Shown here: one piece after another, positions 1 to 64,000 of the stretch
How positions within the stretch are numbered: the stretch's first letter is position 1
Layout: each line of letters begins with the position of its first letter
Assembly (NCBI GenBank): GCA_964187785.1
Contig: OZ076421.1
Span: 34,410,001 to 34,474,000 of the forward strand
Length of the DNA: 64,000 bases
Origin: Amphiscolops sp. MND2022
Lineage: Eukaryota
Reading direction: 5' to 3'
The notes under the pieces: model-generated
Told to the model about the DNA's origin: nothing
The model's database searches: none
The model's input: only the letters and a program-made list of their open reading frames with translations
Made by a program: the position numbers and the translations under genes

Positions 1-47
1 TTTGAGCCTTAGGTGTGGCGCCGACTTGGGCCGTTCCCGGCTTGTTT
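1..47 (+). mobile_element. 3' end of the SINE-like family
   Basis: TTTGAGCCTTAGGTGTGGCGCCGACTTGGGCCGTTCCCGGCTTGTT matches the 3' motif of the other copies. Confidence 0.55.
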
Positions 48-638
48 CGCTTGGAAAAGTAGAATGAAGAATAAAGTGCCCCTTTTGGTGTTTTTTAGTT
101 GTACGGGAACAATTATTTTCGTGCTTTTTTTCATCTGACGGGTCTTCTTTCGTTTTTCAGTAGTAACGCCCTTTGGTTTTTGTGGCCCTATGCGATTTAC
201 CGACGACATTTGAAAAAAATTGTCCACAATTATCGGTTTAGAGGTTTTCTGTCAAAGAAAACCGTTTTCCGAGACCGATGACATCTGTTTTTTCATGTCT
301 GATAACTCCGGAAAAGACTGATTTTTTCATTACAGGTTCGATCTTCCGTTTTTTCTTCGATATTTAAAACTTAGATAACGCATTTTTTAAATCAAAATTC
401 GTGACCCGCTTCCGGTTTGTCCCCTTATACGGCAGCTGCGTTTTTCTATTTAACTTGGAAATGTCCCGTATGTTTTGTCAAAAAGTGCAGATTAAAAAAC
501 CTTCGCAATGAATTTGTTTTCGAACACGACTTCATTCTCTAAAAATGTTTTCTCTTCATCTCGCTAAAAAATCTTTTCTCTAGGTGACCACTATAAAACG
601 TTCTTATACAGAATCGAAAAAGATTTGATGTTGACATT

Positions 639-945
639 AGTAGTTAAGATTTCCGCCGGCCTTTCAACGGGGGGGGGGGTCCTCGGTTTTCACGGGGTGG
701 GTCCTTGCTCTGAAATTTTAGGACCTATCCCTAAAAGGAAGGGGTCCTTCCAAATTGGTGTTCGGAAATACTTCGGCTTTTGACTGCGAAAGTAAATTAT
801 TGGTCGGATTCTTTTTGTATTCGTTTTTTGGATTCTTTCTGTATTCGTTTTTGGAATCGGATTTTTGCGAAAGTACATGTAAAAGCGTAGACACTCTTGT
901 TTATTCTTTGAATGCCTGAAAGTTTGGAAAGTACTAACCTTGAAA
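639..945 (+). repeat. Polinton left terminal inverted repeat (~307 bp)
   Basis: Reverse complement of 17027-17300, apart from a longer G run (11 vs 8), a ~30-bp internal duplication (GGATTCTTT.TGTATTCGTTTTT unit) and one substitution. Confidence 0.95.
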
Positions 946-1314
946 TTTTGTTGTAATTGAATTGTAAAGCTGGATTGACTAATACTGGTACAACTTTCTT
1001 GTAAATAAAGGGAGTGGTATTTCCAACTTTCTTATCTGTATGAACACTTAATATTATTAGGAATAGTAATATGCGTTCCTCCAAATGTAGTGGTAGCGGT
1101 GTTCTTATTTCTACCTGTAAAATATCTTAACTTCCCAACAAATTCGTTTTGAATCTACATGTTGTTGCTAACCCCTGACCTACCCAAGTTAAATTTAATA
1201 TAACTGTAAACCACCATTCTTCGTTTCAACTCTTGTTTGAAAACAAAATGAATTTCACAAATTCAAGCTTTATTATGCTGTTAACGTTATACAAAGAAAA
1301 ATTAGTGAATGATA

Positions 1315-4300
1315 TTACTGTAATTCATTATCAATATAAAATTTGACTTTTTTCTGAGGAGGGGGACCACGGGTGGAAACTTCCACTGCTTCACAGTCTA
1401 AAAATACATTTGGTTGGGTATTGGGTAAGTCTTCTTCGAAATCAGACAACTCTGTTAGGTCAATAACGTCTGGTAATTCACTTTCTTCTATTGCATCTTG
1501 ATTAAGTCCAGGGTCGGGTGGGGAAAATAAAGCTGGTTGGTTGGAGTTTGACTGTATCGGTGACTGAATAAAGTCCTCCTCCTCGTCCCCCCAATCGCAA
1601 TCCGCCCCAATTTCTCTGAATATTACGTCGTCTCGCAAAGAATAATGTCCAAAAGGTAAGGTATCAACGCCGTTTGGCATTATATATCTTTTATCGTCAA
1701 AACAGCTTAGAGAAATTTTTGTCGTCTGCAAGGTAAACAGATTATGTCTTTCACTATTTATTGTGTAGTTTAATGTTCTAAGTAGTGTTTCTTTTTCGAG
1801 AATTCGATAAAATACAGAGTGTTGTAGGTTCTTTTGTGCATGTTTGGTGGTTCCTTTTGCAGAAATTTTTTGTTGATCACCCATCGCGATTGAATACAAT
1901 TTTGATTTTAGTGCAACAATGCTGTGTATGATTTTACCACCAACTTCGTCTTTGAATTTCAAAGTTTCCAACTTTTGATGTTTGGAATATAGTTGATTAT
2001 CTTCTTTATAGTTTGAAAAGTCAAACTCTGGGTGCACTTGTTCGTTTTCTTTGAGGTCAGCGTATATGTCTTCCGATTCGATTTCATAAATTAGGGAATC
2101 TGTATCGGAGTAGAGCACTAATGTTCGGAAGTTTGGTTTCATGTACATGTAATGAAACCAGTACATATGTCGTTTAGATAAATCCAAGATGGTAGCGCCG
2201 ACTATCGTTGGCTTGTCCCAGTAAATTTTGCGCTGTGCAAACGTTATGGCAGCCAACTGGTTGTTGAAAATCTTGAATGTTTTCATCCACATTTTGCTTG
2301 TTTGCTTTTGCAACTCATCTTGCGTGCGGACAATCTCAATGGACAATCGTTTTCTTTTACTTTCCATGGTTTTACCAAAAGCAGAGTTGCTCATTAGTTT
2401 GAAAAAGTTTTCTTCAAACTTGTTTGTAGACGCTTTTCGTTTCATTGTGTTTAACTGTATATATGGCTGGAGCCATTTTGACTGTTCAAATTGCAACACT
2501 CTATGTACTTTGGTAACTTGTAACCCCAGTTCACAGTATAATTTCAATGTCATGTAATGTATAGTATAATTGGTTTTGTCGTAGAGTGTTTGGATCAACT
2601 TTTTGGTTTTTGTTGAAAAGGTCTTTGTTCCACTCATTTCCAGCAATCGTGTTTGATATTCACCGAGCCAAAAAAAATTAATTGTTTCCTTCGTAGGAGC
2701 CAAAGGGAAATCAGTGTGTAAATCGTGCAAATGATCAGGATAATGCAAGTCAACTTCCAATACATATCCAACTGGTGAGTCATTTGGAGTATTTAGTATT
2801 TCTTGTAGGTCAACTTCGCCTTCTCTTTTCAATACAAAGTTTTTTAAAGGCAAGGGGAACTTTTCCATGATTCCTCCATACAAGTTGTTTGCATCAATAA
2901 ACAGCCCAAATGTTTGCTTCTGTGAAGAGTTGTATGTTGGTAGATATTTGTTATTTGCTTCAAATTTGCGTTTTGCAAACACGGAAGAAATTCCTCCGCG
3001 GATTAGGTTTTCAGCAACTTCAAGGTGTTCTCGATTAGTTAGTAATTCGATATCTGCGTTGCACACTTTAAGGAAGGCTTCACCGGACAAATTTGACGCA
3101 GTATAAAAATGAGCACAATCCAGTCCGTAAGTTGCATAACACACTTTTCTAAACTCTTCGAATACCGAGGCCAAAATCAAAACATCGGTGTGTAAATATA
3201 AATCGTGATAGTGACCTAGTGTTTTGCAATCAAACTCTTGGTATACAAGACTAGCATGTTGTAAATCCTGATCACTAATTGTGACTTCACCCCCTGCGAG
3301 AGTGTTTTTCCAAAACTCTTTTGGGGGAAGCTTTTCCTCGGCAAATTTATCGAAACTGTCCATGTATGAATAGGGATAAACACCTTTCCTTTTCAGCAAG
3401 TCAATTTGCGACGGTGTTTTGTATGTATTGAATTGACTCTCCAGATAAATGAATTTATCCTGTGGTAAGAAACCCGCCAGTTTATCTAGTGACTGGGGCA
3501 TGAACTTGAAAGAGTCCAAGAATCGCATGTCTTCATATACATTTTTTGTCATTCCATTCTTGTCAGTATATGAGTTTACCCACACAGAAAATGTGAAGGA
3601 AATGTACTTTTCGTCAGTTGTAGGAATAACTGAAAACTTGTTCTTTGGATTACAATTGTTGATTGCCGAACAAATGTGGTGTATATCATATCCAGCCATG
3701 TTGTGTGCTATCACGGGGGTGAAGTTTATTGACTTCCTTTGTAGATTACATTCTGAATGTGCCCACCCTAGGAATGTACCACTGTAATGACAATGGTCCA
3801 ACACTTTCTGCTCGTCATTCGTGAAAGGTTTTTTACAAATCCAACAATCATTTACAGTGTCTTTGTGCGTCGAAGGCTTGCCCTTGTAAATTCGGTGACT
3901 TTGTTTTCTATGATAAATGTCTGTTGCCAATTTTTCCAATTCTTTTATTAAATCGTCCAAGCAATCGGGACCTCGCATGATTCTGTAAGACAAAACTTTA
4001 TCATTTCCATGTTCTACAATTACAAAAGCATAACCACAAGGCACATGTTTTTCCAACTTTACTTGACTGCTAATACTGGGTGAAGGAGCGCATGTAGATA
4101 AAGGCACTAGGAGCGCTTCAGTATCAAGGTAAATAACCAGTGGAACAAACCAAACTGCTCTTGTATTTTTGAATTGATGTATGTTTTTATGCTCATCGGG
4201 TAAAATGATCGCCGCGGCCTCGTTTTCGTAACAGTTGAGCTTGTGTATTTCGAAACTCCCGGTTGAACTACAAATATGAAAACAGTTTCTGCAAATTTCA

Positions 4301-5481
4301 TCCCTCGATCTACTTTGTTTATTTTTCAAAAAGTTTACAAAATGTTTCAAATCAGTAATCAGTACGTAGTGATGAGAACCTCCTTCTGACAACAATAAAA
4401 GATCCATGATAAAGTCACTGGGGAATTTAGAGACTCTGAGAGGTAACAAATCTTTCTTCTCCAATATAAACACATTGACTTGGACTTTGTTGAGTTTTTC
4501 GAATCGTTCAAGTTCATGAAACGGCATTGGCATCCGAAAGTTGCCTGCATGCTTTTTTGCCAGAGGATTATATGTAGGATTATAAGTGCCTGGGTTTGTT
4601 TTGCAGCGCCACGAACTTGTTTCAACCAATGGTATGTCTGTGTGCAAGTGGTAAGCGGCTGTATAACAATATATAAAGCAATTCTCATCTTCAATGTTCC
4701 GAATATTGAGTAGTGACCTACAACCTTGAAGTTTATTTGGAAGTGCGATGTAAGAGCTACCCCGAATGGGAGAATAGGATGTAAATTTAACAAAAAGGTT
4801 TTTAATTTCGGACAAAATCCACCCACTTCCTTGGGATGCAAAAGTAAATAAAGCTGAAGTAAGTTGTTCTATCAATTGATAATAGTCGTTGTCTGTGATC
4901 CCATAAAAGTAAACTGGTTGCAACTTTGTGTTGGTATAAATTGTGATTGTCTCTTGAGAGTCATCATCAACTTTCGGTTTAACTAACTTCAATTCAGTTG
5001 TTAATTGAAATTTCTTGGGTCCATTGCGACATTTTTCTCTAATAAGGTTTTGTATTTGATTTTTTTCCTTACAAAGTAGTTCGAATAAATCAATTGATGT
5101 GATCCTTCGCTTGAGTTGATACGTTTCCAATGATCCCCAAAAGGCTTTTTCCACCTGTTGATAACCGGTCATTCTTTCGATGTTGTCATTTTCGCGGGGT
5201 GTAAATATTGTTGGTAAACCATGATCATGCTCAAGATGATACGAGTATTTCATAGCTTCACCGTAAACTATGTTGCAATAAAGGCAATGATTTACTATTA
5301 TATGTCCATGTTTTTGTAAAAAATGTTGTTTCATCGTAACCAGAGAAGTGTTTTGAAAATCACAATCGGAGCAAGCAAAAGGTTGAACTTTGGGTTGTGT
5401 GTTGTGTATATTTTGCTTGTGCCGACGCAAATTTCTCAAAGAACTATATGTTTTTAGACAAAGATCACACTCCACACCCAT
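1315..5481 (-). CDS. polB: Protein-primed family B DNA polymerase with N-terminal C2H2 zinc fingers and an endonuclease-VII-like Zn module
   Basis: ORF track 1315..5547; likely start at 5481 (AAAATG, MGVECDLC). Polymerase motifs DANNLYG, KLMSNSAFGKT and YSDTDS. Exonuclease motifs IYLDTEA, HNMAGYD and FLDSFKF. EndoVII-like CWIC...DHCHYSGTFLGWAHSECN. Three C2H2 fingers at the N-terminus. Confidence 0.96.
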   Translation of the reverse strand: MGVECDLCLKTYSSLRNLRRHKQNIHNTQPKVQPFACSDCDFQNTSLVTMKQHFLQKHGHIIVNHCLYCNIVYGEAMKYSYHLEHDHGLPTIFTPRENDNIERMTGYQQVEKAFWGSLETYQLKRRITSIDLFELLCKEKNQIQNLIREKCRNGPKKFQLTTELKLVKPKVDDDSQETITIYTNTKLQPVYFYGITDNDYYQLIEQLTSALFTFASQGSGWILSEIKNLFVKFTSYSPIRGSSYIALPNKLQGCRSLLNIRNIEDENCFIYCYTAAYHLHTDIPLVETSSWRCKTNPGTYNPTYNPLAKKHAGNFRMPMPFHELERFEKLNKVQVNVFILEKKDLLPLRVSKFPSDFIMDLLLLSEGGSHHYVLITDLKHFVNFLKNKQSRSRDEICRNCFHICSSTGSFEIHKLNCYENEAAAIILPDEHKNIHQFKNTRAVWFVPLVIYLDTEALLVPLSTCAPSPSISSQVKLEKHVPCGYAFVIVEHGNDKVLSYRIMRGPDCLDDLIKELEKLATDIYHRKQSHRIYKGKPSTHKDTVNDCWICKKPFTNDEQKVLDHCHYSGTFLGWAHSECNLQRKSINFTPVIAHNMAGYDIHHICSAINNCNPKNKFSVIPTTDEKYISFTFSVWVNSYTDKNGMTKNVYEDMRFLDSFKFMPQSLDKLAGFLPQDKFIYLESQFNTYKTPSQIDLLKRKGVYPYSYMDSFDKFAEEKLPPKEFWKNTLAGGEVTISDQDLQHASLVYQEFDCKTLGHYHDLYLHTDVLILASVFEEFRKVCYATYGLDCAHFYTASNLSGEAFLKVCNADIELLTNREHLEVAENLIRGGISSVFAKRKFEANNKYLPTYNSSQKQTFGLFIDANNLYGGIMEKFPLPLKNFVLKREGEVDLQEILNTPNDSPVGYVLEVDLHYPDHLHDLHTDFPLAPTKETINFFWLGEYQTRLLEMSGTKTFSTKTKKLIQTLYDKTNYTIHYMTLKLYCELGLQVTKVHRVLQFEQSKWLQPYIQLNTMKRKASTNKFEENFFKLMSNSAFGKTMESKRKRLSIEIVRTQDELQKQTSKMWMKTFKIFNNQLAAITFAQRKIYWDKPTIVGATILDLSKRHMYWFHYMYMKPNFRTLVLYSDTDSLIYEIESEDIYADLKENEQVHPEFDFSNYKEDNQLYSKHQKLETLKFKDEVGGKIIHSIVALKSKLYSIAMGDQQKISAKGTTKHAQKNLQHSVFYRILEKETLLRTLNYTINSERHNLFTLQTTKISLSCFDDKRYIMPNGVDTLPFGHYSLRDDVIFREIGADCDWGDEEEDFIQSPIQSNSNQPALFSPPDPGLNQDAIEESELPDVIDLTELSDFEEDLPNTQPNVFLDCEAVEVSTRGPPPQKKVKFYIDNELQ

Positions 5482-5559
5482 TTTGGAAAGTCGAGTGTTC
5501 CTCAATGTTGAGATTGAGAAAATGTTTTTGCACTTCGCTCCGATCAATTAAGGAGGTGA

Positions 5560-5797
5560 TTACCATTTATGGTATCCCGAGCGACTGAATTCTTTGAATT
5601 CTGATTCGATCACTATTTATGGTATCCCAGGTGCCATTTTTACCAAGAAAATTGTTTGCATGTTCGACTTTTAACAAGGCGATAACCAATTATGGTATCC
5701 CGAGAGACTGGATTTCTTTAAATTTTGATTCGACCACCTTTTACGGTATTCCAGGCGCCATGTTTTTTCCAGGAAAATTGTATGCATGTTCGACTAA
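5560..5797. repeat. Two ~123-bp direct repeats holding four TTATGGTATCCC-like motifs, upstream of polB
   Basis: Motifs at 5567, 5617, 5690 and 5741 (last one TTACGGTATTCC); flanking sequence is also repeated at a 123-124 bp offset. Confidence 0.8.
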
Positions 5798-5849
5798 CTT
5801 TTTTTGTTTCCGTATATTGACTGCTGGGCATTATAGGGGGGAGGGACGG

Positions 5850-7278
5850 GAATTTTTTTTCATTTTTGCAAAAAAATCAAAATTTCCATGCACCCCCCTT
5901 TTTCAAATTTCATTTTTTCAAAATCGTCTTGCGCACCTACCTGCAAATTTTCAAACCGATCCGACCAACAGTTTTTGAGAAAATTGACATTTTTTGTCAA
6001 AAAATGGCATTTTAAAAAAATGCATTTTTTGGTCAAAATCTCAACACTCGGTAAAGCTAGCGCCCTGCGGTTTTCACCAGCGTTTTCAGCGTCCTCTTTT
6101 CTAGTTGTGTGCCAAATTTTGGCTCCGAAACTTTTTTCAATGTTGAGAAATGTTTGTTTTTTTGACCAAAAATGATCAAAAATTGAGTTTAAAAAATGTT
6201 CAAAATCTCGTAAACTACGCGACTTTTGAAATTTACTCCTGTGGAAAAGTCTTGTAAATTTTTCGCAAACTCAACTCTCAAATTTGGTTTCTAAACAACT
6301 TTGACTGCTTGAACAATCAAATTTCGCCTATAATAGAGGAGTGCAAAGTGAATTTTTCCATTTTTTCAAAAAAATCAAAATTTCCATGCACCCCCCTTTT
6401 TCAAATTTCATTTTTTCGAAATCGTCTTGCGCACCTACCTGCAAATTTTCAGACCGATCCGACCAACAGTTTTTGAGAAAATTGACATTTTTTGTCAAAA
6501 AATGGCATTTTAAAAAAATGCATTTTTTGGTCAAAATCTCAACACTCGGTAAAGCTAGCACCCTGCGGTTTTCACCAGCGTTTTCAGCGTCCTCTTTTCT
6601 AGTTGTGTGCCAAATTTTGGCTCCGAAACTTTTTTCAATGTTGAGAAATGTTTGTTTTTTTGACCAAAAATGATCAAAAATTGAGTTTAAAAAATGTTCA
6701 AAATCTCGTAAACTACGCGACTTTTGAAATTTACTCCTGTGGAAAAGTCTTGTAAATTTTTCGCAAACTCAACTCTCAAATTTGGTTTCTAAACAACTTT
6801 GACTGCTTGAACAATCAAATTTCGCCTATAATAGAGGAGTGCAAAGTGAATTTTTCCATTTTTTCAAAAAAATCAAAATTTCCATGCACCCCCCTTTTTC
6901 AAATTTCATTTTTTCGAAATCGTCTTGCGCACCTACCTGCAAATTTTCAGACCGATCCGACCAACAGTTTTTGAGAAAATTGACATTTTTTGTCAAAAAA
7001 TGGCATTTTAAAAAAATGCATTTTTTGGTCAAAATCTCAACACTCGGTAAAGCTAGCACCCTGCGGTTTTCACCAGCGTTTTCAGCGTCCTCTTTTCTAG
7101 TTGTGTGCCAAATTTTGGCTCCGAAACTTTTTTCAATGTTGAGAAATGTTTGTTTTTTTGACCGAAAATGATCAAAAATTGAGTTTAAAAAATGTTCAAA
7201 ATCTCGTAAACTACGCGACTTTTGAAATTTACTCCTGTGGAAAAGTCTTGTAAATTTTTCGCAAACTCAACTCTCAAA
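5850..7278. repeat. Tandem array of a 498-bp unit (~2.9 near-identical copies) inside the Polinton
   Basis: Identical spurious ORFs recur at 6328/6826 and 6341/6839 (offset 498). The first unit aligns from ~5850 and the last breaks off at ~7278. Confidence 0.95.
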
Positions 7279-7407
7279 AACGATTTCCTAGGCTACTTTA
7301 AACAGAACTCTGCATAAAATGTCTTCAAATTTCGACGTGGTTAGTAAGCTTTTGACAGTATTTGGTTAGATTGGTTAGTAAGCTTTTGACAGTATTTGTT
7401 AGATTGG

Positions 7408-8007
7408 TTAGAATCGCTTCAAAAGTTTCTTTTCCTGCTGTTTTGCCTTCTTCACTGGTGGTGGCTCCAACGCTGCAGTTCGAGTGCTATCAGGCGTCAC
7501 AATTTGAGGACTCACTGTTAGATCATCACCATCTTTCGTCTCTTCGTCTTCTGTTGTGCAGACCAGAACTTCTGGGGAGACTTGTGGTGATGGAGATGCA
7601 GGATCATGTTCAACTCCCCAAAAATCTTCAAGTGAATCAACCTCCCTGAAGAAACCCATTTGATTCTCCGTTAATGGAACCATTGCGCAGTCGTCTCTAC
7701 ACAGGATGCGTTTGATTTGTATAGGTAGCATTGGTAGGTCACAACGATGAAGACTTTCTATATCCCAGTTAGACGCTGCTTCACAGTCCACAGAGTCAAT
7801 CTTTCTCTTTCTTTCCAGAATCGTCTTTTCAGTCGGTTGTTTGCTCAACTTGTGATAGACCATGTTTGGTAACAGAATATGTTGCTTTGTTTCCCACCGG
7901 TCATTTTCGTCAGACCTCATCTGTTCAATTATTGAGAGCGCTTTTTGAAATTGTGTTTCATAAATGATGAAGCGTTTGCTTGTAAAATGTGTAAAGACAG
8001 TAGCCAT
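7408..8007 (-). CDS. Polinton accessory hypothetical protein (199 aa; acidic/Pro-rich C-half, basic C-terminus)
   Basis: ATG-started ORF inside the element, divergent from the 8423 ORF; no recognised motif. Confidence 0.7.
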   Translation of the reverse strand: MATVFTHFTSKRFIIYETQFQKALSIIEQMRSDENDRWETKQHILLPNMVYHKLSKQPTEKTILERKRKIDSVDCEAASNWDIESLHRCDLPMLPIQIKRILCRDDCAMVPLTENQMGFFREVDSLEDFWGVEHDPASPSPQVSPEVLVCTTEDEETKDGDDLTVSPQIVTPDSTRTAALEPPPVKKAKQQEKKLLKRF

Positions 8008-8422
8008 AGTTGAATCGTCGACTTGGACAAGACCAACTGTTTGAGCGGTAGCGAATTTATCGAATAACGGCTTGAGTTTTGAACGCTAGTGAATCTACAG
8101 TTTTTTTGTTTCTCACGGTGGTCCGATTTCCACATGGTAACAATGTGTTTTGAATTATTACATCGAGTCTATTTTGATTTTTCAGATGTTTTGAATTTTA
8201 ACACCAGTGTCGTGGCCTGGGCGTTTGCTGTCTACTTGAAAGATCAACGTGGGTGGTAATGATCTTGATTTATCAGTCGGCGGTGCAAGCGTTTGTTGTT
8301 TACATGAAAGATTAAAGCAGGGTGGCCAAACCTTGAACCATAAAAGCCCGCCCACCTCAGACATTGACCTTGCAATATTTACCAGGTTCTTCATACTTTT
8401 GATTTTGTTTCCAACATTCAGA

Positions 8423-8818
8423 ATGTTCTCTGGTGATTTTACTCTTGCTAAGGACGAGGATTTTGGAGACTATTACTGTGACTTATCAGAAAAATCCAAC
8501 AGAATATTGCGAGCAACGGTGAAAACATACGAGCATACAGGAACCTACGTGTTTCTAAAACTCTTCAAAAAGAAGCCAGACGCTGAATTTGCTCTGGTTC
8601 AAAAAATCACGTTGACAAAAGAAGAGTTTGAACTTCTACTGTGGAAAGGAAAATCAGTTCTACAACCGTCGAATATCAAAAAAGTTACAAAAAAGTGCAA
8701 AAAAATTAAGAAACCCTCATTTGTTGATTCTGTGGCGGAGGAGGATGACGGGGACAACGTAGACGGAGAAAACAAGGAGAATATTGATCCTAGAAAGTAT
8801 GGTGGAAGCAATGTTTGA
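8423..8818 (+). CDS. Putative PC4-like ssDNA-binding protein
   Basis: Likely start is the ATG at 8423 within ORF 8249..8818. The segment DLSEKSNRILRATVKTYEHTGTYVFLKLF...KITLTKEEFELL resembles the PC4/Sub1 pattern; basic and acidic tail follows. Confidence 0.55.
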   Translation: MFSGDFTLAKDEDFGDYYCDLSEKSNRILRATVKTYEHTGTYVFLKLFKKKPDAEFALVQKITLTKEEFELLLWKGKSVLQPSNIKKVTKKCKKIKKPSFVDSVAEEDDGDNVDGENKENIDPRKYGGSNV

Positions 8819-9389
8819 GCGTTCTCCCGATTACTTTAAGCAATTTAGAAAAAACTTTCGCTTCTTTTTATTCAAGGAAAAACCCAAAGCTGGCGTGGAC
8901 TTCCCATTAGATGTTGTTATTTCCATTGGCTTACACTCACCTGTGCATGATGGGCTTTGTAACGCTTTGCCAGACAATCACTATCATGTTTTGGCCCAGT
9001 GTTTTGGTGAAAATTATAAAGGGCAACCCAAAAGTTATTTATTACCATGTTTATATTCAACCTACGCCTTACTAATTGCAAACAGTGATGAAAAGGAAAT
9101 ATGTGGTGAAATTTTTGAAAAATTGGATCAAGCCGTTCAATACAATTGTGACCCTCCTAATCGAAACCCAAAGAAACTCTTGCCATCAATCTGTTTTTCT
9201 GTTCAAAAATGTGACAAGGCTGTGCAAGTCAGCTCTGGGTTGAGTCAAGGAACAATACAACGCTTGGAAAATGTTATGCTTGGACCGTATGGTGGTCATT
9301 TCCTACTCATTGCTGATATTTTTCAAACTGGTCACGGATCGCTTAATTTTGTGCCTGTACTAACCTTTTCTCTGAATGAAATTGTTTGA
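8784..9389 (+). CDS. Polinton hypothetical protein with an HYHVL (HUH-like) motif
   Basis: 201-aa ORF overlapping the previous stop; AATAAA at ~9391 follows the stop codon. Confidence 0.7.
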   Translation: MILESMVEAMFERSPDYFKQFRKNFRFFLFKEKPKAGVDFPLDVVISIGLHSPVHDGLCNALPDNHYHVLAQCFGENYKGQPKSYLLPCLYSTYALLIANSDEKEICGEIFEKLDQAVQYNCDPPNRNPKKLLPSICFSVQKCDKAVQVSSGLSQGTIQRLENVMLGPYGGHFLLIADIFQTGHGSLNFVPVLTFSLNEIV

Positions 9390-9419
9390 GAATAAAAATG
9401 TTTGAAATTAAACATTAAA

Positions 9420-9860
9420 TTACATGAGAGTTTTTACAAAGCGAAGCAAATCAGTTTCAGAAATGTAAGAAATCAATGGATAATACGAACTTAACAAAAA
9501 ATGAGCAATATAAATACAATACAAACCACACAAGTTTGAATTTTGATTTTGTAACGGCGTCTTTGTGGCATCTTTTAATGTCTGCTGAACTTGGATTGGT
9601 ATCGCGGAGATTCTTTTAGCAATATTAGGATAATGTAAAAATAGGTCTAGTCCAAGGGGATCTGCAAAGTTGAAAGTACCTTTCACGTTGCTCCAAACAA
9701 TCCAATGTTTCCCAGCGCTGTTTGAGTTTTCTGAATTGACAATTACAAAAGTGTTGTTGGGTAATAGGATAGGAAACTTGTCTGCGGGATAAATTCCTCC
9801 AAACTTGTATTTCAATCTTGGGCTGTTTTTTATTAGGTGGGCAATGTAATCTTCATCCAT
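9420..9860 (-). CDS. pro: Adenain-like cysteine protease (virion maturation protease)
   Basis: GKHWIVW (catalytic His) and LQNQNSNLCGLYC (oxyanion Gln, catalytic Cys); adjacent to the MCP gene. Confidence 0.92.
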   Translation of the reverse strand: MDEDYIAHLIKNSPRLKYKFGGIYPADKFPILLPNNTFVIVNSENSNSAGKHWIVWSNVKGTFNFADPLGLDLFLHYPNIAKRISAIPIQVQQTLKDATKTPLQNQNSNLCGLYCIYIAHFLLSSYYPLISYISETDLLRFVKTLM

Positions 9861-9863
9861 TTT

Positions 9864-11171
9864 TCAAGTGGTAGGGTTTAACATGACGTTTTTGGAGACT
9901 TTTCTATGAGAGTCAATGTAAATTGTTGATGCTTTTTCGCCCAACAGAAACACCTCAGTGTTCACTGCCAGCGCTGCTGAAAACTTCAACTCGAGCGAAA
10001 TGGCTGCGTTAGTGAGCTCAGGATAAAGAAAATCATGAGATGCTTGTTGGGTGCTAGTCAGGTCAAACACCATTACAAAATGATTAGCATAGTCGGCGAA
10101 AGGAATTCCATGTCCATGATGACCAAAGGCGAGAGCATCCATTGTTGACATGTAAACTCGTTTTAGATCATCTGTTGCCAAAGGAGTTCCTGCAACAGGG
10201 TATCCATTCCGGTAAACAGTAACTTCGTTTAGGTTATGTTTTTGGTAATGAAATGGATTTGTGTCTTTTGAACCAAGAAAAGACGCATTACTGACGAGCG
10301 CCAAAGCGAATCGTCGAATTGGTTCTCGACTGAAAACGTCTTCCTTACTCCAACTGCGACTACCTGTCGGAATGAGAAAAGTTTTGGGTAGAACCTCTGT
10401 GTACCGATACAGAGCTGGGGTTTTTGTCAGAGTTTTCTCTATGGCTATAAAAACCTGCTCAGAAACTGTCATTTTCCGGACGTAAAGATTGGCTTGGGTA
10501 ATGGTAATTTTGTAATTTTTTGCAACGTCATCATGAATCAAAACAAACTCTGGTTTCGAACGGACAAAAGAAATTCGCAAAGTCACTCCACTCAGTAAAT
10601 GTTTATCACAAGAAAATACATCAGCTGCAACTTTTCCAAAAAATGTTAATTCTCCAGACTGTCTCGACTCCAATTCTCTGTTTGTAAATGGAGTTGTTGT
10701 ACTGTTCCCAGGATGCTGCTCATATGTATATCCTTGGCAACGTAACCATGTTTCTTTGGCTTCCTTGCCATTCGAATATTCGGTTTCAATAAAGGCCTTG
10801 TGTGCGTAAACACCGTTTGCATTGGAAATTTTTATTCCATTAGCAGTAACAGTGCATTCGGAGAATAGAGAGTGTAATGTATTATTCACAAAAATAGGAG
10901 TGTCTGTTTGTGTTGCATCCGTTGCATCATATCGTAAGTCATTTCCATCGCTTTGTTTAATTTTGCATTTTATCTCGAGAAAAATTTTTTGTAGGTCCAA
11001 AAAATTATTTCGGTCTCCTACAACTTCAAATTCCAATGTTGGTCCATTGGGGGAGTAAATCGGGCCAATATTTTGTTCAAAGGAAGAGTCAAATGTAATC
11101 AAAACAGGTGATCGCTCAAAAATGTCGAGGGAACTATGTGAAGCTTCGAGTGGTAAAATATTAGGCAACAT
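9864..11171 (-). CDS. PY: Major capsid protein (double jelly-roll; Polinton PY)
   Basis: Likely start AAAAATG at 11171 (MLPNILPLEASHSSLDIF), 435 aa. Polinton MCP-like motifs SSLDIF, GPTLEF, NNTLHSLFSEC, NPFHYQ, VFDLT and a beta-rich profile. Confidence 0.9.
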   Translation of the reverse strand: MLPNILPLEASHSSLDIFERSPVLITFDSSFEQNIGPIYSPNGPTLEFEVVGDRNNFLDLQKIFLEIKCKIKQSDGNDLRYDATDATQTDTPIFVNNTLHSLFSECTVTANGIKISNANGVYAHKAFIETEYSNGKEAKETWLRCQGYTYEQHPGNSTTTPFTNRELESRQSGELTFFGKVAADVFSCDKHLLSGVTLRISFVRSKPEFVLIHDDVAKNYKITITQANLYVRKMTVSEQVFIAIEKTLTKTPALYRYTEVLPKTFLIPTGSRSWSKEDVFSREPIRRFALALVSNASFLGSKDTNPFHYQKHNLNEVTVYRNGYPVAGTPLATDDLKRVYMSTMDALAFGHHGHGIPFADYANHFVMVFDLTSTQQASHDFLYPELTNAAISLELKFSAALAVNTEVFLLGEKASTIYIDSHRKVSKNVMLNPTT

Positions 11172-11535
11172 TTTTGACTTTTGAAAAGAAATCGGACCGA
11201 CTTCTCTGTTTGCGTTTTGATTTCGTAATGGTTTTTCGTTTCTTTGAAGAACGTTTGCTTTTTCCACCAATCTGCTTCTTTATCGTCTTTTTCATAGCTG
11301 TTTTAGCAGCCTCACGTGGCGATTTTCGCTTTGCAATAACATCAAAGACCTCAGGGACACTTTGAACGAGCAATTCTTTGCCAATTTTTTTTGCAGCAGG
11401 TAAAATAAAATTTTTTGCAAAGGGTAAAGCCACTCGGCCAATACCGGCTGCCAGTGCACCAATTCCACTACCTCGTTGTCTGTTGTAACTGGCGAAATGG
11501 GGTAAATACACTTGCTTTGAGTAATAGTCTTCCAT
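11161..11535 (-). CDS. Small basic putative virion core/DNA-condensing protein
   Basis: 124 aa; YYSKQ...QRGSGIGAL...RVALPF pattern seen in small Polinton proteins between the capsid genes; very K/R-rich C-terminus. Confidence 0.75.
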   Translation of the reverse strand: MEDYYSKQVYLPHFASYNRQRGSGIGALAAGIGRVALPFAKNFILPAAKKIGKELLVQSVPEVFDVIAKRKSPREAAKTAMKKTIKKQIGGKSKRSSKKRKTITKSKRKQRSRSDFFSKVKNVA

Positions 11536-12401
11536 TAGGCGAATTTTTTAAATTTTAGGGTCAAAACAACTTGACCTTTACCACAAAAGGGTACCAGGAT
11601 CCCAGTCTCTGTTCTGAGTTGAATGCTTATTGTTTGAATATTTTGAACCAACAGTTTCTTGTATTGTAAATCAAAAAATGATCTTGTTTCCAAATTCTGG
11701 GTTGTCACGACCTTGCCACTTTCAACACGTTTCCCACTATCAATGATTCTCAAAACGGGTGCTTTTACGTCGCCCGTGTTTTGATATTCAATCAAATCAG
11801 TGTAAACAAGAATTAGACTAATGCCAGAAATCAAATCCACCGGAAAGTCATTCACAACCCATCTACTGTTCAGGATGTCTTCGTTTCCTATATGAATACC
11901 AAAAGCAGTCTCTTTTCCCTTGAATCCTAGTAGGTTGGGAATGTTTCTGTTAGGAAAAGTGTAGCCAGCATATGCATCAAATTTAATTTCTAGGCCATTT
12001 TCGGTGGATCTATGTTTACCGTCTTCCGTGAGTAAATTTACTTTTGAACGCATTTCAAAAAGTAGGTTGTTGATATGACTGTACATCGAAGGTCTTATCT
12101 TTAGTTTTTGATAATATGGAACAACTGGTTCAGAGTCAATTTCAATTTCCTCTGCTTTTTCTTCATCAATTTCGTCAAGGTTTTCTTCATCTTCCTTCTT
12201 TTTGGTAGTGTGAACGTAATAAAAAAAGTCTGTGTAAACGTTATTAATTTCCGAGGGAAAAATAATTTCTGATAGAGCCACACGCCAGTCGCCTTCCAGG
12301 GAAATATTTTGTGGGAGTTGATTTTTGAATGCTGCCAATGTATTGTCACCAAAAATTTCTAATGACGCTGTGGATAATAAATGAACTTCAAATTCGTCCA
12401 T
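11535..12401 (-). CDS. PX: Minor capsid protein (penton; Polinton PX)
   Basis: N-terminal FEVHLLSTASLEIFGDNTLAAFKNQLP...GDWRVALSEI; C-terminal VYTDLIEYQNTGDVKAPVLR and LTLKFKK. Confidence 0.88.
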   Translation of the reverse strand: MDEFEVHLLSTASLEIFGDNTLAAFKNQLPQNISLEGDWRVALSEIIFPSEINNVYTDFFYYVHTTKKKEDEENLDEIDEEKAEEIEIDSEPVVPYYQKLKIRPSMYSHINNLLFEMRSKVNLLTEDGKHRSTENGLEIKFDAYAGYTFPNRNIPNLLGFKGKETAFGIHIGNEDILNSRWVVNDFPVDLISGISLILVYTDLIEYQNTGDVKAPVLRIIDSGKRVESGKVVTTQNLETRSFFDLQYKKLLVQNIQTISIQLRTETGILVPFCGKGQVVLTLKFKKFA

Positions 12402-13386
12402 TTTTCTTTTTCACCAAAATCAATTCAGGCTGATAAAACTTGCCCAAGAGTTTTTCCTTCTCAGAGTCCAGTAAGTTGTAAGTTGGGGGATTGAGAGTTG
12501 CGATTTTTTCAATTTGAAAAATTTCGTCGGTAAAATTCTGTTTGTAACCTTTTTTGAAGGGTAAGTTTTCTTTTGACACTCTCACAAAGTCACCGACTCT
12601 GAATTTCGGCACTCGTAGCTGTTTAGTGGACTTGTAAGAAACCAGAGAAATCAAATGAGGTACATCTTTATCTGAAACCTTCTTTGGAGCCAATCCTGTC
12701 ACTCGGTTTACTCGTGAATTTATGATGTCAACAAAGTCATGGAGTTTTTTGATGTATTGATAAGACCATCTCTTTTCCAAGTGTTTATATATAATGTTTT
12801 TTAGAGAACGAATATTACGTTCTGCAAAAGCAGATTTTGTCTCACTATGAGTGCTGTAAATGTCAATGTTTTTGGAATCGCAGAACTGCTTAAATTCCCC
12901 TTTAAACTCTGATCCCTTGTCTGACCAGATTTTTTCGGGAATGGACTTTGTTATCATTCTTTTGAATGCTCTTGTTGAATCTGCTGCACTTTTTGTTTTC
13001 ATTGGTTCAACCCGTAGGAATCTCGATAGTACATCAACTGCAACTAGCAAGTATTTCACACCGTTGTTGTATTTTGCTAATTTGTCCATATAAGCAACAT
13101 CTATCGACCAAATCTCATTGATTCTGTAAGCTTGAACCTTCAATCGTGGAAATTTTTTTCTGGGAGCGTGATATTTTGTATGAGCGTCTGTTTGAGCCAA
13201 AAATGTTTCCACTTTCCTTTTTGGAAGCTTACTAGCTTTTTTCAAGTTTTCAACGCTACCATAAGCAGCTGGACCTTGTGTGTAAAGTTTCTCGAGGGTT
13301 TTTCTTTCAGATTCCGAGAGATGTCCATATTTTCGATCCAGACGCTTTGCTTTTAGCAATTTCTTCAGATTCTTCGTTGCTGGCAT
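12388..13386 (-). CDS. int: Retroviral-like DDE integrase (RVE-INT)
   Basis: WSIDVAYM (D1), VAVDVLSRF, IWSDKGSEF (D2), KSAFAERNIRSLK (E); C-terminal FRVGDFVRVSK...FYQPEL. Confidence 0.95.
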   Translation of the reverse strand: MPATKNLKKLLKAKRLDRKYGHLSESERKTLEKLYTQGPAAYGSVENLKKASKLPKRKVETFLAQTDAHTKYHAPRKKFPRLKVQAYRINEIWSIDVAYMDKLAKYNNGVKYLLVAVDVLSRFLRVEPMKTKSAADSTRAFKRMITKSIPEKIWSDKGSEFKGEFKQFCDSKNIDIYSTHSETKSAFAERNIRSLKNIIYKHLEKRWSYQYIKKLHDFVDIINSRVNRVTGLAPKKVSDKDVPHLISLVSYKSTKQLRVPKFRVGDFVRVSKENLPFKKGYKQNFTDEIFQIEKIATLNPPTYNLLDSEKEKLLGKFYQPELILVKKKNGRI

Positions 13387-13924
13387 CTGATTCGTCTCGA
13401 GTGGGTTCTGCTCTCTTTCTTGTTGTACTAGGGTTCAAAATGTTTTTGGCGTTCCGGTTAGGCACTAAATTAGGATTTACCATCAATTCTTTAAGAATGA
13501 TAGAGTATGAAGGATCAGTTAGGTTTTTGTTGGGTTGCTGCAGATTATAAAGAAATGTTGAGAGCGAAATTTTTGTGGAAATTTTGTTTACTGTAATATC
13601 GCCTGTTTCATCAAAATCAATTGTTTCGGAAGATTCAATTTTGTTCAAAATTTCTCTCGTTCTTTGTTTTTGTGCCGCTGTGAGCATATCCAAAGACTTT
13701 AAAATATTTTCTTTACTGGTTTTTTCTTTCTTTTCTACTGTTGAGGGGTCCGGAAAAGTATTGTTTCTTTGCAGTAGAGTGAGAGACTTTGCCTTTTGTT
13801 CAACTTCTGGGTCTCTCAAAACTTGCAGTGTGGAGTGTTTCTGTTGAGTATAAAAACTTTTTGGGATAAGTACAAATTCTTGGGTGTTCATAACGGAATT
13901 CAATCTGTCAGGTAACAGAAACAA
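13307..13924 (-). CDS. Conserved Polinton hypothetical protein (likely start ~13891, MNTQEFVLIPK)
   Basis: Lies between INT and the ATPase block; the FVLIP N-terminus resembles Polinton proteins found at this position. Confidence 0.7.
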   Translation of the reverse strand: MFLLPDRLNSVMNTQEFVLIPKSFYTQQKHSTLQVLRDPEVEQKAKSLTLLQRNNTFPDPSTVEKKEKTSKENILKSLDMLTAAQKQRTREILNKIESSETIDFDETGDITVNKISTKISLSTFLYNLQQPNKNLTDPSYSIILKELMVNPNLVPNRNAKNILNPSTTRKRAEPTRDESDASNEESEEIAKSKASGSKIWTSLGI

Positions 13925-14202
13925 GGCCGAATAATAAAGTTTAACAATTTGAGACCTTTTGGTGACATTAAAATTTTTCTGCGTTCCTTATTGGAGGTAG
14001 ACCTTTTACAAAGTAATCTGAGTTGGATTTCGTACTGTTTTAATTCGTCCACGTTGATACCAACCGTTCCATTCACAACATTGATTGCACACTCGCAACA
14101 AAATTTCAAAAATTCCTTGTCACAATGTCGTAGAAGTTTTTGTTGCTGTACTGAAGTGAGTTTTTCCAAGAGACTGAGTGTATGCAAATTTTTCTCGCTC
14201 AT
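13900..14202 (-). CDS. Small conserved Polinton protein (100 aa)
   Basis: CCECAINVVNGTV...LKQYEIQLRLL...RRKIL pattern typical of the small ORF next to the Polinton ATPase. Confidence 0.75.
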   Translation of the reverse strand: MSEKNLHTLSLLEKLTSVQQQKLLRHCDKEFLKFCCECAINVVNGTVGINVDELKQYEIQLRLLCKRSTSNKERRKILMSPKGLKLLNFIIRPCFCYLTD

Positions 14203-14845
14203 TGTTAATTTCTGTAATTTTTGCTTGTGACGAAGGCAAATAAAATATTGTTGGTCCTGGTCCTACAATGTTTGAACAAAAGCGTAGACATTCACTTGTC
14301 TTTGGATCCAAATCAATGAGTAAATGACCATGTGGTTCTGCAACAGCGTCTGTGTAGCACTCTTTTAGAAATACAGCTTTGTTTAATTGTCTTCCAAGAT
14401 ATTCAATTTGCTGTGTGTCACGAGGAGAATTAAAAAGAATAATGTGGGTTGTGTTGAGGTCAATTGTACGTGACCACTTACTTTGATGATACAAATTATG
14501 TTTGACAAAAATACAGTTAATTCCTCTGTGTCGGCCAGAGACTGCAATTTTTGCAAAGTTTTTATCTTGGTAAATTTCTTCGCAAGAGTCGTCAAATATC
14601 AGCAAACACTCCTGAAGCGTCTTTATCAAATCAAAATCTAGACAACTGATAAACTCGATGTTCATCCGTTTTTCCACTTCTTTGAAAATTTGTTGGAACT
14701 CGCGATAAAAGTAGTAAATTTTTTGAAAGCGTGGATAAAAGGTCTTGGATGTGAGCATAGAAAAAATCAGTCGGGTTTTTCCAGATCCAGATGGTCCAAC
14801 AACTGACATGAAAACTCTTTCTGTAGTAAAAATGATTTTGTTCAT
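14120..14845 (-). CDS. Genome-packaging ATPase (A32/FtsK-HerA-like)
   Basis: Walker A GPSGSGKT, Walker B LLIFDD, GRHRGI motif. Confidence 0.94.
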   Translation of the reverse strand: MNKIIFTTERVFMSVVGPSGSGKTRLIFSMLTSKTFYPRFQKIYYFYREFQQIFKEVEKRMNIEFISCLDFDLIKTLQECLLIFDDSCEEIYQDKNFAKIAVSGRHRGINCIFVKHNLYHQSKWSRTIDLNTTHIILFNSPRDTQQIEYLGRQLNKAVFLKECYTDAVAEPHGHLLIDLDPKTSECLRFCSNIVGPGPTIFYLPSSQAKITEINNEREKFAYTQSLGKTHFSTATKTSTTL

Positions 14846-15120
14846 AATTTTGGGCTAGGTAAAAGATATCCAACTGATCCAGCCAAAAGTGATGTCCAAA
14901 ATGGCATGTCTTCACATGATACTTCAAAAAAGATTAGTTTCACCAGACAAAATGTTATCACAAAGAAAGCTGAGAATACATGAACAAAAAATATAACTTG
15001 CGATCGTGGTATGTTTGTAGCAAAACAAAATTTCCAGGCTGGTCTCTCGTTATTCTCTTTATCGAACACAATTTCTTGACATGATAATACATCTGGTAAA
15101 TCAACTGTTTCTGAACCCAT
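14842..15120 (-). CDS. Small two-TM membrane protein (92 aa)
   Basis: Two hydrophobic segments ending WTSLLAGSVGYLLPSPK; stop overlaps the ATPase start (ATGA). Confidence 0.8.
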   Translation of the reverse strand: MGSETVDLPDVLSCQEIVFDKENNERPAWKFCFATNIPRSQVIFFVHVFSAFFVITFCLVKLIFFEVSCEDMPFWTSLLAGSVGYLLPSPKL

Positions 15121-15455
15121 TTTTCAAAAAGTGTACTACGAAATTATTAAATTCAATTCCAATTAATTGTACATTATTACACACACGTTGTATATCAGAA
15201 ATGGTTCAAAATTGTTAAATAAAATGTTAGTACAAAAGATACAAAAAAATTGTACTGCGGAACATCATGCATTGTTTCCTTAGTACGTGCCGGACCTTGT
15301 GTGTCGTTTACACAAGTTTTTTGTTGGCTGTCAATGTTGAGGTAGGTTAAGGTGCAGAGACAAGATTTTTCTTGCCATTGAGGCACCGAAGGACTACACT
15401 ACAGAGAGAGTTAGTTTCAAAACAAAAAAAGCATTATATCAAATCACACAAAAAG

Positions 15456-15800
15456 TCAGTTCAAACTTTTGCTCCTTGGTAAGACGAATATTCTTTGGGT
15501 TTCCAGCATTATAAATGAATTCCATTCTTTATCTTTTGTTTCCAAATCGATTTTGAATTTTGAGCCAGTTTTCCCGGATCCGTAATAGAACCAAATTCTG
15601 AGGACACTTTTGGATTTGACTACGTCCCTCACTTCTTGTGGTAGATTCGGGCAATTTTTGTCAATTTCGACAGGAGGAGGTGGCCTGGAAATGTGCATGT
15701 TTAAAGGAGGTAGTTTCTTTGTCATCCTGGACAGTTTTGAGTCTCGTGCACTAGAAGCTACTGACATATTCTTTCCAAAAGTCCTGCTTGCTTCCACCAC
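15456..15800 (-). CDS. Polinton hypothetical protein (114 aa)
   Basis: ORF is co-oriented with and tightly packed against its neighbours; no recognised motif. Confidence 0.55.
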   Translation of the reverse strand: MVEASRTFGKNMSVASSARDSKLSRMTKKLPPLNMHISRPPPPVEIDKNCPNLPQEVRDVVKSKSVLRIWFYYGSGKTGSKFKIDLETKDKEWNSFIMLETQRIFVLPRSKSLN

Positions 15801-15804
15801 ACCA

Positions 15805-16374
15805 CTATTGTTTGGAACAGCCTACACACAGACGCTCAAGTTTGGAGTCAACTTTTGATTGGTTTGCATTGCGCCTACTCTCTAACCACTGATAAGCAAC
15901 AGCAGTTTTCAATTTGCTGCAATGCCAGAAATGTTGTTGTTGACTATTCCATGGGAGAAAGTTTGCGTGGTTCCCACAAGAAACCACAGCATTAACACAT
16001 AAATGTTTAATTGGGGGACAACCAAGCCTTTGCAAAATGTAAACTTTTTGATAATAGTTGGAGATAAATGCTCTCTTCACATGTCCGTCGACAAAAACAA
16101 TTGCGTTGGGAAAACGAAGTCGTAAACTGGCCAAATAATTATGGATAGAAGTGTAAGGGTAAACGCCACTGTCCCAGTCAATACCGTGTATTCTTTTTGT
16201 TAAGAATATTATCGAGTCGCGGTTAATAGTTGAAATTGTAGAAAAGGCTTGAGGAGGTTTGAAAAGTAGGGTTTCTTGATAATTTTTACTGTGAACGCTC
16301 AGCTCTTTAACGATAAGACCGTTGTAGTCAAACCCTTCAAAATCAATAACAAGAATTTCGTTCTCATTCAACAT
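15805..16374 (-). CDS. DEDD/DnaQ-fold exonuclease-like protein
   Basis: ILVIDFEGF (ExoI DxE), IVKELSV, HGIDWDSG, terminal HCS motif. Confidence 0.65.
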   Translation of the reverse strand: MLNENEILVIDFEGFDYNGLIVKELSVHSKNYQETLLFKPPQAFSTISTINRDSIIFLTKRIHGIDWDSGVYPYTSIHNYLASLRLRFPNAIVFVDGHVKRAFISNYYQKVYILQRLGCPPIKHLCVNAVVSCGNHANFLPWNSQQQHFWHCSKLKTAVAYQWLESRRNANQSKVDSKLERLCVGCSKQ

Positions 16375-16784
16375 TCCAATTCACGGAACCAGTGGGCTTG
16401 TGCTGAATATTTGAGTTTCAAAATGCTCCAGAGAGGGCGAACTGAGCATGACCAAAACTTTTGCAATCTGGTTCTTCTATCCAAGCAGTCACACACGTCA
16501 CTAAACGCCCCCATAAGCTCTTGCGAGTCGCGAACAATCACAAATAATCTGTACACTTTGCAATACTTGTAGAAAATTTCACATTTGATTTCTGGTTCTT
16601 CTTTCAGCAAATATTTCAAATGGTCCAAAGTAATGTTGTTGAAGTTGCAATTTTTTAGATATACCAAACAAAAACTTAGCACATACTTTTGATAAGTTTC
16701 GAATTTGTCCGAATTGTCTAATGAAAGTCTATGAAAAGTTTGCTGCACTTTTACAACGTCTATTTTTTGGGGGTCCATTTCCAA
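16368..16784 (-). CDS. Polinton hypothetical protein (138 aa, helical, several Cys)
   Basis: First ORF inside the right TIR; its stop overlaps the next start. Confidence 0.65.
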   Translation of the reverse strand: MEMDPQKIDVVKVQQTFHRLSLDNSDKFETYQKYVLSFCLVYLKNCNFNNITLDHLKYLLKEEPEIKCEIFYKYCKVYRLFVIVRDSQELMGAFSDVCDCLDRRTRLQKFWSCSVRPLWSILKLKYSAQAHWFRELEC

Positions 16785-17026
16785 TTTTGATTCTCAGCAT
16801 TCCTTCCTGCTGCTGATATTTCCTTTATAATGAATTTTTATCAAAACACGTTCGTAACATCAGACGAATAATGCATTCGAACAAAACTGTACATAAATTT
16901 CACACCCTCTCGTACCCTATTAAACTTTAGTGTGAATTATACGACAAACTAGATTACTTTTTATTGGCCGATTGATCGCTTGGCACAACAATACTACAAC
17001 CCGATTTGACTTTTATTACCACCGAT

Positions 17027-17300
17027 TTTCAAGGTTAGTACTTTCCAAACTTTCAGGCATTCAAAGAATAAACAAGAGTGTCTACGCTTTTACATGTACT
17101 TTCGCAAAAATCCAAAAACGAATACAAAAATAATCCGACCAATAATTTACTTTCGCAGTCAAAAGCCGAAGTATTTCCGAACACCAATTTGGAAGGACCC
17201 CTTCCTTTTAGGGATAGGTCCTAAAATTTCAGAGCAAGGACCCACCCCGTGAAAACCGAGGACCCCCCCCGTTGAAAGGCCGGCGGAAATCTTAACTACT
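17027..17300 (-). repeat. Polinton right terminal inverted repeat (~274 bp)
   Basis: Inverted match to 639-945. Confidence 0.95.
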
Positions 17301-18140
17301 GACATTCAATTAATTGTTTGTCAAAACATCAGTTTTTCAAAGTATTGAGCACGAGACAAGATTTATAACTAAAATTACATGCAAAATTATTCACACTGTC
17401 AAATCAATGCACCGTCATAGACACCAGCAATCAATGTGGTTCACATACTGGCTGGACCAAGTTGCATTGGGACAACCAAACGATCGGGTATTGTTTACTG
17501 ATACGCAATGACTTCCTTCTTTTTGCAAATTTGTTCTACAAAAGCGTACAAATCTCGACTTCAAAGATTGCCAAACAATTTACAGCAGTGTGCAAATCCT
17601 TCATGTATTTCGTACTACATTGCCTGCATGTATTAAATAATTATTAATTGAATAACAAAAAGTTAATAGCGTTAAATAATAGTACCAACAGCTCAGCTAC
17701 GGTCAACTTCTTCAATTTCTATCTTAACAAGATGAATTACAACAATTCGTTGAAAATACCAGCCAATCAAATGTTCGCTCACAAGTTGACCGATCCGCTT
17801 TTGTCGATACTTCAAGCATGCACATAATAGAAAAGCCTCAAGCCAAATTTTTTCATGTTTTTACATGCAACATATAAAAGAATATTCTTTTTCTGTAGCA
17901 CCTCGTCAAATATCAACACTCAAAGGCTACTTGAGCCTACACTTTCGACAGATCATTTCAAATGAACGAATGAATGGATCACGAATGAATCTTTTAAACA
18001 ATCAATGATTTTGCAATGTTTTTTGTTCGGGTTATTGCATCTTCTGGAAAAAGCGCGAATGTATGTAGCAGTAGTAACCATAGAATGAAATAATGCCATT
18101 GGTTGAATCAGGAAACCAATTAAAACGATTGAATCAAAGA

Positions 18141-18262
18141 ACCAATCAAAATTGTTGACTGAGAGAGCCAATCAAAATTGTTGACTGAGAGAGCCAATCA
18201 AATTTGTTGAATGAGAGAGCCAATCAAATTTGTTGAATGAACGAGCCAATCAAATTCGCTGA
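18141..18262. repeat. 26-bp minisatellite, ~5 copies (GCCAATCAAAATTGTTGACTGAGAGA)
   Basis: Units start at 18141, 18167, 18193, 18219 and 18245. Confidence 0.9.
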
Positions 18263-18327
18263 AGTTTTGAATAGACAGAAGTGCAATGAACGACAAGAGC
18301 GTGCATTTTGTCGTGTTTGGGCCTCTC

Positions 18328-18490
18328 TTAGTACGAGTCGACGCACACTTGAGAAGTGGTCGCCAGCTTGGGCAGACTCTCAATGTCGACTTCCTGGCTT
18401 CCCTTCCGGTTTCCATGCTTTCCACTCATGCGCTTTTTGTTCAGGTTGGGAACGTGGATGTACACTTTGCCTTGGGAAGTGGCCGATTTT
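18328..18490 (-). CDS. CLCA-like gene, last exon (cytoplasmic tail, stop)
   Basis: tttcag acceptor, phase 2, matches the previous donor; RKSATSQGK...CVDSY*. Confidence 0.75.
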
Positions 18491-21400
18491 CTGAAACCAA
18501 AAAAGAAGTTAATAATATTATTTATATACAAGCACAAAATACATGTTGTTATACGGTTCATCCGTCCTGACCTCTACCGGTCTAGCGTACCAACGAGTTG
18601 TTTACAAACTCAAAAGAACTTGCTCATTATACATTTATTTAGACGATAGATTTGTACTAGTACAGTTGCTAGAAAGACAAACTTATTTAGAAATCTTCTT
18701 TTCTTAACCTTAGCATTAGAATATAATACATGTACGGATCAATTTTGAATTGAATAATTCCAAATAAATGAATGATAAAACTGTAGTTTGAGTGGTTGTT
18801 TTCTGTTCTTACCGAGCGGCCCGTCGGATCATGTAGAGCAGAGTGCTGATGAGAATGATGCCAATGACGAGGAGAGCGGCGACGAAGACGGGCACGAAGG
18901 TCGTGGGCGGGTCTTTGAGGGCCACGATGACTACATTGGACACTGGACTGGCATTCACACTGTCGTTGGCTCTGATTCCCACCGCAAACACCTTCGACTC
19001 AGAGGTGACCCACACGTCCTCTGGAACTTCGAATCTGGCGACAGGGAAAGAACAAAAAAATGTTATTTGGCCGTTTAAAATAAAACGAGAAAGTCCCTCG
19101 CTTAAGGCTCTAAAAGCACAGACTTTCAGATATGCTACAAGGCTGTTTTTCGAAAAAACACCCTTCGGGCTTAAAAGGGCGTTTTCCTAACTGAAAATGT
19201 CAATAAAAGCAAAGGAGGACCTTTTGGTGAAATGATCAAAAAACCAAAAAATCTCACATTGTCAAAAAAGAATTACGGATGACTTTTGTTGAATAACCAA
19301 GAAGCTTTAGTAGCGTTTTATGAGATCATTTACCGATTTCCAACAAAATCAACTTTTCGATCAGTTTTTTAAACTATTTTTTAGTCCAATCAATTCGTTG
19401 ACTATCACTTCCATTTCTCGAAAAATTCAAAACTACTATTCACATAGATGAAACAGACACCATTGAATTTGGAGAAAAAATAAGCATATGATGAAGTTAT
19501 GACTGCTTGATCACGCAATGATTGGATCTACACTGCTGATGTATTACGTTATTAGCATAGACATGGGGGATTTAGAAGACGGGACTCACCTGAGAGCCGG
19601 GGTCTTCTTGACGGAAGTGAACTGTTTTCGGTCGAAGTCATCTCCAATCAGATGTTCGCCCTTGAGTTGGAAGGCCGAGTTGAAGTTGTGGTAGAGTTCG
19701 CTCATGTTGCTGCTTATTCTTACGTCATATCTCACTTCCTTCATCTGGTAAAATGATAACTTCCAGAAAAAAAACGTAACACAGTTGAAGAAACGAAGAA
19801 ATCTATTGGGACGCCACTGGTTCTAGGGATACTGGTGATTGTTATCAAGGAAATTAATAACTTGGAGATACCGACTAAAACAACGCCGGGATATTTTGCA
19901 CCCACCGTGTCAAAATTCCAAAAAATATAGTGCATAGAAACTCCAAAAACGAAACATTTGGGTTCTTCTGCCATCTATAGATATACCAAAGTACTTTAAA
20001 GCGGAACCTTTCGATAATTTTCCAAACAACACAAAAAGCTGAAACGGGTCCACCAATTGGATCTTTTTCTTGCAGTTTGCATGGGAAGGCTATGTATAGA
20101 GAAAAAACAACTCGAAAGAATGGTTCTTCCGACTGCTCGGCACTGGAAGTGTATAACTATCGGGGCACCAAGACTCCAAAAAGTTTTTAAAAAGGTCAGG
20201 GCAAAGTTCGAACACTGGACCCACCACCTTGTAAAAATCTCAATTGCACTAAGCCAGTGGTGGGCATTGTCCAAATTTGCAACTGGCAGTACCACATTGA
20301 GGAAAATTTACGGACCGAATAAAAAAATTTCCTTCTGTATGAAATATGGTGGACATGAAGAAATCTAACAAACATAATTACCACTAACTTATTTCATGCA
20401 ATGCGAAAAGTTCATCACAATAAACGTACATTTTTCAATCAGATTATTTTGACCAAAAAACTTCCATGGAAGGGTCTCTTAGTGACCAAAAACTTTCAGT
20501 TTTGTTCTATCGTTAATCATTTAGGGAACTGTGTAACTCGCTAGTCGAGTCGGAGAGTTCGTGCTTTACTTTAGTTAACTCGACAGAACACCAATAAGTT
20601 GAAAAATTGACAAAAATGAGGTCCGTCGCTTTCAAATGCCGGTCGTACTTATAGCTGAAGCTTCATTAAAAACTTTTCAATGGTGACCTGATGTGCTATT
20701 AGAGTGGGACAGTAACTTAACAACCAGTTGCTCAGTTATTGAGAAAAGGCCATTTCTCTGGAATGTGAAATTTTGCAAGTTTTCACTTTTTCCAGTTACT
20801 TTTTGGCTCGGAAAAAAACCTATATTGACACAAATAACAACTCACCCCAGTTAGTCCAATAGATTGTCGATAAGAAAGACGAATTTTCGTTTTCCTATGT
20901 TTTTTTGTGCTCCGTAATTTTTATTGCGAAAAAAATCGTCGCTGACGAAGTTAATCAGCAAAAAATGTCATTGGAATAAAAGACCGACCTCTCCATTCTG
21001 TCCGTGAATCTGGTCCAAGTCGTCTCCGGGGGGAGTGAAGAGCATGGCCACTGTTCTGTGGGCGAGAGAGGTCTCCACCACACGGAGGTCAATGATCCTG
21101 GCAGGGGGGATGACGTCAGAGTTGTCGGTCTGGGAGCTGGCCAGGGCACTGTTGCTCATGTCGAACGATTCCAGCACGAACTCACGGCGGAATGCGGGTA
21201 AAGAGGACTCGGAAGGACGCATGAAGATCACACCTGAAACATTAAAAGAGTGCTTGTTATAAAGGGGGCAAGAGGGCCACGTTCACCCCGAGAAGCTATG
21301 GAAGAAAATCCATCTGGCACTAGAATCCATACGGGCTGTGACGGCCCTTTAGAAGCAAAAAAACATGGATTATATATTGTAAATTTCATTTTCCATAGCA

Positions 21401-24400
21401 ATCTTTGGATTTTTTTTCAAAAACGAGAAAATATTGGTAATTCCAATTGGTAATTTTTCGAGTTTTCACATTTTTTTGTACGACGACTGCGAAAAAGAAT
21501 GCAATTTTCTGCCTTTTATCCTGAATATTTGCTCTATTTCAAATTTATTGTTCAAGGTCGGCGCCGACATTAATCGTCAGCTTTAAAGTAAAGTTAATTT
21601 TTTATTCAGATGTCTTAACCCGGAATGGAGGTGGAATATTCTGGATGCATCCAAAAATCTGGTGCTTAAACTTTAAACCGCAATATCTCCAAAACTATTC
21701 AAGTCCGACAAACGATTTATACAGCGTTCGAAAGAGGAGCATCGGGGCTTTCAAATCAAATTTTAAACTGCTGGACTTGGGGTTAAACATTATAACTTAT
21801 AATAAATATACAAGTCAAACAAATAAACATCCAAAACGGACGAGGAATGAGCGTAATCGCTTTTCAAGTTCTCGCCCTCAAGAACCAATTTTTATCATTT
21901 TCATACATTTTTTTGAAGTTTTTTTGAAAGATTTGAAAAATTTTTTGAAGATTTTTCGAAACCAATAACAATTCTCACTTAGAAGAGAATAGGATACAGT
22001 TGCTTTTTCGACCTTGAGAAACGGTCGGTGGTTTCTTACCAGGGGCGAGGTCAACGGTGGAGATGCGTCCCAGGTCAGCTAGACGTGGGTCAACTCCGTT
22101 TCCAGTGGCAGTCACTCTGGCTCTGCATCTCTTGGTGCCAGTGTACACGAAATAGGCCGAGTAAACACCGTCATTGGCTGTTACGTCACTGTCTGTTCAA
22201 AAGAAGCTGGCTATTTTTGGTATATAAAAAAGTTAGATTCATTTTTGAATTATTCTGAATAAAACTGGATAGAAATTGAAAACTTAAAATACTTGCCTTC
22301 ATTATCAACAACTTTGTACAGACAATAACTTCAAAAACTGTTTTTTAAGTCGAATGTTCATTGATTTGGTCTCTCAAAAGTGTTCATTCAAATCAAAAAG
22401 TAGCTAATCTGTTTTCAAATTAAACGACATTTTTACAAAAAAATACATATTATTGCAATCAACAAACTATCCAATCAGGACAAAAATTATCAATTGGACA
22501 TCAATACTTTGGATTTCCTTTTAAAACTTGGGTTATATTTAGCGGGGTTCCAAATTTGAGATGATTGAAATTTCGCTCAAGTATTATGCAAACTGTGAAG
22601 CTTATCGACAAACTCGGAACTCAAGTCGATCATGTATAATCTTTATACCGGATTTCTGGAAAAAAAATATTAGGGGGTCTACATCACAGGGGGGGGGGGT
22701 TGTAGGGTTGGTTTGGTCGCGAATTTCACCTCCTAAACAGTACAAGGGGTGATTCCTAAAAGGAACTGCAGAGTATGGGAAAGTAAACAAAACTTCGATA
22801 TCTGTCCAAAACTAACTTGCTCCGTTGTCTAACAAGGTAACAGTTCGTGTGTGAGATCCGGGGTCGTTATTTCCAGCAGTCACTCCGTTTCCACACTCAA
22901 ATAGGACATTGACCTCTGCACCCAACACTGCGTGGTAATCTCCCCATGTCAATTGGGCTTGAACAACCTTCATGTTGTAACTAAAAGCAATCTTCCCATT
23001 GAACTTCGAACGACAAACGCATAAAACATGCAATCAACTTGGCCTAGTTCTGTTAAATTTTGAGATTCCAAAATAGGCATTGCTCTGTATATTGCAAACA
23101 AAAAATACACACTTGAAAAACGTTATTGTTTTCGAAAACGAATTTTGGGCTCATTTTTGAAATAAATCTGTAATTTTCATGGAATAAAAAATTTGACTCT
23201 GATGCAAGCATTCTGTATTATAATTTTTCTGGAACTTCACATCTTTCATAGATATTCTTTCTAATAATAAACAAAACATAAGGTGATGTAATAAAATGGG
23301 AAAATTTTACAGACCGAGGCTCCTCTACAATTTTTCCAGTAAGCCTTACGATGGGGGTTTCTTGTTTCAGATACTCAGCCAACTGTTCACGCCTCTGCTC
23401 ACGTTGCAACTCATCCGAAGAAACCAACGAACTAATGCCGTCATTCTCGGATTCCGCATCTTCGGCATCCGGTTTCTCCGAAGTCTGCTTGTCATCGCCT
23501 TCAACCGATCGCTTCTCGGTTCCTTGATCGTTGGTGACGTCATTTTCGGTTTCTTTGGCGGACGAGACAGAGGCAGATTCGGTTTGCTTAGGGGGTTCAA
23601 CGATGAAAGGACCTTTTGAGGGGATATCGACAAGAAGTTGCCCTTCAAGAGCAGTCGAGGAATCTTCAGGAACTGAAACTTCGACAGTCCAGTTGCCAAT
23701 GCACTGAAACACAATGCTCCAGTCAGTAATGCGTTTCTCATTAAGATCGATTGTACGATATCAAATTCAGTTTAGACACTTTTATAAAAAATGAACTTCA
23801 AGATTTCTCAATATTAAAAAATAAGCCAAGGAGCTAAGTATTTTGTTTTTGAAATGTAGACAAACTTACCCATGGAAGCATCCAAAAATACACAACTTGG
23901 ATAAGACGGTCAAGAAAGGAAACATTTATCTTAGTTGATTTCTAAAGAAGAATCTATATTTTTGGAGAATAAAATTGGAACATGACAACACTTACAAAAA
24001 CAATGCGGCCTTTCCTATAAACATATGGGCAGAAAATAATATATTAAAGATGGTTTATAAACATAATGAATAGGTCGGTAGTTCCAGGTACCCATTTTTC
24101 ATTCAAAAGAAAAATTCACATTTTATGTAGGCAAAATCATGACGTAATGTAAGAAGGTTACGCCTGTCTATGGTATCATTTACCTTGGATCCAGAGAGTG
24201 GGATCATAAATCGGACAGTGTTGGTGTCATTCAGCTTCGACACAATTTCCGGCTTCTGCCCTGCCACACTTCCTTTGGGCGAGAACATGAACACTGTCGG
24301 CTTAGTCGACTTTCTTCCAGGCACGCGAGTCGAATAAGGAGCTGTGATTGAGATCTCAGGGAACTGAATACAATAATGTAATAAATTAATTTATCTGGCA

Positions 24401-27400
24401 TACTATTAGAAAACAATTCACTTTATTATCAAGATGAAGATGTAGCCAGAAAAGACTACCAATAGACTTGTGCCAGTTCGTTTGATTGAAGGCTTGCAAT
24501 ATTCAAATAGAAAACATGGTCAAAGCTAATTTAGAACGTAACAGAAGGATCAATACTTTTTGCTTGAACTTCAGATCAATGAATTTCTCGGAAAAACATG
24601 AGAGTAGTTATTTTCTAAAATATTAGTTCTTTAAAAAAGTAGTATAATACTTTCAGCGAAGAACTTTTGAAAATTTTCTTCACAAAAATTTGAGATTTGA
24701 AAAAAAAATCCCCTCAGAAGATTAACGTGACGTAGAAAATGCTAGTCTTCCTGAAAATTGTTGGCACAAGTCAAACAAATTTCAAAAATTGGCCTCAAAA
24801 CCCAACAACTAAAAAAGGCATCAACATTTTTTTTCCATTTTTTCACTAACTTCCAATACGATATGATTTTAATTCTTCTGTAAAATCAGAGTCTAAGTCC
24901 TAAAAATCCTACTTTCACAGCAGCTAACACACCTATCAGAATGCACCTTCAGTGAACAAGTGTACTATATGATAAATCGAATTGTTTCGAATCGAATTGA
25001 AACTTTCAAAAAATTTTGAATGATTTTCAATAACCAGCACTAACCAGAGGAGAAGCTTTGTCAGAATCGATCACATCCAGAACGAAAATCACTCTGAGGA
25101 AATCTCCCCCGTCTATGGGTACACTGGTGCGGGCCGGGGTTCCAGGCTGAGCTGTCATCTTGAGTTGGGAAATCTGTTTAAAGGGAAAATTTTCAAAGGG
25201 AAATCTGTTTAATTACATGCATACAAGGAACAAACGAGGAACAGGAACGTGAATAAAATCTAAGGAATAACGTCTAAAATTCAATGTCTTGAGATAGGGA
25301 ATGAGCATGAATTCGCTCTCAACGTTCTCCCCGTTTTGTATCTAGACGTCATTCCTTGGATGTTATTCATGCTCGACAACGCGTGATTATAAATCTTGTG
25401 CAGTGCAAGTATGAAGCTAGGTGTTCAAAAAGCTATCTATCACAGTGAGATTTGAAGGAGACAGACAAGATTTCAAGAGGTATTTTGTATACGTACAAAC
25501 TTTCCGCTCAAAATTTCTAAAGCTGAGGAATCTTAGTCAAGATTTTCACACAAACAGAATAATTATCTGACGACACATTACCAGCTATATACAACTATCA
25601 TATTTGAAGCAGAGTTTTGACACCACTAGTTAGCGGTTTAGCGAATTAGCGGCCACAAAGGAATTTTTCAGCGATTTCATTAGCGATTCAAATTAGCGGC
25701 AGCTAAACATGTGAAATACCAAAATTTCTTCAGAGTATACACAAAGTTTCAAAATACATGTCGAAAAACTCCATTTTTCCTTTCATAAAGCCCACAAAGT
25801 ATAAAACTTCCGACATTTTCTCTTGTAAAAACAATCATTTCATCATCTAACATTCTTTAGACCAAATATTTAATCGTTCGGGAAAATGCTTTTTAGAGAA
25901 TTAGCGATGTCAAAACCCTGAATTGAAGGAGCGGAGAGTTGAGTTCAATTTTCGGGGAAAACCAGATATGCAAACCTACCAAAAAATCGAGCATTTGCAT
26001 CAGCCGCGAATGAAAACAGGAATTGAGGTTAAAATTGATCAGCATGCGGCTTGAAAAAACGTTGACGGAAAAGCTAGATACGGAAATTTCTTTTTTAACA
26101 CAGTGTTAAAACTCTTACTAAAGATAAATTATCACAGTTAAATTTTTACAGCGATTAATTCTAACTAAAGCAAAGTGAAAACCTTTCACAGTTGAAGTGA
26201 ACGAAAAAAAAAGCAAAAAAGAAATGAACAAGTTGATTTGCATTTTAGAAACTATTTCCAAGAAAAAAACGGCTCAATCTTCCAAGAAAACTCCGTAAAC
26301 AAGGTGCCCACTCAATACCGTGACTACTTTCAGCCCGGAAGGGTCTACAAACGTCCTTTTGAACACTTTCAAAAATGATCATTTGTTGATTGGGTATATT
26401 GAAAGTTATCTATATCTGAAAATTGCCATTCATACATCTATGCAATTTTTGTCGCCATTTTTCGAAGTTGTCACAAAATTGAGAAAAAGGACTACGGCAA
26501 ACTTTGGAAAAAAACAGACCAACAAACTACGTCATAAAATATACATTTTGTGAGCAGGCAAAAATCAACCAGCCAATTTATTGCATCGAAAATTTCACTT
26601 TTTTTCAGGCTCAATCAAAAATCAAATCAAGTAAATTAATTTTCTAAATTTTTGAGCATTCCAGGTTTTCAATCAACCAATCACATGCAGAAGATGAGCA
26701 GCAGTAAAACATTGCTACTAAGTGAAAAGATTCGTGCAAAACTGAAGATAGATTGAAAATACAGTGGGCAGTTGGGTAGCAGGACTAATAACCCTCCATT
26801 TCCCCTTGTTGTATTCATCATCAAATTTTAGATAAATTTGGAAAATAATAATTCTGAGTAATTCATTTCCGGACGATCGCAAAAACGGGAGACGGACTGT
26901 GGAGATGAAACTTAACCGCTGATGGAACCTCTTTTAACCGAGCATCCAGTCAGAACTTTCAGATTGCAGCACAATTATGGCCCATTAGCGATAGAGCAAA
27001 AAACCATTTCGAAATTTAAAATATGGGACTTTTAACCAAAGCAAAAAGTCCTCTTACGATGAAAAGTTGTAAAAGATGAGAAGTGAAACCTCGAAAGAGG
27101 CAAAAACACCATTAACATCTATCATAAAAACGTGAACAAACTCTGGCTTCAATTTTGAAAGAGAAAAAAGCACCTCAACTCATGAACACCTCAAAAGATA
27201 ATTTTGCAATAATAGTTGTAAATACGTTAGTAGTTGGTCGAATCGTGACGTAATATCTTACGAAATGTCCCGTAGCAGGTGTCAAATAATCTTTGGTGGT
27301 CTTTATATCGCTCAGAGTGGCCTGTAACTGGGGTTGGATTCGTCCAATGAAATTGGTGGGTTCGAAAGGTCCAGGGTACAGCATGAGGAGGTTGAGTTGG

Positions 27401-30400
27401 TTTTTCTCAATGAAACTGTGCTGGGTCCATGCATAGGGCTCCGAGAATATGATATCCCTCTGCTTCGCCCAGGAAGCAATCACGATCTGGACATTCGGGG
27501 AGGCCAAGGCACCGTCATAATTAACTGCCTATTAACGCATGCAAGGTATGGTAAATAACGCCATGGTGACAAATATGTACATTTTAAATTATAACAAGTA
27601 ATAAGATTTGTAGTTAAAAACGGTTCGGAAAACAATCACAATTAGCCAATCTACAGTATGTATGTAGCAATGTAAATCAAAAGCACTGCATAAAACTCGG
27701 TTGCATCAGAAAGAGATTGAAATACAGACGAAGAGAATTCCAGTCAACTGGAATCTTGGAATCAAAAATGGAAATTTGGAAGAATACGAATAAATAAGAT
27801 ACATTTAGAGGTATGAAGTTTCAAAAACTGTTATAATTACACAGAAAAAATATGCACATGACAAAAAATTGGGCTTAAACATGAGACCCAATGCAAAAGC
27901 AAAAGTCAAAAGTAAAAAACTCAATTCGCTCATCTAACTGCATTGTTCAAATTTTACGAAGGAAATTAATAAAATAGTTGCCAGTCGCAATGTATTTTTA
28001 AAAACATTCATTAGAGGAACCTTCATTCACTTATGGGAAAGTTTCACATGCGATGGCTTCACTGGGTCTCTGATTGCCCCGTAAGCTTCTCGACTTCGAA
28101 AATTACTGAATTTTTGGAGCCCTCTAAAAACAGAAAATTAACAAAAATTTTTAAAATAAGGCAAAAATGGCCTAAAAAACATTATATGTTAGCACCTTCC
28201 TATCTTTTGTAGACAATATTATAAAACAATGAAAACCAAAGAAGTATAGCTCCAGATTAACCAAATTATTAAGCAGGATTTTTGCCCCACGGTCAAAGCG
28301 ATGCCCAAAACCTTATCGGTCCGTTTTCTTTCCGATTGATACATTTTACACTAGATCAAATACTTTGAACGCTACGATGTCCAATTTAACCAGTGGTTTA
28401 ATTAACCATCAGTTGTATAATCCGTCTTGAAAACGCTTGGCTAAGTAGATTAGATTATGAGCAAATCGTTTAAAGTAATCGCCTAAATGTAATCGGTTAA
28501 TAGAGTGGATAGGCTGAAACGTGAACCCACTCAACTGCTATAAATCGGTTTTTTATTTTCCGTCCATATTTCATATGGAAAAGGAAAATATTTAAATCAA
28601 ACGGGTTTTTTTTACAAAATTTGCCAAGAATTTATTTATATCAAAAAAGGGTTTAGCTGAAGGGTTTCACCCATAGAATTCAGCTGATGTAAAATTAGCA
28701 TCATGCGGTATGTATTTGTGGAGATTTTTGGACTTTTTTGGTTGACCCCGAAGACCCCAGAATGACCCGAAAATAGTAAAAAGTGCAAAGGTTTCGGATT
28801 TTTACCGTTTTTATGCAAATTTTGTAATATTTTCGATAGATTTTGTGGCTTTGAATGTTGAAAGAGAAAAATTTCGTTATCCAAGAGGCTTTTTCAAAGA
28901 AATAAATGCAACTTTATACAGAAAAAAGCCTCATATTGCGATCAAAATTTAAAAAACTTCCAAAAGTTCGAATTATTACCGTTTTTATGCAATTTTTGTC
29001 AAATTTTTGATACACTTGCTAGCTTAGAAAGTTAAAAACATTCAACAAGGAAAGATTTTGTTGTCCAAGGGGCGTCGTCGAAGTTATAAATGCAATTTGA
29101 TTTGTAAAAATGCCTCAAATTCAGACCGAAAATGACAAAAATCCCAGAAACTTCAGATTTTTGAAAATTTCATGCAATTTTTGTCAATTTTTCGAAAGAC
29201 TTGGTGGCGTAGAATGCCAAAGACGTTCAACAAGGGAAACATCGGTGTCCGAGAGTCTTCCTTGAAGAGGTAAAAGCAATTTTTGCTGGAAAATGCATCC
29301 AATTCACACCAAAATTGACAAAAAAAGTTCAGCTTTTTGAAAATTTTATTCAATTTTTGTTATTTTTCTAAAAACTTGGTGGCTTAGAATCTCACAGACG
29401 TTCAAAAAGGAAACAATTTGTGGTCCGGGGGCTTTTTTGAACAGGTAAAAGCAATTTGTTCTGGAAAAATGCATCAAATTTAGACCGAAATTGACAAAAA
29501 TAACAAAAAAATCAGGTTTTTGAAAATTTTATGCAGTTTTTGTGTACTTTTCGGAAAACTTGGTGACTTAGAAAATTAAAGACGTTCAACAAGGAACAAA
29601 TTCGTTGTCAGAGAGGCTTTTGTTAAGAAGAAGACAAAGTTTTCTACTGAAAAAAACGCACAAATTGCGACCAAAATTTACGAAAACTTTATGCAATTTT
29701 TCACCTTTTTATCCAACTTTTGTCAAATTTCTAAAATTTTCGTGCATCAAAACATTGAATACGATCAACAGCGAGTGATTTCGTTGTCCATTAGGGTTGT
29801 TTGCGGAGATAAATGCAGTTTTATAAAAAATTGCAACAAGGACCACGAAATAGTCAAATCTTACTTTTTTTTACAATTTTGTATTTCCAACGCAACTTTT
29901 GTAAAAACTTCAACCTTTTCATGGATCAAAACTCTGAAACGGTTCAACAACAACTGAAGGCGTTCTCCTGTAGGCTTTTGGATGGGATATGTGCCAGTTT
30001 CTGAAGAAAAATTGAGCTTTAATTTGACACAAAAATTGTTGAAAAGGCCTAAAAATTCCAGTTTATGTAGGTTCTTCATGTTATTTGAGTCTATAATTTA
30101 TGTGTAACTTTATGTGACTTTATGTGTATCTCTTGAGTCTCAAAATTATGTCATTGCTTGAACAGTTTGGACGGAAAATATCCTGCTGGTCTGCGGGCGT
30201 CTTGTTACAAAAATTCCTGCACAAAGTTTCAACTTTTGTTTCAAAACACCATTTGATTAAAGTTTCATCATCTCGAATTTTGAATGACTCGTCAAATGGA
30301 CGTTTTCAGGGCCGCTGAGCGTTAAAATATTGAAGAATCGGTTAAATTCGCATTCGATGCAAAATTGCTTAATCGATTGGGTTGAAATATTTGGATCGGT

Positions 30401-33400
30401 TTTTGTTTAAAACAACGCTCAACTTTTTATACAACTTAACAGCACAGGTTAATTAAACACTTGAAATATTTGACGAAAATATGTAATTACTGCAACTCAC
30501 AATTTTTTAGTATTTCATTTTTAAATACATTTCGATCTAGGTCTGTCTATTCGACTGTCCTGTCACCCATAAACAAACTGCAACCAAGTTAACAGTGACG
30601 TCGTAAAAAGGTCAGTGCAGGATTTATCTACCCTTTCTTTTTCGGAGTTTCGTTAAGTTTTTTCAATAGATATTCATATTTTTTCTAGTCACAGCCGGAA
30701 ACAGCAAAAGATTTCATACTCATTCGATGAAGAGCGAATATGTTTTCACATTTGCTTTCGAAGATTCCAACTTTGGTTTCAAAAATTTCACGTTTGTTTC
30801 CAAAGATTTCACACTTGGTTCCGAAAATTTCACATTTGGTTTCGTAACTTCGATAAGTTGAAAAGGTAGATACACTCAACTCCGTTTATAACGATATTCC
30901 GGTTATAGCGATAGAGTTTCACGGTCCCGGCCACGATGCTAGTATATAACCATTTTCGCCTATAACGATATTCGGATATAACGATTAAAAACCGCCGGTC
31001 CCCGGGCAATCTTTATAAGCGGAGTTGAGTGTACGTGAAATTCTACGTGAAACGACAGGCAAAATATTCTCATGGCCTTGTTTCGCCGCGGTGAACAAAC
31101 CATGTTGGTTGTTCGTTGGAACTGAGAAACAGAGTCGTACAAACTTCCATTTAAGGAATGTGCCATGTCTAGAATGAGTTTGCGGGGATACGCGATGGTT
31201 GCATCCCCGATAATGACGACTGAGAAAATGACGGAACGAGACTGCAGGTTTCCAGGGATGACCTCTAAAAACGTCCAGGAAAAACCTGGAATAGTTTTTC
31301 ATTACAAAATGGTCATAAATTCAGTGGATTCATGTATTAAAATGCAAAAATGAATGTTAATTCGTGGTCCACTTCTTGTTCAAACTGGTTTAATTCAAAT
31401 TTGTACAGTCAACTCCGGTTAATTCGTATCCGGATAATTCGGATCTTCGTTTAATTCGTACGTCTTTGAGACCCCCATTTCAGGACGACCAAAGTAAAAT
31501 CATCCAGTTAATTCGTATTTCTCGTTATTCGTAGTATTTTATTCGGTCCCTAGCGATACGAATTAGGCGGATTCCACTGTACATGCAAATACCAAAACGA
31601 TTTATGATCACTTAATGGAACTCAGGAAAATCAATGCTGGAACAATTACTACCACAGTAATCCAGAATGTTGTACTAAAGACTTTAAATACTAGTTATTG
31701 AAAATTTATGTCGCAATTAAAAATGTCGCAACGATATAATGGGTCATCCCTGCATATCCCGTCTGTTGGCCTCGTCCACATAAGGATAATTGTTCTCCTC
31801 GTGACTGCAAAAGAGCACAATGCTCTTCGCAGAAAACACAGAGGATGCTCCGATGGACTGCATGAGAAATAAGATGAAAACACTTGGTACAATGTTTGAG
31901 ACAAGAAATTGTTACATTGAAAAAGAATATCAAGGTTGAAGAAGTTTCAAAAAGAACGGCAGCAATGAAACGATACAAGAGACAGTCGAGTTGGAGAAAA
32001 TAAGTTAGGCCCGTTCTAACCTAGGTTATCGCAATGTTTCTATATTAAGTTTAGTTAATGCATCGAAAAATATGTAAGCATTTCATTTTTTGAAATGATT
32101 ATCATATATTAAGTTTAATGCATCGAAAAATAGATGAGCATTTAAAATTTAAAATGATCATCGAACGCCAAATATCATATAGAAATTTTCTAGAGCATCA
32201 TATATCAAGATGTTTTTGCGAAAACATATCAATTCCAAATGCGATATGCACCGACTTTAAAGTCGCAATTTGATCATAAATTTTTAACGATGATTCACGA
32301 CACATGATAACAATAACCCCCATGAGCAGTGATGTACATTCAAATATTAGAATTGAAATTAATTCATATCATATAAATTTTAATTGATTTAAAAAGGCTC
32401 TTTAATTGCTGAAGGATGCTTTTAAAAATCTCTAATTTTGAAGAAAACTATTTTTTTAGTCAACGTTTTTAACATCAACCATGTTCTGATCTCCAAATTT
32501 TCAAAATCTCTGCCCAATTTATATTTGAATCAAAATTTTAGAAATTTCGATCTAAATTTAAATTTCAAAAAGATTCAAATGAACATCACTGCATTTCCTC
32601 CTTATTAGCCCTGCTAGATTAAAAATATGTCTCACATTCGCATACAAGGATGATCACTATCAGAGATGCGCTGTATTCATTGGCGTATCATTACCACATA
32701 TTTGGCAACTGTCTGCTCTGTTTGAAGTGTGAAAGTGCCCCCAGAAGTGGCCTTCAATGGACTACTTTGTTCTGTGCCCATGTACAGGGAGTATACACTG
32801 GCACTGTGGTCTTTTATGACGTCACTCAGTAGCAGGTAGGAGTATTCCTGTGACAGAGTGACTGTCAATTGGCCGATTGCGCAATTGAACGAATTTCCAC
32901 TCAATTCCACGAATTTGGAACCACTAAGTTTTCATTAAAGTCTAATTTCAAATCATTCGCTTTTGGCCCTCAATACAATTAATACAATTTATCTAACGTT
33001 GAATACTTTATCTAACCGCCGTACTTTTGAAATTAACAAACCGCATTCAGCAATAGAACTTCGATAATCAGGTACTTCAAGATAAGTCGCTACAAGCAGG
33101 CTGTAATTTCATTTCAAAAAAGACGTACGTCTTAAATATACATCATTTTTTGCTTTCGCTGGGCATTTTCACTTCAAACTCCCAAAGTTCAATTTTGATC
33201 CGAATTTTCCAGAAACTTTAGTGATGTTTTCTATGCGCACGGTGTTTATTCCATGATAAAACTCAGAAAAAAAGGAAAGGTTTTCTCCCGAAAGACCAAT
33301 CGGCCAGTTGACTAAGCAGTACTTGTATGTAAACCACAGTCAGTGCCGTGAAGGCCTTGAACATTTCATCGCTGTGGGCATTCACGTAAGGCCGGAAGTT

Positions 33401-36400
33401 ATCGGCGGCCGACGTGAACAACACTATCTCGTGGATAGTTATGGCTCCTCCCATTCCAACAGTGTTCTTGAAAAAAATATAATACAAAATAAAACGATGG
33501 TATCCCGACTTCAAAATGGGTCAATTTACAAAGTTAATTAAAGAAGAAAACGACTTATATTTAACGACGCGTATATATGTGATGAAGTTTGAATGATGAA
33601 AACACTTTTGGACGATCACTGAGAATCAATCAAGATAGTTAAACCGTGAAAAAAAAACTAAGAACAGTAGATACAAGAAGAGGGCCAATTTTGCGGCTAA
33701 AAGAAGGCAATTTCACGAGGGATCCACAGAAGTCAAACTCGTGCTGCAGAAAATGAATTGATATTTATCATCTGTTTTTACGGTCGCAATAAGGGCGGAT
33801 TATAAGTCCAGCTACACAACCTCATGGCCCTAATGAAGTCATACCATCTGGGGTGATCTGACACCCCTCAACAAAACCGGTAGAGTCAACTGGTTCCTTG
33901 AGACTCCCCCTAGGTCTCCTTGGCACAACCATGACCAGATAAATTCTCTTCACTTCTAACTTATTTATCGTTCATTTCAAAACATTACTGTCGTGCTAGG
34001 AAATTTTGTCAAATTCATAGACTAGCCAAAATTACATAGATAGCCGAAAAAATTATTCGTCTACTGAAATAGTTGTTTCAAGATACTTTTTATAGAAATA
34101 TTAAAGATGATTTGCAGATGATTTCAAAAAAGTGTTTGCTAACACTCGCGAGGTAAGAAGTTCTAGAACTTCCATGTTGAGAGAAAAAGTGTGACTCGCA
34201 AAGATCTAACAATAACATTCAAGATCTTACAGAAAATCCTCAAAGAAACTTGCTTTTAATGGCTTCCTTTCAAAATCCTTACCAATAATGTACTTCTTGC
34301 AGAGATCTTGGAAGAATCTTGGAAAACAATTTTTGACGAGAATTAAAAAGAAAATGTCCATTTGAAAAATCTTGAAATGAAAGCCTCAGAATTTGAGGGA
34401 CCTTACATAGCAAGACCTGGCAAGATCTCGGCAATTATTGCATGTTCTTTAAACCCGGGTTCATACGACGCTCTCTTATACTGGTGTTTATAATTAATTT
34501 TTAAAATTGACTGATCATAATTGCCTTGGTCAAAGACAGAAGCATTGGCCTGGTCGCTCATTTCCAGCAGCTGGGGGTAGAGGAAGTGTTGGGTGTAGAC
34601 AACGGCCAGCCTCACATTGTGGGAGACCACCGTTTTGATGAAGTCAGACACGTACGGACCCTTGGTCTCCGCGTTACTCACCACAAGCACGAAGTTACTG
34701 TTGGGCGAGGTCGTTCCCCCCGGCCCATATGTCTATGCGCGACAAGTTTAGGAAGTGAAAAAAAAACAAATATCAATCAAGGTCTTTTATGATAACATGT
34801 GATGAAAATTCTCTTATGAGCCTTCTTATGAAAAACATGTTTTCATTGAAGAATTAAAACATGTTTTCCTGGGTTTTGTGTTCAAAAATGCCCCCTCAGA
34901 AAACTAGAGGCGGTTCCACACTGAGAAAGATTGGTTTCATTGTATCAGCGCAATTAAAGACAGTCAATTTCTTGGGAAATTTGTGGTATATGAATTGAAA
35001 TAGCACCATAATAATAGCTCCATAATGGAGTTGGAGAAAACACCAGTACTTTTGCGATCAAGAATCTTGATAATAACGTATTAATTATGATTAGATTCAG
35101 ATTAAGCAGCTGATTAACTTCGATAAATGACCTTTGAGAACAAAATACTTCGAAAATGACAACATAATTTTCAAATTCTTGACATATAGCTTGTATAGTT
35201 TATACTCATAAACGTAGATTTCATATGAACTATTTATAATATTAATAGGTAAAAGTTTGAAGTAGGTTAAAATAGGAAAGACAAAGCTTATTCAAGCTGA
35301 AGCCACAAGACGTTTACCTCCTATTGGCAAGCAGATGCGACTAAGGTCAATATTTCAAAAAGATTTCATGTACGTAGACAAATGAGTTAATTTCATTGCA
35401 AATTTGGATGCAGTAACTTTGACATGAGTCTAGTTTTTTTTACAGTTGATTATGTTGTAGAAAGCTAACAAAGTTTTCAATGGCAAGTAGATTTTTTCGA
35501 AACTATCGATAGCTCTTTTTAAAAAATAACTCGAAAAACATTGTCTTTACTTCCAAAATCCATTCTCAGAAACTACTCATAATTAATTGTGTTCGTCCTT
35601 CTACACGCAGATTCGCTTTGTATTGGATGCTTCAAATGCCAATTGGTCGTATTTATACATCAATGGTACATTTAAACCTATTTGTCAGCATTCTACAAAC
35701 TGCATTATATAAAAAGATGACGTTAAAAATATTTTTCAAAGTAGAGTCAACAGACCTCAAGATTCTAGCTGAAATGAACAGAATTAGAAGATTAATTAGT
35801 CTCCTATTAAGCAACACAGATCGTCTTCAACACAAATTCAATGCCAGACTTACAAATTCATTGTCGGTTTCACTTCCAGAACAACCCAGGCTTTTGTAGC
35901 TGGTCAAAAGACCCCGCAAAGATTCCTGGTTCACAGTAGATGCATCAACTTTCAGACTTTGTCTCAGACCTTCAATTGCTTTATTCAAAGTCACACACGT
36001 CGATTCGACATTCATTGCGCCCTAAATTGCAACAAAAAACTCTGATCAAACTTCAGAAACTTTTATAAAGCTTCTACACGTTTCAGAGTACAAAAAGCTA
36101 TAAACTACTTTATTAAACCGATAGAATTTTGAACGAACTTAGGTGAACCTAGATTTCCAACCATCGATCAAGAGCCAAAGAAGCTTCTGGTTTTACAAGC
36201 ATTTACTTTCAACCTCTGCCCATTTTTGAATGAATTTCAGTTCCATTCAAGCATATTGGAAAAGGTTGAAAACGTAAATGCGAAATCGTTTCAAACTTAC
36301 TATCAACTATAAACTAACTAATTCTTTAATCAAGTGAATTTGTCAAGCAGAATTTATGTTTCAGACGATCTGTTATCATGAGTTAAAATATAATCACCTA

Positions 36401-39400
36401 CGTGAATTTATTACATATAATTCATATTACATTTAAAAAATAGGGGACGCCACAAAATGGCCGATTATTAGGCGTAACAAAATGGACGATTTTCGAAGCG
36501 TAAGAAAAGGACCTGAACAGCTTCGGAGACACACCTATAGTGTCCCACGCGTAGGACATTACTTGACTAGCAGCTGGTTTAGACGAAGGCCGACATGGAA
36601 GGAAAAAGGCCGAGTCATACAGCCAATCAAAAAATTCAAAACACTTTAAAAATCGGCCACTTTTGTTATGTTGAAAATCGGCCATTTTGTCGTGCATCCA
36701 TAATATATTATAACTAGAGCTAGCTGAAGCTGATTAAGATATATGATGACAACTCAAAGTACCAATCAAATTAGTTCAGCAAAACCATTTCGGTTATTAA
36801 CCAATTATTACTTCCCCAGTCTACTAACCCAATCAAGGTTGGTAATAGTGGCACCGCCGTCGGCCACACATTTTTTGTACTGGGTCTCCAATTGGCTGAT
36901 CACTTCCGAGGATGAGTCACCACTTTGCCTCATCATCTTGATCGTGTCCATGATCGACTCACAGCTAGCCAATCCAGTCGAAGCTCCCTGCAACCAAAGT
37001 TTCGACACCTTCCTTTTCCCCACAAAAAAAACATCGGAAAAAGCTCGTTTTTGTGTTTTTTTGCAAAAGCTAGGACATGCCTCCTCAAATGTAATGCAAG
37101 ATGTGCTGGGAAAATGCAGTAGTTTACAAGGAGGACACATAAGCCAAAGTTCAGGAGGAGTATTTGAGTAAACTCTTTGTGGGGTAAAGGAAGTTTGTTT
37201 GGCCTCGCTCATTGCGACCCAAGAAGTCGGTTTGGCTCGAGGGGTGAATAGGATCCATGGAACTCAGGAACTCGTACAGTGACTATATTATGATAATATT
37301 ATTTTCCCCTACGTTATCAGTTGTCATCATACACTTTGTAAAATTTTAGTAATGATCGATCAGTCTTAGAGCCTGGACCAGTTATTGGGTTAATTAATTC
37401 TTGATCGATTTTTTAAAAAATTAACCAAAAAGTAGTTGACAGTTAGAGCCGAGTCCAGTTGATGAACGGATGGTCTCTACAATGGTCTAAAAATCAAAAG
37501 GAAAACTACTACACTTGGTTCAGAAAAAAAATAGAAATATCGCTCATGTTTTTGGTCATTTGAAAATTCACGAAAGCTATATTTTTAAATCAAAATTCTG
37601 TTTAACGATTCATCGCAACAACTCGTTCAAATTCATGTTTTTGTGAACGAAGGTGAAGCTTGTTAACCTGTTATTTTAAACGATCAATCGATTAGACTAA
37701 AATTTCAAGTGGCCCAGGCTCTCTAATCAGTCTTAATCACTTTTGAGAACATATGCTTCAGCTAGCTCAAGAATACCGCATAGCATTCCTTTTGAGGAAG
37801 TTTTCCGATACTTACAGCGCCAGAGTCGAATCCGCCCGATTCCAAGCATTTCTTGTAGTTCAACTTGACTCTCTCAATCACGACAGGGTCTGGGTTTGTT
37901 TCAACTTGAAGCGATTTGAGAACAGTAGCAAAATGATCACAAGTGGCAGATCCGCCGCTTCCTTCTCCCTGGAATACCATGCAGTAAGGATACAGTGGTA
38001 CAATTAAATCACCCAAAAATGAAAGGACATCAACCAATGAAACATCAGGAAAGAAGACGGGATTCGAATCTGATTGGCTAATGAATTTCAGAGTAATTTA
38101 ATCACACCACTGTACATCTACTTGAGCTAGCTGATGACCCATGATCGATGGTGGAAAAAACAATAGAAGCTTCTAACAAACAAATTATTTAGTCCTATTT
38201 TATCCCAAATGAACGGAATTTTTGGGGCTTATGAGAAGCCTAATGTCTCACTTAATAGAGTTTAACTTCTTAGGACTGTTGCATGATATTGCCAACTCAG
38301 GTGTAACATCAAGAACGAAAGATGTAAAAACCAAATGTTTTGATATACCTGTCTTCCTTTTTTTAAAATTCAAAAGTCGCCGCAATTTTTCATGAAACAA
38401 CCTGCGGCTTATACTCGATTGCGGCTAACAATAAACAAACACCTTGAGCAAGTAATAATGTCACTTACGCCTTCGTTTTCATCGATGTCTGCCAGACATT
38501 GAGGGTTCTTTTGCATGAGGAGGGCACGCACGGACTGGTCAGAAGACGAAAGGAAAAGTTTGCGAATATCGTCACAAGACAATATTTCAGAGGAGCCGCT
38601 GCCACCCTAAGCAAACGAGAACCCGTCAAAATGTGTATTTGTGACCTATATATTGCAACGATAGGTGGATTGAAAATAAAAATGAGCACCCCTCGACGAC
38701 AGAAGTCGGCTCCCTTAAGCGGTTCAAAAAGCGGAAGGAATCGCTCTTGAAAGTTTTCACCATACTAAAGATGAACTTCTTAACTGAAAGTCGGGAAATG
38801 GGAAATTTTCGGAGAAATGTCGAACAGTGCCGAAAAACACCTCCCAATGGGGACATTCTTAGCGTAAAATGAAGTTGCGAAATTCGCCAAAATTTCAACC
38901 CAAATGCGAGCATAGATAACCCAAGACTTCTGACGCAAAAACAAGTTTCAACACCTCTGTTCATTGATTTCTAAATGCAATAACGGTAAATATTGAAGAC
39001 AAGGATCATTGCGATAAAACTCCTAATTGACAATACCATGCAACAAGTTCTTAAACCAAGCCAAACTCTCAAGGTTAGAAGACACTTTTGCCAAACTAAT
39101 GATAAAAGCTACAGGAAATAAAAGCGATGATCTCAAACTAACGGAGCTCTGCGCCCGACATTGGTCGAGACTTTGTCGACTAAGATCGATCATGTCTTTG
39201 TTACCGGAAGCTTTCGCGTTCTCGTAAATTTGCTCCCACTGATCACAGTTAACGTCACTTCCACCGATCAAATCTCCAGGTCCCTGAACAAAAAATGTGC
39301 GAAAGTTTTGAGAAAATATGCTAATATATTGCGACAAATTAGTGCAGTAAATGTATGCAACCAACAACGATAAATAACTTCAATTTTATTGAGGCCGAAT

Positions 39401-42400
39401 TCGCTTTATTTTGAAATCTCGCAGAAGACACTGAGAGCAGTGATCGGTGGAAGTCACAAGATAGCGACACTTGGTTTAAGGTATTTCAACAAACCCAATT
39501 AGGTTAAATTTCCCCAACACTATCGAAAGAACATTTCAATTGGCCCCGTCACAGCCAAGAAACAACGATCAACTTACAAATTACGCCACGCTGCATTAAA
39601 ACTTTTGTGGTCATTTATTGGCGTTTATGAATCAGATCTTTCAAATTTTGTGTGACTCAGCTTGAAGATGTTCTTTCGACTTCAGGGGAAAAGTTAGTCG
39701 ACAACCCTACCTGTTGATTAGCGAGACAAGTGAAATAGGCGTCTCTAGCCAACTGTTTTTGTTTCTCCGACAAAGAGTTATCTTTCATGGCCGTGTTGTA
39801 AGCCTGTTCTGCACTGGTACAAGAAACCCCCTCCGATTGGCCACCGTCTACACCCGAACCACCCTAAACAGCCACGATAGTACCGTGTTACCCAATTGGT
39901 TAATCACTTTGTTTGGGTCCATCAAAAATTTCGCCGATGAAGGGTCTGGTTTGTTCGGCAGCTAATTTTATTCATTCAACAACTCGTGCAACAAGGTTTT
40001 ATAATTTTAAAGAATCATCGAATAAACCAACCCTTGGTTGAAACAAAATATCAAAACATTTTCAACACGATAAAAAATGTCCCTGTTTTATAGGCTCGGT
40101 TTATTACTTCTCAAAGTTTTTCAAAAATTGAAAGTTCCAGGTCGACAGCAAAATGTGGGACCTAAACCCAACCTATTAGTTAAGTCAATAAGCCTACAGG
40201 TAAGTAGAGCAATCCTGAGATTGAATGTCACTTCCTAATGGGAGGTTCGGAAGGGGTTCACTCGTACCACAGAACAAGCTGTACAAATTTAATCAACAAG
40301 CATGAAAAGTTAATGAAGCATTTTTGCCTAGATAAGGTGATTGTGAGTCAAACTTCAGGGAAGAATGATGAAAACCAAACCTTATTAGTTAAAGTGTTAG
40401 TTAGTTTTTAATTCGTTAGTTAAGTAACAAGAGCTGAACGTCTCAAGTCCTAATTAGGGCACTGCGTGGACTAGTATGTTGAAAAAAATCATTCTGATAC
40501 ATTCTGTGGTCTGACGAAAAAAAGCTAGTCATTGCAATAGTCGACCAAATTTTCTTACAAAATAAGCCGACTAAAAACAACACGGAAAAGTTAATCAAAA
40601 GTTGCCAACTAGACAAAAGCTTTCACACTTCATTCTCAATTGACTCAGCCTACAATTGCTACAGCAAAAATGCTTCTAAGAGGACAAAAGCGACTGGTTT
40701 CCAGAAATTCGGAAAGTTGTTTTCCGATTCCTAAATCAGATAAGCATCAATCTCGATGAAAATATAAAATCTCTATAACCGGAATATCAACCAAAACTTT
40801 ATTAGTAATCCACATCAAATAGAAAAAAAACTAATTGGAGAAGATTTAGAACGAACCGAGCTCGGGTCTTGGTTTTGGCAAGCTTCGAGGTCATTTCTCA
40901 ACAATCGGATCAAATTAGAAGCCAAGCCATTAGCTATGCCCTCTCTCAAAGCCTCCAATTCCTTGTCACAGCCTTCACCTGACCCTCCAACTGACACCTA
41001 CGCAACAAACACCCAAAATATCTTCCATTGGGCAGAATTCCACCAATTAGAAGCCGTCATTCACATTCAAAGGGGTTGACTTTGACTATGCAAACTCTAA
41101 ATGACATTGACCACTAGTTAATTCATATTCTTTGTATCAATCGAAGCGGCTTATAGCCGGGCGAATTATGTTTTCATAAAGTCATGAGAAAATTTTTATG
41201 CGAACAGATTTTAAGCATAATTGAGCTAATTTTTGATGATTTTGATCTAACTCAGACAGCAGTTCTTGAGAAGAGTCAGTGGTATGCTGCTATAGATAGA
41301 CGTCTATTTAGAACGGTGTTAAGTCGAGAATGAGCTATTCAGTGGAGTTCGAAATAGACTAGGTCGAAAAATTTAGAATCCATATGCAAATTGGGATACC
41401 TCAGATTTGAGAACTTTCCATTTTTGCTCTACTCGATTCAAACAATTTGAAATTTTCAATGGGCTCTCATTACCGACGAATTGAGGAATTGGTAATCGGA
41501 TCTCCGCATAAGTTGTAACCTCTTTCAAAGTTGGAAAATCAATAGTATTGGGTAAATATCATGGAAACGTGGCTCTGAACTCAAGGGATCAGACAATACA
41601 AGCGGATGAATCTAAACAGGAACTGCAAAATGTAACAGCGAAACACTTCCAACTATGTGTGAGCTTGAAGATAAAACTATCGACGGAAACCAGGAAAAGC
41701 AAAATAAAGACATGGAACAGAGTCAAAATCTCAATCCTCGCATACTCTAACTCAAACTCAACTTGACTTGATCTAATTACAAGTTGTTAAATGATACAGC
41801 TATCCCAAAACCCCAGGAAGAGTACAAAAAGCACACAAATTGATCAGTATCACAGACCACAGAAGGGAGACAATCATGAAAAAGAGCAAAAAGGACGCAC
41901 CGATCCTTCAGACGATTCTTGAACACACTTCTCGAGCGATGATTTCAACATCTGGATGACGTTGGCAGAGTATCCCAGTTGGATTCCTTCCTGGTAAGCC
42001 TGTCTTTCTTGTGCACAAGAAATGCCGTCTCCTCCTATTACAGAGGGATCCACCTGGGAACAACAACAAACACCACTTACAACAAATACAACTTTCTCCA
42101 CATTTTCCACACTTCGTGGAAAACGTTCGGATCGTTTGAATCTCCGGGGAAAAACGACAAATGAGGAGCTGAGATGGCATTAAGTTTTTAGCATTGGGTC
42201 GGAAACCACGTCAAAATTAAGCACGAAAACCAACCAAAAGCTAATCAAAAATTGAAACGTTAATCACTGCTCATCAGTTAGGTTAAACATCACGACGCCA
42301 GTTCATTATTGAGACAAAAGAGAATCGTATTCAGAGACCTCAAAACCTCGCCAACTTTAACAAAATAATGAAAAGGCCGAGGACAAGTTAGCGGTATATC

Positions 42401-45400
42401 GGAAACCAATCGAAACCCTCCAAGACACAAGAACACAAACCTATACAACAAAAGTCATCAAAACTTCCACCAAGCCTCATCTTGATTTATGCAATCACCT
42501 CGAAACGAAAACCTCAAAAAACTACTCAGAAAATTGCTCGAAAGATACACTCATTTGCTTATCTTGAGGAGACAGTGAAGAGCATCGACAATAAAGAAAC
42601 AACATCCAATTAGTAAGAGAATTTTGAAATCAAAGCATGCCGAAAACAAAACGCCTTCGACACAAAACTACCTGCTGATCATTCTGACACTGAAGCAACG
42701 CCTTTCTGAGGACGTCCAAAATCTCCTGGTTGAATCCACTGCGTATTCCATCTTCCAAAGCTCTCTGCTCTTTATCGCAGCCACTGATATCAACAGCAGA
42801 TGACCCACTCCCAGATTCCTGAAGAAAACTTGTTGGATTGAATATTGAAACTCCGTTGTATGTTTGGGCTGATAACACGTCGGTTTTTCGTGATTATTAT
42901 AAACAGGAACCAAGCGGCAAAGGAACAGTCGATAGTAACGGGAAATTTCAAAGTTAGAATGAATAAAAAGTGCGAATCATTGAAACTAACAATTTGTTTA
43001 AGTCGACTAGAGTTATGTTTCCTGATTTAATGAGAATGAAGTTTAATAAAGTTCAATAAAGATTTGTTGTCCAAGATGAACCGCGTAGAAAAACTCAATT
43101 TGCCTAAAAAGTATTTCTAAGTAGCGAATGTAACTGACTCAAAACAAACGATATCAAGTGACGACATGGGAAACTAGAACGAGAAAAGAATCGATCCCAT
43201 AACATCACATTAACTAATAATCTATGATGCAAGGACAAAACTCGAAAATAGTTTTGACAAAAATTGGGAAAATTTTAATTTTGAGAACCGTAACAACCAT
43301 CATCATCATCTCACATGATCCTTGCTAAAAAAGCTCACCTTGAAAAATTTTCAGGGGAAAAGTAATCATTGCAATAACCTTACAAACGTTTCCTTGCTAA
43401 ATCTAAGGAAATTAACCCCTGGCAAAATCTTGCAACTGCATTTTTTAAGAAAAACATTGTTTACAAGATCTAGCAAGGGATCTATTAGACATGGATATTG
43501 CACGATTCTTCCAAAGAGTTAAAGGAAAATGCATTAACTTGTAAGATCTTGAAAGATTCTCGCAAGATCCGTGCAAGGAAGCTGCTTTTTAATAACCAGG
43601 AAGGCCAAAACTTGATCGAATCCTGCAAACATTTGAAGAAATGATCCTTTCAGAGTGAAAAGTTCAATCAGCGACTCGACACACTAAATATAAGAGAGCT
43701 GCAATACGCAAACCAGAGAAGAAATAGGTACAACCGCACCTTTTAGAACGCTTAAGCTACCACCATTGTTGAGAATTTCAGCAAGTTACTGCTTGAGTGT
43801 CAAAATGCTAACTGCAAGCATCAGGTTGGTCCCCTCCATTACAATCTCGATTCAGAAGCACAAACTGGCCTATGTGAAACTGGACGTTGAAAAGCAGCTA
43901 AATGAACGAAAACAGACCAGATCGCTGACAGACTAATGAGATCAATGCCAAACAGGAAACCATTTTTATCCATTTCATTATCCCCCAATGAACATAGAGA
44001 TCGTAGCGAATTTTCAAAAAATATGGAAAACTGTTTTCAACCGTTAACATTGCCACAACTACGCATATCAGTGGACACATAAATGAACTATAAGAGTTTG
44101 AAAGGTGCAATCACAGGCTTTAATTTTGCTTCTGTGAGCCCATATCGCCATGCCCCTTTCTTAACAATTACCGTTTCTTTTTCCGGTACCGCTGCTCCTC
44201 GGCCATTCCGCACTTCCTTCGTCCAACCCGCTACGTCAGTGCTTGTAACAACAGCATATGTGATTTTGTTGCACGAGACCTTGCTGTGTAGGGGTATAGG
44301 TTGCCGTTTTATATACTTCACGGAGTTTTGAGAAAATTGGCTCTCATCAATAAGATAGTACTGGAAGAAACTAAATATTTTTTTCAAGAAAAACAGAATT
44401 TCTTAACGACGGAGAATTTCTAACCCTTCTGCTGTTGTTCAAAAAAGGTACAAAAAATACAAAATATAAACTGTGATATTGTGGGGATGCCAAAAAAAGT
44501 TTTAGAGGACAGCCATTGAATTTCATTAGCAACTTAGTAAACGCATTTTTTAAAATTTCTGATTCATTCATTGTTATGGCCATATATGTTCAACATTCTG
44601 ATGCTACGTTAAATATTCATGTCAAATGTTCCATTTTTCAAAACTGCTAATAGAAAACGTACTGACTAGCTGCACTATTGCAGTGAATAGTTTTACCTTC
44701 AGACCCCAGAGCTCATATCGTATGGTCAACGTTTCACAGAATTTACGCCTACGATCTAAAACATACCCAGAGAAGCTAAAGGGTCCTCCCTTTCGGCGCA
44801 CACTTTCCGATGATCTACGAAACTACATTACAAGGATATTTTCGGAACTGTGCAATTTTTGATAAGTTTTCAATCAAAGGGTCACCCTTTAGTTTATTTG
44901 ACATTTTCGGTTGCCAAGAAGCCCTTTTGAGCCCATTCTTTAGAACTGTGAGATTTCGCCATGAAAACTTTTTTGAAATTCAGAGAGATTCACCAGCATG
45001 AATGTTAGGAACAAGAGCATTCTTTACAAGGTCTACAGTTCTGCAAATACTCGGGAAATTTCACAAAATTCTCAATTTTCCGGACAGTAACCTTTTCTTT
45101 GAAGCTGTCAAGTTTTAAAGTCTCGAGACATTATCATTTTAGCGGCTCGTTCTTGACACGAATCACAATCAATTTCAAGTGACGTAAAGAACAATCCATC
45201 AAACTAACAAAAACCTCACTCTCAAACTTGCATATTCAAGTTAGTAATGCGATCAATTAATTCACAACCCCAAATCAATTCCAAGGACAGCATGCTACGA
45301 ATAAAGGCAACGGACTGCAATAAACTACCTGCTGATCCGACTGGCATTGGAGCAACGCCTTTCTGAGCACATCCAAAATTCCCTGGCTGAGACCATTGCG

Positions 45401-48400
45401 AATTCCATCTTCCAGCGCTTGCCTTTCCTTGTCGCAACTGCCGTTATCAACCGAACTACTTCCCGAGTCCTGAACAACACCAAACGTTGCGCCATCCATG
45501 ATCATTGAGAAAATGAAGTTTCGTATAACTATGTTTCGTATTACATAGTTGGGATAACACCAACATGCAATAGCAAACAAGGCATAATTTGTTCTAAATT
45601 TGGATACTGAAATTGAGTTCAATAGGAACACATCCAGATGGTCAAGCCCGTGAAAGAAAATGACAATGAAGATTCACCTCGGAGTGGGAGATTGCTTACG
45701 TCACAAAAAAACCGTCGCAGACTTAAAACAAAACACGCAAAGCATTACACGGATTCAAGCCCATGAACCCATGTTCCGACAACAACGCAATGGGTTCCAA
45801 AAAAACCAACAATCTACCTCTAAGTCCCATTTTGCAATCCTGGCTTTGGAAAGAAAACGAACAGTAACAGAAAGAAAATGACCAATTTTGGAAACGCACT
45901 TCAAACTTGGTGAATCTTTCCATTCAAGACAGATTTCTCAAAACAATTCTCATACGTTTCTCTGGGAGCATCCAAATTTTGGCCTATAAGCTTCGTTGCT
46001 TGGATACAGGAGAAAGTTTCTTAGACACTTGAAAAAAAGAGAACACTACTTGAAAAGTATTTTTCGCATTCGCTCCTTTGAAAGTAGTCCAAGATTTCAG
46101 CAAATGATTGATTGGGTAATACCGAACACACGCTCGTTTTAGTATCTCATAAGCTGCTCTGATAACTAAGTAAATAATTGGCTCAGCCGTTGGCTACCGA
46201 AAAAAAGTAACTGTCAATGTTACTAAACGATCCATTTTTCATTTTCGTAGTAAATCATTGTATGGTGTCAGAACAATTAATGCCATGCAATTTTAACTGT
46301 AGGTTGCCATTGCAAACTCTCACACTTTCAACCTTTCGCATTCTCAACCTACTGCTATTTAGATGCTATCAAATATTGAAGAATTGATCCAAATTGGCCA
46401 CAAAATTACATTATCGGAAGAGTATTTCATCATACAATAAGTCGAACTTTGGGTGATTAAAATGTAAAGAACAGGCAATGTAATTCATCAAAAGTGGCGG
46501 AAAAATTTGCGTATGTTGTTTTTAGAATGTTTGAAGAAAAAATCGAAGAAAGGAAATGTCGCGTAACTGCGTTCAACGCAGTACAAGAATACCTCTTTTT
46601 CCGATTGGCATTTCAACAGTGCGTCTCGCAAAACTTCCAGGGTTGCCTTGCCTAATCCATTTCTGATTCCGTTATCCAGAACTTCTTGCTCCCGTTCACA
46701 ACCATCGGTGGACGCGGAACCCGCGCTAGCCTACACAAATACAAGGTGATCCACTCAAAAATGTATTTCGACAATCATTAAAACTTACAAACAAACTAAT
46801 AGCGACATAAAAATTGATTGGTTTTTAGAAATCGAATCGCATGGAATCTTGCAGACCTGAATCAGAACTGAATTGGTATAAAAATGAGGTTCATTTTTTT
46901 ATTGGATCACCATGTATTGACTTGTATAACTTTTCCAACCTAATTTCAATGAATTGCTTTGCTTGTACGAATTATATATGCGAAAGTTCACAGAGTACGT
47001 CGAATTCCACAATGCAAACAAAAAGGTTTAAAACTAGGTGTTCAGTGTTTGAAGCAAGGGTATTTCGATTTGTTCAACCAAGAACGGAAAAATTCAAGTA
47101 CTTCAAATTTCGAAACTTTTCAACCGGAATGACTTGAAGTAAAAGAATTTGGTCCATTAATGAAACCAGGACCATTATTCCTCACTCAAAGTATCCAAAG
47201 TCCCAAATCGAAACGAGTCTCCACATTGGCCATAGGGAATGATACTGAAGAATGGCGAGACGAAACGTATATTTATAGAAACTTGAATTCTAAAATACAA
47301 GGACAAATCTGAAAAGCAAGAAATGAATCGGTGAAGCACAATGAAACGCCACAGACAACAATTGAATCGAGTAGGATTTTTGAGTTACGCTTTGCTTAGT
47401 AACATTCAGAAAAACCCTGCAAGTAAAAATGAATGAGTCATAATGGATGCACAACGGAAACAGAACCTGAAAGCTGGTCAATTTCACAAAATGAACTCAC
47501 GAATCACGATCAAAGTGACATACAGAATTTCGAAAAGCTGAATGACAAGCATTTGCTAGACAAGCCGATAAAGGCCCAATTCGGCGCTTGCTCAAAATTC
47601 AGGACGAGCGAAGTGTTTTGAATATGCAAAGGGACACAATTGTGGGAATTTCAACCGATTTAACAGTGCCGGAAAATTCCCAAAAGGATACCCCTAAGAC
47701 TTAAAAACCGCTTTTCCATAACTCAAAACATCAAATAACCAATTGAAAAGATCGGTCTTAAAACGCAGTGTCGCACCAGCGGACGCTTTAACAACTGCGC
47801 TTTACTGTAAAAAAAGATCGGCGTTTGCGATATTCGAATCCACAACGTAAAGAGTAGCGCGTGCACTGGAGTGTTTGAAGATCGATCCTAATCGAGAACC
47901 ATTTTTTTTGCCGCGGCAGAAAGATTTTTGCGTCGTTCTCTAGCCACTAGACCAACTCCCGCTTGATTTCAACTTGTAGAAAAATTCAGCTCATTCCGCA
48001 GACTTGAATTTGGAAAGAGCAGTCGGGTTAATGAAACTTGTGGATTTGAAAAAAATACATATTTGGTTGCTCAAGATTTTTTAAAATGAACTTTACGAAG
48101 CATGAACTGCAAAAAGACGGTGCACTGTAAGATCTCTGCTTTAGGCTACAATAACCAATAACTTCAAAGTTCAATAATAAGCTGAGAGCGATTCAAGTCG
48201 GTGCCCGCTCACGGCTCAAAAGAGTAAAGTTTTTTAAATATGCAAAAGGACACTATTGTTAAAAATTTATCAATTTTATAGTTCCGAAAAAAAAATCCGA
48301 AGGGATACGCATAAGACTCGAAACAACTTTCCCCCAACTGGATACAAAAAAAAACATTTTTTGAGAAACAAATTTGAATTTTTTTCACGAGGTATAAGTC

Positions 48401-51400
48401 GTTTGGTGCCGAAAGAATCATTTTGCACAATGATTGAGAAAACTCTCATCAGTCCCACAGGACTAAAAAATAATCAGAGGTTACCCTTAAGGAGTCCTCT
48501 ATGTTCGCAAAACGTTTCTTGTAAAAATTGAGGGGGAGTTTTGATTTTAAAAAATTAGAGAATAGTCGCATAGAAAAAGCGCTGGTCTTAAAGTAAAATT
48601 CGGATACAGGATACCGCGTGCTGTGCCACTGAGAAAACCTACTTTTCAAAGTTAAGTTAAGCCGAAAAACATTTTTGAAAAATCTCACAAGGCCAAAAAT
48701 TCCAAAAGGGGACCCTTTGGTCTTTTTGAGAATCCAATTTGTTGCAAAATATGAAAACAAATTGAAGGGAGACCCTTTGAAGACTTCAAAAAATTCCGAA
48801 AAAATCTTACAAAGCCGAAAAATTGACGGGGAAACCTTTAGTCTCGTCCGTTTTTGCAAAAGCACAAAAAGTTGCTGGATGAAGCTGGGACTCGAACCGG
48901 CGACTCGATGGGGAACGTTGCTATTCGCGAATACTCTCAATAGTTACATCACTTAAAGCTCATTGTCGAACGGAGCTACCAATCACAATTTAGAATTCAA
49001 TTGGTTTCTACATTATTATCGAGCAGCTATACTTCCCATCACCAATATCACAAACTATAAAAGTTCACACCGCCTTTGATTCTTCGCGGGCTGAAGAAAA
49101 TACTACTACTAAGTTCGCATTCGCATGACGTCGTTTCGCATTGGTATTTGAGTACAAGCGAAGCTCTCGGAGTACGAATAAATAACTCTCGTTCATTTCA
49201 TCTCAATGAACTCGGCGAGCGAATATTTAGAATTCGTTTGCTTCATCTGATTAACCCGGAATGAAGGTGTAATTTTCTGGATGCATCCAAAAATCTGGTG
49301 CTTAAACTTTAAACCGCAATATCTCCAAAACTATTCGAATCCGACAAACGATTTATACAGCGTCCAAAAGAGGAGCATCAGGCCTTTCTAATCAATTTTT
49401 AAACTGCTGGGATTCGCCGCGCTGGCTCCGGACTTTGCGCCAAAACTTTGCACGCGTGGCGTCTCTTGCTGCAGTTCAGCTTGTTTCAAAACATGCTAGG
49501 GTCCCTTTGACTTAATCTTGTCCCCAGTATTATAAAGTGGCCACACAGGAAAACAGGGAAATTGGAAATTTTACGCTAATTTTTTTTTGATTTTTTGGTC
49601 CCGTTTTTTTATTTCGGAGAGATCAAGTCAACAATCCGTGAAAACGCGTGCAATTCTATGTTGTTTTGTCTGAAAATCTTATTCAAGAGTTTTCTTTACC
49701 ATACGGTGGGCTGGTGCCTTTAGAAGTCAGCAGATCTTAAGTGGTGCAAATACGTACCGCAATAATAATAGGTTAAAAGCACTGCCTCGCTGCTACCTTA
49801 ATGAAATAAACTAGCCAAAGACTTGAAGTAGCACTGCCTCAATTGCAGAATTGGGTCGATAATAAGTCAGGAAAAATATTTACGGCTTCTATAACATTTC
49901 AGCTCATGCTAAAATATTGAAAACAATGAAAGCGACAAGAGCCAACATATTGTGCATTCCCTCAATTCAACCATCCCGGAATCTCGAATTGCATCTTTTG
50001 AATCAGTTCTATTACGTTAGCACTGTTGTTTTACAATAATAAAGGTGTGGATTTTACGAAGAGTTCTCTCACGGAAAACTAGCGCGAATAGTTTCAGAAA
50101 AAAAACACTGCAGAATTCACTTTCGATTCCGACGACGCAAGCTTCCTCAATCATCCAAGTGAAACGACAAACCAAGTCAAAATTAGTCAAGTCTAACTGA
50201 AAAAAAACCTTACTTCTTTGCACTTAGAGTCGTAGCTTTCTTGAAGCATTCGCTCAAGAAAGTCATCTCCCATTTGATTGGCCGCCGAAATTCTCGCTTG
50301 CAACCCTTCACATTCGGATTCTGAGCTTGATCTCCGCTGACGATCTTTCTGTGAGTTTTCATAACAATTTTATTAGATATTAAATCATGCCAAAATTAAT
50401 AGGAAAAACAAAACAATTCAGCAACTGACCTAAACTATCTCTCCGGTGGTCGCCCAATGAAATTGAATGTTACTGATTAAGTTTCGACAACTGGCTAATA
50501 ACGATCAGTGGAACAGGATTTGATGATGAATCAATGTCCTTCACGGTGACTCCTTCGCCAACTTTGAAAAGTCCCCACGTAAAATTTAATGCATCAAGAG
50601 AACGAAAAGTAGTTATTGCCGTGAAACAAAAATTTCGGTGGACTTTGGAAAGCAAACGAATCTACTTCATTAAGGACACGAGTGTATACGGGCCCATGAG
50701 ACTAAAAACTAGAGGCAGAACGTCTTTACACACGACCGAGGGAAAAATTTTCTTAACAATTGGTCACTTGCCAAAGACAGCAACTGCTATCCACAGGTTT
50801 GTTAGCTCAAAATGAGATTGTTCCAAAAACTTTTACCTTTTCAAAACTTTCTTCATTCTCATAACTTCTATTTCTATTTGCACGACAATTAAGTCTCGTG
50901 AATTCAAGACGAGAGGCAATAGAATAGTGTTACAGAAGATCCGAACATCGTTCAAAAAATTTCACTATGCTTGGTAATTAGCAAATATTAGGCAGGTAAA
51001 AATCTGCAAGACCAAAAAATCTAAAGGCAGAAGCGATTGTGGTACGGTAGAAATCATATCTAAGAACTTCGTGAAAAAAGGTACACTTGATTCAATCTAT
51101 ATATCACTAACTTCATTCACACTTCCTTTGCAAGGAAATGGGGAAACTAAAGAGAAAAACGATACTGGACATCATTGGACATTATATAGAAGTGCCATTT
51201 CCAGCTTCTTTCAATAGGATTGCAGGATTTTGCGAAAATGAAACAAAATGTCAAAAATAGGATTCACCTGAGACAGTCTAAAATTCAATTGAGATGAAAG
51301 AGACAAATCACATGCAATCTTTGGAGTTTCACGACAAAATTATAACAAAAACGATTTTTATGGATGCTTCTTGAAGGCAACATCAGCTGTATCACACTCT

Positions 51401-54400
51401 CTTCACCAAATCTTTTCTAAAATACAACAAACTGCTACTTTCCCGGAAAGCTGGAAAATGGGTGTTGTAACACCAGTCTGGACCAGTCTCGAAGAAGGGC
51501 GACAAAATCGCAGTAGAAGACCACAGACAAATATCACTGCTACCAATTGCATCAAAAGCCTTTGAGAGATTCATTTTTATAGATTTATACAAACACTGCT
51601 CGACCATATTGAACAATCCCCAATATGAATTCCGTAGAAGACACTCAGCTGCACTACAATTACTTGTTTACAAGGAACATCTTTACAAATCTGTTAAACA
51701 GGGTACTGAATTTGAAGTGGTGTACATTGATTTTGAAAAAGCTTTTGACAAAGTTGACCCGGTGTCATTCTTCGCAAGTTGTGGCAAATCGGCGTTAGAG
51801 GCAAGCTGTGGATGACAATAAAATCGTATCTACAAAACCGAAGACAGGTTGTCAAAGTTGGCAATTCCTTTTCCAAAATAGTTGGGAAATATGAATAGTG
51901 GGGTTCCAGAAGGCTCACTGCTAGAGCCACTCTTGTTTCTGATACTAATCAATGACCTTCTCGATGTCTGCGTCTCCAGCGACTGCCTCGCGTGTGCAGA
52001 TGACGAGAAAAGTATGAGCCGTATGGACTCAGCACTGTTCCAAATCGATCTTTAAAAATTCAGTGAGTGGTGCCTAAGGAACGTTATGCCATTTAATGCC
52101 ATGAAATGCAAACTTCTGAGCTCTGCTAGCTCACCTAGCGCAATATCGATTTCCAACTTCCCGGTCAAGGCGGTCATCACTTATAAAGACCTAGGCTTGT
52201 GCATCAATACTAGCTTAACATGGGATGAGCACATACAATACAAATGTTCCCAAGCAATAAGTCTTTTTCATGATCAAACGAAACTCTGCAAATCTGTCAG
52301 TGATAGGCAAAGTAAACTTGTACAAAACGATGACTCTTCCTATTATAACATACGCGAGTCAATGCTGGTATGCTACAACGACTTCATTTATAAAGCTTTA
52401 TAAAGACGAGCTGTTAAATGGATAACGTTCGATAAAGATCACCGCAGTGGCCTTATCTCAACAAATCTCCTACCACTATCACTGTACTTACAGTTACTGG
52501 ACCTCATGATGCTTTCAAAAGTTATCAATGGTGGTTGTGACATTGACTACTCTAGTTTCGTCACTGTTATTAATAAGCCAAACAGCATTTACCCTACGCG
52601 CCTAGACTTGCGAACTCGGTTAGCTATCGAGAAACCACGAACGAGAAAAGAACAGTGCTTTTGGTACAGGGCACCAGCCACTGTAAATCGGATTGCAACT
52701 GCGGTAGACTTCTTCAACGCTGTTAACCTCGAAGCTAGAATTATCAAATACATGTGGCTTATTATATCGAAGGTGACTCCGACTCTTGGAGAGTATGACA
52801 ACTCAGAAGATGTCCCTTCACGGTCTTGCAATTACCTTTGTATACATTTCTAAGTCAAGTGCACGATGTTTCTGAACTGACTGAGAAATTGAACCAGAGA
52901 AGTAAACGAGATATGAAAATAAAAATTGGTCCTCGAAATTTGTGAAAATTCGACATTTTGAACCATCATTTCTCGAAATTGAAAACAAAATGCAAAAATC
53001 AGTTCCGTTCAAATATTCGAAGCATTTAAGGATTTTTATCTGCTCGTCTTCTGCATGTGATTTGTTGATTGAAAACCTGGAATGCTCAAAAATTTAGAAA
53101 ATTAATTAACTTGATTTGATTTTTGATTGAGCCTGAAAAAAGTGAAATTTTCGATGCAATAAATTGGCTGGATGATTTTTGCCTGCTCATAAAATGTGTA
53201 TTTTATGACGTAGTTTGTTGGTCTGTTTTTTCCAAAGTTTGCCGTAGTCCCTTTTCTCAAGTTTGTGACAACTTCGAAAAATGGCGACAAAAATTGCATA
53301 GATGTATGAATGGCAATTTTCAGATATAGATAACTTTCAATATACCCAATCAACAAATGATTATTTTTGAAAGTGTTCAAAAGGACGTTTGTAGACCCTT
53401 CCGGGCTGAAAGTAGTCACGGTATTGAGTGGGCACCTTGTTTACGGAGTTTTCTTGGAAGATTGAGCCGTTTTTTTTCTTGGAAATAGTTTCTAAAATGC
53501 AAATCAACTTGTTCATTTCTTTTTTGTTTTTTTTTCGTTCACTTCAACTGTGAATGCTTTTCACTTTGCTTTAGTTAGAATTAATCGCTGTGAAAATTTA
53601 ACTGTGATAATTTATCTTTAGTAAGAGTTTTAACACTGTGTTAAAAAAGAAATTTCCGTATCTAGCTTTTCCGTCAACGTTTTTTCAAGCCGCATGCTGA
53701 TCAATTTTAACCTCAATTCCTGTTTTCATTCGCGGCTGATGCAAATGCTCGATTTTTTGGTAGGTTTGCATATCTGGTTTTCCCCGAAAATTGAACTCAA
53801 CTCTCCGCTCCTTCAATTCAGGGTTTTGACCTCGCTAATTCTCTAAAAAGCATTTTCCCGAACGGTTAAATATTTGGTCTAAAGAATGTTAGATGATGAA
53901 ATGATTGTTTTTACAAGAGAAAATGTCGGAAATTTTATACTTTGTGGACTTTATGAAAGGAAAAATTGAGTTTTTCGACATGTATTTTGAAACTTTGTGT
54001 ATACTCTGAAGAAATTTTGGTATTTCACATGCTTAGTTGCCGCTAATTTGAATCGCTAATGAAATCGCTAAAAATTCCTATGTGGCCGCTAATTCGCTAA
54101 ACCGCTAACTAGTGGTGTCAAAACTCTGCTGCAAGTATGATAGTTGTATAACTGGTAATGTGTCGTCCTCAAGTATTTAAACCGCAGTATCTCCAAAACT
54201 ATTCGAATCCGACAAACGATTTATACAGCGTCCAAAAGAGGAGCATCAGGCCTTTCTAATCAATTTTTAAACTGCTGGGATTCGCCGCGCTGGCTCCGGA
54301 CTTTGCGCCAAAACTTTGCACGCGTGGCGTCTCTTGCTGCAGTTCAGCTTGTTTCAAAACATGCTAGGGTCCCTTTGACTTAATCTTGTCCCCAGTATTA

Positions 54401-57400
54401 TAAAGTGGCCACACAGGAAAACAGGGAAATTGGAAATTTTACGCTAATTTTTTTTTGATTTTTTGGTCCCGTTTTTTTATTTCGGAGAGATCAAGTCAAC
54501 AATCCGTGAAAACGCGTGCAATTCTATGTTGTTTTGTCTGAAAATCTTATTCAAGAGTTTTCTTTACCATACGGTGGGCTGGTGCCTTTAGAAGTCAGCA
54601 GATCTTAAGTGGTGCAAATACGTACCGCAATAATAATAGGTTAAAAGCACTGCCTCGCTGCTACCTTAATGAAATAAACTAGCCAAAGACTTGAAGTAGC
54701 ACTGCCTCAATTGCAGAATTGGGTCGATAATGTCAGAAAAAATATTTACGGCTTCTATAACATTTCAGCTCATGCTAAAATATTGAAAACAATGAAAGCG
54801 AGAAGAGCCAACATATTGTGCATTCCCTCAATTCAACCATCCCGGAATCTCGAATTGCATCTTTTGAATCAGTTCTATTACGTTAGCACTGTTGTTTTAC
54901 AATAATAAAGGTGTGGATTTTACGAAAAGAGTTCTCTCAAGGAAAACTAGCGCGAATAGTTTCAGAAAAAAAAACACTGCAGAATTCACTTTCGATTCCG
55001 ACGACGCAAGCTTCGTCAATCATCCAAGTGAAACGACAAACCAAGTCAAAATTAGTCAAGTCTAACTGAAAAAAACCTTACTTCTTTGCACTTGGAGTCG
55101 TAGCTTTCTTGAAGCATTCGCTCAAGAAAGTCATCTCCCATTTGATTGGCCGCCGAAATTCTCGCTTGCAACCCTTCACATTCGGATTCTGAGCTTGATC
55201 TCCGCTGACGATCTTTCTGTGAGTTTTCATAACAATTTTATTAGATATTAAATCATGCCAAAATTAATAGGAAAAACAAAACAATTCAGCAACTGACCTA
55301 AACTATCTCTCCGGTGGTCGCCCAATGAAATTGAATGTTACTGATTAAGTTTCGACAACTGGCTAATAACGATCAGTGGAACAGGATTTGATGATGAATC
55401 AATCAATGTCCTTCACGGTGACTCCTTCGCCAACTTTGAAAAGTCCCCACGTAAAATTTAATGCATCAAGAGAACGAAAAGTAGTTATTGCCGTGAAACA
55501 AAAATTTCCGCGGACTTTGGAAAGCAAACGAATCTACTTCATTAAGGACACGAGTGTTATACGGGCCCATGAGACTAAAAACTAGAGGCAGAACGTCTTT
55601 ACACACGACCGAGGGAAAAATTTTCTTAACAATTGGTCACTTGCCAAAGACAGCAACTGCTATCCACAGGTTTGTTAGCTCAAAATGAGATTGTTCCAAA
55701 AACTTTTACCTTTTCAAAACTTTCTTCATTCTCATAACTTCTATTTCTATTTGCACGACAATTAAGTCTCGTGAATTCAAGACGAGAGGCAATAGAATAG
55801 TGTTACAGAAGATCCGAACATCGTTCAAAAAATTTCACTATGCTTGGTAATTAGCAAATATTAGGCAGGTAAAAATCTGCAAGACCAAAAAATCTAAAGG
55901 CAGAAGCGATTGTGGTACGGTAGAAATCATATCTAAGAACTTCGTGAAAAAAGGTACACTTGATTCAATCTATATATCACTAACTTCATTCACACTTCCT
56001 TTGCAAGGAAATGGGGAAACTAAAGAGAAAAACGATACTGGACATCATTGGACATTATATAGAAGTGCCATTTCCAGCTTCTTTCAATAGGATTGCAGGA
56101 TTTTGCGAAAATGAAACAAAATGTCAAAAATAGGATTCACCTGAGACAGTCTAAAATTCAATTGAGATGAAAGAGACAAATCACATGCAATCTTTGGAGT
56201 TTCACGACAAAATTATAACAAAAACGATTTTTATGGATGCTTCTTGAAGGCAACATCAGCTGTATCACACTCTCTTCACCAAATCTTTTCTAAAATACAA
56301 CAAACTGCTACTTTCCCGGAAAGCTGGAAAATGGGTGTTGTAACACCAGTCTGGACCAGTCTCGAAGAAGGGCGACAAAATCGCAGTAGAAAACCACAGA
56401 CCAATATCACTGCTACCAATTGCATCAAAAGCCTTTGAGAGATTCATTTTTATAGATTTATACAAACACTGCTCGACCATATTGAACAATCCCCAATATG
56501 AATTCCGTAGAAGACACTCAGCTGCACTACAATTACTTGTTTACAAGGAACATCTTTACAAATCTGTTAAACAGGGTACTGAATTTGAAGTGGTGTACAT
56601 TGATTTTGAAAAAGCTTTTGACAAAGTTGACCCGGTGTCATTCTTCGCAAGTTGTGGCAAATCGGCGTTAGAGGCAAGCTGTGGATGACAATAAAATCGT
56701 ATCTACAAAACCGAAGACAGGTTGTCAAAGTTGGCAATTCCTTTTCCAAAATAGTTGGGAAATATGAATAGTGGGGTTCCAGAAGGCTCACTGCTAGAGC
56801 CACTCTTGTTTCTGATACTAATCAACGACCTTCCCGATGTCTGCGTCTCCAGCGACTGCCTCGCGTGTGCAGACGACGAGAAAAGTATGAGCCGTATGGA
56901 CTCAGCACTGTTCCAAATCGATCTTTAAAAATTCAGTGAGTGGTGCCTAAGGAACGTTATGCCATTTAATGCCATGAAATGCAAACTTCTGAGCTCTGCT
57001 AGCTCACCTAGCGCAAAATCGATTTCCAACTTCCCGGTCAAGGCGATCATCACTTATAAAGACCTAGGCTTGTGCATCAATACAAGCTTAACATGGGATG
57101 AGCACATACAATACAAATGTTCCAAAGCAATAAGTCTTTTTCATGATCAAACGAAACTCTGCAAATCTGTCAGTGATAGGCAAAGTAAACTTGTACAAAA
57201 CGATGACTCTTCCTATTATAACATACGCGAGTCAATGCTGGTATGCTACAACGACTTCATTGCGTACACTTGAAGCTTTATAAAGACGAGCTGTTAAATG
57301 GATAACGTTCGATAAAGATCACCGCAGGGGCCTTATCTCAACAAATCTCCTACCACTATCACTGTACTTACAGTTACTGGACCTCATGATGCTTTCAAAA

Positions 57401-60400
57401 ATTATCAATGGTGGTTGTGACATTGACTACTCTAGTTTCGTCACTGTTATTAATAAGCCAAACAGCATTTACCCTACGCGCCTAGACTTGCGAATTCGGT
57501 TCGCTATCGAGAAACCACGAACGAGAAAAGAACAGTGCTTTTGGTACAGGGCACCAGCCACTGTATATCGGATTGCAACTGCGGTAGACTTCTTCAACGC
57601 TGTTAACCTCGAAGCTAGAATTATCAAATACATGTGGCTTATTATATCGAAGGTGACTCCGACTCTTGGAGAGTATGACAACTCAGAAGATGTCCCTTCA
57701 CGGTCTTGCAATTACCTTTGTATACATTTCTAAGTCAAGTGCACGATGTTTCTGAACTGACTGAGAAATTGAACCAGAGAAGTAAACGAGATATGAAAAT
57801 AAAAATTGGTCCTCGAAATTTGTGAAAATTCGACATTATTTTGAACCATCATTTCTCGAAATTGAAAACAAAATGCAAAAATCAGTTCCGTTCAAATATT
57901 CGAAGCATTTAAGGATTTTTATTTCTCAAGAAAACCTTGGTTGACGGCCAGAATTGAAAAAAAAACGATTCTTTTTACAAAGTGAACTTTGGCATTTTGA
58001 TGTTGAAAAAAAAACATAAAACTGTACGATATCTAATACTCCTTCGGGAATTTTTTCCTAGGTCGCAAAATCACTGAATTCATCCATCAAAAAAGTCACA
58101 GCTTGATTTCTATGCTGTAAAGGCAGCGCACTTAAGAATAAGGAGACATTCAAACAACTACATCAAATATTGTAAATCAGACACTTTGAGTGTCAGATTC
58201 CAATGTTTATTGCACAATTTCAAAGTGAAAAAATCTTGCCTTCAATCGACCCCTATAGCAAACAAAATGTCACCAATAATAAAAAAGGCTAAATACGGAG
58301 AAACAATGGTCGTTAGTTGACTAGAACGGCACGAACTTTTTCGAAGAATTTTGGGAAAATTTATAACAAGTCATTCGATTTGATAGACTACCCCCAATTG
58401 ACAGACCTTAATATAATACGAATAAAAAACTGAACTTTTGATTCGGAAAATTTGCTGATAAAAACTGCTTGAAAATGAATGACTTTGAACATCAGCTTTT
58501 TTCCGAAGTTTAAAATTTTAAGGCAGCTTTTTGCGAAGTTTCACCTTTTGAAAAAAAACGACGTCCTATCTTCTTTAAAAACACCCACCGAATAGCGTCA
58601 TATACCTAAGAAGAGAACTTTTTCTTCGAGTACGCTTGATACCACGTTAAGGGTTGCATTCCAGAAAAAAACATCTGATTGCTTACTTCTTTGCATTTGG
58701 ATGCATAGTTCTCCTTCAACATGCCTACAAGGAAGTCATCGCCATTTCTTTCAGCTGCCGAAATTCTCTCTTCCAAAGTCCTGCATTGAGCTTCGTTCTC
58801 AGAACTCGATCGGCGAATTCGATAACTCATATACTGTAATTTGAAACTTGCCACTCTATTGAAAAGCAAAAAACCACAGCTGCAATCGAACTAAACTGAA
58901 GTGTCTCCCTAGTAGAGCCTGTTTTTGGACAATTCTACAAAGATTTCTTTTTAGAAATCGAAAGTTACTGAGAAGGCCAGAAACGATACCATATATACGT
59001 AAAACTGGAAAATGGAAGAAGTTTTAAAATGAGACCTTGACAAAAACTAAACCAATTAAAATCTACGGAGAAGAGACAAGCAGAAAGACGAAAATTCTAT
59101 TTTTGAACCAAGAAGTTCACCCCCTGGCATTGAGTAAGTTATGCGGTTCCCATCAAAGACTAAACTGCTGGGCTATACAACCAACTCAGGTGAGTGTCCG
59201 GATAATTCAGATCTTCGTTCAAGTCGTATGTATCTGAGACCCCATTTCGCGACGACTAAAGTTAAGACCACCCGGTTATTTCGTATTTCTCATTATTCGC
59301 AAAATTTTATTCAATCCCTAGCGATACGAATTAGGCGGATTCAACTATACTCAAGTACCAACTGGAAGTCTTTTATTAACTCGGCGTTTACTGTTAAGAC
59401 AAAATCGACAAATTAGAGATTTTAAAAAGACGGTTGCGACGAAAAGGATATGGCGGCCGATTTGTGATTCACATGACAATTGGACTAGTGGTTTGAGCGC
59501 AGGACTTGAGGCAGAACCATGGGGTTCAAATCTCACTACTGTTCGATTTTTTGCACCGGCTCAGAGCTGTTCTCAACTTGAAGAAACAACCCAATATCAA
59601 TAGAACAACTCAATTGAGGCTCAAAACGCAGTTTGAGAAACTTTTGAAGCCCATGAAATCTTAGTACTGACTGAAAACATCATAAAAATCCAAAACAAGG
59701 AAAACAAGCAACTGTTGCCCATATAGGGCGTTTTGTTCAAAAAAAGCTGTTTTTCGGGTATTTGCACGGAACAAACCGTGGCTTCTAATTTTAAATAGAC
59801 CGGAAACGACCCAAGTCGGCGCCTCGCTCAAGGCTCAAAAAGAGCAAACTGTTTTGAAAATGCGAAGGCACACCATTGTTTTTTAAAATCAAATTTACAG
59901 CGTCAAAAATACTCGAAGGGATACCCATAAGACTCGAAAAACCGCTTTTTTCTTAGCTCGAAAGTTTTCAAAAAGTTTTTTCTTCCGGAAAAAGTCGAAC
60001 CCTTTGTTATCCCTCTACTTTTGCAAGCATAAAAATCTTGGTTTAATACGGGACTCGAACCACGTGTTCCTGCTTCACTAGGCCCTGAAATCCATGTTTT
60101 ACCACTGGGCCAAGAGGCCGGGCCACTTCAGTAAATTCAATTTTAATTCAATATTCCATTCAAATTTTACAAAAGTGGACGTTTCACGGTGACTGAAGAA
60201 AAAAACGTGGTACTGTAAGAGGCTTGCACCGACTAAAACGCCGACTAAAGAAGATAACGAATACAGGACATTCCAGTCCATTAATACTTACCTCAACGCA
60301 CTTTTCTTGATAACTCTCTTGCAGCGTTTTCTCGAGAAATTCGTCGTTCAAACCCTTGACCAGTGCAATTTTCTGTTCAAGAGTCTGACACTCTTCAGAA

Positions 60401-64000: not shown

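What the first reader, a model, noticed from the sequence alone, without database searches (positions are those of the whole stretch)
35854..61818. Array of 14 symmetric exons, each encoding a disulfide-closed helical hairpin of unrecognised family
Seen: 14 minus-strand exons (135-168 nt) over 26 kb. All lengths are multiples of 3, all are AG...GT bounded and phase 0-0. Each encodes exactly two Cys spaced 28-30 residues apart (37 in H14) around two amphipathic helical segments with a central G/N/D turn, e.g. CEGLQARISAANQMGDDFLERMLQESYDSKC and CDKEQRALEDGIRSGFNQEILDVLRKALLQC. Several are invisible in the ORF track. Inference: each exon is one disulfide-stapled alpha-hairpin module. I do not recognise the family; it is not CX9C/CHCH, saposin or insulin spacing. 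This looks like an exon-encoded, expanding module system.
Basis: partly seen in the sequence, partly recalled or inferred. Interest (0 to 1): 0.9.

Follow-up and report, generated by a model that had tools for sequence, protein, structure and literature searches.

The report
Helical-hairpin exon array in acoel CLCA gene
The exons are real: 17 cassette exons, each coding one small two-cysteine helical hairpin of no described family, form the middle of a giant membrane-anchored CLCA-type gene found only in acoel flatworms, and six of them carry furin-type cut sites that could release the hairpins as peptides.

Summary
All lie on the minus strand between 35854 and 62818's lower bound 61818. They are 135-168 nt long, phase 0-0, have canonical splice sites, and splice into an 834-aa open frame with 34 Cys.

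Each exon encodes one module. AlphaFold2 predicts a helix-turn-helix whose two Cys sit opposite each other. No Pfam family, PDB fold or AFDB fold matches specifically.

The array is not a gene of its own. It is the central part of a CLCA-family gene of an acoel flatworm. RefSeq orthologues exist in Symsagittifera roscoffensis (LOC134854903) and Convolutriloba macropyga (LOC142340535). Their layout is:
- signal peptide, CLCA N-domain, first half of the VWA domain
- 26 two-Cys modules
- second half of the VWA domain, beta-rich and FnIII parts, TM helix, conserved tail

The window holds the last 17 modules and the C-terminal part. The N-terminal part lies beyond base 64000.

Module order is conserved across genera, and the exons are under strong purifying selection. 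The annotated isoforms (at least 12 and 15 distinct ones retrieved here) differ only by whole-module blocks.

An RxxR site precedes every 'type-B' module (6/6, 7/7 and 5/5 in three species) and no other module.

Best reading: a splice-variable string of disulfide-stapled hairpins inserted in a split VWA domain, with furin cleavage in the type-B stretch. Cleavage, disulfides and function are inferred. No RNA run was listed for this species.

The parts
61672..61818 (-). Module exon 1 (type B), 147 nt, preceded in-exon by RRKR
61129..61287 (-). Module exon 2 (type B), 159 nt, RSRR
   Evidence: orthologous exon in L001: pN 0.10, pS 0.74
60292..60438 (-). Module exon 3 (type B), 147 nt, RLRR
58687..58833 (-). 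Module exon 4 (type B), 147 nt, RIRR
55082..55216 (-). Module exon 5 (type B), 135 nt, RQRR
50214..50348 (-). Module exon 6 (type B), 135 nt, RQRR; encodes the same peptide as exon 5
   Evidence: (99% nt identity, no non-synonymous change)
46593..46730 (-). Module exon 7 (type C), 138 nt
45329..45469 (-). Module exon 8 (type C), 141 nt
   Evidence: against exon 9: pN 0.095, pS 0.74
42672..42818 (-). Module exon 9 (type C), 147 nt; the module that was folded
41901..42053 (-). Module exon 10 (type C), 153 nt
40857..40997 (-). Module exon 11 (type C), 141 nt
39711..39863 (-). Module exon 12, 153 nt; one-to-one orthologue of the S. roscoffensis module at P0006 residue 1495
39143..39283 (-). Module exon 13, 141 nt; orthologue of the P0006 module at 1548
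38469..38606 (-). Module exon 14, 138 nt, Cys offset 26; orthologue of the P0006 module at 1595
37816..37968 (-). Module exon 15, 153 nt; orthologue of the P0006 module at 1642
36829..36987 (-). Module exon 16, 159 nt; orthologue of the P0006 module at 1692
35854..36021 (-). Module exon 17, 168 nt, Cys offset 38; last module of the array
34478..34732 (-). First exon after the array; resembles the second half of the CLCA VWA domain (strand beta4 onward)
   Evidence: alignment; hhalign to CLCA profile columns 415-480, probability 88%, E = 2.8e-6
33329..33460 (-). Second, shorter exon-like stretch resembling the same half-VWA segment
   Evidence: boundaries not determined
18331..24369 (-). C-terminal exons of the same gene: beta-rich and FnIII-like parts, an acidic stretch, the TM helix (within 18812-19051) and the conserved cytoplasmic tail with the stop (18331-18492)
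   Evidence: tblastn of P0001 and P0002 at 47-79% identity; hhalign to the CLCA profile, probability 99.8%
49308..57922 (.). Tandem duplication with a period of about 4.87 kb (49308-53039 against 54176-57922, 98.8% identity). It carries exons 6 and 5 and plus-strand ORF fragments whose sequence motifs look like a retroelement reverse transcriptase
   Evidence: ORFs; no Pfam hit on the ORF fragments

Best explanation
The 17 exons are cassette exons of one large gene, an acoel-specific, type-I membrane-anchored member of the CLCA family.

Each exon encodes one 45-56-residue unit: a short Gly/Ser/Asp/Glu-rich linker followed by an alpha-helical hairpin. The open end of the hairpin is probably closed by a disulfide between the module's two Cys.

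In the orthologues, 26 such two-Cys modules sit as one huge insert (about 1,150-1,400 aa) between the two halves of the VWA domain. The window holds the last 17 modules plus the C-terminal part of the gene.

All exons are phase 0-0, so any run of them can be skipped in frame. The annotated isoforms of the orthologues differ only in this way.

The product is most likely a flexible, acidic beads-on-a-string ectodomain of splice-variable length.

The six type-B modules each begin with an RxxR furin-type site. The most likely processing is cleavage in the secretory pathway. This would split the protein into an N-terminal and a membrane-bound C-terminal fragment and free acidic hairpin peptides of about 40-45 aa.

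Shown: the exons, their homology, their conservation, the gene context, and the pattern of basic sites.
Inferred: the disulfide, the cleavage, the reality of the isoforms in vivo, and any function.
For: Exons and frame.

Profile search against 1.84 billion protein representatives: only 5 hits. Two are RefSeq proteins of the acoels C. macropyga and S. roscoffensis (E = 1e-60 and 1.4e-35, with 14 and 11 matched stretches). Two of the three short ENA ORFs lie in this window's own sequence (100% and 95% identity); the third comes from a different, related contig.

Architecture of the orthologues: CLCA N-domain at residues 27-306, then only the first half of VWA (profile positions 1-93 of 174) before the array. 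After the array, the sequence aligns to CLCA-family profile columns 415-480, the second half of VWA (probability 88%, E = 2.8e-6). Further on it aligns to the beta-rich and FnIII part (probability 99.8%).

The window's downstream exons match the orthologues' C-termini at 47-79% identity, through the TM helix and tail.

Fold: the single-module model has pLDDT 79.4 with helices 15-27 and 31-48 and Cys at 14 and 44. The 498-aa tandem model gives eleven hairpins, linkers with pLDDT below 50, and pTM 0.20.

Selection: pN 0.10 against pS 0.74 for an orthologous exon pair, and 0.095 against 0.74 for a paralogous pair.

Isoforms: 12 S. roscoffensis and 15 C. macropyga isoforms were retrieved. They differ only by block deletions whose ends fall 8-14 residues before a module's first Cys.

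Basic sites: RxxR lies within 18 residues upstream of the first Cys in 6/6, 7/7 and 5/5 type-B modules, and in 0/11, 0/19 and 0/21 other modules. A fourth genome (L001) has basic sites in the same series.
Against: No transcript evidence for this species: no RNA-seq run was listed, and the four runs laid were DNA, with flat depth and no splice joints.

The RefSeq isoforms are automatic models. Similar tandem exons can produce spurious exon-skipping alignments.

The N-terminal CLCA part is not in the window, so single-gene status here rests on the orthologues.

The split-VWA reading rests on one profile-profile alignment at 88% probability. Pfam itself does not detect the second half. My attempts to build a suitable alignment for folding the two halves together failed.

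The tandem model had only two sequences, so the absence of packing between modules is weak evidence.

No data show cleavage, peptides or disulfides.

The type-B peptides are acidic and resemble no known hormone, toxin or antimicrobial peptide.
Confidence: 0.6

Rival explanations
1. The array is purely a structural spacer or stalk. It would be a long, flexible, acidic tether or gel-forming segment of a cell-surface or mucus-associated CLCA-like protein. On this view the RxxR sites serve only to cut the protein into two associated fragments, replacing the self-cleavage typical of CLCA proteins, and the excised hairpins are by-products with no activity.
For: Linkers are predicted disordered, and no packing between modules is predicted. 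The array has a net acidic composition, 141 Asp+Glu against 97 Lys+Arg. Both orthologues have RExxH where CLCA proteins carry the catalytically required HExxHxxxGxxDE motif (motif from PMC11231702). Self-cleavage may therefore be lost and a furin site could replace it. Only 5-7 of the 26 modules carry sites.
Against: One site would be enough to split the protein. Instead, every type-B module in three to four species keeps its own site at the same position, although the module sequences have diverged to about 40% identity or less. That pattern is what is expected when each unit has to be released.
Confidence: 0.3
2. The array belongs to a separate gene, a stand-alone secreted polyprotein, that merely lies upstream of a CLCA-like gene. 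On this view the automatic RefSeq models wrongly fused the two.
For: No transcript data could be examined here. In the orthologues the array has furin sites and its own subtype structure. The window shows no CLCA N-domain.
Against: The array sits between the two halves of one VWA domain in two independently annotated species. No start, signal-peptide or terminal exon is visible at either end of the array in the window. All 17 exons are phase 0-0 internal exons with an acceptor and a donor, and the last module exon ends in a donor, not a stop.
Confidence: 0.05
3. The exons are not functional coding sequence. They would be a decaying exon array, a transposon-derived repeat, or chance AG...GT open frames.
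For: The AG/GT/two-Cys filter alone also picks unrelated loci. Transposons are abundant in the window. Two exons lie in a near-identical duplication.
Against: There are no stops in any of the 17 exons, and the joined frame stays intact. Non-synonymous change is low while synonymous sites are saturated. The modules keep their order in annotated proteins of two other genera and on a fourth contig. Introns show no similarity between species, while the exons do.
Confidence: 0.03

Closest known systems
CLCA family (calcium-activated chloride channel regulators; Pfam PF08434 CLCA N-domain + VWA + beta-rich + FnIII)
   Same: The host gene is a member by homology. The orthologues match the CLCA N-domain at E = 3e-63 and the first half of VWA. 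The C-terminal part, which the window encodes, aligns to the family profile at 99.8% probability. Like CLCA2 and CLCA4, it is membrane-anchored at the C-terminus.
   Different: - It is about 2.5 times longer than a typical CLCA protein (2,100-2,689 aa against about 950).
- A 26-module insert splits the VWA domain.
- The first His of the catalytic HExxH is Arg.
- The MIDAS residues are degenerate: DxSxR at the first motif, and no Asp after strand beta4.
- Cleavage, if it occurs, would be by furin-type sites inside the insert rather than by self-cleavage.
Plant alpha-hairpinin peptides in multimodular or vicilin-type precursors (PMC7191063)
   Same: Both are small helix-loop-helix peptides stapled by disulfides. 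In both, several copies are embedded in a larger secretory precursor that also carries an unrelated folded domain, and the copies are released by proteolysis. Copy number varies between lineages.
   Different: Alpha-hairpinins have four Cys (CX3C...CX3C) and two disulfides. They are plant proteins, are cut by vacuolar processing enzymes, and are usually basic. Here there are two Cys and one putative disulfide, the peptides are acidic, the sites are furin-type, and there is one exon per module. No sequence similarity. This is an analogy only.
Helicobacter pylori CagY middle repeat region (Pfam PF07337, 'DC-EC repeat'; PMC10706595)
   Same: A long tandem array of short alpha-helical modules with exactly two Cys per module, modelled as intramodule disulfides. 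Module number varies in frame and changes the protein. It was the nearest neighbour in the language-model feature search, at a weak score of 0.62.
   Different: It is bacterial. The Cys pair bridges adjacent helices with a 3-residue spacing rather than closing a 30-residue hairpin. Variation arises by DNA recombination, not splicing. Pfam PF07337 does not match the acoel modules.
Animal prohormone and polyprotein precursors with repeated peptides between dibasic or furin sites
   Same: Repeated units of similar length, each preceded by RxxR or RxKR, in a protein that enters the secretory pathway.
   Different: The peptides are embedded in the middle of a large membrane protein, inside a folded domain. 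They are helical hairpins of 40-45 aa, not short amidated peptides. There is no Gly-Lys-Arg amidation signal.

Membership tests
CLCA family | CLCA N-terminal (zincin-like) domain, Pfam PF08434 | not testable with these tools
   Present in both orthologues (E = 5e-61 and 3e-63). In this genome it would lie beyond base 64000, outside the window.
CLCA family | Catalytic HExxHxxxGxxDE motif (PMC11231702) | tested here: not met
   Both orthologues read RExxHxxxGxxDE, with the first His replaced by Arg. That His is at least 90% conserved in 22 CLCA homologues. This was tested on the orthologues, not on the window.
CLCA family | VWA domain with an intact MIDAS | tested here: not met
   The VWA domain is present but split. 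The first half matches Pfam profile positions 1-93, and the second half is found only by hhalign (88%). The first MIDAS motif reads DxSxR, and the Asp after strand beta4 is absent in all three species.
CLCA family | C-terminal beta-rich and FnIII-like region | tested here: met
   Window exons at 18331-24369 match the orthologues at 47-79% identity. That region aligns to CLCA profile columns 601-890 at 99.8% probability.
alpha-hairpinin | Four Cys in a CX3C-Xn-CX3C motif | tested here: not met
   Each of the 17 modules has exactly two Cys.
CHCH / twin CX9C | Two CX9C motifs, one per helix | tested here: not met
   Two Cys only, at an offset of 26-38. No Pfam hit.
CagY_M DC-EC repeat (PF07337) | Match to the Pfam model | tested here: not met
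   No match for single modules or for whole-array segments, even at E up to 1-10.
Secretory polyprotein / prohormone-type precursor | Repeated units, each flanked by convertase sites | tested here: met
   RxxR precedes 18 of 18 type-B modules in three species and 0 of 51 other modules.
Secretory polyprotein / prohormone-type precursor | Entry into the secretory pathway, and demonstrated cleavage products | not testable with these tools
   The orthologues have a hydrophobic N-terminal leader and a C-terminal TM helix, judged by eye. No signal-peptide predictor was run, and no proteomic data were available.

The most novel reading that the evidence does not exclude
A membrane-anchored CLCA pseudo-protease has been converted into a splice-programmable peptide factory. 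Its VWA domain is split by a 26-module insert. Furin cuts out a set of disulfide-stapled alpha-hairpin peptides, a new animal peptide family. The number and identity of these peptides are set by in-frame exon skipping. The two protein halves stay together through the re-formed VWA fold.
Probability: 0.2. Interest if true: 0.75.

Novelty: new variant of a known kind. Interest (0 to 1): 0.55.

Why it matters
The finding defines a small extracellular domain that has not been described: a single-disulfide alpha-hairpin with one exon per module. So far it appears only in acoel flatworms.

The domain has been amplified to 26 copies inside a loop of a VWA domain, in a well-known protein family.

If the furin sites are used, this would be an animal counterpart of the plant alpha-hairpinin precursors, and an unusual way to make peptides from the middle of a membrane protein.

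The symmetric phase-0 exons, with dozens of annotated isoforms, also make the gene a compact model for length-variable ectodomains generated by exon skipping.

None of this touches a long-standing open question, and no function is known. It is a good curiosity, not a breakthrough.

Tried and rejected
- RNA evidence. Two run searches gave only four runs that hold exons and introns alike. Laying them showed flat depth and no splice joints, so they are DNA. With the library word RNA-Seq, none was listed.
- Gene structure of the orthologues. The exact-product look-up of P0002 found no record, so exon boundaries in S. roscoffensis were inferred from isoform deletion ends instead.
- Solved-structure sequence search with the orthologue's N-terminal and C-terminal parts: no hits.
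- Folding the split VWA domain. I tried to build an alignment of the shortest isoform segment with ordinary CLCA VWA domains. MAFFT placed the second VWA half on the start of the array or, when the halves were given as separate rows, on top of the first half. The alignment would have misled the predictor, so that job was not run.
- Homology between the type-A modules (outside the window) and types B-F: hhalign probability 0.5%, so none is detectable.
- Language-model atlas searches: best scores were 0.62-0.66, below any useful level.
- Pfam on the downstream exon pieces and on the retroelement-like ORF fragments: nothing.
- Literature: no paper links CLCA with acoels in a relevant way.
Full report
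**What is in the sequence**

I scanned both strands for AG|open frame|GT segments of 90-240 nt whose length is a multiple of three and which hold exactly two Cys 26-40 residues apart. On the minus strand between 35854 and 61818 this gave a series of mutually similar peptides. After resolving alternative boundaries there are 17 exons, not 14.

- Their lengths are 135-168 nt, all multiples of three.
- Each has a pyrimidine-rich YAG acceptor and a GT donor.
- Joined, they give 834 aa with no stop and 34 Cys. The product is rich in Ser (13%), Glu, Leu and Gly, with 141 acidic against 97 basic residues.
- A profile built from 52 modules, searched against all six frames of the window, finds exactly these 17 (domain E-values 1.7e-7 to 1.9e-14). 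Nothing else scores below E = 0.1.

The splice-site and Cys filter alone also hits about 15 unrelated places. The significance therefore comes from homology, not from the filter.

Exons 5 and 6 (55082-55216 and 50214-50348) encode the same peptide. They lie in a 4.87-kb tandem duplication that is 98.8% identical.

**What gene it belongs to**

A profile of the 17 modules was searched against 1.84 billion protein representatives and returned five hits.

- Two are RefSeq proteins: C. macropyga LOC142340535 (2,484 aa, 14 matched stretches, E = 1e-60) and S. roscoffensis LOC134854903 (2,322 aa, 11 stretches, E = 1.4e-35). Both are named 'uncharacterized protein'.
- Three are short ORFs from ENA assemblies. 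Two of them are 100% and 95% identical to this window.
- The third ORF lies on another contig (L001). That contig carries the same series of type-B modules but shows no nucleotide similarity to the window, so it is a fourth, related genome.

The window is therefore from an acoel flatworm. In the C-terminal part it is closer to Symsagittifera (up to 79% identity) than to Convolutriloba.

Pfam finds a CLCA N-terminal domain (residues about 27-306) in both RefSeq proteins, followed by only the first half of a VWA domain (profile positions 1-93 of 174). The two-Cys array follows, and after it comes a region the window also encodes.

Window exons between 18331 and 24369 match the orthologues' C-termini at 47-79% identity, through a TM helix and a very conserved cytoplasmic tail. 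That region aligns to a profile of 22 ordinary CLCA proteins, columns 601-890, at 99.8% probability.

**The array splits the VWA domain**

The first stretch after the array was aligned across three species, including window 34478-34732. It aligns to CLCA profile columns 415-480, which is exactly where the first VWA half stops. These columns cover the beta4 strand, the following helix and the beta5 strand of VWA (probability 88%, E = 2.8e-6).

The array is therefore an insert of about 1,150-1,400 residues in a VWA loop. This is supported but not proven:

- Pfam alone does not see the second half.
- I could not build a sound alignment to fold the two halves together.

The first-stage note s1-151913, that the protease N-terminus was 'replaced' by the array, is probably wrong. 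In the orthologues the N-domain is present upstream, and here it would lie beyond base 64000.

**Anatomy of the array**

The longest isoforms of both orthologues have 26 two-Cys modules in the same order of subtypes.

- About nine type-A and A' modules (Cys offset 29-34). These are not in the window and are not detectably related to the rest (hhalign probability 0.5%).
- Then 5-7 type-B modules, then 4-6 type-C modules.
- Then a conserved tail series of distinct subtypes: six modules in S. roscoffensis and in the window, nine in C. macropyga because two of the subtypes are duplicated there.

The window has 6 type-B, 5 type-C and those 6 tail modules. The six tail modules are one-to-one orthologues between the window and S. 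roscoffensis.

The array is therefore old and ordered. Copy number changes only inside the B and C blocks and in one C. macropyga triplication. It is not a freely expanding system.

Selection is purifying. For an orthologous exon pair (window against L001) pN is 0.10 and pS is 0.74. For paralogous exons 8 and 9, pN is 0.095 and pS is 0.74.

**Fold**

With a 52-sequence module alignment, AlphaFold2 gives a helix-turn-helix (helices 15-27 and 31-48; mean pLDDT 79.4; 27 of 49 residues at 90 or more). The Cys are at residues 14 and 44. In an antiparallel hairpin with its turn at 28-30, these two positions face each other, which fits a staple at the open end. I could not read coordinates, so the disulfide remains an inference. 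Three observations back it:

- the two Cys are invariant in all modules;
- the array holds no other Cys;
- the array lies between a leader peptide and a TM helix, so it is extracellular.

A 498-residue stretch of eleven modules folds as eleven hairpins joined by linkers with pLDDT below 50, and pTM is 0.20. This suggests beads on a string, but the evidence is weak because that alignment had only two rows.

Foldseek against PDB and AFDB clusters returns only generic hairpins at E > 0.5. Pfam finds nothing. The atlas searches give weak scores only. The nearest is the CagY 'DC-EC' repeat at 0.62.

**Splicing**

All 17 exons are phase 0-0, so any subset can be dropped in frame. A homology search returned 12 distinct S. 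roscoffensis isoforms (numbered up to X23; 2,100-2,520 aa) and 15 C. macropyga isoforms (numbered up to X44; 2,278-2,689 aa).

Within each species they differ only by contiguous deletions inside the array: 142-420 aa in S. roscoffensis and 55-411 aa in C. macropyga. Every deletion end falls 8-14 residues before a module's first Cys. That is the position of the exon borders in the window, so the one-exon-per-module structure is shared.

These isoforms are automatic models, and similar tandem exons can mislead spliced alignment. I could not check them, and no RNA run for this genome was listed.

**Basic sites**

In the window, each of the six type-B exons starts with an RxxR site 8-12 residues before the first Cys: RRKR, RSRR, RLRR, RIRR, and RQRR twice.

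Counted within 18 residues upstream of the first Cys, RxxR is present in 6/6 (window), 7/7 (S. roscoffensis) and 5/5 (C. macropyga) type-B modules. It is present in 0/11, 0/19 and 0/21 other modules. L001 shows basic sites in the same series.

This agrees with first-stage note s1-151802. The sites are kept while the modules themselves have diverged to about 40% identity or less. That is the best argument that each type-B unit is cut out.

The orthologues also lack the first His of the catalytically required HExxHxxxGxxDE motif, reading RExxH (motif from PMC11231702). Furin cleavage may therefore have replaced CLCA self-cleavage. This is an inference about sequence outside the window.

**Comparison with known systems**

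The host is a divergent CLCA-family member. The module is a new small domain. The closest analogues are not relatives:

- Plant alpha-hairpinins: disulfide-stapled helix-loop-helix peptides released from multimodular or vicilin-type precursors (PMC7191063).
- The CagY middle repeat region: helical modules with two Cys each, and in-frame variation in module number (PMC10706595).
- Animal polyprotein precursors.

I found no paper on this gene.

**Verdict**

- The gene is a new variant of a known family that carries an undescribed repeat domain.
- The mechanism is plausible but untested.

Noticed in passing
window 1300-16800, minus strand: A Maverick/Polinton-type element. It has a 1,410-aa ORF at 1315-5547 that I took for a protein-primed DNA polymerase by eye, although Pfam gave no hit. 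Other genes: an adenovirus-type protease (9420-9860, PF00770), a 468-aa capsid-like ORF (9864-11270, no hit), an rve integrase (12388-13386, PF00665) and an A32-type packaging ATPase (14120-14845, PF04665).
   Followed up: partly
window 49308-53039 and 54176-57922: A 4.87-kb tandem duplication at 98.8% identity inside the array's introns. It duplicates one module exon and carries plus-strand ORF fragments with reverse-transcriptase-like motifs. Pfam gave no hit on the fragments. It could be a recent duplication or an assembly artefact.
   Followed up: partly
window 34478-34732 and 33329-33460, minus strand: Two exon-like stretches both resemble the same segment, the start of the second VWA half. 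They may be duplicated or mutually exclusive exons. First-stage note s1-152223 counted three. Exon borders and usage were not resolved.
   Followed up: partly
orthologues P0001 and P0002, residues about 155-170 and 335-345 (outside the window): The CLCA catalytic motif reads RExxH instead of HExxH, and the first MIDAS motif reads DxSxR. The host protein is probably neither an active protease nor a metal-dependent VWA binder.
   Followed up: partly
window 18331-18492, minus strand: The cytoplasmic tail is the best-conserved part of the protein (79% identity to S. roscoffensis). The C-terminal end is identical in the two RefSeq orthologues. This hints at a conserved intracellular partner.
   Followed up: no
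window 40420-40619: A short intronic stretch has about 200-350 times the depth of its neighbours in all four DNA runs, so it is a very high-copy repeat.
   Followed up: no
window 5600-7200, plus strand: Near-identical ORFs at 5888-6175, 6341-6673 and 6839-7171 indicate a tandem repeat of about 500 bp next to the Polinton.
   Followed up: no
window 23221-23760, minus strand: A long acidic, low-complexity exon of the same gene, between the beta-rich and FnIII-like parts. It is conserved only loosely (32-37% identity) in both orthologues.
   Followed up: no

Follow-up and report, generated by a model that had tools for sequence, protein, structure and literature searches.

A CLCA-type gene of the acoel Amphiscolops with a furin-site repeat array in its VWA domain, a candidate source of small acidic peptides

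The hairpin-coding exons at 50214..61818 of a 64,000-nucleotide stretch of the acoel Amphiscolops sp. MND2022 (contig OZ076421.1; the whole stretch is called the window here) appear from their sequence to belong to one ~81-kb minus-strand gene, which is likely a CLCA given its CLCA_N domain and domain order. The architecture of the gene (a signal-like start, CLCA_N, a VWA domain, an array of small modules, FN3 and a transmembrane (TM) helix) can be taken as nearly certain. The array is inserted in the VWA domain. The reading favoured here, with modest confidence, is that proprotein convertases release from this array 14 small acidic peptides, helical and probably disulfide-closed, leaving a CLCA scaffold behind, and that the peptides act as binding modules of mucus or a surface coat. 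Coordinates above 64000 continue those of the window into 60 kb of added upstream sequence (the contig position is the value given plus 34,410,000), features lie on the minus strand unless another strand is named, and genome-wide searches covered the 1.07-Gb assembly.

Joined by coordinate, the exons form a single open frame of 2704 aa from the ATG through all 41 array exons to the second half of the VWA domain; the splice donors of array exon A13 and of the first exon after the array (34732) are uncertain. The original prediction had looked for a signal-peptide exon beyond 61.8 kb, and a signal-like exon does lie there (99038-98868, 37 kb beyond 61818): it has a hydrophobic stretch from residue 8 (KD 2.2) and aligns with the N-termini of two orthologs, the call being made from hydropathy only, with no dedicated predictor. 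The CLCA_N/Cys exons follow at 98802-95518, three of them exceeding the cut-off of Pfam CLCA_N (PF08434). The VWA domain then starts normally (94218-93970) and breaks off past helix 4 at 93970, and the array begins. The gene runs on across the end of the window, which falls in the intron between the array exons C3 and C4 (61819..64000). Beyond the array and the second half of the VWA domain, a beta-rich region and the start of FN3 (21007..25200; exons near 25200, 24369, 23706, 22973, 22193 and 21234) were located by tblastn with the orthologs (E 5e-3 to 2e-18), and the end of FN3, the TM helix (exon 19035-18812) and a cytoplasmic tail with the stop codon (18328..19741) by ortholog alignment. 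FN3 and the beta-rich region were named after the ordinary CLCAs to which they align and after a published description (PMC6851300), not by a Pfam match. Within the beta-rich region, near 23520, an acidic insert bears a KR-S site that the orthologs have as well. Searches of the genome returned one CLCA_N locus, with no second, and one FN3-exon match (both lower bounds), and a search of Rfam gave no match. Eight kb upstream of the gene, on the other strand, lies a 296-aa open reading frame (107071-107958, +) that resembles a rhodopsin-type GPCR by inspection.

The array consists of 41 intact exons (2209 aa), each encoding one module with two cysteines in phase 0/0, and its modules fall into four classes in the order A14, B7, C9, D11. 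Class A (14 exons, 86845-71765) has the spacing C-x29-33-C and Gly/Ser linkers; class B (7 exons, 71211-67623) has C-x27/28-C and then a basic site; class C (9 exons, 67539-50214, of which C1-C3 lie at 67539-64458) has a basic site and then C-x27-29-C; class D (11 exons, 35854..46730, at 46730, 45469, 42818, 42053, 40997, 39863, 39283, 38606, 37968, 36987 and 36021) has Gly/Ser linkers, C-x25-37-C and no furin site. The original prediction counted 14 hairpins in the window where 17 are found, six with a site and 11 without; it was right that the later ones, the 11 class-D units, are joined by Gly/Ser linkers free of R-X-[K/R]-R. A broken B-like remnant near 70920 is separate from the 41 frameshift-free exons. 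With the twin pair C8/C9 excepted, paralogous exon cores show dN of 0.10-0.35 and dS of 1.6 to saturated (B4/B5: dN 0.21, dS saturated; C3/C4: dN 0.14, dS 1.6), so the exons are coding and under purifying selection. A hydrophobic stretch after exon 39283 was considered as a GPI signal and rejected, as it lies past the GT donor. An incomplete copy of the array, from A8 to C2, occurs on contig C1 (9384175-9397850), upstream of a papain-family exon (PF00112) and apparently in an intron of a papain-family gene; frameshifts in several exons and an LTR-retroelement insert mark it as dead, and it was rejected as a second functional gene.

The modules appear to be helical. In AlphaFold2 models C7 forms two helices (pLDDT 78.5) and A10 forms three (79.2), and the terminal pair of cysteines suggests that the modules are probably disulfide-closed, the AlphaFold2 outputs themselves reporting no such bond. 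The units scanned have no Pfam or PDB sequence match. Foldseek returned no match at E<=0.001 for the class C or class A models, only generic helical ones; VIA gave a best Z of 3.9 for the class A model, and the ESM Atlas gave unnamed matches of <=0.84 for C7. Comparing the class profiles gave no significant match (A/B, E 0.026; C+D/A, E 0.12) and so no proof that the classes share an origin; the tree of units was a quick one on 39 columns with many open forks.

The furin-type sites are confined to one part of the array. R-X-[K/R]-R stands in all 15 consecutive linkers from B1-B2 to C8-C9, in none of the 25 other linkers and nowhere within the Cys loops. Shuffling the 2209-aa array 5000 times gave a mean of 0.61 sites and a maximum of 5, although the 15 sites are not independent events because the units are duplicates of one another. 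Cutting of this B/C block by convertases is probable, and the Amphiscolops genome has convertase P-domains at three loci. The five sites of the original prediction were all recovered before the first Cys of their own minus-strand AG..GT exons, each in phase 0/0 with C-x29-C: C4 (H1, RRKR-SS, 61672..61818); C6 (H2, RLRR-TV, 60292..60438); C7 (H3, RIRR-SS, 58687..58833), the predicted two-helix hairpin; C8 (H4, RQRR-SS, 55082..55216); and C9 (H5, RQRR-SS, 50214..50348). The list lacked C5 (61129..61287), whose RSRR-LA is a sixth site in the window, and its five are among the last six of the 15. Nor are these hairpins the most N-terminal ones: 24 intact unit exons with nine more sites lie further upstream. 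Cutting of the whole block would yield 14 peptides instead of about five (after trimming, 41-53 aa with exactly two Cys each), of which C8 would be the last. C9 had been counted among the released hairpins; it would stay tethered because no site lies C-terminal to it, and it would cap an arm of Gly/Ser-linked units that does lead to the TM helix, as had been proposed. The protein around the furin block is not a simple peptide precursor but a CLCA with an array in its VWA domain, and 15 further units would stay on the N-terminal side.

C8 and C9 are identical as protein, their cores differing by a single synonymous change, and sit in a duplicated 3.75-kb block (49308..57922) whose copies, at about 49308-53039 and 54176-57922, are 98.8% identical. 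The block is either a recent duplication or an assembly artefact. A fragmented LINE with an RVT_1 match was copied along with it (50900-52850 and 55770-57730, +), and its halves are parted by one copy of a ~1.1-kb element (53040-54175) that recurs at 25600-26640 in the opposite orientation. Elsewhere in the window, a Polinton/Maverick-like element (~1300-17250) has long open frames matching an integrase (rve), an A32 ATPase and an adenain-type protease in Pfam, together with a 1410-aa frame and two frames that resemble DNA polymerase and capsid genes by inspection, with no Pfam match; a ~498-bp tandem repeat occurs three times within it (5840-7270).

Word-index protein searches with one C exon and one CLCA_N exon gave no match; a full HMMER search queried with a single CLCA_N exon found two proteins of 2484 and 2322 aa at 88% identity, both RefSeq "uncharacterized" entries, from Convolutriloba macropyga (LOC142340535) and Symsagittifera roscoffensis (LOC134854903). 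Each has CLCA_N (E 5e-61 and 3e-63), the array and the TM helix in one chain, with 28 units in the longest Symsagittifera isoform (XP_063727338.1) and 27 in that of Convolutriloba (XP_075247227.1). Their Pfam VWA match ends at profile position 90-91 of 174, which is where the array starts. The split VWA domain, the A-B-C-D class order, a zinc motif reading REWGH and the furin block are common to all three acoels, as is the joining of the last C unit to the D arm; exons of one unit each also occur in genomic fragments of the Symsagittifera cluster. Conservation of the RxxR sites in orthologs, on which the original prediction had staked its claim, is borne out in both: each protein has five strict sites and two minimal RxxR ones, which all fall in the B/C block, and no strict site outside it. 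The number of basic sites does vary, from 15 in Amphiscolops to about seven in each ortholog. Convolutriloba opens its array with an additional short Cys pair (residues 447-454), in the place that unit A1 takes in Amphiscolops and Symsagittifera. Unnamed ENA exon fragments with REWGH, one at 91% identity, suggest that a further species has the gene. A CLCA model of Tigriopus californicus (1757 aa) apparently contains two CLCA units and may be a fused annotation.

The scaffold has departed from ordinary CLCAs at two sites. First, REWGH replaces the zinc motif HExxH, with Arg for the first zinc-binding His. Among the best 150 CLCA_N matches, 113 of the 128 motif-bearing sequences have HExxH and four have RExxH, all of these acoel-type; an unnamed ENA exon fragment outside the four also reads REWGH. 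The metalloprotease site looks dead, and self-cleavage has likely been lost. The same substitution is reported to be frequent in CLCA_N (PMC3650047). Second, the MIDAS is degenerate: DVSTR stands for DxSxS, the T is kept, and N replaces the D of the LTDG of ordinary CLCAs. The second half of the VWA domain resumes at 34732, in frame with the array; this exon (m1, 34535..34732) was the top match among 3163 ORFs for an HMM built from the VWA second halves of 58 ordinary CLCAs (E 0.0024), and it aligns with them in register. Further diverged versions follow at 27178..33520, namely m2 (exons at 33520 and 32868), m3 (31834 and 31298) and m4 (27528), the last two being weaker calls from low scores and inspection. 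The tandem after the array (34732-27178) holds two clear versions and up to four in all. The closest relative of m1 is the Convolutriloba version (E 1e-4, 3163 ORFs) and that of m2 the Symsagittifera version (E 4e-7), these two ortholog versions being barely alike; the copies may be mutually exclusive modules. A complex prediction for the Symsagittifera first half with the Amphiscolops second half, with alignments unused, scored 0.04.

The RefSeq isoform models of the orthologs, 23 from Symsagittifera (X1-X23) and 41 of at least 44 from Convolutriloba (found among lengths of 1277 aa and more), do not differ outside the array. Within it they keep 17-28 units in Symsagittifera and 18-27 in Convolutriloba, and their junctions that depart from the reference number 24 and 43. 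What most models lack is a single contiguous block of the C/D zone; class-B units alternate, and no model skips class A or the last D unit. The unit pairs that are most alike (0.77-0.88) are unskipped save for one B pair at 0.77, and the units skipped most often resemble any other unit at only 0.35-0.5. This pattern speaks against mis-mapped reads as the source of the differences, so far as RefSeq models with their reads unseen can tell. In 11 of the 64 models (1/23 and 10/41), one or two strict sites are left.

These features could be combined as follows. In VWA domains the turn between helix 4 and strand D faces away from the MIDAS. Folding would bring the two VWA halves together, and the array would loop out from that turn, opposite the degenerate MIDAS; because the insert exits away from the MIDAS, the halves should share one sheet and keep the N-terminal chain attached to the membrane chain once the array is cut. 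Cleavage of the B/C block by a convertase would take place in the Golgi or in secretory granules and may stand in for a self-cleavage that the altered protease site can likely no longer perform. The scaffold would remain anchored in the membrane, carrying two arms of modules strung like beads (A1-B1 and C9-D11), and the peptides set free, by analogy with vertebrate CLCA1, would be co-secreted into mucus or a surface coat, where they would serve as small binding modules. How many modules a protein carries, and which, would depend on the skipping of contiguous exon blocks. CLCA1 is a major mucus protein, and the CLCA architecture is highly conserved while the purpose of CLCA cleavage is open, according to a study of the family (PMC6851300). 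A bolder version, put forward tentatively and with more doubt than belief, adds up a dead CLCA protease, a VWA domain split by some 30-40 exon-sized units, two tethered arms, shed hairpins, block skipping and alternative VWA second halves into a splice-programmed dispenser of peptides and an identity coat, whose repertoire per cell or per worm would serve recognition, possibly of algal symbionts or kin. Symsagittifera roscoffensis and Convolutriloba macropyga are both photosymbiotic.

The favoured reading gives the freed peptides a function, and the first alternative denies them one: the B/C block may be a cleavable spacer whose cutting opens the loop to give two arms or matures the scaffold, the freed pieces being waste. 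The cross-species divergence is in its favour. Mean best core identity between species is 0.36-0.40 for B/C units and 0.45-0.55 for A/D units (Mann-Whitney test against Symsagittifera with C9 omitted, p about 1e-6, the units not being independent), and this faster divergence of the B/C cores would fit relaxed constraint as well as diversifying function. Copy number is labile, most of the block can be dropped in the isoform models, and an outside cut may suffice since the protease site is altered. However, one site would be enough to open a loop, yet a basic site stands at each B/C linker in all three species; both cysteines are kept in the B and C exons, and their dN is far below dS. A pure spacer is unlikely.

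The original prediction had left the role of the peptides broad (signal, defence, toxin or pheromone-like). Paracrine signals or pheromones, cut from a gene that would be a membrane-anchored prohormone with splice-encoded identity, would agree with the peptides' size, their one possible disulfide, the species-specific expansions and the combinatorial isoforms. Against this, none of the 15 sites is preceded by Gly, which leaves no amidation signal, the predicted peptides have no terminal motif in common, Pfam and PDB sequence searches gave no similarity to a hormone family, and the large conserved scaffold with its 27 unreleased units would go unexplained; a signalling role is distinctly unlikely. 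Toxins or antimicrobials fare worse. Amphipathic helices (hydrophobic moment 0.44-0.65), faster divergence and a multi-copy precursor design would suit them, but all 14 peptides are acidic (net charge -2 to -8, pI 4.1-4.9), whereas membrane-lytic peptides are typically cationic; there are two Cys only, and the scanned B and C units gave no match to a toxin family. Of the earlier range, a toxin or antimicrobial of the cationic kind can be set aside as unlikely, and the toxin reading as a whole is very improbable. That the hairpin exons are a nested gene, or are normally removed by splicing from an ordinary CLCA (with every exon in phase 0/0, the entire array could drop out in frame), or that the basic sites go unused, is scarcely credible given that none of the 64 ortholog models is array-free (among lengths from 1277 aa; a shorter form could be missed), that the genome searches returned a single locus for CLCA_N and a single FN3-exon match, as lower bounds, and that site positions are conserved across three species.

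The predicted peptides are defined candidates to look for by mass spectrometry in acoels that can be cultured, and the gene product may be a surface molecule of high diversity; the photosymbiosis of the two named ortholog species makes a link to symbiosis testable. One lineage has likely lost the CLCA protease site and gained a convertase-type repeat array within the VWA domain, which makes the gene a natural example of a VWA domain tolerating a 2000-aa insert and adds module classes with no Pfam family or solved-structure match. No description of an acoel array CLCA was found in a literature search that left subscription papers mostly outside (supplementary single-cell marker tables could name the gene), nor was one found of a peptide array in a VWA domain for the CLCA family; the main text of a Praesagittifera single-cell preprint (10.64898/2026.09.27.754747) does not contain "CLCA".

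Compared with its own family, the acoel protein has the order of human CLCA1/2/4 and of a bryozoan CLCA (Watersipora XP_067949142.1), that is signal, CLCA_N/Cys, VWA, beta-rich, FN3 and TM, and over the first 400 aa of the bryozoan protein its identity to the acoel orthologs is about 33%. Unlike other CLCAs, it has a VWA domain split by a two-Cys array (~1460-1490 aa in the longest isoforms of the orthologs, 2209 aa in Amphiscolops), a degenerate MIDAS and a convertase block. Cys pairs of the array type number 1-6 in seven checked non-acoel CLCAs of >1200 aa and 18-27 in the acoel proteins (one unrelated 7068-aa match was left out of this comparison). Outside the family, parallels can be drawn with several kinds of precursor. 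Granins are acidic proproteins with basic sites, and plant vicilin-buried helical hairpins are disulfide-closed and released from a host protein; no homology to either was found, and the acoel modules have another cysteine pattern and another host. The traits of neuropeptide precursors (short peptides, a terminal motif and Gly-amidation) are missing. The Notch S1 site and SEA-type heterodimers show that a loop can be cut while the halves stay joined as a membrane-held two-chain protein, but there one cut falls in a short loop, whereas 15 cuts are predicted in the 2200-aa loop of the acoel VWA domain. Symmetric exons give many isoforms in Dscam1 and in the schistosome micro-exon genes; in the acoel array the skipping is mostly of one block, the modules are helical and not Ig, and part of them is predicted to be cut off. 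Units of nematode polyprotein allergens (NPAs) and filaggrins are larger than the acoel modules, with no NPA homology in Pfam or PDB sequence matches for the units scanned. The regularly spaced furin-type motifs of the B/C block, though of that block only, nevertheless liken it to such tandemly repetitive polyproteins (nematode ABA-1 and filaggrins among them), in which units are parted by K/R-X-K/R-R and cut to many products (PMC3079579). Units there are alike in function with few or no introns between them, whereas the acoel array has an exon per unit, only a third of its units are flanked by sites, and the whole is set within a membrane-anchored multidomain protein.
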